Assembly: GCA_946965045.2 (NCBI GenBank)
Contig: OX337231.1
Coordinates: forward strand, 3,844,001 to 3,908,000
Length of the DNA stretch: 64,000 nt
Origin: Epithemia pelagica
Lineage: Eukaryota; Protista; Bacillariophyta
Direction: 5' to 3'
Positions 1 through 64,000 of this stretch are shown here, piece after piece. Under the pieces are notes generated by a model. That model saw only the letters and a list, made by a program, of their open reading frames with translations. It had not been told where the DNA came from and made no database searches. The translations under genes and the position numbers were made by a program. Within the stretch, counting starts at the first letter, position 1. The number at the start of each line of letters is the position of its first letter.

Positions 1-1302
1 CAATCGCCATAGAATAGCCGCTGCAATCTCACGGATATCGATGATCGATGGTCCTTCTCGACACGTCGTGCCATCTCAGAAACTCCGCCAGAGTCCCCCA
101 AGGCACGACAACCTTTTGCATAAGACCCATTTTCGAAAGCTCAGAAATCCCGAAAGCTCCGAAATCCCACAGTCCCCAAGCAACGCAACGAGACAATCGA
201 ATCGATAGTCATCACAGTGTACGCCATCTGTCTAGAGGTATAGATCATCATATTGCTCCTGTTGGACGGTGATTCTAGGTCGCTGGCTCGCTCCTGTCCC
301 CCATCCGGCATGGGTCAAAAAAGAGAAGAGGAGAGGTTTGCCACGTGACTATTTGTATGCGACGGAAACCACGAGGGGGTCCGAATGACCAGGCTGTCGG
401 CAATGGGAAAAGACATGAATGATACCAGCGCTCAAGATTTTCGCCAGGCGACGACAGAATCTTTTTTGGCTTTGTTGGCAATCATTATTACGACCATAGA
501 ATATATGGTAATCTTCAAGGACACACTATACGGTGGAACTTTGAACCTTGCCGCATGGATCGATTGGGGTTTGTGCTCCAGTGAAAAAGGCATTCGTCCT
601 CCGTCCCGTGGAATACGAGGGACGACCCCGTTGTTTCAAATTCGCAGTGTTACTAGGGGAACGCGAATGTTTGCGTGCCTCGTGATTGGTGCAAGTTGTC
701 GCTGCGCTTTGGTGGAATGGACACGAGCATGCATCATCCACGTTCCTTGCGTTCCAGAAGAAACACGATCCACAAAAGTTCATCAGCATTCATCCCATCG
801 AAACCTTCCAGTAGAAATACTTTTGACTCTATACAGAGCAATCTCATGGAGCGCCACAAAAGGCTTGTCTACGTATGTATCCCATGGATACGAACTATTC
901 GACCATGGAGTACAAGCTACCGGTAGTGAGGTAAAGGTGCGGTTCATGTCTCACGCAACAGTGTCCTCTCTCTTGCTTCCGAATCCTGCTCTTTCGAGTC
1001 GCGCAGCACGAGGCACACGTCTCACGTCTCGTCCACCGCGCGTGGACTTGCGACTTCTGGAACGCTTTGGCGTTCACCTGTAGTATTTCTATGAAACCAT
1101 ATATGTATGAGTAACTATAGAGCCGATGGAGGAGTACAGAAAAAGGATAGCGCTCATGTTCACACAGAATTCGTCCATCATCATCCTCGCAAGAGAGACG
1201 AGAGATGGATCGACTTGGTTTGCCTCTTGATTCTATTATTATAGTTTCTCTCACCCTCGTTCCAGACGTACTCTCTCTGTCGATCCGTATCATCCCACCA
1301 CC

Positions 1303-3276
1303 ATGACAACAAGTACCACTTCCAACCACAACAACGACCAGCAAGACAGTAGTAGCATGAGTAGCTTTGAAGAGATTAGCAACGGCTGGAAGGATGACAA
1401 CAACGCCGAGGAGCAGGACGAAGAAGACGAAGAAGACGAGTATCACTATGAATACGAAGAGGATGATGAAGATCCCAATGAAAGTGAGGATGATGAGGAC
1501 GGAATGGAACCACCACCAGACGACAACCACAACAACAACGTGGCTGCAGACACACACCACGAATCTGGAGGAACCGAGAGTCCGGCTGTTCCACGAGTCC
1601 AAGTGATTTGGAATCCCAACCACCAGCACGGAATTCCCTTTTACAAGGAGGAGGAGGAGGATGGCAAACCTGCCGCCCGCTCTCCACTGGCAGCGGTTGC
1701 GGTTGCCACGACAAATGTACCTGACCACCCAACGGCATGGACGACCCGTGGTGGTGGTGGTGGTGGTGGTGGTGGTGACTCGTCCTCCTCGGTGGCCTCC
1801 TCCTCCTGGACCAGCGTTGGTGGTGGTGATCCACGAGACCTGGAATCGAGTAGCCAAACTTCCGCAAGTGTCGCCTCTTCGTTTGTTCCGGTACAACGCC
1901 TGAATGCCCTGCAACTCGGTACTGAGGATGCAACAGGCGGCGTGTCATCGGTGGCCTCTAATTCCTGGAGCTATCCGTTTCCAGGGTCCACGGACGGCGA
2001 TGGTTTTTCCATTACCAGCAATGGTACCGTGGTGTCGGGCTTTGATCTGTTGAATTTGAATGGTCAAGTGATGCGACGATGTCGCTTCGATGGCTATTGC
2101 AATCCCCCCGATGCCACCTCGTGTCGCGCCTGTGGCGCCGCCTTGGTGGCCAATCCCAATGTCGAAATGGATGCCCAAATTGCTCATCATTTGCAACATC
2201 AAGAACAAGTTCAAGCCGACAAGCAAGTGTTGGCCCAGGAACGACACCGTCAAACGTGGTCGAGTCAAGGTGTCTTTGATCAAGCTCGAATTTGGCAGAC
2301 CGAACTGCACAAGTATCTGGACGACAATTTTGCCACACGGGTTCATTTTTGGACCACGATCCGGACCGGTTGGGCGGCACGTCCGCGCCACAACCAGAAC
2401 CAGAACCAGAACCACAAGCCCTATCAGTTCATGCCGCGCGTCGATACAGTCTTGGCCATGTCCAACTTTTTGGAGTGTGCCAAGCAACGGTATACACCGC
2501 AGGAACTTGTCAACGCCAACACCAACCACCCTGGGCTTGCCCCGCTGATGAACCACCACACGGATGCCACTGATGCCACACCGCGGTGTTTGCCCATGTT
2601 TGTGGCCTACGTGTACACCAACAAGGGCGACTGGCCGGGTCAGAATCATGCGACGATTGCATCCTGGTTGCAACAGCAGCAGCAGCAGGAATCCAATACT
2701 ACTAGTAGTAGTAGTAATAGTTTGCTGTCGGTCTTGACGTGTCCTCTCCAAGCCTACGAGTATTGGAAGCAGCAACAAGGCTCGACGTGGTGGGGTGCCG
2801 TATCACTGGCACCCATTGAAGAAGAAGATGATGATGATGACACAACAAAGAATGCTTCGTGGGCCACTGGACAAGCACAAGCGTCGCCATGTCCTGCTCT
2901 GGGATGGATGGTCTTGGTCGCACCGGGCCGACAGCACTACCGACAATTTACGGTTCCCCGCAAACAAACTGAGACGTCCTCGTCGTCCTCCTCTCCCTCG
3001 TCGTCGTCACCGGCAGAGAACCATACGGCAACCACCACAGGTTCCGTCCACGATGCACCGAGCACCGCCACACGGACGGCAACTTCTATGCCTCCTCCTC
3101 CTTCATCTTCCTCCATGGTCTTGTCCACCAATACTCGCAATCGGTTTCATCACGCCCATTCGGCTCAGGCGCCCGTGGTGGGCGGAACTGTTCCCGGTTC
3201 CGTGCCACCTCAAGCCGAGGAGGGCAACAACGACACGACACTCTGGAGTGGACCTCTTCCCGCCGCATGGGCCAGC

Positions 3277-3307
<31 letters not shown>

Positions 3308-4572
3308 CAACGGCCAATGCCGCTTCGGCTACAAGCACGACCTCGGACGATTCCACGCCTTCGTCCCACACACAACAAGACTTTACCGTGACCACAGTGG
3401 AGGGAGAACAGGCCGTCTTGCCGCTCCTTTGCTTTGATGGGTCCTTGCGTCACACTGGCGAAACGAAACGTTTGGTTCGGGCGGTCGAGCAAGTGTGTTT
3501 GGACTTTTTGACCAGTGCCGGAATCATGCAACCTCCACCACCACCATCCTCTCGCTCAAGAGCAACAACGACGACAACAAGTGCAACAGGCTTCAGCTTT
3601 GCCCCCTTCTCCTCGTCAACTGCACTTCTTCCATCCATCTCACAAGCCGTCTCGGACGCCGTGGCGCAATCGCAACCGCAACAGCAACAACCAAAACCTC
3701 AAGGACACACCACCACCACGACTACCACTGCGTTCTCCTCTCCTCAAGCATCCTCTTCTGCTCCAACCGCATCCTCGAGTTTGAGGACGGCGCGTGCCAT
3801 GTCTCCCATGACGGCCACCACACAATCCTTGAATCAGTTGAATCTTGCCGCCCATCAGCAGCAGATGCGCACCAACAACAACAACAATCCAGGTGGTAGC
3901 AGCATGCCATTGGAGGAAGAGGGAAATCCAAGTCCTTGCAAGAAACTCCATGTCGATAGTGGTTCAATGGATGCCATGGCCTCTGGTGGCAATGTTCAGA
4001 ATAATACCACCGCACAGACGACCCGTGTCGCTTCCAATGCCGCAGCGACCAGGACTGGGCATTCCAACGACCCACCTATTACTTCAACAACGACGACAAG
4101 TCCGAACGTTTTTGGAAATAACGAGGATCCTCCATACTTTGAAGTGGATGGATGGTACATGCAATACTGTCCCGTCTGTGATCAAATCATCCCAGCCTTT
4201 ACTCCTTGTCCCAATGGTTGCCATCTCTTTTTTCAAGATCAGCCACATGAGACCACAACTGCAGTCCCCGACACGACAGCGGGGACAAGCACCGCAACCA
4301 ATAACAACAATGGTAATGTGGTAACAGGCCCGTCTACGGACATGGCCACTGATCCTTCTCCCACTACAGGTGCCACCGATACGGTTCAATCCTCTCATTC
4401 CACGGCTCCTCCCACTGAACCTTTGACATTCTTGCCGGGTGCACCTGCGGGGTTGACCCAGATGTGGACTGCCACACAACCAACTACTACAACCAATGGG
4501 GCAGATCTTGCTGCCACGCCTGCAACGACCGCAGGCCAACCATCCCTCTTGACATTGCAGCCAGGGTGTTGA
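1303..4572 (+). CDS. Low-complexity protein with a RanBP2-like Zn finger, a degenerate ART-like domain and a C-terminal Cys4 motif; 3' end truncated by the MITE (native stop would be at 5196-5198)
   Basis: 1089-aa ORF starting at ATG. CRRC..NPPDATSCRAC zinc finger; DAQIAHHLQ motif; block-by-block similarity to the ART domain at 5827 (FVAYVYT~DIGYHWT, VLPLLCF~CIPLLYF); CPVC-x9-CPNGC near the end. The stop codon lies inside the MITE left TIR. Confidence 0.8.
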
Positions 4573-5092
4573 AGTTAAGAAAATTCAGATGAGAATTAAC
4601 TTTTGACTTAAAGCTTGACAATGAATGGACATGCAACTTAACTTCATTTTAGAAACTCGGAGATCAATAAAGGCAACTTAACTTGAAACTTGGAAGTCAG
4701 CTCTTGGACCACACAAACTTGAACTCTCACATTTCAACTTTCCCAAAAGATCCGCAACTTGACTTTTTCACAAGGAAAAGAGGCCTAAAAGTCAACTTGA
4801 AGTCAGAAACTAAGTTATTGACTTCCACGATAATGCTAGAAGTCGCAAGAAACGGTGGACGGTCAGAGTTCACAACTTGACTTCATGAAAAACATTAAGT
4901 CAAAGTTGAAAATAAAAGTTGTCAATTGAACTTGAATGTAATGAAGTTACTCATGGTGCTCTCTAACTTGATTTCACTGTAAAAAGTCATGGAATCTCGG
5001 TTGGAAATTGACTTGACTTTCATGGAATAAGTCAAAAGTTGGTAATTTCAGTTTAAAAGTTAAAGACAGTAAAGTCGAACTTCAACACCCTG
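4562..5092. mobile_element. hAT-type non-autonomous DNA transposon (MITE), 531 bp
   Basis: Perfect 15-bp TIRs CAGGGTGTTGAAGTT (4562-4576) and AACTTCAACACCCTG (5078-5092). 8-bp TSD ATTGCAGC at 4554-4561 and 5093-5100. AT-rich interior with about 20 AACTT/AAGTT pentamers and no transposase ORF. Confidence 0.93.
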
Positions 5093-5826
5093 ATTGCAGC
5101 TCCAACAACATGAACAGCAGCAGCAGCAGGTCGAATCCACACACATCAGGACGTCTCAGGACACACCAGGATGGCGTGGACGAGGAATGGCAGGATGAGA
5201 TTGTGTCACTGGAACCAATGGGGCGCAAACGTACCCCATAAGCGTCCGTGCAAGAAAAACCTTGTACTTCCACGGATCATGCATCTCAAGGTCCTCCTCC
5301 TTGATGACACACAAGTTTCAAACATGTCTATCCGTCATGGCAAAAGTTCATGATGTCGATCGTTCCACCCAAGAATTCTAGTATATCCAGGATAGCCCCA
5401 GTGGGCAGTGCAGTGACTCACCTCAGTCACGGTTAAAATAGACTTCATCCCTTTTGAATGTTTTCGTGCAAAACAGAAACGTCTCAACCGATGGAGACAT
5501 ACCCAGTAACACTATACGCCATGGTAGAATCGAGCGGACATGAGCAGAGAGTGTGTCCATTGCCAGAAGGAGAGCTGAAAAGAATGCACTAAATCCACTC
5601 GCTCATGTATGCGACAAAAAACATGGAGGAATGGCAAAAATCCTTTGTCCAACGAAACGAATGAAGAACAAAACTCTTGCTCCCTCTCGCGATGATCCCC
5701 CGTGTCAAGTTTTCGTGCGAAACCAGCCGCCTTGGTCGAGTGGTTCGGACCTTTGCTCATGATGGTCTCGGTTCCTGGGTGTCCAGGGATTCGAGTCCGC
5801 TGTGATAGGGTGGTTGGGAGGGCTAG

Positions 5827-7827
5827 ATGTGGGGCCCGAAAAAGCGGTTCGTCTATGTGGCCCCTTGTCACAAGCGGGCTGTCCCCCCGCTCCATGATTC
5901 CGAGTGTCATGGCGCCAGGGCAGTCGGTCGGCGTCACGTTGCGACGTGCGGAAGAATAGATCTCAACCAAGTTTTCGTGCGAAGAAATCTTTTCCAGAAA
6001 AGTCTCATCCTTCAAGACCAACGAAATTATACCTCTACGGAACACAGCAGTCGGTACATCCAATTGAATTGGAGTGTTGTCGATCGAGATTGCCAAAGGG
6101 AAAAAGGTTTGCATCATCCAAGAATCATCAACGTTCGCCTCATGTATGCGACAAGAACAACCAACGTCCAAAATCGATACCTGGTGGAACCACCACAGGG
6201 AGAACCAACTTCGTGGCACAAACACTGGCGTTCGAACAGCAAGGAACGTCAGCAAGAGATTGTAAATCTCGTGAATGATGACGATGATGATAGTAGCTGT
6301 GGGTCCATCGCTGCGGCACGTCACCGTCGTCCTCGTCGTGGTGATTGTCGTACCCTGGAGGAGGACGAAGCACTTGCCCGAGCCCTTGAAGCATCCCTCC
6401 AGGATGATACATTGTCCAAGAGACTGTCGGACAACAAAGAAGAAGACGAAGACGATGAAGACGATGACCAAGTGCAGGTCATTCACGTTGGCTCGAAGCG
6501 TGAGAGAAGAGCAATCGAGGAACAAGAGCAATACGAGTCAGATTTGGCTCAAGCTCTTGAAGCGTCACTGGATGATAATGGAACGGGTCACACGAAGAAA
6601 ATTGTTGCTGTCAAAAAGTTTCACGCTCCCAAAGACCGCGCATTAACTCACAAATCATCCAAACAGCCTTGGAATGTTCCTGTTGGACCGAACATCTACC
6701 CCGACTGCACAATTCTTGCATGCACCAAGAAACCGTGTCAGGAACTAGGCCGATATTATGCCAGTGATGAGGACTATGCCAGAGCTGTACAGGAGGAGCT
6801 CCAGCTCATTCAGGACCACAAGAACAAACTGGACGAACTGGAAATGTCCACTTCGCACATTGGCCGAGCCTGGCAATTGGTCGAACAAGTCTGGAACCTC
6901 CCAAAAACAGGCCTACATGACGAAACGTCGACTCCACCAGCATCTTCAGCCTCGGTCGTATCCGCATCGTTCACATTTTCCATGACTCCAGTTGCTGTCG
7001 ATGACATGGTTCCCATGGCGGAAAAGTTGATTGCGACACAAGACGAGTTTCGTCGTCAAGGCAAGCCAGTGCATGTGGACATTGGTTATCATTGGACGAG
7101 ACCAGAGAATATGACTCGGATCCAAACCGATGGCTTACTCACCAAAGCCGAACGCGACTCCAAAAAGATTCACGCTCACTACAATGGTTCGTCTCTTGGT
7201 GATGGTATCTATACGGCCAGTGATCCGTACTCGTTCTGCAGTAGCTTTGGCTCCACTGGCATCCTGGTGGCCCGTCTCAAGGGCGTCCAACGCCAGCATG
7301 TTGGCCGCCATTCTGGAGGAGATACAGTGGTGGGTAACGCCGGTATGGTGCACGTGTTGGCCACATCGGGTCAATGCATCCCTCTCTTGTACTTTTCGGC
7401 CGACCAGATCAACTGGTCGAATCGGAACTTTGGTGGCAATTTGGCTGTTCACCAGTATCATGTCAAGCTTCAAGAAATTGTCGACTTGTTTCTCAATCAA
7501 GATCCATCCTCATGTGGTCGAGATGCAACCACTGGCCATGATTCCGAAGACACTCCGAGAAACAACGGCACTGCTGTTGCCAAACTATTGTGCTTACAAG
7601 ATGCCCAGGCACATTTTCAACAGCTAGAGCAGAAGCGTTTACAGAATCTCAAGGCCGCGCCTCCACCACCACCAGCAGCAGCAGCAGCAATAGCAGCAGC
7701 AGCAGCAGCAGCCAATCCTTTGGTAAGTGGTTCCGGAAGGGGAACAATTGCTGCTTCGGTCCAAGCAAAGAAGGCAACCACCGGCAAAAGTTCACGATCC
7801 AAACGAAAGCGTCGACGAAGGCGATAA
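5827..7827 (+). CDS. PARP-like (diphtheria-toxin-fold) ADP-ribosyltransferase with UIM-like motifs; true start uncertain
   Basis: 666-aa ORF with GYHWT (His strand), GSSLGDGIYTA (Tyr motif) and HVLATSGQCIPLLYF (final strands). UIM-like EEDEALARALEASL and ESDLAQALEASL; basic C-terminal tail RSKRKRRRRR. Confidence 0.8.
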   Translation: MWGPKKRFVYVAPCHKRAVPPLHDSECHGARAVGRRHVATCGRIDLNQVFVRRNLFQKSLILQDQRNYTSTEHSSRYIQLNWSVVDRDCQREKGLHHPRIINVRLMYATRTTNVQNRYLVEPPQGEPTSWHKHWRSNSKERQQEIVNLVNDDDDDSSCGSIAAARHRRPRRGDCRTLEEDEALARALEASLQDDTLSKRLSDNKEEDEDDEDDDQVQVIHVGSKRERRAIEEQEQYESDLAQALEASLDDNGTGHTKKIVAVKKFHAPKDRALTHKSSKQPWNVPVGPNIYPDCTILACTKKPCQELGRYYASDEDYARAVQEELQLIQDHKNKLDELEMSTSHIGRAWQLVEQVWNLPKTGLHDETSTPPASSASVVSASFTFSMTPVAVDDMVPMAEKLIATQDEFRRQGKPVHVDIGYHWTRPENMTRIQTDGLLTKAERDSKKIHAHYNGSSLGDGIYTASDPYSFCSSFGSTGILVARLKGVQRQHVGRHSGGDTVVGNAGMVHVLATSGQCIPLLYFSADQINWSNRNFGGNLAVHQYHVKLQEIVDLFLNQDPSSCGRDATTGHDSEDTPRNNGTAVAKLLCLQDAQAHFQQLEQKRLQNLKAAPPPPPAAAAAIAAAAAAANPLVSGSGRGTIAASVQAKKATTGKSSRSKRKRRRRR

Positions 7828-7906
7828 GACATCAGCGCTGCTGTTTGGTGGGAACCACCGGCAAAAATTCACGATCCAAACGAAAGCGTCGCTGTTTGGT
7901 GGGAAC
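7776..7906 (+). repeat. Short direct duplication (period 77 bp) spanning the ART stop codon
   Basis: AACCACCGGCAAAA(G/A)TTCACGATCCAAACGAAAGCGTCG at 7776 and 7853; CTGTTTGGTGGGAAC also occurs twice. Confidence 0.85.
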
Positions 7907-8646
7907 TTGGCATCATTCGATGGCGAGGATATGATTCGATCATCGATCCAGTGGATATTATATTGTGTTATAAGGTCGATATTTGTAGCCTCATTGCAAA
8001 TTGAACCAGTCTGGTTTGTTTTGAGACTTTCATTCTTTATGATTGTCTTCTCTGTTTCGTTCCTCGCGCTGACTTGTTTGGTTGCCTCTTCGCTTTCCAA
8101 TGAGAAGAACCACTTGACCAGAGCGCTGGTTTGGCGAAGGGAAAACGAGAGAATGAAATGGTCGGCTTGCGCTAGATGGGCGAGTATGCGTCAGGGTAGA
8201 GCCTGGCGACCAACCCAACCTGTTGTTCTCCACAATAGCACCCAGACGACGAGAAAAGAAATTCTGGATGTGAAAAAGGCAACGACACGAAAGAAGAGAG
8301 ACTGTACCGTCCGTGAAGGGAAGAGGAGGAGTTTCCTAGAGAAAATACTTTGATCAGATGTACCGCGCTTCGCATTTTCCAGGTGTACGTCAGCAATGGT
8401 GAAACGATTTACTCCTTGGAAGCTTTTCCATCATAGATACCACCGGTAACGCTACAGCAATGCATCATACTCACTCATTACATTCTATTATTATGTAAGA
8501 ACTCTTATTAGAGTCTCCTCGCAAAACCACAAAAGAGGAGCCTCCACGTTCTTTTGATGTTCAATGAGTTCATGATCTCGCTACGATCAGGAATCCAATC
8601 TGCAAGATCCCATACACAGACAATCCATCCAGAGCTTGTAATGCTT

Positions 8647-10230
8647 TTACTTGCCATGCGCATCCCATACAAATCCAATCTCCTCCAACATCAAAATGCG
8701 ATCAACTGTCAATGAACTCGATTCTTTGCCTTCTTGTCGCTGCTGGTACTCTTGCCGTTGCGTTTCCACCCACTGACTCAGCTCCTTGTTTACAGAGTCA
8801 TCTTGTAGGACATTGCAGTGCCCGTGCATTTCTTTGAACTTTTTCAGTTCCTCGTATCGTTTCATCCATGTGCTTCCCCGTGTCCGTGTATCCCAAGAAA
8901 ATCCAATCTTCTCCAACATATCAACGCGCCAATCTGTCATTCTTTTCGTTTCTTTGCCTGCTTGTCGAAGTCGGTATGCTTCACGTTGTTTATACACCCA
9001 AAGACCCAGCTTTTTGTTTGGAGGGTACTGTTTGGGGACATTGCAGTGTCCATTACTTTGTTGGAACTCTTTCAATTCCTCGTATCGTTCCATCCATCCA
9101 CTTTCCTGTGGTTTCCAGACAAATCCAATCTCCTCCAACAGGGCAATGCGCTCAGCAGTCATTGCGCTTGATTGTTTACCTTTTTCTTGAAGTCTGTATT
9201 CAGTGCGTTGTTTATGCACCCACGTGCCTAATTCCTTATTAGCAGAGTCGTCTGAGGGGACGTTGCAGTGCCCGCGAGTTGCTTTGAACTGTTTCAGTTC
9301 CTCGTATCGTACCATCCACGTACTGTCCGGTACGTTCCAAACAAACCCAATCTTTTCCAACAAATTGATACGGTCGTCTGCCATAGGACTGACCTTTCCT
9401 TCTTTCCTTTTGCGGTAATCTCGTCTCTGTCTATCCACCCAATGCCCAAGCGAAGGGTTCTCCATGTACCGTTGTGGTACCATGCAATGGCCATTTTTCT
9501 TCTGAAACTGTACCAATTCTTGGTATCGAGTATTCCAAACAGTTTCTTTTGCGGAGTTTTTGGTAGTAGTTTCTGCGTCTTTGTATCCAAACAAATGAGC
9601 TTGTGAGCCTTACTGTTCCCATGCTGCATTCTGACAAGAACCCCTGCACAAAAGAGAAACACTTACTTGTTTCAGAAATCTCAGTGAGTGGGTCCCCGCC
9701 ATGCGAGTTTGCGGCATGTTCGGACTTCTTAGTTGTAGTTTCTACAAACAAATGAGATAAGCCTTGCTATTCTCATGCTGTATTTGTACAAGAACCACTG
9801 AATCAAAGAGAAACACTTACTTGTTTCAGAAGTCTCAGTGAGATGGTCCCCGTCATGTGAGTTTACGGCACTTTCAGACATCGTAGTTGTAGTTTCTAGG
9901 TCTTTTTATACGAACAAATGAGATAGTGAGCCTTGGTATTCCCATGTTGTATTCGGACAAGAACCACTGCATCAAAGAGAAACACTTACTTGTTTTAGAA
10001 GTCTCGTCAGTGAGTTCGTCCCCGTCACGTGACTTTGCGGCAAATTGGCGGATTAGTCTCCAGTTGTGCTTCGTGGTCAATAACTTTGAAAAGAGGCCAA
10101 TCCGTGGTGTTGTGCCATGATTGCCTTGTGGGGACAAATGAACAACGGAACGTTGAACAATAGGCTGATAAAGTGACGTTTTAGCCAGCGTTCGAATGGC
10201 TAACCATCGTGCTTGTCGATGAAATAGCAT
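8647..10230 (-). CDS. HA-repeat protein HA1 (4 helicase-associated domains) with predicted mitochondrial presequence, 438 aa, 4 exons
   Basis: Exons 10230-9990, 9895-9821, 9741-9667 and 9572-8647; GTAAGT donors, YAG acceptors, 1317 nt in frame. Repeats W..RY.EL..F...GHC.VP.....LG.WV..QR..Y...R...L..IGF.W (Pfam HA pattern). No D/E in the first 68 residues. Confidence 0.88.
9555..10045 (-). repeat. Three tandem exon+intron units (periods 169 and 154 bp) in HA1
   Basis: Donor GTAAGT begins (minus strand) at 9989, 9820 and 9666; the units are clearly homologous. Confidence 0.9.
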
Positions 10231-10659
10231 AATGTTGTTTTCTTTGAACTGGTGATCGAAGCTTGTCTTGTCTTCTGTATGTGTACAAAGAGCATTTATG
10301 AGCTTTGGTTTCCCCGTGGTTGTAACACTGTGGCCGAGGGATGCTCGTCGATATCAATCCAGCTTTGAGCTTACATGAAAACTTGGTGGTCGATATCTAT
10401 CAAGAAAACTTGGTTCAGTCCACTTCAGTCACGACATGTGGATCCCGCGCGAGCATCGCGTAAACGAAACGACCGGTAAGCACCTTTGCTCGAAGAAGTC
10501 GTGGGCTAGCATAAGGCATTCGTCACTGTCATTTCTTGCTTTTCCTCTCCATCATCATATTTCGTGCTGCTCTGTCACACTTTACTGGTGCATACTGTCA
10601 TTCCTACTCCTTTTCTGGATCATCATGTTCCGTGTTCCTCTGTCACACTCTTGCGAAGC

Positions 10660-11525
10660 ATATGAATTGTTTTGTTTGTCGAGACCTTCTCCAAGTTCCA
10701 CCAACGGACCAGAATCTCTTGACGGAACTGGGGTTGTTCGGCCATGAACCCAAGAATCTGCGTGCTAGATCAAAGTCTTCTTCTTTTTCCTGTCGTCGAA
10801 TCAAGACGGCCGCCTGATTGGGATCTTCCAGTGGATCCTTTTAGGTGCGTGATTGTTGGTTTCGTCGGTTTTGGACAAGGTCGGCGATTCGACCAACTAG
10901 AGTGCTGGGTGGTTGCAGGACGATCGTTTTTTGGCTCATAGCAAGTGATCGAGGTATACCGGGTCAGATTTTGAACGAGAATGGGACCGGCACGTACGGC
11001 ATAGACACAAGCCTTGGGAGGCCACGGCCGAGTAGTACCAGAAACAACAGCTGCTGCTGAGGTTTCGTCAAGATTGTTGCTGTTGTTGTTCGGTAGGACG
11101 CAATCTCCGGCGGCATAGACAAAGAGACACAAAATGAATTGTTTGGTGAAATGAACGGCAACCCATCCTTCAGAAGTATCGTTCAGCCATGGATCGTTGA
11201 GATGGTCGTTGTTTTGCAATAGTACGAAGACATGAGGGTGTAATCCATCCAACCTCCATCGAGATGCCGGAGTCATATGGCCAATTCAACACCGGCCACA
11301 CCGCGGCTCCCACACCAATTATCCGTAGTGGTTTCTTGTCGAATGATTGCTTGTTGTCGGGCGTCTTGCAAGCGTTGGATAAGGGCCGTAATGGGTAGAG
11401 TGGGAATGGTATACTCTTGTGGTCCTGGAATGACATGCCAGTCACGACTAGCACTGCCCACATCGAGCGACAGGACATCAAACGGAATGGTTTGTGAAGT
11501 GCTGGTAGAATTGGAATTTGCCACA
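10660..11525 (-). pseudogene. Fragmented FAD oxidoreductase copy (OR-A)
   Basis: Pieces PFDVLSLDVGSAS..., WPPKACVYAVRAGPILVQNL and ENDPLEDP... lie in different frames with large deletions relative to 28296-30203. Confidence 0.85.
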
Positions 11526-11994
11526 ACGGAATGGGGAAAAGGCCGTCACCGGCAAAGGTGCACAATCCAACGCGTCAACAAAGACGTTGAAGTATCAGTG
11601 ATTCTGTCTGCTGGGATCTTGTTTGATTCCATCATCAATTCATTGGATATTGTGTTGAAAGGTCGAAATACGCAGCGTTTTTCCAAACTGAACCATTCTT
11701 CTTCTTCCCTCGTGTTGTGTTTGTGTTGCAACTGTCATTCTTTAGAGTATAATAGTCCTCTTCGTTTCTTTCCTCGCTTTCTTGTTTGGTTGCCCCTTCG
11801 TTTTCAATAAGAAGAGAACCTTGACCCGGAGCGCTGGTTTGGCGAAGAGAAAACGAGAGACGGAAGTGGTCGACTTGCGATGAGTGGGCGAGTATGCGTG
11901 CTGGTAGAGCCCGGCGACCAACCCAACAGCGAGTCGCACACTAAACGAAAACGACAGACAGTGAAGATGGAATCCACCTTGGGGAATCTCAGTT

Positions 11995-12201
11995 GTGCTG
12001 TGTCTGCTTGAAACAAAGGTTACTCTTGACTGGGACTTTCTAGAGTACGATGGAGGCCATTTGACAGAATTTGCTGGTTACAATTGCCGTGACTACTCCA
12101 ACACCGTCCCAAACCCGTCCAGCGCCATGCGGAATCACCGCAAATGCGGTCTTTGTGTGCGTACGACGCCATTCCAAAACGATACAATCAATGAAATATA
12201 A
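11995..12201 (+). pseudogene. Disrupted copy of the BED-finger-like ORF at 25603-25983
   Basis: Near-identical to 25690-25900 but with CRDC changed to CRDY and a premature TAA (CAA in the other copy). Confidence 0.4.
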
Positions 12202-12633
12202 TCCGCATTATGCTTTGATGCAACTTCTGACCGATCGAGACAGTGTGACAATGCCAGAGCCAAGCAACAGACTGGTCTGTGTCAGTGACAAATACTTTTC
12301 CTTCCATCGTCAAATGATCGTATGCAACGCTATGCATCGCCAAGTGTACATCGGTAATGGTGTCGCGATATAGTCCTAGGACCCATTGTTTTTATCATCA
12401 AAGATACAACCAGTAACGCTACAGCAATAACTCATGCTCACATATTTCATTCTATAGTAATAACTCTTCAAACAAACTTGACGAAAAAGACAGTCATTCA
12501 GTCAATGAGCTCCATACTAGAGTCTCGTAAAAGCACAGAAGAAAAGCATCCACATCATTTTTCATTCAATGAGTTCATGATCTCGCTGCGATCAGGCATC
12601 ATCTGTCAGATCCTCTACACAACCGCATCCTTT

Positions 12634-14230
12634 TCAAACGTTTGCATCCCAAACAAATCCAATCTCCGCCAACATTGAAATACGCTCATCTGTCATTTGA
12701 CTCGATTCGTTGCCTTCTTGTCGAAGTCTGTATTCTGTACGTTGCGTTTCCACCCACTGACTCAGCTCTCTGTTTACAGAGTCATCTTCTGGGACATTGC
12801 AGTCTCCGTGAACTTCTTTAAACAGTTTCAGTTCCTCGTATCGTTTCATCCATGTGTTATCCCGTGTTCGCGTCTCCCAATTGAACCCAATCTTCTCTAA
12901 CATTTCAACACGCCAATCTGTCATTGTTTTCGATTCTATGCCTGCTTGTCGAAGTCGGTATGCTTCACGTTGTCTTCGCACCCACCGACCCAACTTTGGG
13001 CTTGGAGTGTAGTCCTGAGGGACATTGCAGTGCCCGTGACTTTGTTGGTACTCTTCCAGTTCCTCGTATCGCGCCATCCATGCGCTTTCCTGTAAATTCC
13101 AGACAAATCCAATCTCCTCCAACAAGGTAACCCGCTCACTTGTCATTTGACTCGACTGTTTACCTTCTTGTTGAAGTCGGTAGTCAGTGCGTTGTTTATG
13201 CACCCACGTACCGAGCTCCTTATTGTTGACAGAGTAGTCTCGAGGGACATTGCAATGTCCGTTAGTTGCTTTGAACTGTTTCAGTTCCTCGTATCGTGTC
13301 CTCCATGCGCTTTCCAATGGATTCCAGACAAATCCAATCTTTTCCAACAAGACTACTCGGTTGCCTGCCATTGGACTGCCAGTGCCTTCCTTCCCTCTGC
13401 GGTAGAGTTGTCTCTGTTTACCCACCCAATGCCCAAGCGAAGGGTTCTCCTTGTACCGATGTGGTACCATGCAATGACCATGTTTTTCCTGAAACTGGAC
13501 CAATTCTTGGTATTGAGCTTTCCACAAAATGTCATATTGGGACTTTTTGGTTGTAGTTTCTGCGTCTTTGCATACAAACAAATGATAAAGTGAGGCTTAC
13601 TATTTCCATGCTGCATTCTGACAAGAACCCCTGCGCAAAAGAGAAACACTTACTTGGTTCAGAAGTCTCAGTGAGATGGTCCCCGTCATGTGAGTTTGCG
13701 GCACTTTCAGACTTCTTAGTTGTAGTTTCTGCGTCTTTGTAAACAAACAAATGATATTGTGAGCCTTGCTATTCCCATACAGCATTCGAACAGGAACTAC
13801 TTTATCAAAGAGAAAGACTTACTTGTTTCAGAAGTTTCGGTGAGATGGTCCCCGTCATGTAAGTTTGCGGCACTTTCAGACTTCTTAGTTGTAGTTTCTA
13901 CGTCTTTGTATACGAACCAATGAGCTAGTGAGCTTTGCTATTCCCATGCTGCATTCTGAGAAGGACCACTGCATCAAAGAAAAAAGACTTACTTGTTTCA
14001 GAATTCGTAGTGAGTCCTTCCCCGTCCTGTGACTTTGCGGCAAAGTGGCGGATGGGTGTCCAGTTGTTCTTCGTGGTCAACAACTTTGAAAAGAGGTCAA
14101 TCCGTGGTGTTGTGTCATGATTGCCTTGCGGAAGCAAACGAACAATGGAACTTCGATCAAGTCGGCGAGACGCTGACGTTTTAGCCAGCGTTCGAGTGGC
14201 CAACCAACGTGCTTGTCGATGAAATAGCAT
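12634..14230 (-). CDS. HA-repeat protein HA2 (4 HA domains) with predicted mitochondrial presequence, 437 aa, 4 exons
   Basis: Exons 14230-13993, 13897-13823, 13728-13654 and 13559-12634; introns of 95, 94 and 94 nt with GTAAGT..YAG; 1314 nt in frame. Presequence begins MLFHRQARWLATRTLAKTS. Confidence 0.88.
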
Positions 14231-14596
14231 ACTGTTGTTTTCTACGAACTTGTGTTCAAAGCTAGTCTTGTCTCTTATGTACCAAGAGAAATTATGAGCC
14301 GTCGTTGTGAAACTGTGGCCGGAGTATGCTCGGTCGATATGAATCAAGTTTTTGTGTGGTTTACATGAAAACTTGGGCACAGTCCGAATCAGTCCATTTC
14401 AGTCACGAGTTGTGGATCCCGCGCGAGCATCGCATCGAAGTTACCATAGGAATACCAAACTTCTGCTCGAAGAAGCCGTGCTATATAGCTCGAAAGCATC
14501 AGGCATTGGTCCGGAGGAGGAAAGAAAGCACTGTATCACTCTCATTCCTCTGCATTGTCATGTTTCGTGTTCCTCTGCCTCATTCTCTTGGTGCCC

Positions 14597-16424
14597 TTAG
14601 ATTGTTTCGTTTGCCGAGGCCCTCTCAAACTTCCACCAACCTCTTGACGGAATTGGGGTTGGTCGGCCATGACGCGCAAGACGCTCCATGCTTGCACAAA
14701 GTCGACATTGTCATCTTGTCGTCGAATCAAGACGGCCGCTTGACAGGGATCTTCCAGTGGATCGTTTTCAAAGCGTGGTTGTTGCTGTTGTCGGTTTTGG
14801 AGATAGGCGGTGACATCGTCCTGAGCGTCGTTTTGTTGGGTTTGGTGCTCCACGGAAGAAATGGACGACGACGACGACGAGTCGATTGCATTACAGGTGG
14901 TATCTTGATGTTTGTCAGGCGTCATTTGAAACAAGCGCATAAAGTTGGAATCGATCCGATCCTTCATGGCAAACACCCATGCTCCATACACATAAATCCC
15001 AAAGAGAAGACCCAAAGCCTTTCCCGGTGGCCGCGCGTCGCAGACCAAGAGTCGGAGAAAGTCGGTTTGGGGCTGATATTCGACCAACTCGATTGATGCT
15101 TGTTTCGATGGATTCGTCAATAGCAAGTAATTGAGGTACCGGGTCAGATTTTGCACGAGAATCGGACCGGCCCGTACGGCATAGACACCAGCCTTGGGAG
15201 GCCATGCCCTACCAGTGTCTACTGAGGACTTGTCGTCGTCGTTGTCCTTGTTCTGGTGCTTGTTGTTGTTTGGTTGGACCATGGTGGCACAATCACCGGC
15301 GGCAAAGACAAAGGGATGCGAAGTGGATTGCAAAGTCTGATGAACGGCAATCCATCCTTCGGGAGTAACCTTCAGCCATGAGTGGTTGTCGGTGTTTGTC
15401 GTGAAAGGACCTTGTGGTGGTTGATTTGGAAACGACATGCAATTGGCGCGAACCAATTCTTGCGGACCGGCACCGGTTGCCCAAATACAATGGTCAAAGG
15501 GCAATTCTAATGGAGTGGGTGGTTCTGGTTCTGGTTCTTCATTCGTATTGTTCGCAGTGCCTGGTTCGTGATGTTGGTGTTGTTGGAGAAGGAGTTTGTT
15601 CGATAAAACTTGTGTGACGCGACAATTGGGTTGGACTGTGATATTGTTGTGGGCAAAGAGCTCGTGTAGCTTGGCTCGTACAATGGTGCTTTCGTGAGGC
15701 CACAGCGTTGGAGATGACGACACAAGAGTGACGTGTGGATGTAAACCATCCAAACTCCATCGAGATGCCAGAGCCAAGGCCAATTCAACACCGGCCACAC
15801 CGGCTCCCACTACAATGATCCGTAGTGGTTTCTGGTCGAAGGATTGTTGCTGTTGTTGTTTTTGTTTTTGTATAAGAGCTTGTTGTCGGGCGTCTTGCAA
15901 TCGTTGGACCAAGGCTGCAATGGGTCGAGTGGGAATGGTATACTCTTGCGCTCCTGGAATGACATGCCAGTCGCGACTGGCACTGCCGACATCGAGCGAC
16001 AGGACATCAAACGGAATGGTTGTTTGTGACGTCGTAAGAGTCTTGTCCTGGACATTGACCTGAGTGACAGTTTCGGGTACAAACTGAATGTTGGCCAGAT
16101 CAATTTGTGTCGTTGCAACGTTGGGATACAAATTCGCAATGGCACCGGGTACCATCCCCGAATAGGAAGCCTACGATTGACCATCAATCTAGGTAACCTT
16201 GAATTCATCTTGTGGTCGATGTTTCATGGCTTGAATCACTTGCAAATGAGCAGGACCACCGCCGAAAAAGACCAACTGCAAGGGTTTGTTGGTCGTCGTC
16301 GTCGTCGTCGTCGTCGTCATTCTCCTCGAGGGTAGGATTTCCAGCATCTGTAACTGGACGTCGGTCTTCGTTCGGTCCGAATCGTGCATCGGTTAGTACG
16401 ACAAAGGGTCCTCCTCCTATACAT
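14597..16424 (-). pseudogene. Full-length but inactivated FAD oxidoreductase copy (OR-B)
   Basis: Two in-frame TAGs near 16170-16190 (KVT*IDGQS*ASYSGMVP against KVTLIDGQSQASYSGMVP in OR-D). Also a frameshift in the presequence, a ~10-nt deletion near 14640, and GGGHAH changed to GGGPAH. Confidence 0.88.
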
Positions 16425-17363
16425 GGCTATTGTTGTTGTTGTTCTTGTTTGTAGTGAGGGTGGTTCCGAACGGAAGACGGGCGTAGTACAAGTAGTACTT
16501 CAAAAATCGCCGTTTGTTGCCAATGCTCCTGGTGTCCTTTCCTCTGGTTTCTGCCTTGTTGATGGTTCAAGAGCCTTTCGACCCGTCTTTTTCGTTCGAA
16601 ACCAAACCACCACCACCACCCCATTTTGTCAGAAGATCCAGATCCGATGGATAAGCAGGCAAAGTTGCCATCGCGATAGGCTGTGGTCACTGCCATGACA
16701 CAGACACAAGAAGAGAGCCAGTTGAAACACACGACATCCTTATCACCAAACACGAGACTGCCACCAACACGACGGAAAATGCAAACAAGAAGGGCGATGG
16801 ATACTTGAAAACTCTGAAAGTAGATGTTTTCCCAGGAACGAGCGAGAATGAGAAACGAGCCTCAGGATTGTGGTTGTCGCAAGCCTCTGTAAGGGGTATT
16901 TTTTGCTACTCGTGTCATCAAAAAAAGGGCCACATTTTGTGGCGCAATCATTTGGGCAATCGTCGCAGCAAGGGTTTTCGTGGGTATTAAAGTAGGGTAG
17001 TGTTCTTCATCCACATTCTCATAGTCTTCTTCCTCTTCTTCGTTTTGTTGCTGTTGTTGTGTCGTCGTCATGGACTTGCTCTTGTTCTTGTCGTCGTCGT
17101 CTTGGTTGTGGAACTCCGCTGCACCCGACGGTTGATTGTTGCGCTGTGTTGCTGCCCTAGACCCTCGAGGTACGTGCGACATTGCCCCGACGGTGGGTGT
17201 TGCTGCCCTCGAACGGTTGATTGTTGTGCTCGTCTAAACCGACCCCGCTGCCTCGCACCTCGAGGGTCCGATCGCCAAACAACATGAAACGCCAACAACA
17301 ACAACACGCAGCAATCCAACACGCACAAAAACAAAATACGATTGACCAAAAATACGATTGACC

Positions 17364-18308
17364 ATGATGATGTGTGATTGTGATTACTGTTACGAAAAGA
17401 TGATCAGCTCCGAATGGGCTCTGTTAGTTGCTCCTTTTGTGACTCTCATACTGTGTTACGGTGTCGCTGATGTCCTCGATGAGGCGAAACTTATCGTCCA
17501 ACACCTGTTTCGGGTCATTTTCAACAAGAAAAGTCGTACTACAAGTAGCGAACACGCGGAGCTTCGACACGAACATGCGGAGCTTCGACAGCTTCGACAC
17601 GACAAAGCTCAGCTTCAACAACAGCTGGCCATTGCCGAAGCAAAGCTTGCTGCGAAGAACTGCAAGAATGGTCGGCAGGAAGATGGAGAGATGGAGATTC
17701 GCGATCGCGAGGAGGCGGTCGACGTCGACACTGTTGCTGTTCTGCCTTGCGAGTTCGACGCTGACTTGGACTTCCCTCCTCTCGCACTCGTAGATGATCT
17801 CGAGGACGACGAGGAGACCCCTCTGGTTCCAGTCGACCGTCCTGAGCCTGAACCCGCGCTCATCCCCGACGACGACGACGACGACGACGAGATCACTTTG
17901 GGGCACGACTCACCCCCTCGAAATTCCACCCCTTCTTCCATGGTCGCCACCCCTCCTTCCCCCACCCCCACCCAAAACGATACCTCGCCTCACATCGATG
18001 AGAATGCCCCCCAAAGCGTGATCGAGAGTTCCTCCGGCCCCGAGGACTCCCCGCGTTTGGGCAGGATCCTTGTTGTTGCCTACTCCAAAAAGGCACGCCG
18101 AATGGTGCACGTTCGACGATCCGCTCGTCTTTTGTCCGCGGGTACGGGTAGTGGTGCTGTTGAAAACAATCCAAAAAATCCAAAAAACCCAGAAAAAGCA
18201 AAAAAATCCAAAAAACCCAGAAAAAGCAAAAAAATCCAAAAAACCCAGAAAAAAACATGTCGGTTGTCGGTTGCTGGTGGTATGTGCGAACAGTCGTGTC
18301 GGTTATGA
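17364..18308 (+). CDS. Hypothetical protein (N-terminal hydrophobic helix, coiled coil, acidic/Pro-rich region, RRSARL motif); C-terminus uncertain
   Basis: Long ORF with a coherent composition; its last ~45 codons run through a 28-bp (non-triplet) tandem repeat. Confidence 0.5.
   Translation: MMMCDCDYCYEKMISSEWALLVAPFVTLILCYGVADVLDEAKLIVQHLFRVIFNKKSRTTSSEHAELRHEHAELRQLRHDKAQLQQQLAIAEAKLAAKNCKNGRQEDGEMEIRDREEAVDVDTVAVLPCEFDADLDFPPLALVDDLEDDEETPLVPVDRPEPEPALIPDDDDDDDEITLGHDSPPRNSTPSSMVATPPSPTPTQNDTSPHIDENAPQSVIESSSGPEDSPRLGRILVVAYSKKARRMVHVRRSARLLSAGTGSGAVENNPKNPKNPEKAKKSKKPRKSKKIQKTQKKTCRLSVAGGMCEQSCRL
18173..18256 (+). repeat. 28-bp tandem repeat x3 (AAAAAATCCAAAAAACCCAGAAAAAGCA)
   Basis: Units start at 18173, 18201 and 18229. 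Confidence 0.85.
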
Positions 18309-18501
18309 ATCTTTCCTACTCAACCTACTCACTCAATACCCCTTACCGATTGCTAAATTTTACTCCTACTCCTACATCAGCTGAGTCTAGCTAGAGTCCT
18401 TGTCGGAGACGTCCTTGTTGGTGGTCCTTGTTGGTGTGTCCGTTCGGTCGGTGTTATCACAAAACCCTGGTGGCATGAGGACTTGTCCTTGTGTCACCAG
18501 G

Positions 18502-18537
18502 TATCTGGCATGGAGACTTTGGTCTCTGTGCCAGATA
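18502..18537. other. 16-bp stem, 4-nt loop hairpin
   Basis: TATCTGGCATGGAGAC-TTTG-GTCTCTGTGCCAGATA gives 14 Watson-Crick and 2 G-T pairs. Confidence 0.8.
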
Positions 18538-19050
18538 GAGATTAGGGCTACCTCTTGATTAGCCTACTCACCCTGGGCACTCGTGTTCAGATGGTGGGGA
18601 CGAGCAACGAGTTAGAGGCTCCTCTGATTGCCTCAGGAGTTACATACAATACGGCGTGGGGTGTGCCATATAGTTGCCTGACAGGCGTCCATTGACGTCC
18701 TGTCGCCTCCACCGTTCAAATTGTATGTTCTCCTAGAGATTAGGGCTACCTCTTGATTAGCCTACTCACCGTGGGCACTCGTGTCCAGATGGTGGGGAGT
18801 TTGGGGGCTCCTCTGATTAGCCTCAGGAGTACATACAATACGGTCGCCTCGTCCTCCGTTCAAATTGTATGTACTCCAAGAGATTAGGGCTACCTCTTGA
18901 TTAGCCTACTCACCCTGGGCACTCGTGTCCAGATGGTGGGGACGACTTACGAGTTTGGGGTTTCCTCTGATAAGCCTCTGGGGTGTGCCATAGTGCCTGT
19001 CAGGCGTCCATTGACGTCCTGTCGCCTCACCCGTTCATTGTACAGCCGCG
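18537..19050. repeat. Three degenerate tandem units (starts 18537, 18735, 18879) sharing a ~65-bp conserved head
   Basis: AGAGATTAGGGCTACCTCTTGATTAGCCTACTCACC(C/G)TGGGCACTCGTGT(T/C)CAGATGGTGGGGA occurs three times, with variable tails. Confidence 0.9.
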
Positions 19051-19098
19051 TTGACGTCGCGAGCGGGCTTTCCACCAAGAGCTGTACGCACTAGACTA

Positions 19099-19578
19099 TC
19101 AAGCTTGTCTGGTTCCGAGTTGTCGTGGTCTGGATGGAAAAACGAAGTCTGATGAGATGGGTGCGTTGGCGGTCTTTGTTGATGCAACTGGCGACGTATA
19201 CGGTCGTGTGCTGCGATTCATCTTGCTTGATGTTCTTTCAATGGACGTCCGTTTGCTCGGGGATGAACGCTTCCCATGCTCGTGGTCTTCAAGGTATCCA
19301 CGTTCAAAATGGCCAAGTGAAGCATGACGATGCTTGCCGTGACCAAACACAGTATGTTCGTGATGATGCATTCCAGCCGATGTGGCATTGCGACTGCTGT
19401 CCACAATTTTGTCCTGTGGCTTGACAAACAGTATCGTTGCTGCGATCGACCACGAAATCATGAGAAGAAGTACTATCCAGCACGTAAACAACGACCCAGA
19501 CACTCTGTCACAAATTGCGGGAGCTTCGAAGATAGCACGACTCTGCTGAAATGCGCAGCACATCGAAGGCGGTGGCAA
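19099..19578 (-). CDS. Possible hypothetical membrane protein or gene fragment
   Basis: 159-codon ORF with one hydrophobic helix and a His-rich segment, but a TTG start and no recognisable domain. Confidence 0.25.
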   Translation of the reverse strand: MPPPSMCCAFQQSRAIFEAPAICDRVSGSLFTCWIVLLLMISWSIAATILFVKPQDKIVDSSRNATSAGMHHHEHTVFGHGKHRHASLGHFERGYLEDHEHGKRSSPSKRTSIERTSSKMNRSTRPYTSPVASTKTANAPISSDFVFPSRPRQLGTRQA

Positions 19579-19680
19579 GATCTTTGGTTCTAAAAGCCGT
19601 ATGCGGACAAGTGATCCGTGAATACCTTTGCACGCAAGGCATCCTCTGCATTGTCGTGTTTCGTGTTCCTCTGCCTCACT

Positions 19681-21517
19681 TTATTGGTGCCTACCAGTTG
19701 TTTCGTTTGCCGAGGCTCTCTCCAACTTCCACCACTGGTCCAAAACCTCTTGACGGAATTGGGGTTGGTCGGCCATGATGCGCAAGACGCTCCATGCTTG
19801 CACAAAGTCGACACTGTCATCTTGTCGTCGAATCAAGACGGCTGCTTGATAGGGATCTTCCAGTGGATCGTTTTCGGGGCGTGGTTGTTGCTTTCGTCGG
19901 TTTTCGATATAGTCGGTGACATCGTCCTGGGCGTCGTATTGTTGGGTTTGGTACGGTACGGAAGAACTGGAGGACGACGAAGAAGAGTCGGTTGCATTAG
20001 AAGTTGGGTCTTGGTGTTTGTCCTGCGTCATTTGAAACAAGCGCATAAAGTTGGAATCGATCCGATCCTTCATGGCAAAGACCCATGCTCCATACACATA
20101 AATCCCAAAGCGAAGGCCCAAAGCCTTGCCGGGTGGCCGCGCGTCGCAGACCAAGAGTCGGAGAAAGTCGGTTTGGGGTTGATATTCGACCAGCACGAGT
20201 GATGCTTGGTTTGATGGAGTCGCTAACAACAAGTCATTGAGGTACCGGGTCGGATTTTGCACGAGAATGGGACCGGCACGTACGGCATAGACACCAGCCT
20301 TGGGAGGCCATGCCTTGGTAGTTAAAACTGGAGACTTGTCGTCTTTGTGGTTGTTGTTTCGTTGGACCATGGTGGCACAATCTCCGGCGGCAAAGACAAA
20401 AGGATGCGAAGTGGATTGCAACGTGGGATGAACGGCAATCCATCCTTCGGGAGTAACCTCTAGCCATGAGTGGTTGTCGGTGTTTGTCGTAGAAGGACCT
20501 TGTGCTTGTTCATTTGAAGACGACAGGCAATTGGTGCGAACCAAGTCTTGGGGACCGGCACCGGTTGCCCAAATACAATGGTCAAAAGGCAATTCCAGTG
20601 GAGTGGGTGGTTCTGGTTCCGGTCCTTCATTTGTATTCTTCACATTGCCTGGTTCGTTTTGTGGCTGTTGTTGGAGAAGGAGTTTGTCCGGTAAGACTTG
20701 TGTGACACGACAATGAGGTTGGAGTGTGATATTGTTGTGGGCAGAGAGCTCGTGTAGCTTGGCTTTTACAATGGTGCTTTCGTGAGGCCACACGGTTGGA
20801 GACGACGATACGAGAGTGACGTGTGGATTTAAACCATCCAAACTCCATCGAGAAGCCAGAGCCAAGGCCAATTCAACACCAGCCACACCGGCTCCCACCA
20901 CAATAATCCGTAGGGGTTTCTTTGATTGCTGTTGTTGGTTGCGTATTAGAGCTTGTTGTCGGGCGTCTTGCAATCGTTGGACCAAGGCCGCAATGGGTCG
21001 AGTGGGAATGGTATACTCTTGCGCTCCTGGAATGACATGCCAGTCACGACTGGCACTGCCCACATCGAGCGACAGGACATCAAACGGAAAGGTTGTTTGA
21101 GACGTCGTAAGAGTCTTGTCCTGCACATTTACCCGAGTAACAGTTTCGGGTACAAAGTGAATGTTGGATGCTTTCGACAAGGCTGCCAAATCAATTTGTG
21201 TCGCAATGGCACCTGGTACCATACCTGAATACGAAGCTTGTGATTGACCGTCCACCAACGTAAGCTTGACTTGTTCTTGTGATCGATGTTTCATGGCTTG
21301 AATCACTTGCAAATGAGCAGGACCACCGCCGACAAAGACCAACTGCAAGGGTTTGTTGGTCACCGCCGAACAAGACCAAGTGCGACGGTTTGTGGGTCGT
21401 CGTCGAAGTCATGCTCCTCCTCCAGGCCAGAATGCGCCAGCACCCGAGACTGGTCCTCGCTCTCCGTTCGGTGCCATTCGCGTATCTGGTAATACTACAA
21501 AGGGCCCTCCTATACAT
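19681..21517 (-). pseudogene. Chimeric FAD oxidoreductase copy (OR-C) with a frameshift at the first GxGxxG motif
   Basis: The ATG at 21517 gives MYRRALCS...MTSTTTHKPSHLVLFGG, and a 37-bp duplication then shifts the frame. The downstream 560 codons (19681-21363) are open but begin with GTG. Confidence 0.8.
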
Positions 21518-22288
21518 GGCTGTTCAGTTGGTTTGAGGGTATCAGAAGAAGCACTCGAAAATTGCCTTTTGCTGCCAATCCTCCTGTTGACTGTAATTCT
21601 CGCCTCTTTCTTGGGGTTGGATCATGAGCCTTGTGACCAGTCTTCTTCAGAAAACAATCAGAAACCTTAATTGTCCACTGAGAGTGAAAGTGTCGCGTTG
21701 TTGGAGTTGTTTGGCGAAGGGAAAACGAGAGACGCAAATGGTCGGCTTGCGGTATGCAGGGCGTGCTACAATTATTGTTAATTATATATTTGAAAATTTG
21801 TTTTCCTTCGCGCCAGGCGAGTACCTCGAACCGTCCCGCCCCGCGCCTTAATCTCCCAAGGGGCCCCCTTTTCGCTTCCGCCCAAATTTTTGCAAATGGC
21901 ACAGCACAGGGAGATGAAAGAGGAACACCTCCCGGAGTCCCTCATATGTAACATTGAGTCGTTGACCCGAATCAGCTTTCGAGTAAAATTTTATATTCTT
22001 CATGGATGACACACGAATACCTCCACAAAGACGTGGAGCACCTTTCGAGCTTGCCGAGAGACATCAAGGATGAATCATTTCGATGACGAGACGGATTATA
22101 GTCTCATTTCTCCTCCATCGAAACAAATTTGGAGCCAAACGGATCAATCGGTGAGTCCTGGCAATCATTTGCTAGTGCACCAAGTTCTAGGAGGAAAAAA
22201 TAGGAGTATCAACCTAGCGGATGACCTTGTGCCATAATTGACCAATTTTACCATTTTAGCTCGACAACCATCACTATTCTCCATGATC

Positions 22289-23828
22289 CTATTTGTTCGT
22301 TTCATAGTTGTTTTTCTCAAGATAGTTCCTTACCCACTCCAATACTTCTCGATCATCCTCGTCAAAGAGTCCAATATCGTACAACATCTTGAGACGTTCT
22401 ATTGTAAGCGACCAAGGTGTATTTCCAAGCATCCACCAAAATAGCTGATTTCTCTGGTTTCTCATCCAACTCATCAGTGGAGATGGATCGTGTTTGTTCA
22501 TTAAAGGAAATCTTCCGCGTCTTTGTTTGTATTCCACCAGTTGTTGATATCGCTGCATCCAGGCATCATCCATTGCATCCCAAACAAATCCAATCTCCTC
22601 CAGCATAGAAAAGCGCTCATTCGTCATTGCACTCGACTGTTTGTCTTTTTGTCGAAGTCGGTAGTATTTACGTTGGTTATTTACCCATATACCCAGTCCC
22701 TTATTGGCAGAGTAGGTTTGAGGGACATTGCAGTGCCCGTGAGTTGCTTTGAACTGTATAAGTTCGTCGTATCGAGTCATCCAAGCACTTTCCAGTGCAT
22801 TCCATACAAATCCAATCTTTTCCAACATACCAATGCGCTCAGTAGTCATTGCGCTTGATTCTTTGCTTCCTTGTCGAAGTCGGTAGTCTCTGCGTTGGTT
22901 ATTTACCCATATAGCCAGCCCCTTATTGGCAGAGTAGTCTTGAGGGACATTGCAGTGCCCGTGAGTTGCTTTGAACTGTATTAGTTCGTCGTATCGAGTC
23001 ATCCAAGCACTTTCCAGTGCATTCCATACAAATCCAATCTTTTCCAACATACCAATGCGCTCAGTAGTCATTGCGCTTGATTCTTTGCTTCCTTGTCGAA
23101 GTCGGTAGTCTCTGCGTTGGTTATTTACCCATATAGCCAGCCCCTTATTGGCAGAGTAGTCTTGAGGGACATTGCAGTGCCCGTGAGTTGCTTTGAACTG
23201 TATTAGTTCGTCGTATCGAGTCATCCATGCGTTTCCCTGTGCATTCCATACAAATCCAATCTTTTCCAACAAGACTACACGGTTGCCTGCCATTGGACTG
23301 CCAGTGCCTTCCTTCCCTCTGCGGAAGAGTTGTCTCTGTGTATCCACCCAATTCCCCAAGGGAGGATTCTCCTCGTACCGTTTGGGCACCATGCAATGAC
23401 CATGTTTTTTCTGAAACTCAATTAATTCTTGGTATCGAGTCTTCCAAAGAGTTTCTTTTTCGGAGTCTTTGGTAGTAGTTTCTGTGTCGTTGTATCCGAA
23501 CAAATGAGCCAGTGAGCATTTTTTGGTTTCTTGCTGTATTTCTACAAGAAAAGCTCTTTCGCGCATCAAAAATTGACTTACTTGAACTTGATTTTTCATT
23601 CAGTCGCTCCAAATCAATTGCCTTGGCGACAAATTGGCGGGTTGGTGTCCAGTTGTGCTTCGTGGTCAACAACTTTGTAAGAAGATCATTCACGGGTCTT
23701 TCATGGTTTCTTTGCGGTACCAAGCAAGTATAGTAGCGTTGAATAACAGGGCCGCAGAAAGGTCGTTTTGCCATGTTTCGAAGAGGCAACCGACGGACCT
23801 GTGGGAGAAGGGACAGGAATCTCGCCAT
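22289..23828 (-). CDS. HA-repeat protein HA3 (5 HA domains) with predicted mitochondrial presequence, 479 aa, 2 exons
   Basis: Exons 23828-23582 and 23481-22289; 100-nt GTAAGT..CAG intron; 1440 nt in frame. Internal repeats have a 222-bp (74-aa) period and repeats 2 and 3 are almost identical. N-terminus MARFLSLLPQVRRLPLR. Confidence 0.88.
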
Positions 23829-24418
23829 GCTGCCCGTTCGTTTGGATCATCTTGAAGCTGCGTCCGAGATCGTCATGTCTGTGGTTCACATGTAAACTTG
23901 GTCAGTCCGAATCTGTCCATTTCAGTCACGAGTTGTGGATGCTGACTGGTTCCGAATCGAAAAACTAGCAGATCTATGATCTATGCCCATCTTTTTTATG
24001 TATCTCCATATATACTCCAAGACAAGAGTCCTTTCTTTGTTGGTGCATGTTTTAGAGTATTTCGAAATCGCTTCCACCATCTCAGCATCGTACAGATCGT
24101 ACATGGATCCATTCTAGGCAGTAGCCACCGTAACATAGTCAGTTCGTTCGTGTCGATATGTTTCGAAAAGTAGGTGCTCGTCTAGCATCGACCACAAACA
24201 GTTTTCTGTACAAGCAAGAATACAGCACTCTCTTATAATTACAGGTTCCTTTCCGACCGAGGCGACAACACCACACAAAGTCGTATTCTCCTTTCATTAT
24301 CACGATACGCAAACACATGATACATACACAAAGGAGGACTGACACATACCACCCGGCTGCTTTGTTTCTTTGGGTAAAGTGGTATTCTCCGGAAGATTGC
24401 TTCTTCTTTTTGTTGTTG

Positions 24419-25030
24419 TTACTGTTCCAAAAACGATCCTTGATCAAAAATGAACCGTCGTCCCAATTCGACCGTTTCGGCTTGTTCGACGGTATCGACG
24501 GGTGTCAAGGTCCACACTTCGACATTGGCAATGTCAAAGGTTTCCTGCGGGGAATGGTGGAGGTCCTTGTCGTCATGGTTGGGGACCAGGACCAGACGGG
24601 GACTGGTAAGGGTATGGCAGGCATGGGTGTAACCCGTGGACAAGTCGGACGACAAGACGAGAGCGGAACCAAACTCGGCGAGGGATGCGTCCTTGTTGCT
24701 GGATGATTTCGTTGGTGCCTCTTGTGGTTGTTCATTGTCTCCTCCACCCAAAATCATAGGAGCATCGGGACGTTCCAATCATTGAACATTGCGATTCCGG
24801 CCACTCCAGGCATAGATTTGCAAGTCTTCTTCTTCTTCTTCTTCGAGCGTGCTGTACTACAAGTGGAAGCTGTTGAAGCAGGACTTTTTGATTGTACGAT
24901 GCTTGGAGCTAACGAAGGTTAGACAAAAGGTGATGACGGAGGATACGTGTTGAGAGGCAATCAATTTGCGCAAACAGGAAGCTTGCAACGGAGGCAAGGA
25001 GGTTTCTTCCAAGATGGGATGCTCGTTGGT
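24419..25030 (-). pseudogene. Internally deleted TLDc gene copy
   Basis: ILEETSLPPLQASCLRKLIAS... and HL.YSTLEEEEEE are joined directly to DLQIYAWSGRNRNVQ*LERPDAPMILGGG...FDQGSFLEQ. About 0.9 kb is missing relative to 37644-39458, and there is a premature TGA. Confidence 0.85.
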
Positions 25031-25064
25031 TTGGTGGTCACTGGCAGTCATTTTGGGGGTCATT

Positions 25065-25205
25065 GGCAGTAGTACGAAGACATGAGGGTGTAATCCATCC
25101 AACCTCCATCCACACCAACAGTTTCTTGTCGAGTTGTCGAGCTTGCTGCAAGCGTTGGACCAGGGACACAATGGGTCGAGTGGGGATGATATACTCTTGC
25201 GGACA
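25065..25205 (-). pseudogene. Small FAD oxidoreductase remnant (OR-E)
   Basis: QEYIIPTRPIVSLVQRLQQARQ and WRLDGLHPHVFV match OR-A and OR-D. Confidence 0.75.
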
Positions 25206-25602
25206 TGGAATGGAAAGAGGGCACGCACCGGCAAAAGTGCTCGATCCAAAGCGTCGACAAAGGCGTTCAAGCATGAGTGCTTCTTTCAGCTGGAATCTTA
25301 TCTTGCATTCTGTTTTGGCAAGGATATGGTTCCATCATCGATTCATTGGATATTGTGTTGAAAGGTCGAAATTCGTCTCTTTACAATTTGAACCATTCTT
25401 CTTCTTCTTGCCTAATGATGTGTTTTTTGGTTGTGACTGTAATTCTATAGATAGTATAATCCTCTCCGTTTCTTTCCTCGCTTGCTTGTTTGGTTGCCTC
25501 TTCGCTTTCGCAATGCGAAGAACCTCGACCACAGAACGCTGGTTTGGCGAAGGGAAATTGAGACTATGAAGCGGTCGGCTTGCGATATATGGGCGAGTAT
25601 GC

Positions 25603-25983
25603 GTGGTCGCGCGCCTGGCGACCAACCCAACTGGGGAGAAATGGATTCCACTAAACGAAAACGACAGTCAAGATGGAATCCACTTTGGTGTGCTGTGTCT
25701 GCTTGAAACAAAGGTTACTCTTGACTGGGACTTTCTAGAGTACGATGGAGACCATTTGACAGAATTTGCTGGTTACAATTGCCGTGACTGCTCCAACGCC
25801 GTCCCAAAAACGTCCAGCGCCATGAGGAATCACCGCAAATGCGGTCTTTGTGTGCGTACGACGCCATTCCAAAACGATACAATCAATGAAATACAATCCG
25901 CATTATGCTTTGATGCAACTTCTGACCGATCGAAACAGTGTGACAATGCCAGAGCCAAGCAACAGACTGTTCTGTGTCAGTGA
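25603..25983 (+). other. Short ORF resembling a BED zinc finger (possible transposase remnant)
   Basis: WDFLEY...CRDCSNAVPKTSSAMRNHRKC fits the pattern W.xF...C-x2-C...TS.M..H..C. Confidence 0.35.
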
Positions 25984-26332
25984 CACATAATTTTCCTTCC
26001 ATCGTCCAATGATCGTATGCAACTCTACGCATCGCCCACAGTGTACATCGGTAATGGTGTCCCGGTGTATAGTCCTTGGACCCATTGCTTTTACCTTCAC
26101 ACATACCACCAGTAACGCTACAGCAATAACTCATGCTCACATATTTCATTCTATAGTAATAACTCTTCAAACAAACTTGACGAAAAAGACAGTCATTCAG
26201 TCAATGAGCTCCATACTAGAGTCTCGTAAAAGCACAGAAGAAAAGCATCCACATCATTTTTCATTCAGTGAGTTCATGATCTCGCTACGGTCAGGCATCA
26301 TCTGTCAGATCCTCTACACAACCGCATCCTGT

Positions 26333-27929
26333 TCAAACGTTTGCATCCCAAACAAATCCAATCTCCTCCAACATTGAAATACGCTCATCTGTCATTTGAC
26401 TCGATTCGTTGCCTTCTTGTCGAAGTCTGTATTCTGTACGTTGCGTTTCCACCCACTGACTCAGCTCTCTGTTTACAGAGTCATCTTCTGGGACATTGCA
26501 GTCTCCGTGAACTTCTTTAAACAGTTTCAGTTCCTCGTATCGTTTCATCCATGTGTTATCCCGTGTCCGCGTCTCCCAAGAAAATCCAATCTTCTCCAAC
26601 ATTTCAACACGCCAATCTGTCATTGTTTTCGATTCTATGCCTGCTTGTCGAAGTCGGTATGCTTCACGTTGTCTTCGCACCCACCGACCCAACTTTGGGC
26701 TTGGAGTGTAGTCCTGAGGGACATTGCAGTGCCCGTGACTTTGTTGGTACTCTTCCAATTCCTCGTATCGCGCCATCCATGCGCTTTCCTGTAAATTCCA
26801 GACAAATCCAATCTCCTCCAACAAGGTAACCCGCTCACTTGTCATTTGACTCGACTGTTTACCTTCTTGTTGAAGTCGGTAGTCAGTGCGTTGTTTATGC
26901 ACCCACGTACCGAGCTCTTTATTGTTGACAGAGTAGTCTCGAGGGACATTGCAATGTCCGTTAGTTGCTTTGAACTGTTTCAGTTCCTCGTATCGTGTCC
27001 TCCATGCGCTTTCCAATGGATTCCAGACAAATCCAATCTTTTCCAACAAGACTACTCGGTTGCCTGCCATTGGACTGCCAGTGCCTTCCTTCCCTCTGCG
27101 GTAGAGTTGTCTCTGTTTACCCACCCAATGCCCAAGCGAAGGGTTCTCCTTGCACCGATGTGGTACCATGCAATGACCATGTTTTTCCTGAAACTGGACC
27201 AATTCTTGGTATTGAGCTTTCCACAAAATGTCATATTGGGACTTTTTGGTTGTAGTTTCTGCGTCTTTGCATACAAACAAATGATATAGTGAGGCTTACT
27301 ATTCCCATGCTGCATTCTGACAAGAACCCCTGCGCAAAAGAGAAACACTTACTTGGTTCAGAATTCTCAGTGAGATGGTCCCCGTCATGTGAGTTTGCGG
27401 CACTTTCAGACTTCTTAGTTGTAGTTTCTGCGTCTTTGTAAACAAACAAATGATATTGTTAGCCTTGCTATTCCCATACAGCATTCGAACAGGAACTACT
27501 TTATCAAAGAGAAACACTTACTTGTTTCAGAAGTCTCCGTGAGATGGTCCCCGTCATGTAAGTTTGCGGCACTTTCCGACTTCCTTGTTGTAGTTTCTAC
27601 GTCTTTGTAAACGAACCAATGAGCTAGTGAGCTTTGCTATTCCCATGCTGCATTCTGAGAAGGACCACTGCATCAAAGAAAAAAGACTTACTTGTTTCAG
27701 AATTCGTAGTGAGTCCTTCCCCGTCCTGTGACTTTGCGGCAAAGTGGCGGACGGGTGTCCAGTTGTTCTTCGTGGTCAACAACTTTGAAAAGAGGTCAAT
27801 CCGTGGTGTTGTGTCATGATTGCCTTGCGGAAGCAAACGAACAATGGAACTTCGATCAAGTCGGCGAGACGCTGACGTTTTAGCCAGCGTTCGAGTGGCC
27901 AACCAACGTGCTTGTCGATGAAATAGCAT
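26333..27929 (-). CDS. HA-repeat protein HA4 (near-identical to HA2), 437 aa, 4 exons
   Basis: Exons 27929-27692, 27596-27522, 27427-27353 and 27258-26333; the last exon differs from HA2 by Y>C, N>S and A>E. Confidence 0.88.
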
Positions 27930-28295
27930 ACTGTTGTTTTCTACGAACTTGTGTTCAAAGCTAGTCTTGTCTCTTATGTACCAAGAGAAATTATGAGCCG
28001 TCGTTGTGAAACTGTGGCCGGAGTATGCTCGGTCGATATGAATCAAGTTTTTGTGTGGTTTACATGAAAACTTGGGCACAGTCCGAATCAGTCCATTTCA
28101 GTCACGAGTTGTGGATCCCGCGCGAGCATCGCATCGAAGCTACCATAGGAATACCAAACTTCTGCTCGAAGAAGCCGTGCTATATAGCTCGAAAGCATCA
28201 GGCATTGGTCCGGAGGAGGAAAGAAAGCACTGTATCACTGTCATTCCTCTGCATTGTCATGTTTCGTGTTCCCCTGCCTCACTCAATTGGTGACT

Positions 28296-30203
28296 TTAGA
28301 TTGTTTCGTTTGCCGAGGCCCTCTCAAACTTCCACCAATGATCCAGGACCTCTTGACGGAATTGGGGTTGGTCGGCCATGATGCGCAAGACGCTCCATGC
28401 TTGCACAAAGTCGACATTGTCATCTTGTCGTCGAATCAAGACGGCCGCTTGATAGGGATCTTCCAGTGGATCGTTTTCAGAGCGTGGTTGTTGCTTTCGC
28501 CGGTTTTCGAGATAGTCGGTGACATCGTCCTGAGCATCGTACTGTTGGGTTTGGTACGGTACGGAAGAACTGGAGGACGACGAGGACGACGACGACGACG
28601 AGTCGGTTGCATTAGAAGTTGGGTCTTGGTGTTTGACCTGCGTCATTTGAAACAAGCGCATAAAGTTGGAATCGATCCGATCCTTCATGGCAAACACCCA
28701 GGCTCCATACACATAGATACCAAATCGAAGACCCAAGGCCTTGCCGGGTGGCCGCGAGTCGCAGACCAAGAGTCGGAAAAAGTCGGTTTGGGGTTGATAT
28801 TCGACCAACTCGAGTTGTTGTTGGTGGGAGGAGGATTGATTCTTGGAGAAGACTCGCAAGCGATCGAGGTAACGGGTCAGATTTTGCACGAGAATCGGAC
28901 CGGCCCTTACGGCATAGACACCAGCCTTGGGAGGCCATGCCTTGGTAGTTAAAACTGGAGACTTGTCGTCTTTGTCGTTGTTATTGTAGTTGTTGTTGTT
29001 TGGTGGGACCATGGTGGCACAATCACCGGCGGCAAAGACAAAGGGATGCGAAATTGACTGCAAGGTGGGATGAACGGCAATCCATCCTTCGGAAGTAACC
29101 TTCAGCCATGAGTGGTTGTCGGTGTTTGTCGTAGAAGGACCTTGTGGTGGTTGATTTGGAGACGACAGGCAATTGGTGCGAATTAATTCTTGGGGCCCGG
29201 CACCGGTTGCCCAAATGCAATGGTCAAAGGGCAATTCTAGTGAACTAGGTGGTTCTGGTTCTGGTTCTCCATTCTTAGTCTTCACATTGCCTGGTTCGTT
29301 TTGTTGCTGTTGCTGGAGAATGAGTTTGTCCGGCAACACTTGTTTGACACGACAATAGGGTTGGAGTGTGATATTGTTGTGGGCAAACAGCTCACGTAGC
29401 TTGGCTTGTACAATGGTGCTTTCGTGAGGCCACAGCGTTGGAGACGACGATACGAGAGTGACATGAGGATACAATCCATCCAAACTCCATCGAGATGCCA
29501 GAGCCAAGGCCAATTCAACACCAGCCACACCGGCTCCCACCACAATAATCCGTAGCGGGTTCTTGTCGAACGGTAGTTTTTGTTGTTGTTTCTGTAACAG
29601 AGCTTGTTGTCGGGCGTGTTGCAAGCGTTGGACCAAGGCCGCAATGGGTCGAGTGGGAATGGTATACTTTTGCGCTCCCGGAATGACATGCCAGTCGCGA
29701 CTGGCACTGCCCACATCGAGCGACAGGACATCAAACGAAATGGTTGTTTGTGTAGTGTTGGAAGAATTGGAGTTTGTCCCACCTTCGTTGCCACTTGCGA
29801 ACGTCGTAAGAGTCTTGTCCTGGACATTGACTCGAGTAACAGTTTCGGGTACAAACTGAATGTTGGAATCCTTGGCCAAGGCTGCCAAATCAATTTGCGT
29901 GGTTTCCACGTTGGGATACAAATTCGCGATGGCACCGGGTACCATGCCTGAATACGAAGCTTGTGATTGACCATCAATTAAGGTAACCTTGACTTGATCT
30001 TGTGGTCGATGTTTCATGGCTTGAATCACTTGCAAATGAGCATGACCGCCGCCCACCAAGACCAAGTGCAAGGGTTTGTGAGTCGTCGTTGAAGTCATGC
30101 TCCTCCTCCAGGGTTGAATTCGCCAGCACCCGAGACTGGTCGTCGCTCTCCGTTCGGTCCGAATCGTGCATCGGTTAGTACTACAAAGGGCCCTCCTATG
30201 CAT
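28296..30203 (-). CDS. FAD-dependent pyridine nucleotide-disulfide oxidoreductase (N-terminal-to-SelD / TIGR03169-like) with predicted mitochondrial presequence (OR-D, the intact copy)
   Basis: 635-aa ORF from ATG with motifs LVLVGGGHAH, SYSGMVPG, FDVLSLDVGS, VVGAGVAGVELA, WATGA, FAAGDCA and PKAGVYAVRAGP. Arg-rich 35-aa N-terminal extension; no SelD domain follows. Confidence 0.9.
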   Translation of the reverse strand: MHRRALCSTNRCTIRTERRATTSLGCWRIQPWRRSMTSTTTHKPLHLVLVGGGHAHLQVIQAMKHRPQDQVKVTLIDGQSQASYSGMVPGAIANLYPNVETTQIDLAALAKDSNIQFVPETVTRVNVQDKTLTTFASGNEGGTNSNSSNTTQTTISFDVLSLDVGSASRDWHVIPGAQKYTIPTRPIAALVQRLQHARQQALLQKQQQKLPFDKNPLRIIVVGAGVAGVELALALASRWSLDGLYPHVTLVSSSPTLWPHESTIVQAKLRELFAHNNITLQPYCRVKQVLPDKLILQQQQQNEPGNVKTKNGEPEPEPPSSLELPFDHCIWATGAGPQELIRTNCLSSPNQPPQGPSTTNTDNHSWLKVTSEGWIAVHPTLQSISHPFVFAAGDCATMVPPNNNNYNNNDKDDKSPVLTTKAWPPKAGVYAVRAGPILVQNLTRYLDRLRVFSKNQSSSHQQQLELVEYQPQTDFFRLLVCDSRPPGKALGLRFGIYVYGAWVFAMKDRIDSNFMRLFQMTQVKHQDPTSNATDSSSSSSSSSSSSSVPYQTQQYDAQDDVTDYLENRRKQQPRSENDPLEDPYQAAVLIRRQDDNVDFVQAWSVLRIMADQPQFRQEVLDHWWKFERASANETI

Positions 30204-32616
30204 GGCTGTTGTTGTTGTTCTTGTTGTTGTTGTTTGTAGTGAGGGTGGTTCTGAACGGTAGACGGGTGTGCAGTACTAGTAGTACTTCAAAAATCGCCGT
30301 ATGTGTGTTGTCAATCCTTCTGGTGTCCTTGATTCTGGTTTCTGCCTGTTTTTTGGTGCAAGAGCCTTTCGACCCGTCGTTTTCGTTTTAGAAACCAAAC
30401 CACCACCACCACCCCATTGTCAGAAGATCCAGATCCGATGGATGGCGAAAAAAAGATCCAGTCCTCTGTTCAACGACCCTAATGCGACTCAGAGCGACCC
30501 CCTACGACCCCACACAACCACGTCAAGCGACAAAAAGTCATGTTGTTATGGTGGATGGTGGTTGATGAGTTTTGCATAGAAGAAGACGAATACTCCTAAT
30601 AGAATTTGGAATTAGTACTAGTCGTCTACGAGTACGACTAGTACGAGTATTTGGCTGAGTCATAATTCATAAGTCATAAGTCTGAAGTCGATGGAGTATG
30701 ATTGTTATTGGAACGGACACTCTATTGTATACACCAAACCCTCTACGACGAAGTAGTAATACTTGACTGGTAGGGTATCAGTATCATGGATGGTCACCCC
30801 CTCTTCAGATTCTGTTTGGAGGCCACTCCTAAGGGCAACCAGCACAGCCAACAGAGCATTCGTTCCATTCCCCCCTTTTCAGGTAAAGTCACCCCCAAGT
30901 ACATGATGTGGCTCCGAATGGTTCGGGACTGTCATGGGATGGACTTGAACTAGAAACGCGAACCATTCGGCTCACCTATCAAGGAGTCGGCTACTCGTAC
31001 TCATAACTCGTACTTCGACTGGATTCTGGATTCAGGATTAAAGCTTCTTGACGCGTCAAGTCAAAGATCACGTCTCAGGTCTTTTCGTCAGGACGACAAG
31101 CCCATGTAGCAAAAGATGATGAGCTAGATAGTCTAGTAGAAGCTGCTCTTGTCCTTTCCAAAGTCATCACAACTCATTCTCTACTCTAGAGGTAGGTAAT
31201 CCTAGAGAGAAGTGTCATCCCATTTCAAATGGACTCTCTTCTCTACTAGCTCTACTAGAGAGGAGCAACTACTGTCATGATAGTAAAATTTCGTCATGTG
31301 TCAAAACGTGAATTGCGTCCCAACAAAGAATCTCCCTAAAATCGAACGAAAAAGCCAAGAAGACGGAGCGAACAAGAATGGAAGGTGTTCGCCGGTTGGT
31401 AAAATCTGTCCAATACGAGTAACTCCCAACATCTCATCTATCATCTTCTATCTCTCGTTCGAGTCCCATTTCGCAAGCATCTCTCCTTCAGTCTCACACG
31501 CACAATGAGTCGTTCCCGTGAGAGAATCTCGGCATTTTTGAAAATGTCAGCGGACGAGAACTTCAACCCATGTGCCCTTTCAACGAGGAATGTCGAGGAC
31601 ATGTCTAGATCGATTCCCGTTTGGGTAGTCATGATTTTTTAAAAGACTAATCTTGGATCCTAAATCCCAAGTCTTTTCCATCGCCGATAACTATTACTCC
31701 TATTCCTCTAGCTAGCTGGGTATCTAGGAGAAGGGCCTGCAGAGAGTGTGTGTGGCGCTAGCTACCTCTCTCGAGAGAGTTAGAGGAGTAGGCGCTCAAG
31801 TCGACGGTCAATGGCGACTTTTACCGAGAGTGATTTCGATCCATTCCTTCCATCTGTGGAGCATGTCCTCTCATTCCTCGGACTCCTTCTCATTTACACC
31901 TCATATTCTTTGGAATGACTATACTTTGAATATTGTGAGACTCATTCATCTTGGAGCGCTCGAGAGTTTACAGTCGGAGCAGTTGGAAAAAGTGTTCTTT
32001 TTCTCTCCGATTCTCTGCGATAGTACGTGTGGTTCTGAGTAATTGGAAGGCGGTCGCTCGCGTGGTTTCTCGTGGGTGTGTGTTGCTCTTGTTTTTTTCG
32101 GTTTGCCACCGCGGTCCGCGGTGTCTCTCACGCCCATTTACATTCACAGCCCAACACAAATCCACAGTTGCTCCAAAGACACCCACAAAACGACACCACA
32201 ACAAGAGAAAGAGAGTTGCGTTTGGAAGGGTCGTTCTTGGTGTTGGTTGGTGTCTGTGCCTGTGCATCTCCTTGTGTTTGTCTTTTTGTTTGGATCAAAC
32301 AAGAGAGAGAGAGAGTCTCCTCATTCTCTCGATTTCTATATATATATATATTCGTAGAGAGAGAGAATCACGGTATTGTGATTTCGTGGAACGAGATATT
32401 TGATCGAGTGAGAAAAAAAATCGACGACGAGAGAACGAAACGAGAACCCGCCTGTTGGTTGCCACAACAAGAAGAGTCGAGTGAGAAGGAGAACATTGTG
32501 GGTGCTCTTTGTTGTTATTGTAAGCAGTGATTGTTCTTCTTGTTTCAACCACCACAGAACAACCACAACAACAACCACAACAACATTCAAGCACGAGAAT
32601 AGGAGTGTTGGCGGAA

Positions 32617-32834
32617 ATGGTAGCAGCCACCATGTCGACTCCTCAACAACAACAAATTGTACCATCCGAAACCAGCACTACAAGTTCCATGGACCGGTCC
32701 TCTTCCAAGCCAACTGCGGCAAGTTCCTCCTCTACAACAACAACAGCCTCGAGTAGTCACAAACAAGGACCGTTGCAACAGCCGGCAAACGTGCCACACA
32801 TGGCGGGCCTTCCGTCGTTTGGTGGTCCAGCCGC

Positions 32835-32901
<67 letters not shown>

Positions 32902-33085
32902 GCGGCCATGTCGTCCTCCATGATGCAGCTCAATCCCAATCTGTGGATGCAACAATTCCTGCAGCAGCAGCAGCAACAACAACAACAAGGACAAGCAGGC
33001 ATGACGAGTACTAGTTCCGATTCTCCCTACATGGTCTTGACCAAGCTACCCGTTCAAGCGACACCCTTTGCGCAACAAAACTTTC

Positions 33086-33116
<31 letters not shown>

Positions 33117-36100
33117 GCAACTGATGCAACAACAGTCGCAAGCGCCACAACCACCACAACCACAAGCAGCACAGTCTGTCTCGAAGCCACACGAGAATTG
33201 GAATTGGGATACGGCCAGCAACAACAACAACAACAATAGTGCTGCAACGGCCAACACCACCACCAACAACAACAACACTCCGAACATGGCCCCTTGGATG
33301 TTGCAACCCACACCCTTTCGACCCGCTCACTCCAACAACAACCAGCAAGCAGCGGGTGGAGACACTAGTTCGGGTTCCTCACAGCAACAGCAGCAAAACC
33401 AGCAACAGCAACAGTCATCCCAGACGAACAACAAGGCTCAGCCGCAAGCAACGCCAGCACAAACTGCTGCCGCTTCCTCTTCGTCATCGTCCACCACTCC
33501 TACTACTACCACACTTCCCCAACATTTGCAATTGTCCGGACCACAACCACAACAACAACAAATGCAGCAAATGCAACAGCTACAACAACAAATTCAACGA
33601 CATCAACAACAATTGCTCCAACTCCAACAAATGCAGCAGCAACAACAAAAGCAGCAGCAGAATCCACAACAGCAGCAAGGGCCGAATAACAACAACAACA
33701 AGACAAGTACCAACACTCCATCTCAACCACAGCAACCATCACAACAACAACCACAAGCTGCCACTGCTACTGCGCCTGCTTCGACCAACATGTTTTCCAA
33801 CAATGCGTGGACCAACACTCCCATGGGAGCCTGGATGAATTCCACCAATTATGCCTTGTCTCGATTAGGAGGATCACAACCACCACCACCTCAAGCGACC
33901 AACAATAACAATAACAACAACAAGAGTAGTACCAACCCCTCGGCCACCACCAATGCCGCGAATAGCAATAACAACTCAAAAGGCACGTCCTCTAGCACCA
34001 TGACACCCTTTGAACAAGGCTTTGCGGCCGCAGCCTCGTCGTTTCGAGCATCCTTACTGGCCGCAGCGGCAAACAACAGCAACAACAATTCTTCCGCATC
34101 ACCCGGCAACAACACGGCTGTGGCAGCGGCGGCCTTTCAACAACAATTGAAGCAGTTTCAACAACAGCAACAGACTCAGCAACCGGTACGTACCTTTTCA
34201 CGACGGATACTCTGTCGATGCTTTCTCCTTGCTCACTTTGTTCGTTTGTGCCCCTGTGCTTTGGTGATGGTCTGCCGTGGTTGATTTCGTGTGAATACTG
34301 TACAGTCCGTGCAGTCTTCCATGACTCCCAACCCGGTGACCAGCAGTTCGTCCAACCAACCACAACCACAGCAGGGAACTGTGGAGACCAACAACACCGA
34401 CAATGTAAATGCCGACAATGACGACGACGATGATGATGATGATTGGTTGTCCAATATTGCACCAACACCGCTGTCGGAAATGGTCAATTTAATGGCCGAG
34501 TCTCAGTCTCCTTCACCAGTTCCTCTAAGTGCCTTGAACACTAGCAACAACAACAACGACTCTTCTGGTCCCTCCATGGTACCCTCATCGCTGGATGCAT
34601 CAAAACCAATGCTCCCGACCACAACACCAACCATGTCATCCTCCTCTCCCGTACCGTCGTTGGGGACCAATCCTTTGGGTATGACGGCCATGACAGCCGA
34701 CGGTACGACACGAACCACCAGTGCTCCTGCACCAGGCAGCAACAACAACACAAACAATCTAAACAATGCCAATGCACTGGCCGCTCTCAAGGAACAACAA
34801 CGATCTATGTTAATGATGCAACATCAACAACGTCAGCAACAACAACAACATTCGTCTTCTTCGAGAGGAATGAGCAGTCATCAACAACCCAATTTGATGG
34901 ATCCCGACATTTTGTCCTTGCAACTCCGAATGTTGCAACAATCGCAACTGCAAAATCAATCGACGCAGCCAATGCAACAACAACAACAACAGTCGCAGAC
35001 ACCACGATTGGCACAACAACAACAGCAGCAGCAGCAGCAACAACGTCACCCTGGCCAACCATTGCCCTTTCCGAAACTTCAGCAACAAGTGCAGCAAGCG
35101 CAACAGCAGCTGCAACAACAGCAGCAACAACAGGCAAACGCTACAGGTACTACTACTACTAGTAATACTACACAGGGAGGCAACTCGACTGTTGCGGCCA
35201 TGCCAGGGTTGTTATCTTCGACCTTTCCGGGTGCTGGATTTGGGGTCACTCCAGGATTGATGCAGCAACCACAGCAGTCATCGTCTCAAGCGGCCAGTGT
35301 TCCGTCGTTGGTCACTTCTTCGCAAGCTCCTGCTACAAGCTCCAATACCGGTGCCACGACAATGGTAGCGCCGGGTCAAACCGCACAACAGCAACAACAA
35401 CCACAACCCTTTTTGTTGCCAAGCACCATGATGCCACCTTCGGTTCTAGCATCCGTGTGTGGTTCCGGAAGCCCCATCCATCGCAAGAAACGACCCAATC
35501 CATCGACGGCATCCTCTCCATCCCACGACAAGGGCCTGTCGGCCAGCGACAATAAGTCTGGGAACAATACAAATAAGGAAGCCAAACTATCGGGTAGCCG
35601 TACCAGCAGTCCCACAAGAAAAAGTGCCTTCTCGGATGTGAAACCTCAAGAGTATGTGAATCGGATCTTGCAGGAACGCGGATACGGAGAAGCATTGGAA
35701 GTACGTATTTCGGCCGACAAGGCTGGTTATGACACGACTCCCAGTCCCTTGCAATTGGCGAGTTTTGGTACCGAACTCGTCAAGGCGGTCCATACCTCGG
35801 ATGTTCAAAAATTGGGGGAGTTGCTCTCGTGTGGTTTATCGCCCAACCCCTGCAATCAATTTCGCGACTCGGTAGTGGATTTGGTGTGCAAACGAGGCAA
35901 TGAAGCCGTCTTTGCCTGTTTGGTAGAACATGGATGCAATTTGCGCGTCTGCGATGGCTTTGGTCGGACGCCCTTGCATCATTGTTGTTGGGCCAGTGAC
36001 TTTTCGGCCGAAATTGCCAAGACGATTATTGATCGGGATTGGCAACAATTGTTTATGGAAGACAAGCGGGGTCAAACACCATTGGAGTACGTTCGTGAGA

Positions 36101-36339
36101 GTCGGGCGGGAGAATGGATCACCTTTTTGGAAACGCATTGCGATGAGTTTTGGCCCGTGGGTGGACAACCACCGGTTGTCGTCAAGAGTTTGAAGGAAGA
36201 ACGGGCCGATGGCGCCTTGCCGGATCCGGATGTGTGTCTTCCCGTCCCCCTGGCGGCAGCCGTGTCGGCGGGCAAGGTCACACCCGAACAAGTGCGGGGA
36301 ATAACCGAAGAGGAACAACAAACCTTTGTCAATGGATGA
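32617..36339 (+). CDS. Poly-Q/N low-complexity protein with a C-terminal ankyrin-repeat domain, ~1200 aa, 2 exons
   Basis: Exons 32617-34185 and 34306-36339, with a phase-0 intron GTACGT..TACAG. Ankyrin motifs GLSPNPCNQF, DGFGRTPLHHCCW and DKRGQTPLEYV. Confidence 0.85.
32836..32901 (+). repeat. Perfect (CAA)22 microsatellite encoding poly-Q
   Basis: 66 nt of uninterrupted CAA. Confidence 0.95.
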
Positions 36340-37643
36340 ATATACTAGTAAAGATTCCTCCTCTTGGTTGTCTTGCTTGCAGTCGTTCACGGATTTGCAA
36401 AGACAAGCCGTTTCTCGTTCACCAAGACACGACTCTATCGTTACATTCATCTTTCGCACCCGTTGGGTTGTCGTACGCCAATGTTCCAAATTGCAGGACC
36501 ACAGGTTGTTTGCATATACGTGCATATATATATGTACAAAGGTACTCGTACAAAGAAAACGGAGGGCACCCACCTTGCGAATCATCCGACCGTCGAAACC
36601 GGAATCTATAATACATCTATAGAAAGAGGCATGCATGGCTTCGGTCTGCGTAGATATTTTCGATTCGAAATCCTTCTTGACTCCAAACCGACGATCCACC
36701 ATCGCGTATAGGCAATCCTGACGAAGCGAGGTTCGTTTGGGTGGGATTCTTCCAGTGTTGGAGTCTTGGGATATACAAGGTCCTTTGCAGGCACACCTTC
36801 ACTGCTGGCATTAGCCTCTCTCGCGCGACTGTTTTGCGGGCTCTCTCGTGTTGTGGGGACTCTTGCCGGGTTATAGAATGGTGAGAGGAACAACAACTAG
36901 CATACCATCCTACGGTAGTATTCTTCTTCTTTTTCTCGGACCATCCGCACATAACGAAATGGAGTATGAAAGTCACCACAACAACAACAACCGGATGATT
37001 CTGGATTGGATCTCTTGCCTCTAGAACTGTCATGAGGTGCCGTACGCTTGGTGATGATCTGTGTGTGTATTTGTGCGAAACGTGAGAAAACCAGTCCCCC
37101 CCGGCGTGCAAAGATGTACATGCTCGATCGGATGTCGCGAGCCAGGAGGCTTTTGCATGTGTTCAATCGCGCATTTCACTGGACAAAGGTCCCGGTTGAA
37201 GTGTGTAGCATTGTGTACTGAAGGACGATTAAACAACAAGTAGCTTCCGAGCCGTTCCTACACTTTACTCTATACAAACTACTGAGACGCATGTCTCATT
37301 GAGGACTTACTTAAGTAGACCCGACTGACCGGGCGCTGCACCAAGAAATTCCATGTCCATCCAAACGTTCGATGTGGATTTTTTGGGTATGTTTGTTTCC
37401 ATAATAATTTTCGACAACGTCGATCGAAGAGAAGCCTTTGGTTGATCTTCATCGACAGAGAGAGCAAAGGTCGCATCGCAAAGGGACTGTGCGATACAAA
37501 AGTGAAAGAGTACGAGCATTGCAGGGAGAACGAAGAAGAAGAAAGAGCAGCAAAGCTTTGCGTCTCAACCAGAGAAAACCGTCACGAAAAATATCCAACT
37601 CACGGCTACTCTCGACTCTGTTCGATTCATTATCATCATTATC

Positions 37644-39458
37644 ATGACTGCCACCGCCGTGGAATCCTCCACAATGGCAGTTCCTCAACCGCCCTCACCG
37701 TCTCGAACGGCCAAACAACGATGGACGCTGTTGCGGACCGTGACACGTGCCCAAACCTTCTTTCGACGATCCTTGCGATCGGAAGAACACGCCTTGTTGG
37801 AGCAACTTACCAATCTTGAGTTGAATGATGATAAGAATGACGACACCAAGGACATGCTGCCACCAGAAACAACCCGCAAGGATGCACCACAAGGCGACCT
37901 ACCAACACAACAAGACTGTGAATATCGACAACGCTTGTCTCAAGTCTTGGAAGAAACTTCGCTGCCTGCGTTGGAAGCTTCGTATTTGCGCAAATTGATT
38001 GCCTCCAACAAAGTGTCGTCGGCCACCGTGGACCAAGCGCGTCGATCCATTGTCTTGCAACAGCAACACCACCAACAAGTGGCTCTCTCCCACTTGTATT
38101 GCAGTACACTGGACGAAGAAGACGACGACGAAGACGAACAAGAGGAAGGAACGGCTTTGGACAAGGAGGATGAAAAGGAAACCAAAGAGGACGACGACGC
38201 CATGGCGCCACCTGCCACCCGAACCTCCTTGTCATCGTCCTCATCAAAGAACCATGGCTTTCGCCAACAACTATGGGATCCGGCCTTGGTTCTTTCTCCG
38301 AGCCGTCGTCGTCGTCTCCATCTTCAGGGAACATCATCACAGCAAGCATCCCAATCCTCCTTGGTTCTTGCGGCCGACGACACTCCAAAGGACACTGCCC
38401 ATGAGAATTCCAAACAACAAACTCATCATCATGACGATGATGATGATGACAAGAGCGACATCTTTTTTGGTTTGGTCTCCTCGTCTCCCATGCCAGACTG
38501 CTCTTCCATGCTCTTGGATCTGTGTGCTGGGACAACACCCTCAGACCTGGACAAGAATGCAACCACCACCAATGACACATCAGTCTTAACGACAGGGGAC
38601 CCGTCACAACACACCACCAAGGCAGTACCAGTCAAGCCGGACAATGACAATGATGAGGAAAACATCCAGTATACCATTTTGGGACGAGACGAGGCCTGTG
38701 ATCCGGCCGTCTTGACGCCACCTATCATGTACATGTTGCGATCTCGATTGCCGACTGTGATTAAGCACGATAATTTTTGGCTCAAGTATTCGTTGGTGAG
38801 GGATGGTGACTCGATGCGTCGACTGGTCCATGCCTTGCGAAATTCGACCCGAACCATTGTAGCGGTGGAAACGACGACGGGTCATGTTCTGGGGGCCTTT
38901 TGCAGTTCGCCGTGGACACCTCGGGGGACCACCTTTTTTGGGAGTGGCGAAGCCTTTGTCTGGCGCTTGACGCAGTCGCGAGATACCCCGTGCCAAACGT
39001 TGGACGAACAAGTGGATCTCGAACAAGACGTGCAAATCTTTGGCTGGAGTGGCCGGAATCGCAATGTCCAACGATTGGAACGTCCCGATGCTCCCATGAT
39101 TTTGGGTGGAGGAGACAATGAACAACAAGAACAAGATTCACAACAAGAAGAGTCACCAACGAAATCATCCATCAACAATAAGGAGGAATCCGTCTTCGTG
39201 ACCGCTTTATCAAGCACGCTCGAGTTTGGTTCGGCTCTTGTCTTGTCGTCCGACTTGGCCACGGGCTATACCCATGCCTGTCATACCTTTACGAGTCCCC
39301 GTCTGGTTCCTGACACTAACAACAACGATCAGGAAACCTTTGACATTGCCAATGTCGAAGTGTGGACCTTGACACCGGTGGATACCGTCGAACAAGCCGA
39401 AACGGTCGAATTGGGACGACGGTTCATTTTTGATCAAGGATCCTTTTTGGAACAATAA
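37644..39458 (+). CDS. TLDc-domain (OXR1/NCOA7-like) protein
   Basis: 604-aa ORF from ATG with WLKYSLVRDGDSM, VAVETTTGHVLGAF, FFGSGEAFVW, ILGGG, FGSALVL..DL..G and FDIANVEVW. Confidence 0.9.
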   Translation: MTATAVESSTMAVPQPPSPSRTAKQRWTLLRTVTRAQTFFRRSLRSEEHALLEQLTNLELNDDKNDDTKDMLPPETTRKDAPQGDLPTQQDCEYRQRLSQVLEETSLPALEASYLRKLIASNKVSSATVDQARRSIVLQQQHHQQVALSHLYCSTLDEEDDDEDEQEEGTALDKEDEKETKEDDDAMAPPATRTSLSSSSSKNHGFRQQLWDPALVLSPSRRRRLHLQGTSSQQASQSSLVLAADDTPKDTAHENSKQQTHHHDDDDDDKSDIFFGLVSSSPMPDCSSMLLDLCAGTTPSDLDKNATTTNDTSVLTTGDPSQHTTKAVPVKPDNDNDEENIQYTILGRDEACDPAVLTPPIMYMLRSRLPTVIKHDNFWLKYSLVRDGDSMRRLVHALRNSTRTIVAVETTTGHVLGAFCSSPWTPRGTTFFGSGEAFVWRLTQSRDTPCQTLDEQVDLEQDVQIFGWSGRNRNVQRLERPDAPMILGGGDNEQQEQDSQQEESPTKSSINNKEESVFVTALSSTLEFGSALVLSSDLATGYTHACHTFTSPRLVPDTNNNDQETFDIANVEVWTLTPVDTVEQAETVELGRRFIFDQGSFLEQ

Positions 39459-39865
39459 TGAGCAGTACACAAAAGTACGTCCCGAACACTTTCTGTTGTG
39501 GATCACCCACCCACACAAAGCAGTCGGTGTTTTATCATGTGTGCCGAAAAGGATTGTGACTTGACTTGGTGTTGTTGTGACCTCGGTCGGAAAGGAACCT
39601 GTAACTCTACGATAGTGCTGTATTCTTGCTACAAGAGAACTCTCTCTGTTTGTGTCCAATGCTACAAAGAACTCACTCGATGCGGAGTTGGTGGATCCAT
39701 CGCACAATACTCTGGAGCAGGAGAGAGGCACTCACCGACACACAAAGGTCTCATTTCTTCTGTTGGCTTTGTCTATGGACGACGAATACATGGGGTAGAT
39801 GTGTTCGTGTTTCGATTCGGACGCAACCGTCCGACGACTGACCGCGCTTCGCGCTCGCGCGGCAT

Positions 39866-40035
39866 CCACAACGCGTGACTGAAATGGACGGATTCGGATT
39901 GACCAAAAGTTTTCATGTGAACCACACAGCCTCGGACGCAGCTTCAACGGCCAACTTGATGATCAAAGAAAGGCACTCGTGTTCTTTCCTCCACAGGTCC
40001 GTTGGTTGCCTCTTCGAACCATGGCAAACAGACAC
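39866..40035 (+). pseudogene. 5' stub of an HA gene (promoter element plus start of exon 1), closer in sequence to HA3 than to HA5
   Basis: CCACAGGTCCGTTGGTTGCCTCTTCGAACCATGGCAAA matches HA3 exon 1 and is preceded by the conserved HA upstream element. Confidence 0.7.
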
Positions 40036-40140
40036 CAACGAAATCTCACCTTAACTGTGGCTACTACCTATTACTAGAGCGGACCCATGCGGGAGAGCAC
40101 TCACGAACAAACAAAGGACTATTGTTTCTTCTGTTGTCTA

Positions 40141-40296
40141 TCTATGGAAGACGAATACATGGCCGTGAAAAGGAAAGTGAACGATGGGGTAGATGTGCTA
40201 GTGTTTGGATTGGGTGCCTATCTATGAAAGACGAATACATGGCCGTGAAAAGGAAAGTGAACGATGGGGTAGATGTGCTAGTGTTTGGATTGGGTG
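40141..40296 (+). repeat. 80-bp tandem duplication upstream of HA5
   Basis: TCTATG(G/A)AAGACGAATACATGGCCGTGAAAAGGAAAGTGAACGATGGGGTAGATGTGCTAGTGTTTGGATTGGGTG at 40141 and 40221. Confidence 0.92.
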
Positions 40297-40303
40297 AGCA
40301 CCT

Positions 40304-40361
40304 CCACAACGCGTGACTGAAATGGACGGATTCGGACTGACGAAGTTTTCATGTGAACCAC
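40304..40361 (+). promoter_or_regulatory. Conserved ~58-bp element found upstream of every HA gene
   Basis: CCACAAC(T/G)CGTGACTGAAATGGAC.GATTCGGAC...AAGTTTTCATGT.AACCAC also occurs at ~10404-10440, 14363-14420, 23881-23940 and 28062-28119 (minus strand) and at 39866-39924 and 44389-44440 (plus strand). Its function is inferred from position only. Confidence 0.6.
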
Positions 40362-40407
40362 AGATGATCCACCAACTCGATGATCCAAGAAAGGCACGGC
40401 GAGTGTC

Positions 40408-41950
40408 ATGTTCTTTTCTCCACAGGTCCGTGGACTTTCTCTTGGAGCTATGGCAAAAAGGCCTGTATGTCATCCAGTTGTTCGCCGGGGCTTTGCTTGC
40501 TTGGTACACCAGCAAAAAGGCCATGGTAGAACCCTCAGAGATCTTCTCTCAAAAATTTGGGTAATGAAGCACAACTGGCCACCAATCCGCCTATTTACCG
40601 CAAAGGCAATTGATGTGGAGGGAGTGAATGCAAAAACTAGTTCAAGTAAGATAATTTTCGATGCGTAAGAGCTTGTCTTGTCCAAAACCAGCAGGACAAC
40701 AACGACAAAGCTCACAAGTTCGTTTGTTTCGATACAACGACGCAGAAACTACAACCAAAAAGTCACAAAATGAGATTCTTTGGGAGACGCGATATCAAGA
40801 ACTGATTGATTTTTGCACAGAGCATGGTCATTGCAGGGTACCAATACGGTACAAGGATAACCTTTCGCTTGGGTGTTGGGTGGGTAGACAGAGACAAGAT
40901 TACCGCAAAAGGAAAGAAGGAAAGGTCAGTCCTATGGCAGACGACCGTATCAATTTGTTGGAAAAGATTGGATTTGTCTGGAATGCACTGGAAAGTACGT
41001 GGATGGCACGATACAACGAACTGAAACAGTTCCAAGAAAGTCATGGACACTGCAATGTCCCTCGAGACTACTCTGCCAATAAGGAGCTGGGTCTATGGGT
41101 GAGTAATCAACGTACACAATACCGACTTCGACAAGAAGGTAATCAATCAAGTACAATGACAAATGAGCGCATTTCTATGTTGGAGGAGATTGGATTTATT
41201 TGGGATGCACAGAAAAGTGCGTGGATGACGCGATACGAGGAATTGATAGAGTTCAAACAACGTCACGGACACTGTAATGTCCCTAGCGATTACTCTGCCA
41301 ATAAGGAGCTGGGTCAGTGGGTGCATACACAACGTAAACAATACCGACTTCTACAAGAAGGCAAACAATCGAGTCAAATGACAAATGAGCGCATTTCTAT
41401 GTTGGAGGAGATTGGATTTATTTGGGATGCACAGGAAAGTGCGTGGATGACGCGATACGAGGAATTGATAGGGTTCAAACAACGTCACGGACACTGCAAT
41501 GTCCCTAGCGATTACTCTGCCAATAAGGGGCTGGGTCAGTGGGTGCATACACAACGTACACAATACCGACTTCAACAAGAAAGTAATCAATCAAGCTCAA
41601 TGACCAATGAGCGCATTTCTATGCTGGAGGAGATTGGATTTGTATGGGACGCATTGGAGGATGCCTGGATGCAGCGATATCAAGAACTGGTAGAATACAA
41701 GAGAAGACGAGGACGATTTCCAAGAATTAAAAAACTCGATCCATCTGCACTGATGAGTTGGATGTTCAACCAGAGAAATCAGCTATTTTGGTGGATGCAA
41801 GGAAATACACCTTGGTCGCTTACAATAGAACGTCTCAAGATGTTGTACGATATTGGATTCTTTGACGAAGACGATCGAGAAGTCTTGGAGTGGGTAAGGA
41901 ACTATCTTGAAAAAAACAACGATGAAATGAACAAAAAGGACGATGGATAA
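40408..41950 (+). CDS. HA-repeat protein HA5 (5 HA domains) with predicted mitochondrial presequence, 480 aa, 2 exons
   Basis: Exons 40408-40645 and 40746-41950; 100-nt GTAAGA..CAG intron; 1443 nt in frame; 222-bp repeat period. Confidence 0.88.
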
Positions 41951-42949
41951 TAGTGATGGTTGCAGTAGAGCTTTATTGGTTCATTTGGTTCACTATGGAA
42001 CAAAAGGATTCCGGAACCAGTCGGCCCTGTTGTAGTCAAGGGAACGCCGATCCAACAAATCCAATGATTACTCCTGACGTACGCTTCTGTGCAAAGCCGT
42101 GCTTGTGATTACGTGAAACAAATGCGACACAGTATTGTAAATGGTTATTGCAGAGGAAAAACGACATGTTGTTGTTCGCTTCTTCTCTGTCACTCTTGTC
42201 GTTCACTAGCTTTTGCGCTTTCCTGTGTGTCCGAGCTAGAGATCGGGGCGCTACCCGCTGGTCCGTAGAGCTCCAAAACACTGACAACAGTGCGCTCTAT
42301 TTGAGTCTTTCGCGATTCAGAACGAAAATGAAACTACTCTTCCGCGCCATCGTCTTGTTCGGTGGAGATCATGGTTCTGCCTTTTTGACTCGGCGAGCTC
42401 TTTGTCTTTGTGAAGGCATTCTTGTTCCATTCATGAAGAATAAAAATCGTACTCGACAACTGATTTGGGTCACCGACAATGGTGTGTGTTGGTCTCCTCT
42501 TTTTTGGGTCGGAAAACCTCTGTCATGTCCATGAGCTGTGCCATTTGCAAAAATGGACCAAAGAGAAAAAGGGCCCGTTGACATCGTGTTGCCTCACAGT
42601 TTGGATCGGTCGCCTCGCGCGCTGTCGTACAATTTTTCAAATACTGGAAGCAGGCCCTTCTACCACGCATGCTCGTCCATATTCATTTACAATACCCCAA
42701 GCCGACCATTATTTCACGCTCTCGTTTTCCCTTCGCCAAACAACTTGCCCCAGGTTTCTTCTTGGCTGTGGAAGAGAGAGCCAAAAAGACATTTAAAAAG
42801 GAAGCAGACGCCAACAAAGGATGGTCCTTTACATCCTTGAGAATTCACATTCAAGCAAACAAAACACAAGGCGGAAAGAAGTAGGATGATTCAATTGTCC
42901 ATGAGGCTCCCGGTTTCTGCCGTGCAAGACAAAATCCAGCAAACGAATC

Positions 42950-43670
42950 CATGATACCGACATGTGACAAACCATGAGATCAGTGCTTTCGTTCGATCCA
43001 GTTACTTCCGTAGGTTGAGCCGAAGCTGCTAGATTGGCGAGACCTGAACCACGAGCCGAATGATTTGGTGGTGGTGGTGATGGTCCAACGTTGAGAGTCT
43101 TCAAGCAAGTCCAAAATGTCCAAAACAGTCCTCGCCATCCTTCAAGCAAAACAATTTGGCAGGCGAAGTGCCGCATTTCGAGGGTTGTTTTCGGATTCAA
43201 GTTCAGTGGTTACATCTCGAACTTCTGGATCGAGAAACAAGTCGATAAGTTCTTGAAGCTTGACATGATACAATACTCGTCGTCCGACAGACCACCTGTG
43301 TAGTTCTTATTCCGAATGGAGAGGATGATCATTTCGTCTGAAAAATGCACGATGGGGATGCATTGGCTAGCCCCAATGTGGATATCACGTGAATCAAGCC
43401 GCTCTCCCCCATCACTGTGTCGCCCGTTGAATGTTGGCGCCGATGTTGGCCATGCACCCCTTTGAGATGGTGCTGTGCAAGTGAAACCATACGAATCGCA
43501 GAACGAATATGGATCAAGGGCCGTGTAAATTTCATCGCCAAGAGACGCACTTTTGACGTTCTCTTGAATCTTTTTGGAGTCGCTTTCGGCTTTTGTGATT
43601 GTGTATACCGTCGGTTTGGACACGAGTCATGTCCAGTTAAAGCCATTATCTTCAATCGGTATCATGGAAA
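42950..43670 (-). pseudogene. Degenerate copy of the ART gene at 5827
   Basis: TKAESDSKKIQ..SASLGDEIYTALDPYSFC, SQCIPIVHFSD and KLQELIDLFL match the 5827 gene; stops and frameshifts are present. Confidence 0.85.
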
Positions 43671-43689
43671 TAGTCTTGCAGAAGACGTT

Positions 43690-44215
43690 GGTGACGACCG
43701 GTGTCTATACCGTGCGTGCCGGTTCCATTCTCGTTCAAAATCTGGCCCGTTATAATTTGCTGTTATTCGACAAGAATCGATCCTCCAACCACGCAAAATT
43801 AATGGAGTTGGTCAAATATCAGCCCCAAACGGTTTTTTTAAAACTATTGTTGGTTGGCGAGGATCATCCACCGGACAATCCCTTTGGCGTTCGAGTTGGA
43901 GTTGGTGTCCATGTGAATGGAGCGTGGGCGTTCGCCATGATGGATCGGAATCATTCCAACTTCATGCTTTTGTTTCAAATGGTCCATGCAATCTTGCGTT
44001 TACTTTCCAAACCAACCATGCGACGCTCATGATGTGATGTAACCGAGTATCTACGACAAGGGCAGCAACAACCACGCCACGAAAACGATCCACTGGAACA
44101 TCCTTATCAGGCGGCTGTCTTGATTTGACGAAAGGGCGATTTTGGCGTGGAGCGTCTTGCGGATCGTGGCCGAACAACCCACGTTCCACCGACAGTTTCT
44201 CAAACGAAACACTTT
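43690..44215 (+). pseudogene. C-terminal FAD oxidoreductase remnant (OR-F)
   Basis: GVYTVRAGSILVQNLARY..YQPQTVFLKLLL..GAWAFAMMDR..SNFMLLFQM, followed by frameshifted ENDPLEHPYQAAVLI. Confidence 0.85.
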
Positions 44216-44538
44216 TGATAGTTACCAATAGAGTGTGGCCAACAAAACATTACGATCCTGAAGAAGAAGGAATAACAGAAATGCGGTCCTTCTCGCAGTC
44301 AAGGCCAGATGGAGCACAGACGGAGGCAACGGCTTTTTCGTATTCTATGTTCGCTTCACACTCCACACCGAGCCATCATGCTCGCAAATCGTGACAGAAA
44401 TGGACTGATTCGGACGTTGACCAAGTTTTCATGTATAACCAAAAACGTGATGGATACCATGGGCCGCAATCGGGTAATCCAAAGCTAAAATATGATCTTG
44501 GGGCACGATTTGATAACCAGTTCGGAGCAAAAAACACG

Positions 44539-45710
44539 ATGATTTTTCATGGACAAACAAAAGTTGGGTGGCCATTCGAATGCTGGCCATAACCCCAGTG
44601 AATCGGCTTCTTGTTCGACGATCCTTTGCTCATTTGCGGTCACAAGGCAATCTTGGCACACCACCACTGTTTGGCCTCTTTTCAACGTTATTGACCATGA
44701 AGCACAACTGGACACCAACCCGCCAATTTGCAGCAAAGGTACATGACGGGGACGGGGACGGACCCAGTGAGAATTCTGGAACACGTAAGTTTTGATCCAG
44801 TGGTTCTTGTCAGAAAGCAGAATGGGAAAGCCCAGGCTCACTAGCTCATTTAGTCGAAAACATTGATGAAGAAACTACTTCCACAAAGTCCAAAAATGAG
44901 ATTCTTTGGAATACTCGATACCAAGAATTGATTGACTTTCAGAAAAGGCATGGTCATTGCAGGGTACCAAAAGGGTACAAGGAGAACCCGCCTTTGGCGA
45001 ATTGGGTGGATAAACAGAGACAAGTTTACCGCAGAGGGAAGGAAGGCACTGGCAGTCCAATGGCAGGCAACCGAGTGGTCTTATTGGAAAAGATTGGGTT
45101 TGTTTGGAACCCACAGGAAAGTGTATGGATGGCACGATACGAGCAACTGAAACAGTTCCAACAAAGTCATGGACACTGCAATGTCCCTCGAGACTACTCT
45201 GCCAATAAGAAGCTGGGCTTCTGGGGAATGACGCAACGTACTCAATACCGACTTCGGCAAGAAGGTAAACAAGCAAGTCACATGACAAATGAGCGCGTCG
45301 CTATGCTAGAGGAGATTGGATTTAATTGGAATGTACAGAGAAGTGCATGGATGATTCGATACGAGGACCTGATAGAGTTTAAGCAAAGTCACGGAAATTG
45401 CAACGTCCCTCAGAACTACTCTGCCAATAAGGCGCTAGGCCGGTGGGTGCATTCGCAACGTAAACAATACCGACTTCTACAAGAAGGTGACCAATCAAGT
45501 CCCATGACAAATGATCGCTTTACCCTGATGGAGAAGATTGCATCTGTATTCTGGTGGATGCTTGGGTATACACCACCTCGGTCGCTCACAAATGAACGTC
45601 TCAAGATGCTGTACGACATTGGACTCTTTGACGATGATCCAGAACTCTTGGAGTGGGTAAGGAAGTATCTTCAAAAGAACAACTATGACACGAACAAAAG
45701 GGACGATTGA
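44539..45710 (+). pseudogene. HA6: frameshifted exon 1, one intron (44785-44871), three HA domains plus a partly deleted last domain
   Basis: ATG ATT TTT CAT GGA CAA is homologous to MLFHRQ, but 2 extra nt lead to an early TAA. About 40 aa are missing before FWWMLG. Confidence 0.8.
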
Positions 45711-46734
45711 GAATAGTTATTGGTTGCCAACGACTATGGAATGAAAGTGTCAAGTTCAAGCGCTATTGATCAACCCATTCCATGACGAATGCCGCAGTAC
45801 AAGGTTCTGTACAAGGGGTATGAACCAAATACAGCACTGAGTCATGAAGGTTGTTGTAGAACAATGGCTCTGATGCGGTCCGATTTTTGTCGTTTGTTGT
45901 CTTCTTTATTAGCTGGGCACTTTCCTGTGCGTTCCTCTGTGTTGACTATGTGGTTTCGGTGGTCCCTACTTGGTGTGTAGACGAGAGAGACGAGACCAGA
46001 GAGCACAAGGGAGAACCTACAAAGAGAAACAAGAATGATACTTTGGGGTCAGAGCAGTTTGGTGCACTGTCGTTTGTTGTGATCGTGTCGTACATACCAC
46101 GGACAGATTGGATCGAGAACAAAAGGTCTACAAGAAAGAATTGACACACAAGTCGTGGTTTCAAGAGAGCAGACCGCAGCCTTTGTTGCTGCGTTTATAT
46201 AGAACAAGTGGATATCTCTAAGCGAGAGAGAGAGAATTTGCCGAGAAATATCGTTCCTCCATCCTTCTTCGTTGCTTCCTGCCATTAAAGCATATCGGTG
46301 TTTTCTAGCAGAGAGTCTCAGTCCTAGGAGTATAGGTCGGACCGAGTGCATCTCTCTAGAGAGGCAAAGCTTCGAAACTACAACAATATTATGGAGGCTT
46401 CTTGGCTATGTCGGCTATGTGGTTAATATAGGTCACCGGCCGACGCACGGACCTCGATCGTTCTCGTACGTGGTGGTGTCACGTGTCACGGAGTGATTGC
46501 CAATTGGCACTTCGGCATGTCGACACATATCAGCAAGAAGAAGAGAGAGGTATCCGCAATCCCCATTCTACAAAACCAACGTCTTATTGTGGTCGTCCTT
46601 TGATCTACGCTTGGAACATTTGACGGAAGAAAGAAGAAGAAGAAGAAGAAGAAGAAGAAGCAAGAACCACGGCCGCCGAATCGCAAACAGTAGTGAAGCC
46701 CCCACACACTGTTCCTCGCGAAACAAGGAATACT

Positions 46735-47997
46735 ATGAAGACCGTGGTCGTCGTCCGTGTGGTTGGAATGGTGGGATGTTGGCTGCTGCTTCTCCTTGTG
46801 CTAGCTCCCACAGTTGTGACGTCTGTCAATTTTCAGGACGCTTCCTCTACTCCTGGCGCAAGGATTCTTCGATCCAGTCGACTGGCGGCTTTGCATGACG
46901 ACGGCCGCAATTCTCCATTTCGTCGTCGTCGTCGTCCTTATTGGTGGAGAGACCAAACGTGTGCTCGTTCTTCCAGACTATTGGGAATGGATCTTTTGAG
47001 TCTCCGTGGTGGCGGTGGAGGCCCCGTTGTGGAATCCAAGGCAAAAGCAATTGTGGTACCACCACCAAAGGATGTCGCGTCGCGTTCACGTCCCTCAACC
47101 ACACGCTTTGTAACTATCACGACCAGTCTGATACTACTCTTGTTGGCCGTTTGGTATCGAGACGCCTGGTGGCCTTACGTCGTCGACAAGCAACGATTGC
47201 AACAAGCCGTCGTGCAATTGTTGCAAGGCTTGCAACCGGCTGCGGATGCAAAATGGCACGAGGCCGTCCGATTGTACAGTTTGTATGCGCTCGGCATGAT
47301 GGTGTGGGAAACGATTGGCTTGTCGACCATTCCTGTGGAAACAGCGGCCGGCATGGTCTTTCCGGCCTTGTGGGCCGCGGCCGTGGCCAGTGCCACGGGC
47401 AAATTGCTCGGGGCATCCTTGGCCTGGATGTTGGGACGATGGAAATTGCAAGACTACGTCCAAAACCATGCTCTCGTCCAATCCAGTGCCCTGTGTCAAT
47501 TGTTGGCGGCGCATCCACCGCCATCCTCATCCTCACAACAACCACGCAATTTGTCCACTCCTCGTGTCGGTCATGCGCCGTGGGTGTCCATTTTATTAAT
47601 GAAATTTTCGTGCTTTCCCGAAACCATCAAGAATTATGGCACGGCCGCCTTGTTGCCCCATGTCACGTATCCGTGGTTTGTGGGGGGTACGGCCCTGCAT
47701 GGCATTCCCTTTACCCTACTGTGGACGTGGTTGGGCCACGAAACGGCCCAGCAATTGTCATCCTCCACCACCACCACCACCAAATCCAGAGGGTTGCAAC
47801 TCGCCTTGACGGCGACCCTGTTCTTGGGCTTTGTCGTCTCCCCCGTGTCCATGGCCTTGTGGATTCGAGATTTGCAACACCAAGACAAGGAACAGAAACG
47901 AAAAGCGGCTGCCGAGGCAAAAGCGGCTCCAAATCCACTCATTTCGTGGATTCGTCGTCGTCTTGGTCGTCGTCCTAATACCATCCATACGGCCTAA
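46735..47997 (+). CDS. DedA/VTT (SNARE-associated, TVP38-like) membrane protein with N-terminal signal peptide
   Basis: 420 aa from ATG 46735 with PVETAAGMVF, GKLLGASLAWMLGR, LLMKFSCFPETIKNYG and multiple TM helices. Confidence 0.8.
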   Translation: MKTVVVVRVVGMVGCWLLLLLVLAPTVVTSVNFQDASSTPGARILRSSRLAALHDDGRNSPFRRRRRPYWWRDQTCARSSRLLGMDLLSLRGGGGGPVVESKAKAIVVPPPKDVASRSRPSTTRFVTITTSLILLLLAVWYRDAWWPYVVDKQRLQQAVVQLLQGLQPAADAKWHEAVRLYSLYALGMMVWETIGLSTIPVETAAGMVFPALWAAAVASATGKLLGASLAWMLGRWKLQDYVQNHALVQSSALCQLLAAHPPPSSSSQQPRNLSTPRVGHAPWVSILLMKFSCFPETIKNYGTAALLPHVTYPWFVGGTALHGIPFTLLWTWLGHETAQQLSSSTTTTTKSRGLQLALTATLFLGFVVSPVSMALWIRDLQHQDKEQKRKAAAEAKAAPNPLISWIRRRLGRRPNTIHTA

Positions 47998-48653
47998 AGG
48001 ACGCACACACACACAGGGACCTATTGTAGGATGATGATTGTGATTCACCAACACTGGAACAATTGAGGGCGGTTATTACGCACACACGTATACGTGAAGA
48101 GTGTGCCACACACAAGAGCGGGATCGGGGAAAGTTGCTGTTGTGGTTGCGATTGTGATTGGTATGGTTGTTGTTGTTGTGATTCCTCTATGATTGTTGTT
48201 GTTGCTGTTGTCCAACGAGTCATTATTGTTTGGTGGATTGGATTGTTTGGACCACCACCCGGAATGGATCCGAGCTGTTGGAGGGAATCTAGTATATTTC
48301 CCCATTGAGGAGACGAGAACAAGACGAGGAAATCGCCAACAACGGTCTATTATAAAAGTGTAATACGATGTAACGATATACCGCTATAGACGAAACCGGT
48401 TCTTCCATTCAAGTCTCTGGCAATGGATTGGTTGGTTGGCTCTATAGTTTTTATCGTGTTGAAAACGACACACGACACATCATACTCTATTAGCTATGTG
48501 TGCTACGTTTCTATATGATCCAGACCTAATATATGCGAATGAAGAGCGATCGATAAATATCGCGATCTTTGGGTGACGCAAGTCGTCCATCTCCAATCTC
48601 GATTCCCTCCTCTCCATGGACCAGCCGTGCATCCAACTCTTTCTCTCTCCATC

Positions 48654-49361
48654 ATGACCGATACTACTACTACAGCTACATCTGAACCCGTAGTGTCCTT
48701 TACGGAAGAATTGCGTCAATTGGCGGGATCCAAGTGGGATGCCATTGTCCATCATCAATTTCCGACCGAATTGGCGGCCGGCACGATGGACCGTGCCGTC
48801 TTGACGCGATACTTGATTCAAGATTATCGATTTCTCAATGCCTTTTTAATTCTCTTGGCCAGTGTGGTCATGCAGGCACGATCGTTGGAAGATCGCATTC
48901 CGGCCTGTCAATTTTTGGGCGTTGTCACGTCGGCCGAAAATACCTACTTTACCCGGTGTTTTGAAAAATTACAAGTTTCCGAGGCGGACCGGGCTGCCAT
49001 TCCCAATGCCGCCTGTACCGACGCCTTTACCAAACTCATGCTGGACGCGGCCCAGTCGGGTAATTTGGCCGAAGCCTTGTCCGTCTTGGTCGTTTGTGAA
49101 TGGTCCTATTTGAGTTGGGCCCAACGTGTCTTGGCCAATGGCAGTGGTGGAATCAATCGAGACGACTTTGTCACGTATGAATGGGTCGATTTGCACAGCG
49201 GACCAGCCTTTGAAGGCGTGGTATCCTATTTGCGACGCTTGTTGGATCACGAAGGTCTCCACGTGACACCCGAGGTCCGTCAAAAATGTCGCGACCGATT
49301 TTTGCAAGCTGTGCAATTGGAACAAGACTTTTTTGACATGGCCTATCAAACCGAATCCTAA
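48654..49361 (+). CDS. tenA: TenA/THI-4 family thiamine-salvage protein
   Basis: 235 aa, intronless, with H.F..EL..GT....L.RYL.QDY.F, ENTYF, LVVCEWSYLSW, EWVDLHS and V.LEQDFFDMAY. Confidence 0.88.
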   Translation: MTDTTTTATSEPVVSFTEELRQLAGSKWDAIVHHQFPTELAAGTMDRAVLTRYLIQDYRFLNAFLILLASVVMQARSLEDRIPACQFLGVVTSAENTYFTRCFEKLQVSEADRAAIPNAACTDAFTKLMLDAAQSGNLAEALSVLVVCEWSYLSWAQRVLANGSGGINRDDFVTYEWVDLHSGPAFEGVVSYLRRLLDHEGLHVTPEVRQKCRDRFLQAVQLEQDFFDMAYQTES

Positions 49362-50453
49362 ACGAACTAACAGCAACAATACTAGTATGTGATAATGGAG
49401 GATGGTTGTCTCGGTGTGTTGTTGGGTTGTGATGATGTGTGGTTCGTCCGTTTTCTCTCTCTCTCTTGTTTGTCCCAACAATAAAAGCCATTTTATTCTA
49501 TACTTGTGTTTGCCACAAACCAACAAGAACAACACTCTTGTTGGATTGTCAGAGACCTCGTTTCCCCGGAACATGAACTGTCGTTTCATTACCACTGCTT
49601 GCGTCTGGTGCGATTTTTCTTCGTCTCCAAGATGCACACAGAGGGAACCAGAACCGGTACTAGATACTGTGTAGTAGCGAGAGAGTCGTGTTGTGTGTGT
49701 GTGTCCAATGGAATAATGACGCCATTCGAACCAAAGGATCCAATCCGTATGGCTCTCGGGTATTCCAATACCTACGTAGCCGAGTCCTTGGCGCTTGTGC
49801 TTCGGGCGTGTCACGAGAAACACACACACTGTGACTGTGGTTCGAGTTTTGCTAGGTCGTTTGCCGGAGAGGAGCTTTGGAGTTGAGATATCAAGAATAT
49901 CTGGGAACCACTTCACCCACAAACACACATGTAGAGAAAGGGATGGGTCTATATACAATAGCTAGACCGGATATAGAGAGAAAGACCCAGCATGAATAAG
50001 CCATACCGGCCACACTAGAAAGTGATCAGCGGTTGGCGGGGCGACCCAAAGTGGAGTCGCCTGGCGTGCCGTGCCTCCTGCACCTCTCTTTGGCATGCGC
50101 TCTTCAAACGCGTCTTACCAGCGACCGGAAAGAGCGACTCTTCCAACCACAGAAACGTCAGGCCGACACACCCCGAATCCAGATCCACTCATCCTCATCC
50201 TCATCATTGGAGGCATCCGACATCCGACCACAATCGACGGTCCAAAGTCTAGAGTTCAAACGAGTTGCTGGTTGTTGTTGTTTGCAATTTGTCTTGTGTT
50301 GGTTGATTGTGTGGAGCATTCCTACCGGCTTGGTGGTGTGACTTTTTGTGGTGTGCAACGAATCGGGTCGTCGTAGTAGTTCCAGTCTCGGAGGATTTCT
50401 CTCTCTCTCTCTCTCTTGGGTGGTTGGGTGTCCAAGCCACCAAACCCAAAACC

Positions 50454-52880
50454 ATGTCCAATCTGCAGCAGCAGGAGGAATCCTTGTCGAGATTTGTGCG
50501 TCGTCATTTGGTACAGGAATGGCCTCGCTTTGTACTGGCCTCCCTGGCCATGGTGGTGTCGACCTTGTGCAATCAAGCCCTGCCCAAACTTGTCTCACGG
50601 CTCTTGTCGTCTTCGTCATCGTCATTGGAGGATTCGGGTCGTTCCAGCAACATGACGACGACCATGACAGTGTTTGGATTGGACCTGACCTTCAATGAGT
50701 GGCACCGTGCCGGTGTCGTCATTGTTCTCGGTGGAGTGGCCAGTTGGACTCGCACCACAATCGTGCATCAATTGGAAACCACCTTGGCGTGGCATTGGCG
50801 GACCCATGCCTGGAACGTCTTGCTGTTACGAAGCACCACCACAACGACACAACAACAAGCACCGCAAAAAGAGCCATTAAACGTATCACAACAAGAACAA
50901 CCAAAAGAAGGAAAACACGCGTCCCAAACTCCAACGGATTCAACAGCATTATCCACTTCAACAACGACACCACCATTGTCTCCGGCGGCCGTCTCCACCT
51001 TGTTGGATGCGACCGTGACTCGCATGGCGCACGGCGTCACCACGGCCGTCGTGAATGGCTTGCGGTCGAGCTCGGCCGTGGTGTATAGTACCCTGCAATT
51101 GCTCGCCTTGGATGCGCCCCTGTTTGCCGGAGTCGTCGTCGGACTCTTGCCCAGTGTCGGATATTTGGCCGTACTCTTGCGACGATCCCAACAGCAGCAT
51201 CAACAACGGGCCCTTGCCGCACAACAAGAGGCGACGGAATTTGTCCAGGAACGATGGTGGCACCGTTCCTGGATTGACTTGGCCAATCGACAAGATGAGG
51301 AAATTCAAACCTATCGTCGATTGCAACACACGGTGCAACAGCATCAACAGCACTATGCCACGGCCAAGGGTCGGACCATGGGGTTCTTGTTTGTCGCTGG
51401 TGCCAGTAGTGTCTTGGCTGTGATCCAGTACGTGTCGGGACGACACCAACACTCGTCCTCTCCACTGCCCGTGTCGCGTGTGGCCACGCATGCCTTTTTA
51501 CTCGCCCTCGGTACCGCCGGAGTGGCCACGGCCCGATCCGAATGGAAACAGGGCTGGGCCGCCGCACACGAGTATTGGCAGGTCCTACGGCCGGTCCGGC
51601 AATCCCCCACTACTAGATCACAACCACAAACACAACCAGGTAACGAACAAGACGACCAAGAACGACACCGTCTCTTGGCGCAAGCGGCCGTGGTGCCTTC
51701 CCAGTATCATGAGAACGACATCCACAACAACCACCAATCCTCCTCCTTGGTGGAGGTGGATCCACGCGACGTGGTGGGCCTGCGTGTGCAAGGGCTTTGT
51801 TTTTCCTATCCCAAACAGCATGACAACAACAACACTGACAACAAGGACGACAAGGACGACAAACCTGGCACAATGCCACCTAGCAGCAGTAGCTGGTCTT
51901 TGCGGGATGTGTCGTTGGACGTGCCACGAGGTTTCGTGGTGGCCGTGGTGGGACCCAATGGGAGTGGCAAAACGACCTTGGCCTCCTTGGTGGCTGGTTT
52001 GCTCGAGCCCACGGCCGGAAGCATTCAGTGGCAAGTTGACTATGGGCGACCGTCCATGGACGACACGGACAAGGACAAGGACGAGAAGGACATGCCACCA
52101 CCACCACCAACACCACAGTATCACATTGAAGCACAACGTCTGACACGAACGTGTTGGCATGAATTGGTGCATTTGGTTCCGCAACGACCACCCTTGTGGA
52201 ACGATACGGTCGCCTACAATGTCCAATATACGGCATCACGGTCCCGAAACTACTATGGAGCACAACCACAACGCGACCAGGAACAACAAGAACAAGAGCG
52301 ATTGCAAGCGGCCCTCCACTTGACGCATTGTCAAGACTTGCAATGGACCAGCAATAACTCCGCGACAATAGAAAACACAACAACGACCAAAGAAAACACA
52401 ACCACATCCACCACCCAACCCACCATTGGTCCCAATGGCTCGTATTTGAGTGGAGGACAATGTCAACGCGTGGCCTTGGCCCGAGCCTTGTATGCCCATT
52501 CCTGTTGTTTGCTCATTTTGGATGAACCCTCGTCGTCCTTGGATTCCGCCCAAGGCGAAGAAGCTTTGACCCATGTCTTGCAGTGTGCCACGGCACAACG
52601 ACGACGACGACAAGGACAATCACCCAGCATGGACCCCGAGTACCAAGAGTCCATGTCCGTGTTGCAACAAGACGATGACGACAAGGACGATCGAGCCGTC
52701 TTGTTGATTGTCCATTCGGCCAAGACGTTGGTGGAATGGGCCGATTCCATTGTCGTGTTGAATGCAGAGGGTCGTGTGGTGCAACAGGGAACCCTGTCGG
52801 AATTGACCGCGACACCGTCCACGAGCTTTTTGTGCGAGCTCATGCCCGACCTTGTTTCGTTCCTTCCCAGCAGCAAATGA
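50454..52880 (+). CDS. ABC half-transporter (TMD+NBD), ABCB-like
   Basis: 808 aa from ATG 50454. Walker A GPNGSGKTT, Q-loop VPQ, signature LSGGQCQR, Walker B LILDEPSSSLD, H-loop IVHS; N-terminal TM helices. Confidence 0.88.
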   Translation: MSNLQQQEESLSRFVRRHLVQEWPRFVLASLAMVVSTLCNQALPKLVSRLLSSSSSSLEDSGRSSNMTTTMTVFGLDLTFNEWHRAGVVIVLGGVASWTRTTIVHQLETTLAWHWRTHAWNVLLLRSTTTTTQQQAPQKEPLNVSQQEQPKEGKHASQTPTDSTALSTSTTTPPLSPAAVSTLLDATVTRMAHGVTTAVVNGLRSSSAVVYSTLQLLALDAPLFAGVVVGLLPSVGYLAVLLRRSQQQHQQRALAAQQEATEFVQERWWHRSWIDLANRQDEEIQTYRRLQHTVQQHQQHYATAKGRTMGFLFVAGASSVLAVIQYVSGRHQHSSSPLPVSRVATHAFLLALGTAGVATARSEWKQGWAAAHEYWQVLRPVRQSPTTRSQPQTQPGNEQDDQERHRLLAQAAVVPSQYHENDIHNNHQSSSLVEVDPRDVVGLRVQGLCFSYPKQHDNNNTDNKDDKDDKPGTMPPSSSSWSLRDVSLDVPRGFVVAVVGPNGSGKTTLASLVAGLLEPTAGSIQWQVDYGRPSMDDTDKDKDEKDMPPPPPTPQYHIEAQRLTRTCWHELVHLVPQRPPLWNDTVAYNVQYTASRSRNYYGAQPQRDQEQQEQERLQAALHLTHCQDLQWTSNNSATIENTTTTKENTTTSTTQPTIGPNGSYLSGGQCQRVALARALYAHSCCLLILDEPSSSLDSAQGEEALTHVLQCATAQRRRRQGQSPSMDPEYQESMSVLQQDDDDKDDRAVLLIVHSAKTLVEWADSIVVLNAEGRVVQQGTLSELTATPSTSFLCELMPDLVSFLPSSK

Positions 52881-53521
52881 ATGACACTAGCACCACAACC
52901 ACTCCAAGACCAACGCGTTTGGAACAAGACACGAATGAAGCGAAATGACAATCCTTGTTGTCACATTGTTTCCATGACGGATTGTGGGCACATACACGCA
53001 CAAGTCCCTAGTCGTTTTGTGGTTCCATGAGAGTGTCGTCGTATATTGGTTGCCACATCCTCATGGCGTGCGTCTAGCGAGAGAGAATGACACACCCACC
53101 GACCACACAAACGGCTCTCTAGTACGAGTAGTATTGTCGATCGTGAGAATCCACAACAAGAACAACAACAACATATAATACTAATATAATATAGGAAGTG
53201 TGCCTCTCCTCCGAATCCACACACACAGCGCGTATTCGGATGGTGCCAAACCCACACGGCATACCCAAACCACCCAGAAACCGCACCCAAGAACGACGAC
53301 AAGGGGCTCCATGCTCCATGGCCTCCACTATACTCTAGCTACCCGTACTACTTCTCTAGAAATTTTTAGTGACATTACTGCGACTCCAATGCCGCTGAAT
53401 AGTCGCATATAGGTCATTGTTTTCACACGTCACATCTCTTCGCCAAAAAATCTCAACGCAGCCGACATCTTTCATTTCACGACGACACAGGAAGGAGCGA
53501 AATCCACTCGGTTCCGTCGGC

Positions 53522-53554
53522 AAGAAGAAGAAGAAGAAGAAGAAGAAGAAGAAG
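53522..53554 (+). repeat. (AAG)11 microsatellite
   Basis: Read directly from the sequence. Confidence 0.9.
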
Positions 53555-53950
53555 ACGATGAAGACGCATCCGAGGTGTGTTGCCAGTGACATTCGAGAGA
53601 CAGGGTCTCACCGAATTCTGTGAGATGCGTCTGTACGTACCTCTTTCGTTCGTTGCGCCCAATCCAGTTGCGTCCGTTGAACGAGGTGTACGACTCTCTC
53701 GAGAGTAAAAGAGAACAGACACATACGCCATATACACAATAAACTCGCGTTCCGGGATCTGGATCCAAGCTCTATAGCAACACCATGAGGCTATGAGGAC
53801 ATGGTTGGAGAATTCAACGGACCGCAAGTGGAGTTGCACAACCACAGAAACTTCTTCTCCTCTCTTTGCAACGACTATGACACATATACACACGACCAAG
53901 CCAGTCCAACGCTGGAACCCCTGCACGAGTTACCTCTCTATACGTTCCAG

Positions 53951-53957
<7 letters not shown>

Positions 53958-53981
<24 letters not shown>
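53958..53981 (+). repeat. (GA)12 microsatellite in the 5' flank of the 54400 gene
   Basis: Read directly from the sequence. Confidence 0.9.
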
Positions 53982-53982
<1 letters not shown>

Positions 53983-54399
53983 TCAACGAACTATATAGGC
54001 CGACACCCCAAACAACCAACCAGCAAGCAAGCAACCGCGTTCCGAACGAGACTACTAGAGAACCCGTGTATGCAAAGAGGCTGACAAACTCTACCAACAA
54101 CAACGGCATTACTCGACAGCTCAACAACAAAGAGCAACAACCAAAACACCCATACCAAAACAACTCTCGAGATCGACTATCTGACAGTTTGGCATTGGGC
54201 CCTCTTTTATTCTATACCACCTCTCCCCGACCAAACCATTCACGCCGAGGCAACGTTCGAACATTCGTCACAACCAAAGGCACAGGCTTAGAGACTAGAG
54301 GAGTGTCCAAAAGTCGCAAGGAGAAAGACCATTCGACTATATCCACTCTTATACCCAAAAGGACCCCCGGATTGTGGAATTCTCATTCTTCTCAGTATC

Positions 54400-57300
54400 A
54401 TGTCGTCGTCGTCCTTTGTATGGAAACATCATCCGGCATCCTTGTTTCACTATTCGGCATCTGCGGATGGAAATCATGTACAGCATCCGCATTCTCGAAT
54501 CAGTAAGAATCGACCCAAGGCCTGGAAAACGACGACGACGACCGTGTCTTCTCCTCCTTCTCTCGACAAGACAAACAAGAAGAATGCAACTCGGGACGAA
54601 CCACTCCCAAAGAATATCTCTGCCACCCTGTATTCGCGTCCACCGACCCCACGATCGAGTTATGCCGCTACTATTAGTACCACGGAAACGACACCCGATT
54701 CTACCTGGGCTTCCCCCTCCACCTCGTCTTCCTTGGAGGAACCATCACTGGAGAATGACGACCATCGCATGTCCATGACGACGCCTAGGACTGGAACGAC
54801 CAGGGATGGTGCCCATTCCTCGTCGTCGTCGACAGTGTCTCCCTCTCCATGGGCTGTGACACGGCCCAATCCAACCTTTTCGATTGAGGACGACAAGCCA
54901 GACAGACCAGCCAACGAAAAATCCATTGTGGCAACAAGACAACAACAACAACACAATGCCTCCGTGGCCAAGGTTTTGTTTCCCGAAAACGAACAAGAAG
55001 AAGAGGATCGAAACCAGGACGACGATGAAGACAACGACAAGTACAGTGAAGTGGATCAGATTTGGGAGGGAGTGGATACCATGAATACAACTACCACGAA
55101 TCGTGCTTCTTCTCGTTCAACCCACCATGAAACGACATCCGCCATGCGACCAAGGAATGGGACGCTGCTCCATCAGTCATCTTTGCAAACAAGGCACTAC
55201 CCTTCACGTCCCCATTATGCATTCCAAGATGAAGATCTTGCGAAAATGTCGGAGCCTCTTTCGATTCAGGCACGACGCAAGGCATTGGGAGATGCAGCAG
55301 CAGAGGAAGAGGAAGACTATGAGGATGAAGAGAATCATGTATCCTCTTCCGAAGAAGATGACTTGGTCTATTATCAACCTTCGCATGGACGCCCAACAAC
55401 CACAACAACGGCTCTCTTGACCGTGTCCCCCAACGATGCCAGTAATTCCACCAATGACAATCAGGGAGATGAGGAGAATGAATTGGATCCCTTTGAACAA
55501 GTCTTGGGAATGCGTCCACGGCGACCGGCCAGTCGGCGGGGTTCCGGGACGGCAAAATCTTCGACGAGTGGAGCTTCCTCCACGGCTGTCACGAATAAGA
55601 CGTATGGAAATCCTTGTCATGCCATTCTTCCAACACCCAATTTTGCCGAATTGTTTCGAGTCTTTGAAAAGCCAACAGCAAGTGACGGTACTGCATCAAC
55701 CAATAATAGTACTGCAGCTGGTGGTGGGTTGCCGTCAGTGCGATCTCAAGCCTCGAAATGGTCGACGGCTCGACGTGCCGACGTCGATTCTCATCCAACC
55801 AAACCGGACATTCAGCAGTCACAAGCCACCAACGAGACGAAACCTCCAAGCAACGAGAAACAGGGCCAAGTGTCCTCATCCAGTCTGCCCCATTCCTTGT
55901 CGTCTTCCATGGTGAGTCGCATGTTTTCGGGTTGTCGTCCATCGGTGCCTCCTCCTCCGCCGCCACCACCTCCTCCTCTTCCCGCGGGACCGGCATTGTT
56001 GCGTCATGAAAGTTTGGCCATGACGGAACATTCCATCAATAGTTCCACCAGTACGGAAATTATCTCCAATACCACTGCCAAGAGAAACAACAACAACAAC
56101 ACCCATGGCGCAATGATGACTGTGGGAGCCAGTGTTCCCACGACAGCACAAGTTCAAGTCTTGCATCGTGAAATTGAAGCTCTCAAAACGATTATGCAAC
56201 AAGATTCCATCAAATTGGTTACCCTTCAAAGTCAATTGGAAACCTCACAGCAGAATGAAGCCCAATTGCGTCATGCATTGGAGCAGACGCAGCAGCAACA
56301 ACAACCACAAGATGGAGAATCGGACAAACCTCTCACCACGTCGTCTTTGAACAACAACAAGAACACTCCTGTCTTGCCAAACGCCATTGTCTCGGGATGG
56401 AATTCACGTCGGGCATTGGATTCCCTGCACGAAGATGTAGGACTTCTTCTCCAAGGCAACAATAAGGACCCAAGCTTGATTGACCATATGGACGACAATG
56501 AAGAACAAGAAATTGAGTTTGTTTCCTCGGAGTCGATCACACAGATTCGTGAGCAAGATATCTTTTCGAGCCTGGAACAAACGAACCATAATGACGACGA
56601 CGAAGATGATGACTTGACCAACGAACAAGAGGAGTACTACCTGCACCAGCTTATGCAGGAAAATGCACAACTCAAGGCCCGAGTCCGTGACTTGGAACAG
56701 TCGTCGAGCGTTGTGTTGGAAGTGGAAGTGCAACAAAAGGATGAGCCCATACAAGATGGGGGGAAATCACCACCAACCAGTGTCGCAGCAAACAATTGTG
56801 CAGCAATGGAGGCGGCTGAGAACAAGAGCACACAAGAGGACGGAGAAAATGCAATGGTCAAGAAGACGGCGCCTGAAGAAGTAAGGACCAACCAAACCGA
56901 CCCCTCTTGTGGAGCCCTGCAACAAGGAAGAGATGGAGTAACAGCATGGCCATTGTCATCGTCTTTGCAATCCTTGGTGCATTCCTTGGAACAGCGCTTG
57001 CGGACCGTCGAAGACGAAAATCAAAAGGTACGAAAATTGTTGCTCCAACAAGGACAAGCATCATTCGACACCAACGAGGAGACCCGCGCAACGGATCAAC
57101 CGGAGGATGAGATGGAAGTCAATGAAATGCAAAGCCTCAATCATGATTGGCAACTCAAGGATATACCGGAGGGCTCACAAGAAGATGCCGATGACAAGGA
57201 CAACGCCGATAACGAATCAGGGGCTGAATGTATTGAAGTGGTTCAAATGGGACCTCTTGCTCATGAAACCAACAACAAGGAATCAGAACATTCCAGTGAG

Positions 57301-57724
57301 GCTGGAGACTGTGCAGACACATTATCGTCTTCAGTCTGGGATCCTTTGTGCGATTGTTGGGCTCCGAAATCCACGACAACCCTGGAAGAACAAGAAGCCA
57401 ATAGCAATCCAACCAACCAAGTGGCGATTTTACCGCAAAACATGGGGAGTCGAGATTCTGAAAATCCTTCACCGGAACCCTTGGAGTCCCAGGTAGTTGA
57501 AACATGGCAGTGTCGTCCTCGTCGACGCCCCGCACTATTCCCAATACCCTAGCACCATGACCAAGAATCAGTTGGAAATGGAGGAGCACGACGATGACGA
57601 GGAGGACTATGAGAACGATGACCAGCTGAGTATGGATCTCTCGTACTCAGAAAATGAAAGTTCGACGGAAGATCCCGTAAGCTATCCTGTGTCTTCGGTG
57701 CATGCTTCCATTGAGCGCGTGTAG
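54400..57724 (+). CDS. Low-complexity coiled-coil protein, ~1080 aa, probably with a short 3' intron (57493-57571)
   Basis: 1050-codon ORF with heptad-like segments (VLHREIEALK..., LMQENAQLKARVRDLE). A phase-0 CAG|GTAG donor and CAG acceptor join it to an acidic terminal exon ending at 57724. Confidence 0.7.
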
Positions 57725-58601
57725 CTACCGTTGTTTGTGCAAAGAAGGCATGTCATGATATTCCCATGCTAAAACCCTTGATGGATATGAAACTGTTGTA
57801 TACTCAGATAAGGTCATTTCTATTGTAAACTCAACTATATTCATTGTACATGGTGTTGGCGCAAAAGCTCGCTTGTTGAGTTTTGTGGCGACGCATTGCT
57901 GCGGACCACGATTTCATGGTCCACCCGGGGCGACGACAAACTTTATTTAATGGGAACGGTTTCAACAGTAAGGTGAACACAAAGCATGACCAATGATCAG
58001 CCCCGTTGTCGAGCCGGTCAGGCATTCGGAAGTACCGCCAGCGCAGAGAGCGAGCCGAGACGCTGTCGAGCAAAAGAGGTGCAAAGGAGATCTTCTAGGT
58101 ACATCCCTCACCCTACCACCGGCCGACAGGAGGCCTGTTGTATTTCAATCGTGATGGTCTTTACGTTATTCCTACGCGCTTTTCCAATATGAGTGTTCAT
58201 GGAGAGTTATGGGTACTTGTCAGCGTGGTGGGTATCCTCGTCCTCGTGGTACATGTTTTGCTTGGAACGAATACCGCAGTGCATTGTAGTAAAAGTTCCA
58301 CACGAAAAGAAACGCAACACTTTTTGCTTGTATAAAATGGTGTATAAAATGGTTGCCGTGGAATAAGCACGCGAGAGAGAGAAAGAGAGAGATTCCTGCT
58401 GCGTTGTAGTCTTGGTTGGCCCACTGCTCGCACCTCATCGTCTGCCGTTGTGATTGTCATGGGAACCGCAAGGAAAGAATCAATACCCCATGGACTCTCT
58501 TGCCCTGGTAAAAAGTCGTCGTTTGGGATGAAAGATCCATTCACAAAACCTGTTGAAGCAGCAGCAGCACCAATGTGCTCGTTCACTTATTTATACTGGT
58601 A

Positions 58602-61394
58602 TTATTGTCTCTTTTTGAGTTCGAGATCAATGGATTTTCGAATTTGACCCAAATCGATGCTGACGGCGGCCCACCACGCCGACAAGACGATACACAAAAA
58701 GAGAAGGGGAGGACATCCCAAGACGAGTCGCGACGACGACGAGGATAATATGGTTCCAGTCTCTTCGTCCGTGTCGTCATCGGGTCCAATCAAGACATCG
58801 AGCAGTTTGTTGAGGGTCGATACCAAAAAGGCGGCACTGCCTCCACCCCATCGATTGGCCAGTGTATCGACGATTGGTTTGGCTTCGTATCGGGCTTCAT
58901 TGGACAAGCCTCGCCACAAACTTTCTCGGACTGGTTTGGCCACGGCCAAGTTCATAATTTTGCAACATTCATCCACAACCAAAAACACCACGAGATTGGG
59001 TGGTTGACCGTGACTGGTATGATGCCACCAGGCCAGGGCCAAGACACCGGCCAACCGAATGAGTGGCATGAGTGCCAAGGTACCACGGGGGCCACACAAT
59101 TGGGCCAAGAGCGCACCGGCGCCACTGGCTTGCAGGGCAAAAATGGCCACGGAGGATGCCATGTTGATATTGGCCAAAAAGGCCAAATCGGCCGCGGTAT
59201 TGGACGCCACCGCACTGGCTGTGGCATTTCGATTGGCCACCAAGGCGGCTCGTTGAAAACTGAGCAAGACTGTCGTACTGGCGTACAAGGCATTGTAGGT
59301 GAAAATCGCCATGAGAAAGCGGGACCGCAAAATGGTGGTCACACCCCGCAACAATCGTTGAAAAAAGGTATTGTCATTGAATTCGTCACTGGTCGACGGT
59401 GACGTCTCCTTGTTGTTGTTGTGTTCGGCCGTACTCTTGTGGGAAGACACAGATGCTGCCGTACTATTACGGAGTGGCGAGGAGTGTGTCGACGACACCA
59501 AGACACCTGGTGATGAAGGAGACGAAGAAGAAGTGGCATCGGTGGACGACGACATGGATTTGAGATCAGTAGCCGATCGTACTCGATTCAAAGAATTTCC
59601 CGAAGCGACTCGTTTCATGCTACCCAAGGATACGGTCCGTCGAATACTGGTATCCAAGGGCATGGAGGACGATGATTGTTGTTGCTGTTGTTGTTGTTGT
59701 TGAAACAATTCTTCTTGTTGTTCGACCCAATGTTGTTGCATGATGCGGCCCAATTCAATGGACAATTCGGCCGAAATTTCCAACAAGACAGCCGCCAAAA
59801 CGAGCAAGCCCGAGAGATAAAGAATTTGCGCCAAGGTGGAAGCCAAGACACTGCCCAAAATACCTCCCAAGGTTCCACCAAATCCAATCAAGCCCAATCG
59901 TTGCAATCGAGTAATGGGTTTGGGGAACGTTGGAGTAGTAGTATTCGGATCCTTATCCGTCACTGGTTCTGCTTGTGCTTGTTGTTTTTGCCGTGCGACA
60001 TCTTCGTATTCCATGGCTTCGGTGGTGACACCCCAGACAAGACTGAGGGAATGCAATTTCATTAAATGAACGACGAGGAAAAAGGCAATGTACAATCCTT
60101 GTCGCATCATGGATACCATGGTTGTCACATGAGGGACCATGGACAAGACGGTGGAGACCCATTCATGAAAGGCATTTTCATTCGGTGCTTCTTGTTCGTG
60201 CAATAATCGTTCCTCTTGCGGAGCATCCATCATCATGGCGGAGTTTGCCGTACTATTGTTGTTGTTGTTGGTTGTCGTCCGTAATACTGTGGTATGGATC
60301 CATTCGAGGAGTGGGAATCCAATGGCATAGGAAATGAGAATGAGGGCAAAGCATCGATAAAAGAGTGCCAACGAGGTTCCTTGCGTTTCGCCACGGGTCA
60401 AACCCATGCGTTTCCAAACCAATCGTCGGCTGGGATCCGGTGCTTCAAAGAGCCATCCAATGGGGACACTGGAACAAAAGGCCAATACCGTACTGGCCAA
60501 GGTTAATTGCGGCATGGCATCCACACCCACCGCCAAGGCAATGGCATCGCGCATCGGTGTCAAGACGTACGTGGCACACGTGACATGGAGCAAGGCCCAA
60601 AACCCAATCCAGGTGGCGGAGGCCATGGCACGACTGTGTACATGACAGTCCCAGTGCAACCAATGCAACGACACATATTCCAAACAATGCGTCACTGTGT
60701 AGAGTGGAACAAAGTACACCGACGACGGCGACGGCGACGGCGACGACGAGGATTTGAGGAAGGGTGATGCGGGTGTTGAATGATTTGTTTGGGAATTGCG
60801 ATCCCTCTCGTCGTGTAGATTGGTATAGTCTTCTTCTTCTTCTTCTTCAAAATCCCCTTCTGGTGCTTGTCCTATTCCTCCTCCGCCTCGAACTCGCAAG
60901 GCGTACGGAGAACGGGGTGGCGATTTTTGTCGAGCAACCGTAGGTGGTTGTTGTGGTTGGTCTTCTTCTTCGAGAATGGTGGAAGGATATTGATTCCGAG
61001 CATACCACGATGCGTTCAATGTTGTGGTCGACACCCACGCCAGCGACGACGACGAATGGGCATTGTCGGATACTCGTTCCATTGGTATTGGTCCACTCAA
61101 AACGTTTGAGCCATTCGAATGGTTGTGTTCTTCTTCTTCTTGGATGGGACCACCAAGGGCCATCCGTATCGAGCTACTACTACTACTGCTACTGCTGCTT
61201 CCACTTTCGGGAGAAATGCTATCGCTGTTGTTGTTGGCATGGTCGGTTGTGGATGTGGACCAAAAGGACTGTGGCACCGAACTTGTCGTCGTCGTCCAAC
61301 CAGAGGATGGTAGTGGTGGTGAAGAGTCTTGTGTTTTATCATCATTTTCTTCTCGTCGGAACGGATCCTTGGAGGAAAACGAAGAAACAGGCAT
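58602..61394 (-). CDS. NTT: TLC/NTT-family nucleotide (ATP/ADP) transporter with a long low-complexity N-terminal extension
   Basis: 930-aa ORF from ATG with VLTPMRDAIA, LVWGVTTE, IGFGGTLGGILGS and AKPVRESLW..LSNEARYEAKPIVDTLANRWG; about 12 hydrophobic segments. Confidence 0.85.
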   Translation of the reverse strand: MPVSSFSSKDPFRREENDDKTQDSSPPLPSSGWTTTTSSVPQSFWSTSTTDHANNNSDSISPESGSSSSSSSSSSIRMALGGPIQEEEEHNHSNGSNVLSGPIPMERVSDNAHSSSSLAWVSTTTLNASWYARNQYPSTILEEEDQPQQPPTVARQKSPPRSPYALRVRGGGGIGQAPEGDFEEEEEEDYTNLHDERDRNSQTNHSTPASPFLKSSSSPSPSPSSVYFVPLYTVTHCLEYVSLHWLHWDCHVHSRAMASATWIGFWALLHVTCATYVLTPMRDAIALAVGVDAMPQLTLASTVLAFCSSVPIGWLFEAPDPSRRLVWKRMGLTRGETQGTSLALFYRCFALILISYAIGFPLLEWIHTTVLRTTTNNNNNSTANSAMMMDAPQEERLLHEQEAPNENAFHEWVSTVLSMVPHVTTMVSMMRQGLYIAFFLVVHLMKLHSLSLVWGVTTEAMEYEDVARQKQQAQAEPVTDKDPNTTTPTFPKPITRLQRLGLIGFGGTLGGILGSVLASTLAQILYLSGLLVLAAVLLEISAELSIELGRIMQQHWVEQQEELFQQQQQQQQQSSSSMPLDTSIRRTVSLGSMKRVASGNSLNRVRSATDLKSMSSSTDATSSSSPSSPGVLVSSTHSSPLRNSTAASVSSHKSTAEHNNNKETSPSTSDEFNDNTFFQRLLRGVTTILRSRFLMAIFTYNALYASTTVLLSFQRAALVANRNATASAVASNTAADLAFLANINMASSVAIFALQASGAGALLAQLCGPRGTLALMPLIRLAGVLALAWWHHTSHGQPPNLVVFLVVDECCKIMNLAVAKPVRESLWRGLSNEARYEAKPIVDTLANRWGGGSAAFLVSTLNKLLDVLIGPDDDTDEETGTILSSSSSRLVLGCPPLLFLCIVLSAWWAAVSIDLGQIRKSIDLELKKRQ

Positions 61395-61988
61395 TCTTCT
61401 TGGTATAGAATATATTATAGTTCTCGATCACAAATGTCCCAGCACTGTTGGCTCTCTCCACAGTACTACCACCTAAAATAGAATAGAGCGACTCTTGGAT
61501 GGCCTTGTTTCTTGTGAATTACGCTCTCTCTCGTTCTCTTGGTTGGACGAACAAATAGAGGAACCTTTTGTTGTATCTCGAGAAGTAAACCCACAACGAA
61601 ACCAAACGAAACAAAGAAGAACAAACCACAGGACTGATGAAAAGCGAGTGTTCTGTTTGATGGCTTGGATACGTCGTCGTCGTCGTCGTCGTGGTCTGGT
61701 GGTCGCGGTCCCGAGTGAGAACCCGACCAGCGAACCCCGCAGCTTTCGTTGCGTGTTCGGTGGAGATGCGAGGGACAGACGTTGAAAAGTCTTACACGTG
61801 GAACCTATGCCCTGCTGAGAAAAAAGGACGCCGACGAAAAGGTATCTCTACCTAGGTAGTCTCTCACCAAACTCTTTTAGAGTTCGATGAAAGGAACAGC
61901 CTTTTGTCCTTGCTTGTGTCTCTTCCAACCAATCGTGTTCCATTGGAGGATTCGTCTCTCTACTATACGTATAGTTGTTTGTCTAGTT

Positions 61989-62932
61989 TTATTCCGATGG
62001 TTGTTGTTGTTGATAATCGGCAATGGCTTGGGTCAATTGTTCCATGGCCTGACAGGCTTCTTGGGCTTGTTCGACCAAACATTCTTGATCGAGGGGTGGG
62101 AGTGTGGCGGCTTGAACATTGGAGGCGGCCACTTCTTCGACTGTCTCCCACGCCAAGGTGGCCTCGGTCGACTCGACACCATGATCGGCCGTGGCTTGTT
62201 TGGCGGCCTGTAAGGCTTGCGACAATTGCGCTTGGACGGCGGGGGAATCGACGGCCGTGGCGGCTTGCACACCGAGTTTCAAGGCACTCAAGTCTTGCGA
62301 CAAGGTTTGGAGTTGCGCCAAGGGGGTTTGATACTCTTGAATCAAGCGTTGCAATTCGGCCATTTTGGAATCGTATTCACGACAGGCTTCATTCACATCG
62401 TCCACCAAACATTCTTGATCCAAGCCGCCCTTGGTCGCTTCACTATTATGAAGAATAATACCATACATACGAAACAACAAGAAGACGAATCCAAGAACAA
62501 AAGGACAGACGACGACAACAAAGTGTAGATTATAGAATCGAAAACCACGCACACACCGAGAAAAAACCAGAAAGGATGGGAGCAAAAACAATTGTGAGTG
62601 AGTTCGACAAGGAGATAGAGAAAGAAAGATCATCCATCCAGGTCCTCCTTCGCATGGCAGTCCCTGAACCGCATCCTTGGTCCAACGCGTACGTACCTAT
62701 TGTCGGCTCCAAATTGCAATTCTTCCACCACTTCCCACGCCGCTTGAGCTTGTTGTGAAGTGGGACCAAATTCTTTCGAGGCAGCCATGGCAGCTTCCAT
62801 GGCTGCTTGTTGCGAGTCGACCATGAACAGTCGACTATTGGACGTCGTCGTTGTTCCCACCATAAAGGCCGGCACGGTCTCCATCGTCGCCAACAAAAGG
62901 GACGAAGCAAGGGTCCACTGGAAAATCTTCAT
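61989..62932 (-). CDS. CP12: CP12-domain protein, plastid-targeted (bipartite presequence), 229 aa, 2 exons
   Basis: Exons 62932-62697 and 62442-61989, with a phase-2 GTACGT..TAG intron and 690 nt in frame. Signal peptide ends VPA|FMV; motifs AWEVVEE and AWETVEE; two LDQECLV...EAC cysteine pairs. Confidence 0.88.
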
Positions 62933-63444
62933 GGCGGTAAATCGAACAAGAAAAAAGACAGTCAATATAGATTCTTGGAAAGAGCGCTTTCGGTTTATGG
63001 TTTTCTGTTTTCTCGACAACCAACATGAACAATCTCCTTGGCACAACCAAACCCACAAAGATTCGCATCTCCCCACTCCCCACATGCGTGTCTTTTTGGA
63101 GGCAAGTATTCCATCTGGTGTGCGTCACCGCTTTGCGTTCCACGATTGTTCTTTTCGTTCCTTCGTCATCTGGATGCGCTGCTTCGGGGCACTGCCCCCA
63201 GGGCGTATGGGTCGCGCGTACGAGCTACCCATCCCCCACAAAAACTACTCGTCCTACTCCTATAACAAAACCGAACGTCCGTGTCAATCCTCTCTACTCG
63301 TATAGTTAAAAATCATTTCGGAGTTTTAAAAAGCTCGTGGGTCGTGGGTCCACCCAAAAAAATCCTGTTCCAAAAAGTAAATTGTAAAATCGCTCCACAG
63401 GGGTAGTGCAAGTAGAATGGCTCTCTCTTGTAATAGAGACTCTT

Positions 63445-63999
63445 TCAAGCAGCGGCATCGTCCTCTTCGTCAAAAAGGGCATCCATCTCGTGCGGATCCA
63501 TGGGTGCCATTAGGTCCGACAGGAGAACAGAGGAGGAGGACGACGACGCCGTACCAGTAAACGTAGATTCCTCCGTGATTTGTCGCTGGAGCACCGGAGC
63601 ACTGGCCACTGTCCCCTCGTGTGTCGTAGTACTCGTCGTGCTGGGTCCTCCTCGTAGTAGCATGGGTCCTCCTCCGGTGGGTGTTGGTAGTGTCGTCGGG
63701 GTAGCAGCCGCAACAACACGTTCCATATTCCTCGTAGTCTTGTTCGGTCCCTGTCTCATCCTAGACAGAGTCGGTGGTGGTTGCTGTAACACCCCCAAGG
63801 GTGGCAAAGAAGACATAGTGGCCACACTTGGTGTAGATGTCGTGGCAATCACTCCGCGGTCTTGGTCCTCCTGCACGAGTGTCGTCGTCATCGTCTTTGA
63901 AGGTCTCTGCTGCATCCCCACCATCCAATGAATGCTCCCACCACTCTTCGTCGCCTCGTTGTCGTTTCGAGTGTCTTGTTTTGTTTCTGCTTCGTCCTG
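63445..63999 (-). CDS. 3' part of a low-complexity hypothetical protein that begins beyond the window
   Basis: The frame of ORF 63445-63924 stays open to the window edge; the C-terminus is acidic (DALFDEEDDAAA*). Confidence 0.6.
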   Translation of the reverse strand, partial: QDEAETKQDTRNDNEATKSGGSIHWMVGMQQRPSKTMTTTLVQEDQDRGVIATTSTPSVATMSSLPPLGVLQQPPPTLSRMRQGPNKTTRNMERVVAAATPTTLPTPTGGGPMLLRGGPSTTSTTTHEGTVASAPVLQRQITEESTFTGTASSSSSSVLLSDLMAPMDPHEMDALFDEEDDAAA

Positions 64000-64000
64000 C

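What the first reader, a model, noticed from the sequence alone, without database searches (positions are those of the whole stretch)
8647..45710. Rapidly evolving cluster of mitochondria-targeted HA-repeat proteins, a possible diatom analogue of plant RFL/PPR clusters
Seen: six paralogues plus a 5' stub within 37 kb, five of them with intact spliced reading frames. Splicing adds ~80-aa Arg/Leu/Ser-rich N-termini that the ORF track misses (HA1 has no D/E in its first 68 aa and ends R.F|AAK-like). Each is followed by 4 or 5 tandem ~74-aa HA repeats, and there is no helicase domain. Established: Pfam HA is a helical domain usually attached to helicases and thought to bind nucleic acid. In plants, tandem clusters of mitochondria-targeted helical-repeat (Restorer-of-fertility-like PPR) genes diversify by unequal crossover to recognise organellar RNAs. 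Inference: these may be modular organellar nucleic-acid binders under similar turnover. This is the best candidate here for an undescribed system.
Basis: partly seen in the sequence, partly recalled or inferred. Interest (0 to 1): 0.85.

Follow-up and report, generated by a model that had tools for sequence, protein, structure and literature searches.

The report
Diatom HA-repeat gene cluster with mitochondrial-type leaders
A pennate diatom carries a tandem cluster of six genes whose proteins are just 3-5 "helicase-associated" (HA) three-helix repeats behind a spliced-on leader that looks like a mitochondrial import signal; the cluster is demonstrably reshuffled by unequal crossover and gene conversion, but where the proteins go and what they bind remain untested.

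Summary
Window 8647-45710 contains six paralogous genes (A-F) and a 5' stub. Each has 3-5 Pfam HA repeats (E 1e-55 to 1e-99) and no helicase domain. Each also has a separate first exon of 79-82 codons that is basic, almost acid-free and ends at a conserved R-x-F|(A/V/T)-A-K site. Contigs of one public run that behaves like RNA show gene B's three GT..AG introns; three DNA runs do not. A second assembly of the same locus (flanks 96-97.5% identical) differs in gene number, HA-repeat number (5 vs 6) and linker micro-exon number (2 vs 6). It also carries a D/C chimeric gene whose breakpoint lies inside exon 1. A ~90-bp tract of A is 97-100% identical to E. Structural turnover is therefore shown. 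dN/dS is 0.3-0.5 overall. Six repeat positions evolve at roughly the neutral rate, and none is significant for positive selection. The single repeat matches only the solved HA domain 2KTA, whose paper title reports DNA binding. Mitochondrial import, RNA versus DNA binding and any restorer-like role are all inferred. The RFL/PPR analogy is partly supported. I found no paper on these diatom proteins. Other notes in this scan cover parts of the same stretch.

The parts
8647..10230 (-). HA-A gene: exons 10230-9990, 9901-9821, 9741-9667, 9578-8647; 442 aa; leader + 2 linker micro-exons + 4 HA repeats
   Evidence: first acidic residue at 69. Low depth in the RNA-like run X4.
12634..14230 (-). HA-B gene: exons 14230-13993, 13903-13823, 13734-13654, 13565-12634; 443 aa; 4 HA repeats
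   Evidence: All three introns (89, 88, 88 nt, GT..AG) are seen as joints in run X4 only; frame intact.
22289..23828 (-). HA-C gene: exons 23828-23582, 23481-22289; 479 aa; 5 HA repeats (repeats 2-4 are near-identical recent internal duplicates) + C-terminal tail
   Evidence: (22556-23049 vs 22778-23271, 92.9%)
26333..27929 (-). HA-D gene: near-copy of B (6 aa and 17 nt differences in 1332 nt); absent from the second assembly
39875..40050 (+). 5' stub: duplicate of the E/C-type upstream motif plus about 20 first codons, then unrelated sequence
40408..41950 (+). HA-E gene: exons 40408-40645, 40746-41950; 480 aa; 5 HA repeats + tail
   Evidence: AF2 model of exon 2 has pLDDT 94.8, pTM 0.78
44540..45710 (+). 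HA-F gene, compromised: ancestral ATG 44540 is frameshifted; readable from ATG 44580; exons 44580-44784, 44872-45710; 347 aa; 3 repeats fused to the tail
   Evidence: an intact F-type exon 1 exists elsewhere (P0123); the F' copy in the other assembly has a premature stop instead
14382..14406 (-). Conserved upstream/5'-UTR motif GTGACTGAAATGGACNGATTCGGAC. Further copies at 23905-23929(-), 28081-28105(-), 39875-39899(+), 40313-40337(+), 44391-44415(+); a diverged copy lies upstream of A.
   Evidence: 6 matches against 0 expected; alignment A1; an X4 contig reaches 14397, so at least part is transcribed
11624..16028 (.). Segmental duplication unit (HA gene + Pyr_redox_2 gene), 92.6% identical to 25327-29752
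   Evidence: Pfam of the neighbours
28296..30203 (-). Co-duplicated pyridine nucleotide-disulphide oxidoreductase gene (other copies 14542-16155 and 19681-21363; fragment 10770-11276); this copy has an R-rich leader

Best explanation
This is a species-restricted sub-family of the large diatom family of HA-repeat-only proteins.

Shown:
- There are six tandem genes.
- Each repeat is a three-helix HA domain.
- Gene B is spliced and transcribed.
- A leader exon is retained on every intact copy in two assemblies.
- The cluster is rebuilt by non-allelic crossover, intragenic repeat duplication and short gene-conversion tracts.

Inferred:
- The 50-66-residue leader is a mitochondrial matrix presequence. 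It is an R/L/S/T-rich amphipathic start followed by an F/L-x-x-L-L type element and then an R-x-F|A-A-K processing site.
- After cleavage the mature protein would be an acidic Ser/Thr-rich linker plus a rigid array of 4-5 HA domains.
- Each domain presents helix 2 (L-G-x-W-V-x-x-Q-R-x-x-Y) with invariant scaffold residues and variable x positions.
- The array binds an extended stretch of mitochondrial nucleic acid. DNA is somewhat more likely than RNA, given the only published hint.
- Different paralogues and alleles have different specificities.
For: - HA repeats and no other domain.
- A single-repeat model (pLDDT 95.5) matches the solved HA domain 2KTA at Z 7.0, rmsd 2.1 A, 63 residues aligned, 36% identity. 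Everything else scores Z <= 4.7. The profile-to-2KTA E-value is 5.1e-10.
- The five-repeat array model has pLDDT 94.8 and pTM 0.78.
- GT..AG joints of B appear only in the RNA-like run.
- Leader statistics and the conserved RxF|(A/V/T)AK site. All 13 exon-1 copies in the two assemblies align, with the block L-(F/L)-(S/T)-K-L-L-T-T-K-H-N-W-x-x-x-R-x-F-x-A-K the best conserved part.
- Purifying constraint on the arrays: dN/dS 0.3-0.5 and 0.41 by tree-based counting.
- Invariant scaffold with variable positions 14, 22, 33, 36, 53 and 60.
- Turnover. The second assembly lacks D and has a C' whose first ~150 nt are 93-97% identical to B/D and whose remainder is 97-100% identical to C. It also has 6 rather than 5 repeats in C', 6 rather than 2 linker units in B', and extra paralogues P8' and E2'. 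A is 97-100% identical to E over nt 121-210 of the r1-r2 alignment but only 73-77% to B.
- The title of Mills et al. 2013 (PMID 23160728) states that the HA domain structure 'indicates domain binding to DNA' (reference list read).
- Other diatom HA-only proteins include some with mitochondrial-type leaders and some with signal-peptide + F-motif leaders. The family therefore seems to be deployed to organelles more than once.
Against: - No trained predictor (TargetP, HECTAR, MitoFates) or localisation data were available. My leader statistics are crude.
- The leader has no relative outside this cluster among 1.84 billion representative proteins, so conservation across species cannot back it.
- Most diatom HA-only relatives have acidic or K/R-patch N-termini that look nuclear or cytosolic.
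- The arrays are close to electrically neutral (net -2 to +12), not strongly basic.
- Nucleic-acid binding of these proteins is untested, and I could not read the one paper on the domain.
- No fold relative other than 2KTA was found, so structure gives no independent clue to the ligand.
- RNA evidence covers only gene B (or D), and comes from contigs of a run whose type is not on record.
Confidence: 0.5

Rival explanations
1. These are nuclear (or cytosolic) DNA-binding HA-repeat proteins, like most of the diatom family. The basic leader is not an import signal. It could be a disordered, nucleolar-type or regulatory N-terminal region, and the conserved K-H-N-W..R-x-F-A-A-K block could be a functional motif of the mature protein.
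For: Most HA-only relatives in other diatoms lack organelle-type leaders, and many carry NLS-like K/R patches. Repeat 1 of A and E contains R-K-R-K-E-G-K. The block around the putative cleavage site is the best conserved part of exon 1, which is unusual for a simple targeting peptide. The HA domain is reported to bind DNA.
Against: The first 24-68 residues of the leaders contain no acidic residue (0-3 D/E in the whole 50-66-residue leader) against 6-12 basic ones. They start M-L-F-H-R-Q-A-R-W-L-type, and an acidic segment begins immediately after the R-x-F|A-A-K site. That is the classical presequence/mature boundary pattern. The leader sits on its own exon and is kept on all 12 intact copies despite dN/dS of 0.35-0.8.
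Confidence: 0.25
2. The proteins are imported into mitochondria, but the HA array is a protein-protein scaffold or has some other non-nucleic-acid role.
For: The arrays are near neutral in charge. The rigid helical repeat array (pTM 0.78) would also suit protein binding. No structural relative with a nucleic-acid complex was found.
Against: The domain occurs in bacteria fused to helicases, nucleases and TniQ targeting proteins. The one structural paper infers DNA binding. Q38-R39 and the aromatic residues of helix 2 are invariant, as expected of a nucleic-acid contact surface.
Confidence: 0.12
3. This is a young, largely neutral tandem amplification with no distinct function per copy. The variation reflects only relaxed constraint and recombination in a duplication-prone region.
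For: F is decaying in two different ways in the two assemblies. B and D are near-identical. There is no significant positive selection. The neighbouring oxidoreductase is co-amplified and partly truncated. A copia element sits in the cluster in the other assembly.
Against: dN/dS of 0.3-0.5 with an invariant scaffold shows constraint. Eleven to twelve copies across the two assemblies keep open spliced frames. B is expressed at contig depth 100-270. The upstream motif is conserved 24-25 of 25 nt across paralogues whose coding exon 1 is only about 50-60% identical at the nucleotide level.
Confidence: 0.13

Closest known systems
Pfam HA (PF03457) helicase-associated domain; solved example 2KTA (Bacteroides vulgatus BVU_0683 residues 627-691)
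   Same: Same domain by sequence (Pfam E down to 1e-98; profile to 2KTA 5.1e-10) and by fold (Z 7.0, rmsd 2.1 A): three helices of about 20, 18 and 9 residues.
   Different: Here there are 3-5 tandem copies with no helicase, nuclease or TniQ partner. The proteins are eukaryotic and nuclear-encoded, have a spliced N-terminal leader, and carry a diatom-typical H-G-H-C-N-V-P loop that 2KTA lacks.
Diatom 'helicase-associated domain-containing proteins' (uncharacterised; e.g. UniRef entries from Proboscia, Pseudictyota, Cyclostephanos, Chaetoceros)
   Same: Same HA-only repeat architecture, 31-54% identity, 713 hits with E <= 1e-5 in the length window searched.
   Different: The leader exon of this cluster has no counterpart in them. 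Those checked are single genes, not clusters. Their N-termini are very varied.
Plant Restorer-of-fertility-like (RFL) P-class PPR clusters
   Same: Nuclear tandem clusters of helical-repeat proteins with mitochondrial-type leaders. Copy-number and chimeric-gene variation arises by unequal crossover. Variable residues sit at fixed repeat positions on a conserved scaffold (RFL properties as in PMC7380019 and PMC5075784, which I found by title and abstract only).
   Different: The fold is different (three-helix HA domain of 74 aa, not a 35-aa helix-turn-helix solenoid; no PPR hit). No significant diversifying selection was found. The ligand is unknown and more likely DNA. There is no known target or organelle-nucleus conflict.
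Chlamydomonas NCL cluster of OPR proteins (from my own knowledge: Boulouis et al. 2015, Plant Cell)
   Same: It is an algal example of a fast-diversifying tandem cluster of organelle-targeted helical-repeat proteins.
   Different: It is OPR, not HA; chloroplast, not mitochondrion; and RNA binding is established for OPR proteins.

Membership tests
Pfam HA (PF03457) domain family | Significant match to the HA profile above the gathering score (28.4 bits) | tested here: met
   182.9-324.1 bits for the six ORFs, 3-5 stretches each
Pfam HA (PF03457) domain family | Three-helix fold of the solved HA domain (2KTA) | tested here: met
   Single-repeat AF2 model against 2KTA: Z 7.0, rmsd 2.1 A, 63 of 74 residues, 36% identity, and the only match above Z 5. 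The array model gives Z 7.3.
Pfam HA (PF03457) domain family | Association with a helicase in the same protein (the origin of the name, not a requirement of the profile) | tested here: not met
   No helicase domain in any of the six proteins or their leader exons
Mitochondrial matrix-targeted proteins (cleavable presequence) | N-terminal 20-70 residues rich in R/K, S/T, L and A, nearly free of D/E, with no signal-peptide hydrophobic core | tested here: met
   6-12 K/R and 0-3 D/E in 50-66 residues; the maximum 10-residue Kyte-Doolittle mean is 0.6-1.8. This is my own crude statistic, not a trained predictor.
Mitochondrial matrix-targeted proteins (cleavable presequence) | MPP-type cleavage motif (R-2 or R-3: R-x-(F/Y/L)|(A/S)) | tested here: met
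   R-x-F|(A/V/T)-A-(K/N) in all 13 exon-1 copies of the two assemblies. The motif definition is from my own knowledge.
Mitochondrial matrix-targeted proteins (cleavable presequence) | Demonstrated import or localisation | not testable with these tools
   No localisation or proteome data. The supplement of the T. pseudonana organelle proteome paper is not held.
RFL-type clusters (functional analogy, not homology) | PPR motifs | tested here: not met
   No PPR hit in Pfam. The best Foldseek hit to a designed PPR has E 0.39 and TM 0.11.
RFL-type clusters (functional analogy, not homology) | Tandem cluster with presence/absence, chimeric and repeat-number variation between haplotypes or accessions | tested here: met
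   Window compared with ENA ERZ21939226 ctg1324l
RFL-type clusters (functional analogy, not homology) | Diversifying selection (dN/dS > 1) at ligand-contacting repeat positions | tested here: inconclusive
   Positions 14, 22, 33, 36, 53 and 60 reach 1.1-1.9 times the mean dS, but binomial p is 0.2-0.7 in a tree-based count. Overall dN/dS is 0.41.
RFL-type clusters (functional analogy, not homology) | Sequence-specific binding to mitochondrial transcripts | not testable with these tools
   No binding data and no mitochondrial genome of this species in hand

The most novel reading that the evidence does not exclude
HA-repeat arrays are a diatom-lineage class of modular, sequence-reading organellar nucleic-acid-binding proteins. 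They would be functional counterparts of PPR/OPR/mTERF proteins, with one three-helix HA domain per recognised unit and specificity set by the variable positions of helix 2. This cluster would be their fast-recombining mitochondrial branch, tracking changes in the mitochondrial genome or its transcripts.
Probability: 0.25. Interest if true: 0.85.

Novelty: new variant of a known kind. Interest (0 to 1): 0.6.

Why it matters
Outside green plants and algae, PPR and OPR proteins are few. A 2026 survey says that other players in organelle gene expression remain to be discovered and names diatoms as unexplored (PMC13126933). Diatoms hold hundreds of uncharacterised HA-repeat-only proteins, and I found no paper on them.

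This cluster offers a compact test case:
- a leader exon that can be fused to GFP;
- short, confidently modelled arrays of 4-5 domains that can be expressed for binding assays;
- natural chimeras and repeat-number variants between two assemblies.

If the proteins do enter mitochondria and read nucleic acid, that would add a new repeat scaffold to the small set of modular readers (TALE, PPR, PUF). If they do not, the cluster is still a clear eukaryotic example of gene birth by unequal crossover within an exon.

Tried and rejected
- RNA runs. No run on record as RNA holds the stretch. One of four runs (X4) nevertheless behaved as RNA and gave the B introns. The single read-laying run meant A, C, E and F could not be checked.
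- Literature. Five searches for the HA domain in diatoms or PF03457 found only bacterial contexts or the unrelated HA2 domain. Mills et al. 2013 is not held. The T. pseudonana organelle proteome has no held supplement.
- Fold searches. Foldseek against the PDB gave nothing for the array (best E 0.12) or the single repeat (best E 3.6). So an HTH, winged-helix or solenoid (PPR/TPR) relationship is not supported.
- The weak Pfam co-hits HTH_24, Arm-DNA-bind_3, HicA and L7Ae matched no stretch that passed on its own; all but HTH_24 (25.5 vs 21.9 bits) are also below the cut-off. I disregarded all of them.
- Leader homology. Both the word-index search and the exhaustive HMMER search found only this cluster's own copies. 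P0124 is a spurious low-complexity repeat hit.
- Plastid targeting is rejected. Diatom plastid import needs a signal peptide, and none is present.
- Positive selection. Pairwise and tree-based counts gave no significant site. No codeml or HyPhy was available.
- X4 joints 14397>10424 and 10459>10791 upstream of B are non-canonical and also occur in a DNA run. I treat them as assembly or paralogue artefacts and did not interpret them.

Full report
**What is there.** The window is nuclear DNA of a pennate diatom (scan notes). Between 8647 and 45710 lie six ORFs that match Pfam HA (PF03457) with E-values from 1.2e-54 to 1e-98. They contain 4, 4, 5, 4, 5 and 3 repeats of about 74 residues and carry no helicase domain. 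A peptide resembling the N-terminus of the first gene is encoded 250-400 bp upstream of every HA ORF. I call the genes A (8647-10230, -), B (12634-14230, -), C (22289-23828, -), D (26333-27929, -), E (40408-41950, +) and F (44540-45710, +). A seventh 5' end is a stub. It has the conserved upstream motif at 39875-39899 and about 20 codons like the start of E and C, and then it ends.

**Gene models and RNA support.** With GT..AG introns all six frames read open.
- A, B and D have four exons: a leader exon of 79-80 codons, two micro-exons of 25-27 codons made by tandem copies of a 169-bp exon-intron unit, and the HA exon.
- C, E and F have two exons with one intron of 87-100 nt.
- No run on record as RNA holds the locus. 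Of four runs laid on 8600-14400, however, one (X4, 39 Mb of contigs, very uneven cover, almost nothing in the intergenic stretch 11.5-12.3 kb) shows joints 13565>13654, 13734>13823 and 13903>13993. All have CT..AC ends on the + strand, i.e. GT..AG on the gene's strand, at depth 156-269. The three DNA-like runs lack these joints.
- These are exactly B's three introns, so exon 1 is spliced through both micro-exons to the HA exon in B (or its near-twin D).
- For the other genes the junctions rest on homologous splice sites. A is barely covered in X4.
- F is compromised. A 2-nt A-run insertion after codon 7 destroys the ancestral start, whereas an intact F-type exon 1, P0123, exists in the protein databases. 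An internal deletion also fuses repeat 3 to the C-terminal tail.

**The leader.**
- The first 50-66 residues hold 6-12 Lys/Arg and 0-3 Asp/Glu.
- There is no hydrophobic core that could act as a signal peptide. That excludes diatom plastid or ER routing.
- All 13 exon-1 copies in the two assemblies end in L-(F/L)-(S/T)-K-L-L-T-T-K-H-N-W-x-x-x-R-x-F|(A/V/T)-A-(K/N), and an acidic segment follows at once.
- From general knowledge, R-x-F|A is the R-3 form of the mitochondrial processing peptidase site, and F-S-K-L-L fits the hydrophobic-x-x-hydrophobic-hydrophobic receptor-binding pattern.
- Pfam finds no domain in exon 1.
- The leader has no relative outside this cluster, either in the word-indexed collection or in an exhaustive HMMER pass over 1.84 billion representatives. 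It is therefore a lineage-specific acquisition.
- This is a good but unproven case for mitochondrial import. I had no trained predictor and no localisation data.

**The repeats.**
- An AlphaFold2 model of E's HA exon (400 residues, 63-sequence alignment) has pLDDT 94.8 and pTM 0.78. Each repeat forms three helices of about 20, 18 and 9 residues.
- A single repeat modelled alone has pLDDT 95.5. It matches only 2KTA, the NMR structure of a bacterial HA domain: Z 7.0, rmsd 2.1 A, 63 residues, 36% identity. Nothing else exceeds Z 4.7. The profile-to-2KTA E-value is 5.1e-10.
- Foldseek finds no PPR, TPR or HTH relationship.
- The only functional statement I could reach is the title of the 2KTA paper, Mills et al. 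2013, PMID 23160728: 'indicates domain binding to DNA'. I read it in a reference list and the paper itself is not held.
- In bacteria the domain is fused to helicases, PLD nucleases and TniQ.

**Variation within repeats.**
- Across the repeats the scaffold is invariant: W1, Y5, L8, G16, C18, V20, L31, W34, Q38, R39, R58, I65.
- Positions 14, 22, 33, 36, 53 and 60 are the most variable. Positions 33, 36, 37, 40 and 41 are the x's of helix 2, L-G-x-W-V-x-x-Q-R-x-x-Y.
- Their nonsynonymous rate is 1.1-1.9 times the mean synonymous rate in pairwise counts, and 1.1-1.4 times in a tree-based count. None is individually significant, and the overall ratio is 0.41.
- Between paralogues dN/dS is 0.3-0.5 for the arrays, 0.35-0.8 for the leader and about 0.7-1.4 for the linker.
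- The arrays are therefore under purifying selection with near-neutral surface positions. Positive selection is not shown.

**Turnover is shown directly.**
- Inside the window a 4.4-kb unit (an HA gene plus a Pyr_redox_2 oxidoreductase gene) is duplicated at 92.6% identity, giving B and D. The oxidoreductase is present three times plus a fragment. C's repeats 2-4 are recent internal duplicates.
- A second public assembly (ENA ERZ21939226 ctg1324l, loci L001-L004) is collinear with the window and 96-97.5% identical in the flanks. It is the other haplotype or a close strain.
- Its cluster differs in several ways:
  - It has no D.
  - Its C' has six repeats. The first ~150 nt of C' are 93-97% identical to B/D exon 1 but only 50-70% to C, and the remainder is 97-100% identical to C. 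This is the product expected of a crossover between D and C inside exon 1. The interval is about 3.9 kb shorter, as that predicts.
  - Its B' has six linker micro-exons instead of two.
  - On the right side it has E1', an extra intact paralogue (P8', 444 aa), a copia insertion, a TLD-gene fragment, E2' (479 aa) and F'.
- E is only 85-88% identical to either E1' or E2', although the flanks are about 97% identical.
- F' keeps the ancestral ATG but has a premature stop, so F is decaying in a different way on each haplotype.
- Short gene-conversion tracts are evident. Over nt 121-210 of the repeat 1-2 alignment A is 97-100% identical to E, which lies 31 kb away on the other strand, but only 73-77% identical to its closest paralogue B. 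Over the same tract B is 95-98% identical to C and F.

**Family context.**
- The HA exon of B finds 713 proteins with E <= 1e-5 in the length range searched. Nearly all come from diatoms (Ditylum, Cylindrotheca, Leptocylindrus, Rhizosolenia, Proboscia, Attheya, Chaetoceros, Cyclotella, Epithemia and others) and all are unnamed or 'helicase-associated domain-containing protein'.
- Their N-termini vary widely. Of 65 with an extension of 35 or more residues, my crude rules class 8 as signal-peptide-like, several of them followed by an A-F motif as in diatom plastid proteins. Another 12 class as mitochondrial-type and 45 as other, many acidic or with K/R patches.
- Two that I looked up are single genes in other diatoms' contigs.
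- HA-only arrays are thus a large, uncharacterised diatom family. Most members are probably nuclear or cytosolic, and leaders seem to have been added more than once.
- I found no paper on these proteins.

**Verdict.**
The cluster behaves like RFL-type clusters in genomic terms (tandem, chimeric, copy- and repeat-number variable, conserved scaffold with variable positions), and its leaders look mitochondrial.
- The fold is unrelated to PPR. Diversifying selection is not demonstrated. The ligand, if any, is more likely DNA on present knowledge. Import itself is untested.
- I rate the mitochondrial nucleic-acid-binder reading at about 0.5. The main rival is a nuclear DNA-binding role.
- A 2026 survey notes that organellar gene-expression factors outside the green lineage remain to be found and names diatoms as unexplored (PMC13126933). 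That is why this cluster is worth a bench test.

Noticed in passing
window 14382-14406(-), 23905-23929(-), 28081-28105(-), 39875-39899(+), 40313-40337(+), 44391-44415(+): A 25-nt motif GTGACTGAAATGGACNGATTCGGAC sits 100-180 nt upstream of each start codon, inside a conserved block of about 60 nt that continues to CCAAGTTTTCATGTRAACCAC. It is conserved 24-25 of 25 nt, although the coding exon 1 of the same paralogues has diverged to about 50-60% nucleotide identity. It contains an upstream ATG (ATG GAC TGA in B, D and F). An RNA-like contig reaches 14397, so it is probably in the 5' UTR. It could be a promoter, uORF or RNA element.
   Followed up: partly
window 9555-10000, 13541-14042, 27240-27741; L001 5145-5983: A 169-bp unit (end of an exon, an 88-nt intron, start of the next exon) is tandemly repeated. 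Each copy makes a spliced 75-81-nt micro-exon that encodes an acidic Ser/Thr-rich 25-27-residue linker unit. RNA-like contigs show both copies spliced in B. The other assembly's B' has six units instead of two.
   Followed up: partly
window 13560-13566, 9573-9579, 27259-27265 and the homologous sites: Each of these introns ends in two AG acceptors 6 nt apart (CAAAG|ACGCAG|), both in frame. The RNA-like contigs use the upstream one in B. Alternative use would add or remove two residues.
   Followed up: no
window 14542-16155, 19681-21363, 28296-30203 (all -), fragment 10770-11276: A pyridine nucleotide-disulphide oxidoreductase gene (Pfam Pyr_redox_2, E 1e-21 to 1e-24) is co-amplified with the HA genes. 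Only the 28296-30203 copy has a complete N-terminus in one ORF, and that N-terminus is R-rich and presequence-like. The second assembly has two copies, one of them split.
   Followed up: partly
L003 12747-17879 (ENA ERZ21939226 ctg1324l 648219-653351): A full-length Ty1/copia-type element (1710-aa polyprotein ORF with RVT_2) sits inside the HA cluster in the second assembly, next to a duplicated fragment of the TLD-domain gene. It is absent from the window.
   Followed up: no
all HA repeats, e.g. window 41204-41425(+): The loop between helices 1 and 2 reads H-G-H-C-N-V-P in nearly every diatom repeat, with Cys invariant here. The bacterial 2KTA domain has no His or Cys there. A metal or redox role of this loop is conceivable but untested.
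   Followed up: no
window 10424-10791 and 14397: Contigs of run X4 and of one DNA run join 14397 to 10424. X4 also joins 10459 to 10791 with non-canonical ends. These may be an unassembled structural variant upstream of a B-like copy, or a de Bruijn-graph artefact between paralogues.
   Followed up: no

Follow-up and report, generated by a model that had tools for sequence, protein, structure and literature searches.

In Arabidopsis TOUCH3 (Knowles & McLysaght 2006, as reported in PMC4974935), an intron already in place was multiplied when a segment inside the gene was duplicated in tandem, and internal duplications that hold whole introns are attributed to Gao & Lynch 2009 in the account given by PMC4974935. 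Intron-gain reviews leave out pre-existing introns multiplied in this way. In the Rogers model (PMC3443670, PMC4974935), duplicated exonic sequence with AGGT becomes a new intron and the protein is unchanged; the cases of this type that PMC4974935 presents include potato RdRp and vertebrate ATP2A1 (Hellsten 2011, cited there).

The 64,000-nucleotide stretch of DNA analyzed here (the window) contains six genes for proteins with the helicase-associated domain HA (PF03457), termed HA1 to HA6, which scored 183-324 bits against Pfam PF03457 (curated cut-off 28.4 bits) and have 3-5 repeats per gene. The exons were used as separate queries, with the last exon in one search set and exon 1 in another. 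HA3, HA5, and HA6 each have a single homologous intron at the same site as in HA1, HA2, and HA4. This intron is 100 nt long in HA3 (23482-23581, minus strand; gene 22289-23828), 100 nt in HA5 (40646-40745, plus strand, GTAAGA..CAG; gene 40408-41950), and 87 nt in HA6 (44785-44871, plus strand, GTAAGT..AAG; gene 44580-45710), and of these three it is HA6 that stands nearest to the triplicated unit described below. The first-pass annotation had placed genes with one intron and genes with three side by side in this cluster, and both the intron positions and the alignment bore this out.

In HA1, HA2, and HA4 a 169-bp unit is repeated head to tail three times, the copies being contiguous and alignable end to end, with one HA1 unit of 154 bp. 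Each unit opens with the last 50 nt of exon 1, continues through an intron of 79-95 nt, and closes with 25 nt from the start of the last exon; as in the TOUCH3 type, it holds a whole intron together with both exon flanks. Tandem Repeats Finder reported a period of 169 with 3.0 copies for HA2 (13541..14042, minus strand, score 671) and for HA4 (27240..27741, minus strand, score 664), and a period of 154 with 2.7 copies for HA1 (9605-10042, score 506), where the array of units of 169, 154, and 169 bp spans 9548..10039 on the minus strand. The triplication of an exon-intron-exon segment of about 169 bp that had been proposed from a first reading was therefore recovered both by this program and by alignment of the units. 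All 12 units, counting those of the single-intron genes, were alignable over their whole length, introns included.

All three genes lie on the minus strand. In HA1, exon 1 encodes a basic leader (9990..10230, ATG at 10230, phase-1 end) and is followed by candidate intron 1 (9896..9989, 94 nt, GTAAGT..TAG), micro-exon 1 (9821..9895, 75 nt), intron 2 (9742..9820, 79 nt), micro-exon 2 (9667..9741, 75 nt), intron 3 (9573..9666, 94 nt), and a last exon with four HA repeats of PF03457 (8647..9572); intron 2 is 15 nt shorter than its HA2 counterpart, through alignment gaps of 3 and 12 nt. In HA2, an ATG-initiated open frame with a phase-1 end forms exon 1 (13993..14230), and the parts that follow are intron 1 (13898..13992, 95 nt), micro-exon 1 (13823..13897, 75 nt), intron 2 (13729..13822, 94 nt), micro-exon 2 (13654..13728, 75 nt), intron 3 (13560..13653, 94 nt), and the last exon with four HA repeats (12634..13559). 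The same order is found in HA4, with exon 1 at 27692..27929 (ATG-initiated open frame, phase-1 end), intron 1 at 27597-27691 (95 nt), micro-exon 1 at 27522-27596 (75 nt), intron 2 at 27428-27521 (94 nt), micro-exon 2 at 27353-27427 (75 nt), intron 3 at 27259-27352 (94 nt), and the last exon, again with four HA repeats, at 26333..27258. HA4 is a copy of HA2, with 96-99% identity, produced by duplication at a spacing of 13.7 kb.

The candidate introns of HA1, HA2, and HA4 begin with GTAAGT and end with TAG or CAG in 9/9 instances, with lengths of 79, 94, or 95 nt, while each of the six micro-exons has a length of exactly 75 nt and is open in phase 1. Each micro-exon consists of 25 nt matching the head of the last exon followed by 50 nt matching the tail of exon 1, joined in frame after predicted splicing, and its phase-1 peptide reads K-TTT(K/T/R)(K/M)SE(S/H)A(A/V)N(S/L)H(D/G)GD(H/P)LTE(T/I/N)SE(T/P). 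The earlier description of these exons as chimeric, phase-symmetric, and frame-keeping thus agrees with the head and tail comparison and with the open phase-1 frames. The length of the last exon is 2 modulo 3 in all HA genes. Since the 169-bp unit is not a multiple of three, while the spliced remainder of 75 nt is, the frame survives only if every short intron is removed. An alternative acceptor, AAG, lies 6 nt upstream of the conserved acceptor in seven of the nine copied introns and, if used, would give 81-nt micro-exons with the frame still kept; the downstream, conserved site is the sole acceptor common to all 12 introns.

The window showed no enrichment of GTAAGT (17 found and 18 expected, with 11 of the 17 inside HA introns), and alpha-tubulin introns elsewhere in the genome were for this reason taken as the donor control. 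The homology-defined introns of two alpha-tubulin genes are 84 and 88 nt long with YAG acceptors, their donors are GTAAGA or GTACGT, and one has a CTCAC motif. By their likeness to these control introns, the HA introns are typical for this genome. No Rfam match was obtained at E <= 1 in 9400-14300, a search directed at an RNA hosted by a conserved intron.

It could be that the triplication is silent in the protein, with the first donor joined to the last acceptor to give a composite intron of about 417-433 nt, or with the micro-exons mostly skipped, in which case the mature mRNA would match the ancestral two-exon form. Skipping would keep the frame, given the 75-nt length and phase 1-1 symmetry of these exons, and the micro-exon peptides display no significant constraint, their dN/dS of 0.68 coming from only 15 changes and being indistinguishable from neutral evolution. 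The micro-exons also diverge about as fast as the introns, since between HA1 and HA2 the identity is 88-92% for micro-exons and 84-89% for introns, with similar substitution rates. However, HA1 and HA2/HA4 have diverged by 8-17%, yet the internal donors and acceptors have all stayed canonical in 3/3 genes, and none of the six micro-exons has lost its open frame or its exact length of 75 nt, although the introns acquired indels. Of the five differences between HA2 and HA4 in micro-exon 1, moreover, four are synonymous, and the control introns of 84-88 nt place this genome among those with short introns, which favor removal of each copy. In genomes with such short introns, each intron is recognized on its own. 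On balance a silent triplication seems unlikely, and we infer that all three introns of HA1, HA2, and HA4 are spliced out and the micro-exons contribute to the protein.

The last exons are under purifying selection (dN/dS 0.35 for HA1 against HA2), which indicates live genes, and a second public assembly or haplotype has versions of the HA proteins at >= 90% identity. A residue-by-residue comparison found the public HA1-like protein P0005 to be about 98% identical to HA1. No transcriptome-derived protein nearer than about 45% identity to the HA last exon was found in the protein search.

Another reading places the region upstream of the last exon outside the coding gene, with translation beginning at the internal Met of that exon and the repeats belonging to an untranslated leader or to dead sequence. 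In line with this, two 278-aa prokaryote-style public gene calls for these loci, P0001 and P0122, begin at the internal ATG, and exon 1 has a dN/dS of about 1.1. Such calls, however, truncate the first HA repeat, whose upstream extension runs exactly to the acceptor, and in 6/6 genes exon 1 is open from an ATG for 68-82 codons with a phase-1 end at a GTAAG donor. The leader motif LLTTKHNW..RQFAAK is, in addition, common to HA genes whose introns have diverged, and we regard an internal start as very improbable. The exon-1 leader was confined to the HA cluster in a search of the 60.5-Mb genome. In P0124, a protein encoded on another public contig, the reading frame starts at an ATG within intron 3 and continues into the last exon, which is impossible in the window's copy; this implies an indel in that intron with a length not divisible by three, as would be anticipated for non-coding DNA.

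The first-pass annotation had looked to a tree of the 12 introns, and in that tree the three introns grouped with the single intron found in the paralogues: HA6's intron and all nine copied ones formed one clade (100/99), apart from HA3 and HA5. The copied introns thus share homology with one another and with the lone intron that their relatives have at the same site, as in the TOUCH3 type. The position-3 introns of HA1, HA2, and HA4 clustered together (91/93), which implies that the triplication predates the split between HA1 and HA2/HA4, while introns 1 and 2 did not separate by position. Units within one gene differ by 9-21% (intron copies 79-91% identical), and the triplication is accordingly not recent; the earlier wording of an event captured in place overstated its recency on both counts. 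Gene conversion and recombination are active in the cluster and make the sequence of events uncertain; one paralogue could have passed the triplicated 5' module to another, in place of inheritance from a common ancestor.

The same recombination would also allow the reverse polarity, in which the three-unit state is the older and a single-intron gene, HA6 especially, arose from it by unequal crossing-over collapse, making this a case of intron loss and not gain. In the intron-only tree, the HA6 intron does fall inside the clade of nine copied introns, within which branching was not resolved. The whole-unit tree, by contrast, set HA6 outside the nine units, weakly (70/80), with HA3 and HA5 falling clearly outside (100/99). 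Furthermore, only a single-intron ancestor can give rise to a chimeric micro-exon, so that a gain took place at some point, and collapse to HA6 has a very low probability in our estimation.

A repeat in the DNA, homology among the introns, chimeric exons, and a preserved frame are all present at this locus, and they are likely to be explained as a whole by an ancestral tandem duplication of 169 bp spanning an intron, inherited by HA1, HA2, and HA4 and followed by splicing of the micro-exons. The ancestor of the three genes would have had two exons, namely a basic leader and an HA-repeat array separated by a phase-1 intron. A segment made up of the intron, the 50 nt preceding its donor site, and the 25 nt following its acceptor site would have been duplicated in tandem, either twice in succession or in one triplication; by-eye inspection for microhomology at the duplication junctions revealed nothing convincing. 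As the segment spans both splice sites, each extra copy would supply a whole intron, donor, branch region, and acceptor included, together with a 75-nt chimeric exon in which the head of the last exon is joined to the tail of exon 1. The predicted protein would gain two Ser/Thr/Asp/Glu-rich spacers of 25 residues each, placed after the leader and ahead of the first HA repeat. From the triplicated gene would then have come HA1 and the ancestor of HA2 and HA4, two genes that later separated in the recent duplication at 13.7-kb spacing. What had been described as intron gain by tandem genomic duplication stands as far as the tandem triplication across an intron is concerned; the gain itself consists of copies of an existing intron, with 25 residues added per copy. 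All the splice sites were pre-existing and copied, and the process is thus one of intron multiplication and not the creation of a new intron.

A further possibility, to which we give little weight, is that the 169-bp intron-containing unit is a variable-number repeat among strains or haplotypes, that the micro-exons are alternatively included, or both. In that case the length of the spacer between targeting leader and HA array could be tuned by 25 residues at a time, and the locus would offer a living case of the birth of a protein repeat with introns as its joints. Relatives with two or four units were found neither in the organism's own genome nor in an exact-pattern scan of metagenome contigs.

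A DNA search of the 60.5-Mb genome placed matches to the unit at five places, all in the HA cluster, namely HA1, HA2, and HA4 and, more weakly, HA5 and HA6. Introner elements (PMC9860276) likewise produce several near-identical short introns in one gene, but the HA unit has no genome-wide family. With the unit absent elsewhere in the genome and no copies dispersed in unrelated genes, an introner or transposon-derived intron was rejected.

The HA genes share with the Rogers type an intron count raised by tandem genomic duplication inside a gene. There, however, new splice sites arise, while the introns of HA1, HA2, and HA4 were copied from an old one, with 50 residues added to the protein. Exonic origin with a duplicated AGGT does not apply, as the extra introns copy a pre-existing one, and neither does precise gain with unchanged coding sequence, as 25 codons are added per unit. 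Tandem exon duplication and exon shuffling with symmetric phase 1-1 exons resemble the present case in yielding a new in-frame, phase-symmetric exon, and in tandem exon duplication, too, a unit length not divisible by three is accommodated by splicing. The HA breakpoints, in contrast, lie inside both flanking exons and not in introns, with the consequence that the micro-exon fuses the ends of two exons and duplicates no existing exon.

Judged from sequence, then, HA1, HA2, and HA4 are an instance of the TOUCH3-type multiplication of an existing intron, an already known mechanism, and no new question is opened by them, the mechanism having been described. They make a clean case in which the number of introns rises without a new splice signal, with single-intron relatives in the cluster for comparison, and in which an intron lets a gene tolerate a duplication (169 bp) whose length is not a multiple of three. 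The example may be of use in teaching, in the curation of gene models in this genome, and in intron-gain surveys that separate multiplication from true creation. As PMC4974935 describes TOUCH3, the likeness extends to two extra tandem copies of a whole intron with exon flanks, which raise the introns from one to three, and to internal exons that are built from the flanks with splice sites inherited and not created. Set against that account of TOUCH3, the genes reported here differ in that they belong to a diatom-like alga, encode a stand-alone HA-repeat protein, and have one-intron paralogues in the same cluster.

Six genes in the window carry a large last exon built of three to five HA repeats (PF03457; scores of 183-324 bits, cut-off 28.4 bits), namely HA1 (8647-10230), HA2 (12634-14230), HA3 (22289-23828) and HA4 (26333-27929) on the minus strand, and HA5 (40408-41950) and HA6 (44580-45710) on the plus strand. 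G+C content is ~44-55% per 2-kb step across the window, and open frames are long. When exons were searched one by one, the nearest named relatives of the HA array were diatom proteins (Cyclotella, Cyclostephanos, Cylindrotheca and Seminavis) with 33-35% identity.

Tandem Repeats Finder located three minus-strand arrays, in HA2 (13541-14042) and HA4 (27240-27741), each with a period of 169 bp and 3.0 copies, and in HA1 (9605-10042; period 154 bp, 2.7 copies). Each array consists of three contiguous units, made of 50 nt of the exon-1 tail, then an intron, then 25 nt of the last-exon head. All nine copied introns start with GTAAGT and end in TAG or CAG, and their lengths are 94, 79 and 94 nt in HA1 and 95, 94 and 94 nt in both HA2 and HA4. 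A single intron occupies the homologous site in HA3 (100 nt), HA5 (100 nt) and HA6 (87 nt). The micro-exons between the copied introns are 75 nt long and open in phase 1 in all six cases; they are chimeric, with the first 25 nt matching the last-exon head and the last 50 nt the exon-1 tail, and they encode variants of KTTTKKSE-SAANSHDGDHLTETSET. The first-pass annotation had described three homologous introns versus one, with chimeric 75-nt micro-exons, and both its coordinates and this description proved correct. Reading frames were checked exon by exon: in every HA gene a frame of 68-82 codons opens with an ATG and runs up to the donor, ending in phase 1, and the last exon is 2 modulo 3 in length in all six. 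Seven of the nine copied introns also contain an AAG 6 nt before the acceptor, and its use would give 81-nt exons, in frame; the downstream site is the only acceptor common to all 12 introns.

From five lines of sequence evidence, we infer that the copied introns are spliced. First, the 169-bp unit is not a multiple of three, so the leader stays in frame with the HA array only when every intron is taken out, which leaves 75 nt. Second, intron copies differ from one another in length, by 1 and 15 nt, whereas the micro-exons carry no indels. Third, the public protein P0124, encoded on another contig, starts at an ATG within intron 3 and continues in frame into the last exon. The window copy lacks this continuity, which implies an indel in intron 3 of a length not divisible by three. 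Fourth, introns were defined by protein homology in two alpha-tubulin genes elsewhere in this genome (with short flanks joined for these only). They measure 84 and 88 nt, carry GTAAGA or GTACGT at the donor and YAG at the acceptor, and in one case have a CTCAC motif ~25 nt before the acceptor. The HA introns (79-100 nt) have GTAAG donors and a conserved GCTCAC..CTCATTTG ahead of the acceptor, and judged by this comparison are typical for the genome. Fifth, the last exons show purifying selection (dN/dS 0.35, HA1 vs HA2), and the HA genes are therefore live.

If spliced in this way, HA1, HA2 and HA4 would gain two 25-residue Ser/Thr/Asp/Glu-rich segments, predicted to sit between a basic leader and the first HA repeat. 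Across the six genes the first 60 residues hold 0-3 D/E versus 7-11 K/R, and a leader of this kind resembles an organelle-targeting presequence. No significant constraint was detected on the micro-exon peptides (dN/dS 0.68 from 15 changes), although in micro-exon 1 four of the five changes between HA2 and HA4 are synonymous. The inserted segments would most likely act as a near-neutral lengthening of the spacer. The main rival reading has the micro-exons skipped, or one long intron spliced out.

All 12 introns could be aligned along their whole length. Maximum-likelihood trees placed the HA6 intron with the nine copied ones in a clade (100/99) that excluded HA3 and HA5; the position-3 introns of HA1, HA2 and HA4 clustered (91/93), as did each HA2/HA4 intron pair (98-100). 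These trees indicate that the triplication occurred once, after the lineage had diverged from HA3/HA5 and before HA1 parted from the HA2/HA4 ancestor. Within a gene the intron copies are only 79-91% identical and so the triplication is not recent, contrary to the initial view of an event captured in place. The two micro-exons are closer to each other than to the parent exon ends, which fits either a pair of duplications in succession or homogenisation at a later stage.

Between HA1 and HA2, silent divergence reaches 0.45 in the last exon but only 0.14-0.19 in the 5' module. HA1 9257-9494, part of the first HA repeat, is closest to HA5 40824-41061 (89% over 238 nt, with near-identical core 90-nt windows), and HA1 around acceptor 3 (9540-9640) is closest to HA3; outside these tracts HA1 is nearest to HA2/HA4. 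The uneven divergence and the HA5-like and HA3-like tracts suggest that ectopic gene conversion has been active among cluster members, so that transfer between paralogues, and not descent alone, might account for the spread of the triplicated module.

HA2 and HA4 belong to a duplication with 13.7-kb spacing (96-99% identity over compared stretches), in which HA2 and its flanks were copied to give HA4 (11994-14273 vs 25689-27972) and which also took in a neighbouring Pyr_redox_2 gene. Pyr_redox_2 (PF07992) paralogues occupy 14542-16155, 19681-21363 and 28296-30203; repeats at 10751-11565, adjoining HA1, match them, suggesting a Pyr_redox_2 fragment there. Micro-exon 1 differs between HA4 (27522-27596) and HA2 (13823-13897) at five of 75 positions, three of them within 10 nt, compared with ~1-2% in the remainder of the duplicate; the excess may stem from a multi-nucleotide mutation or from conversion over a short tract.

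Further differences were seen among the paralogues. HA3, HA5 and HA6 end in a C-terminal tail (..WWM.G.TPWSLT.ERLKMLYDIG.FD..LEWVR.YL.KNNY.TNK) that HA1 (8647-9572), HA2 (12634-13559) and HA4 (26333-27258) lack; the missing tail gives the triplicated group a second derived trait. Units of 222 bp, equal to one HA repeat, recur ~3 times in HA3 (22569-23271; 93% identical) and HA5 (40956-41653; 88% identical), a pattern suggesting that whole repeats were recently amplified or homogenised within single genes. Immediately upstream of HA5, an 80-bp sequence is duplicated in tandem at 40138-40296 (2.0 copies, 98% identical). At 44520-44600, HA6 keeps an ancestral-looking start, ATGATTTTTCAT (cf. MLFH in HA1), out of frame with the remaining exon 1; its open frame starts at a downstream ATG (44580) and it has only three HA repeats. 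HA6 may have a shortened leader, or may be a gene in decay.

Proteins at least 90% identical to the window HA proteins are also encoded in a second public assembly or haplotype, among them the HA1-like P0005. The public ENA contig that encodes P0005 (797,818 bp), which may represent another haplotype or strain, also encodes the HA relatives P0124, P0121, P0002 and P0007. P0005 is ~98% identical to HA1, P0124 falls in the same 90% cluster as HA2/HA4, and P0002 and P0121 are HA5-like with a different HA repeat number.

An Rfam search of the region matched no family, and a scan of metagenome contigs for exact pattern matches found none. An introner origin was excluded, the unit and leader being confined to the HA cluster in the 60.5-Mb genome (23 contigs). 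In the tandem-duplication model, a new intron arises from a duplicated exonic AGGT segment and the protein is unaltered (PMC3443670; PMC4974935). The HA1/HA2/HA4 case does not fit this AGGT model. A precedent for copying a pre-existing intron by internal tandem duplication is Arabidopsis TOUCH3, described in PMC4974935, which adds that comparable observations came from Gao & Lynch 2009. The earlier proposal of intron gain by tandem duplication therefore holds insofar as an internal tandem duplication multiplied an existing intron, but not as intron creation from AGGT. HA1, HA2 and HA4 are a well-preserved, not recent instance of such multiplication, a mode that is already known.
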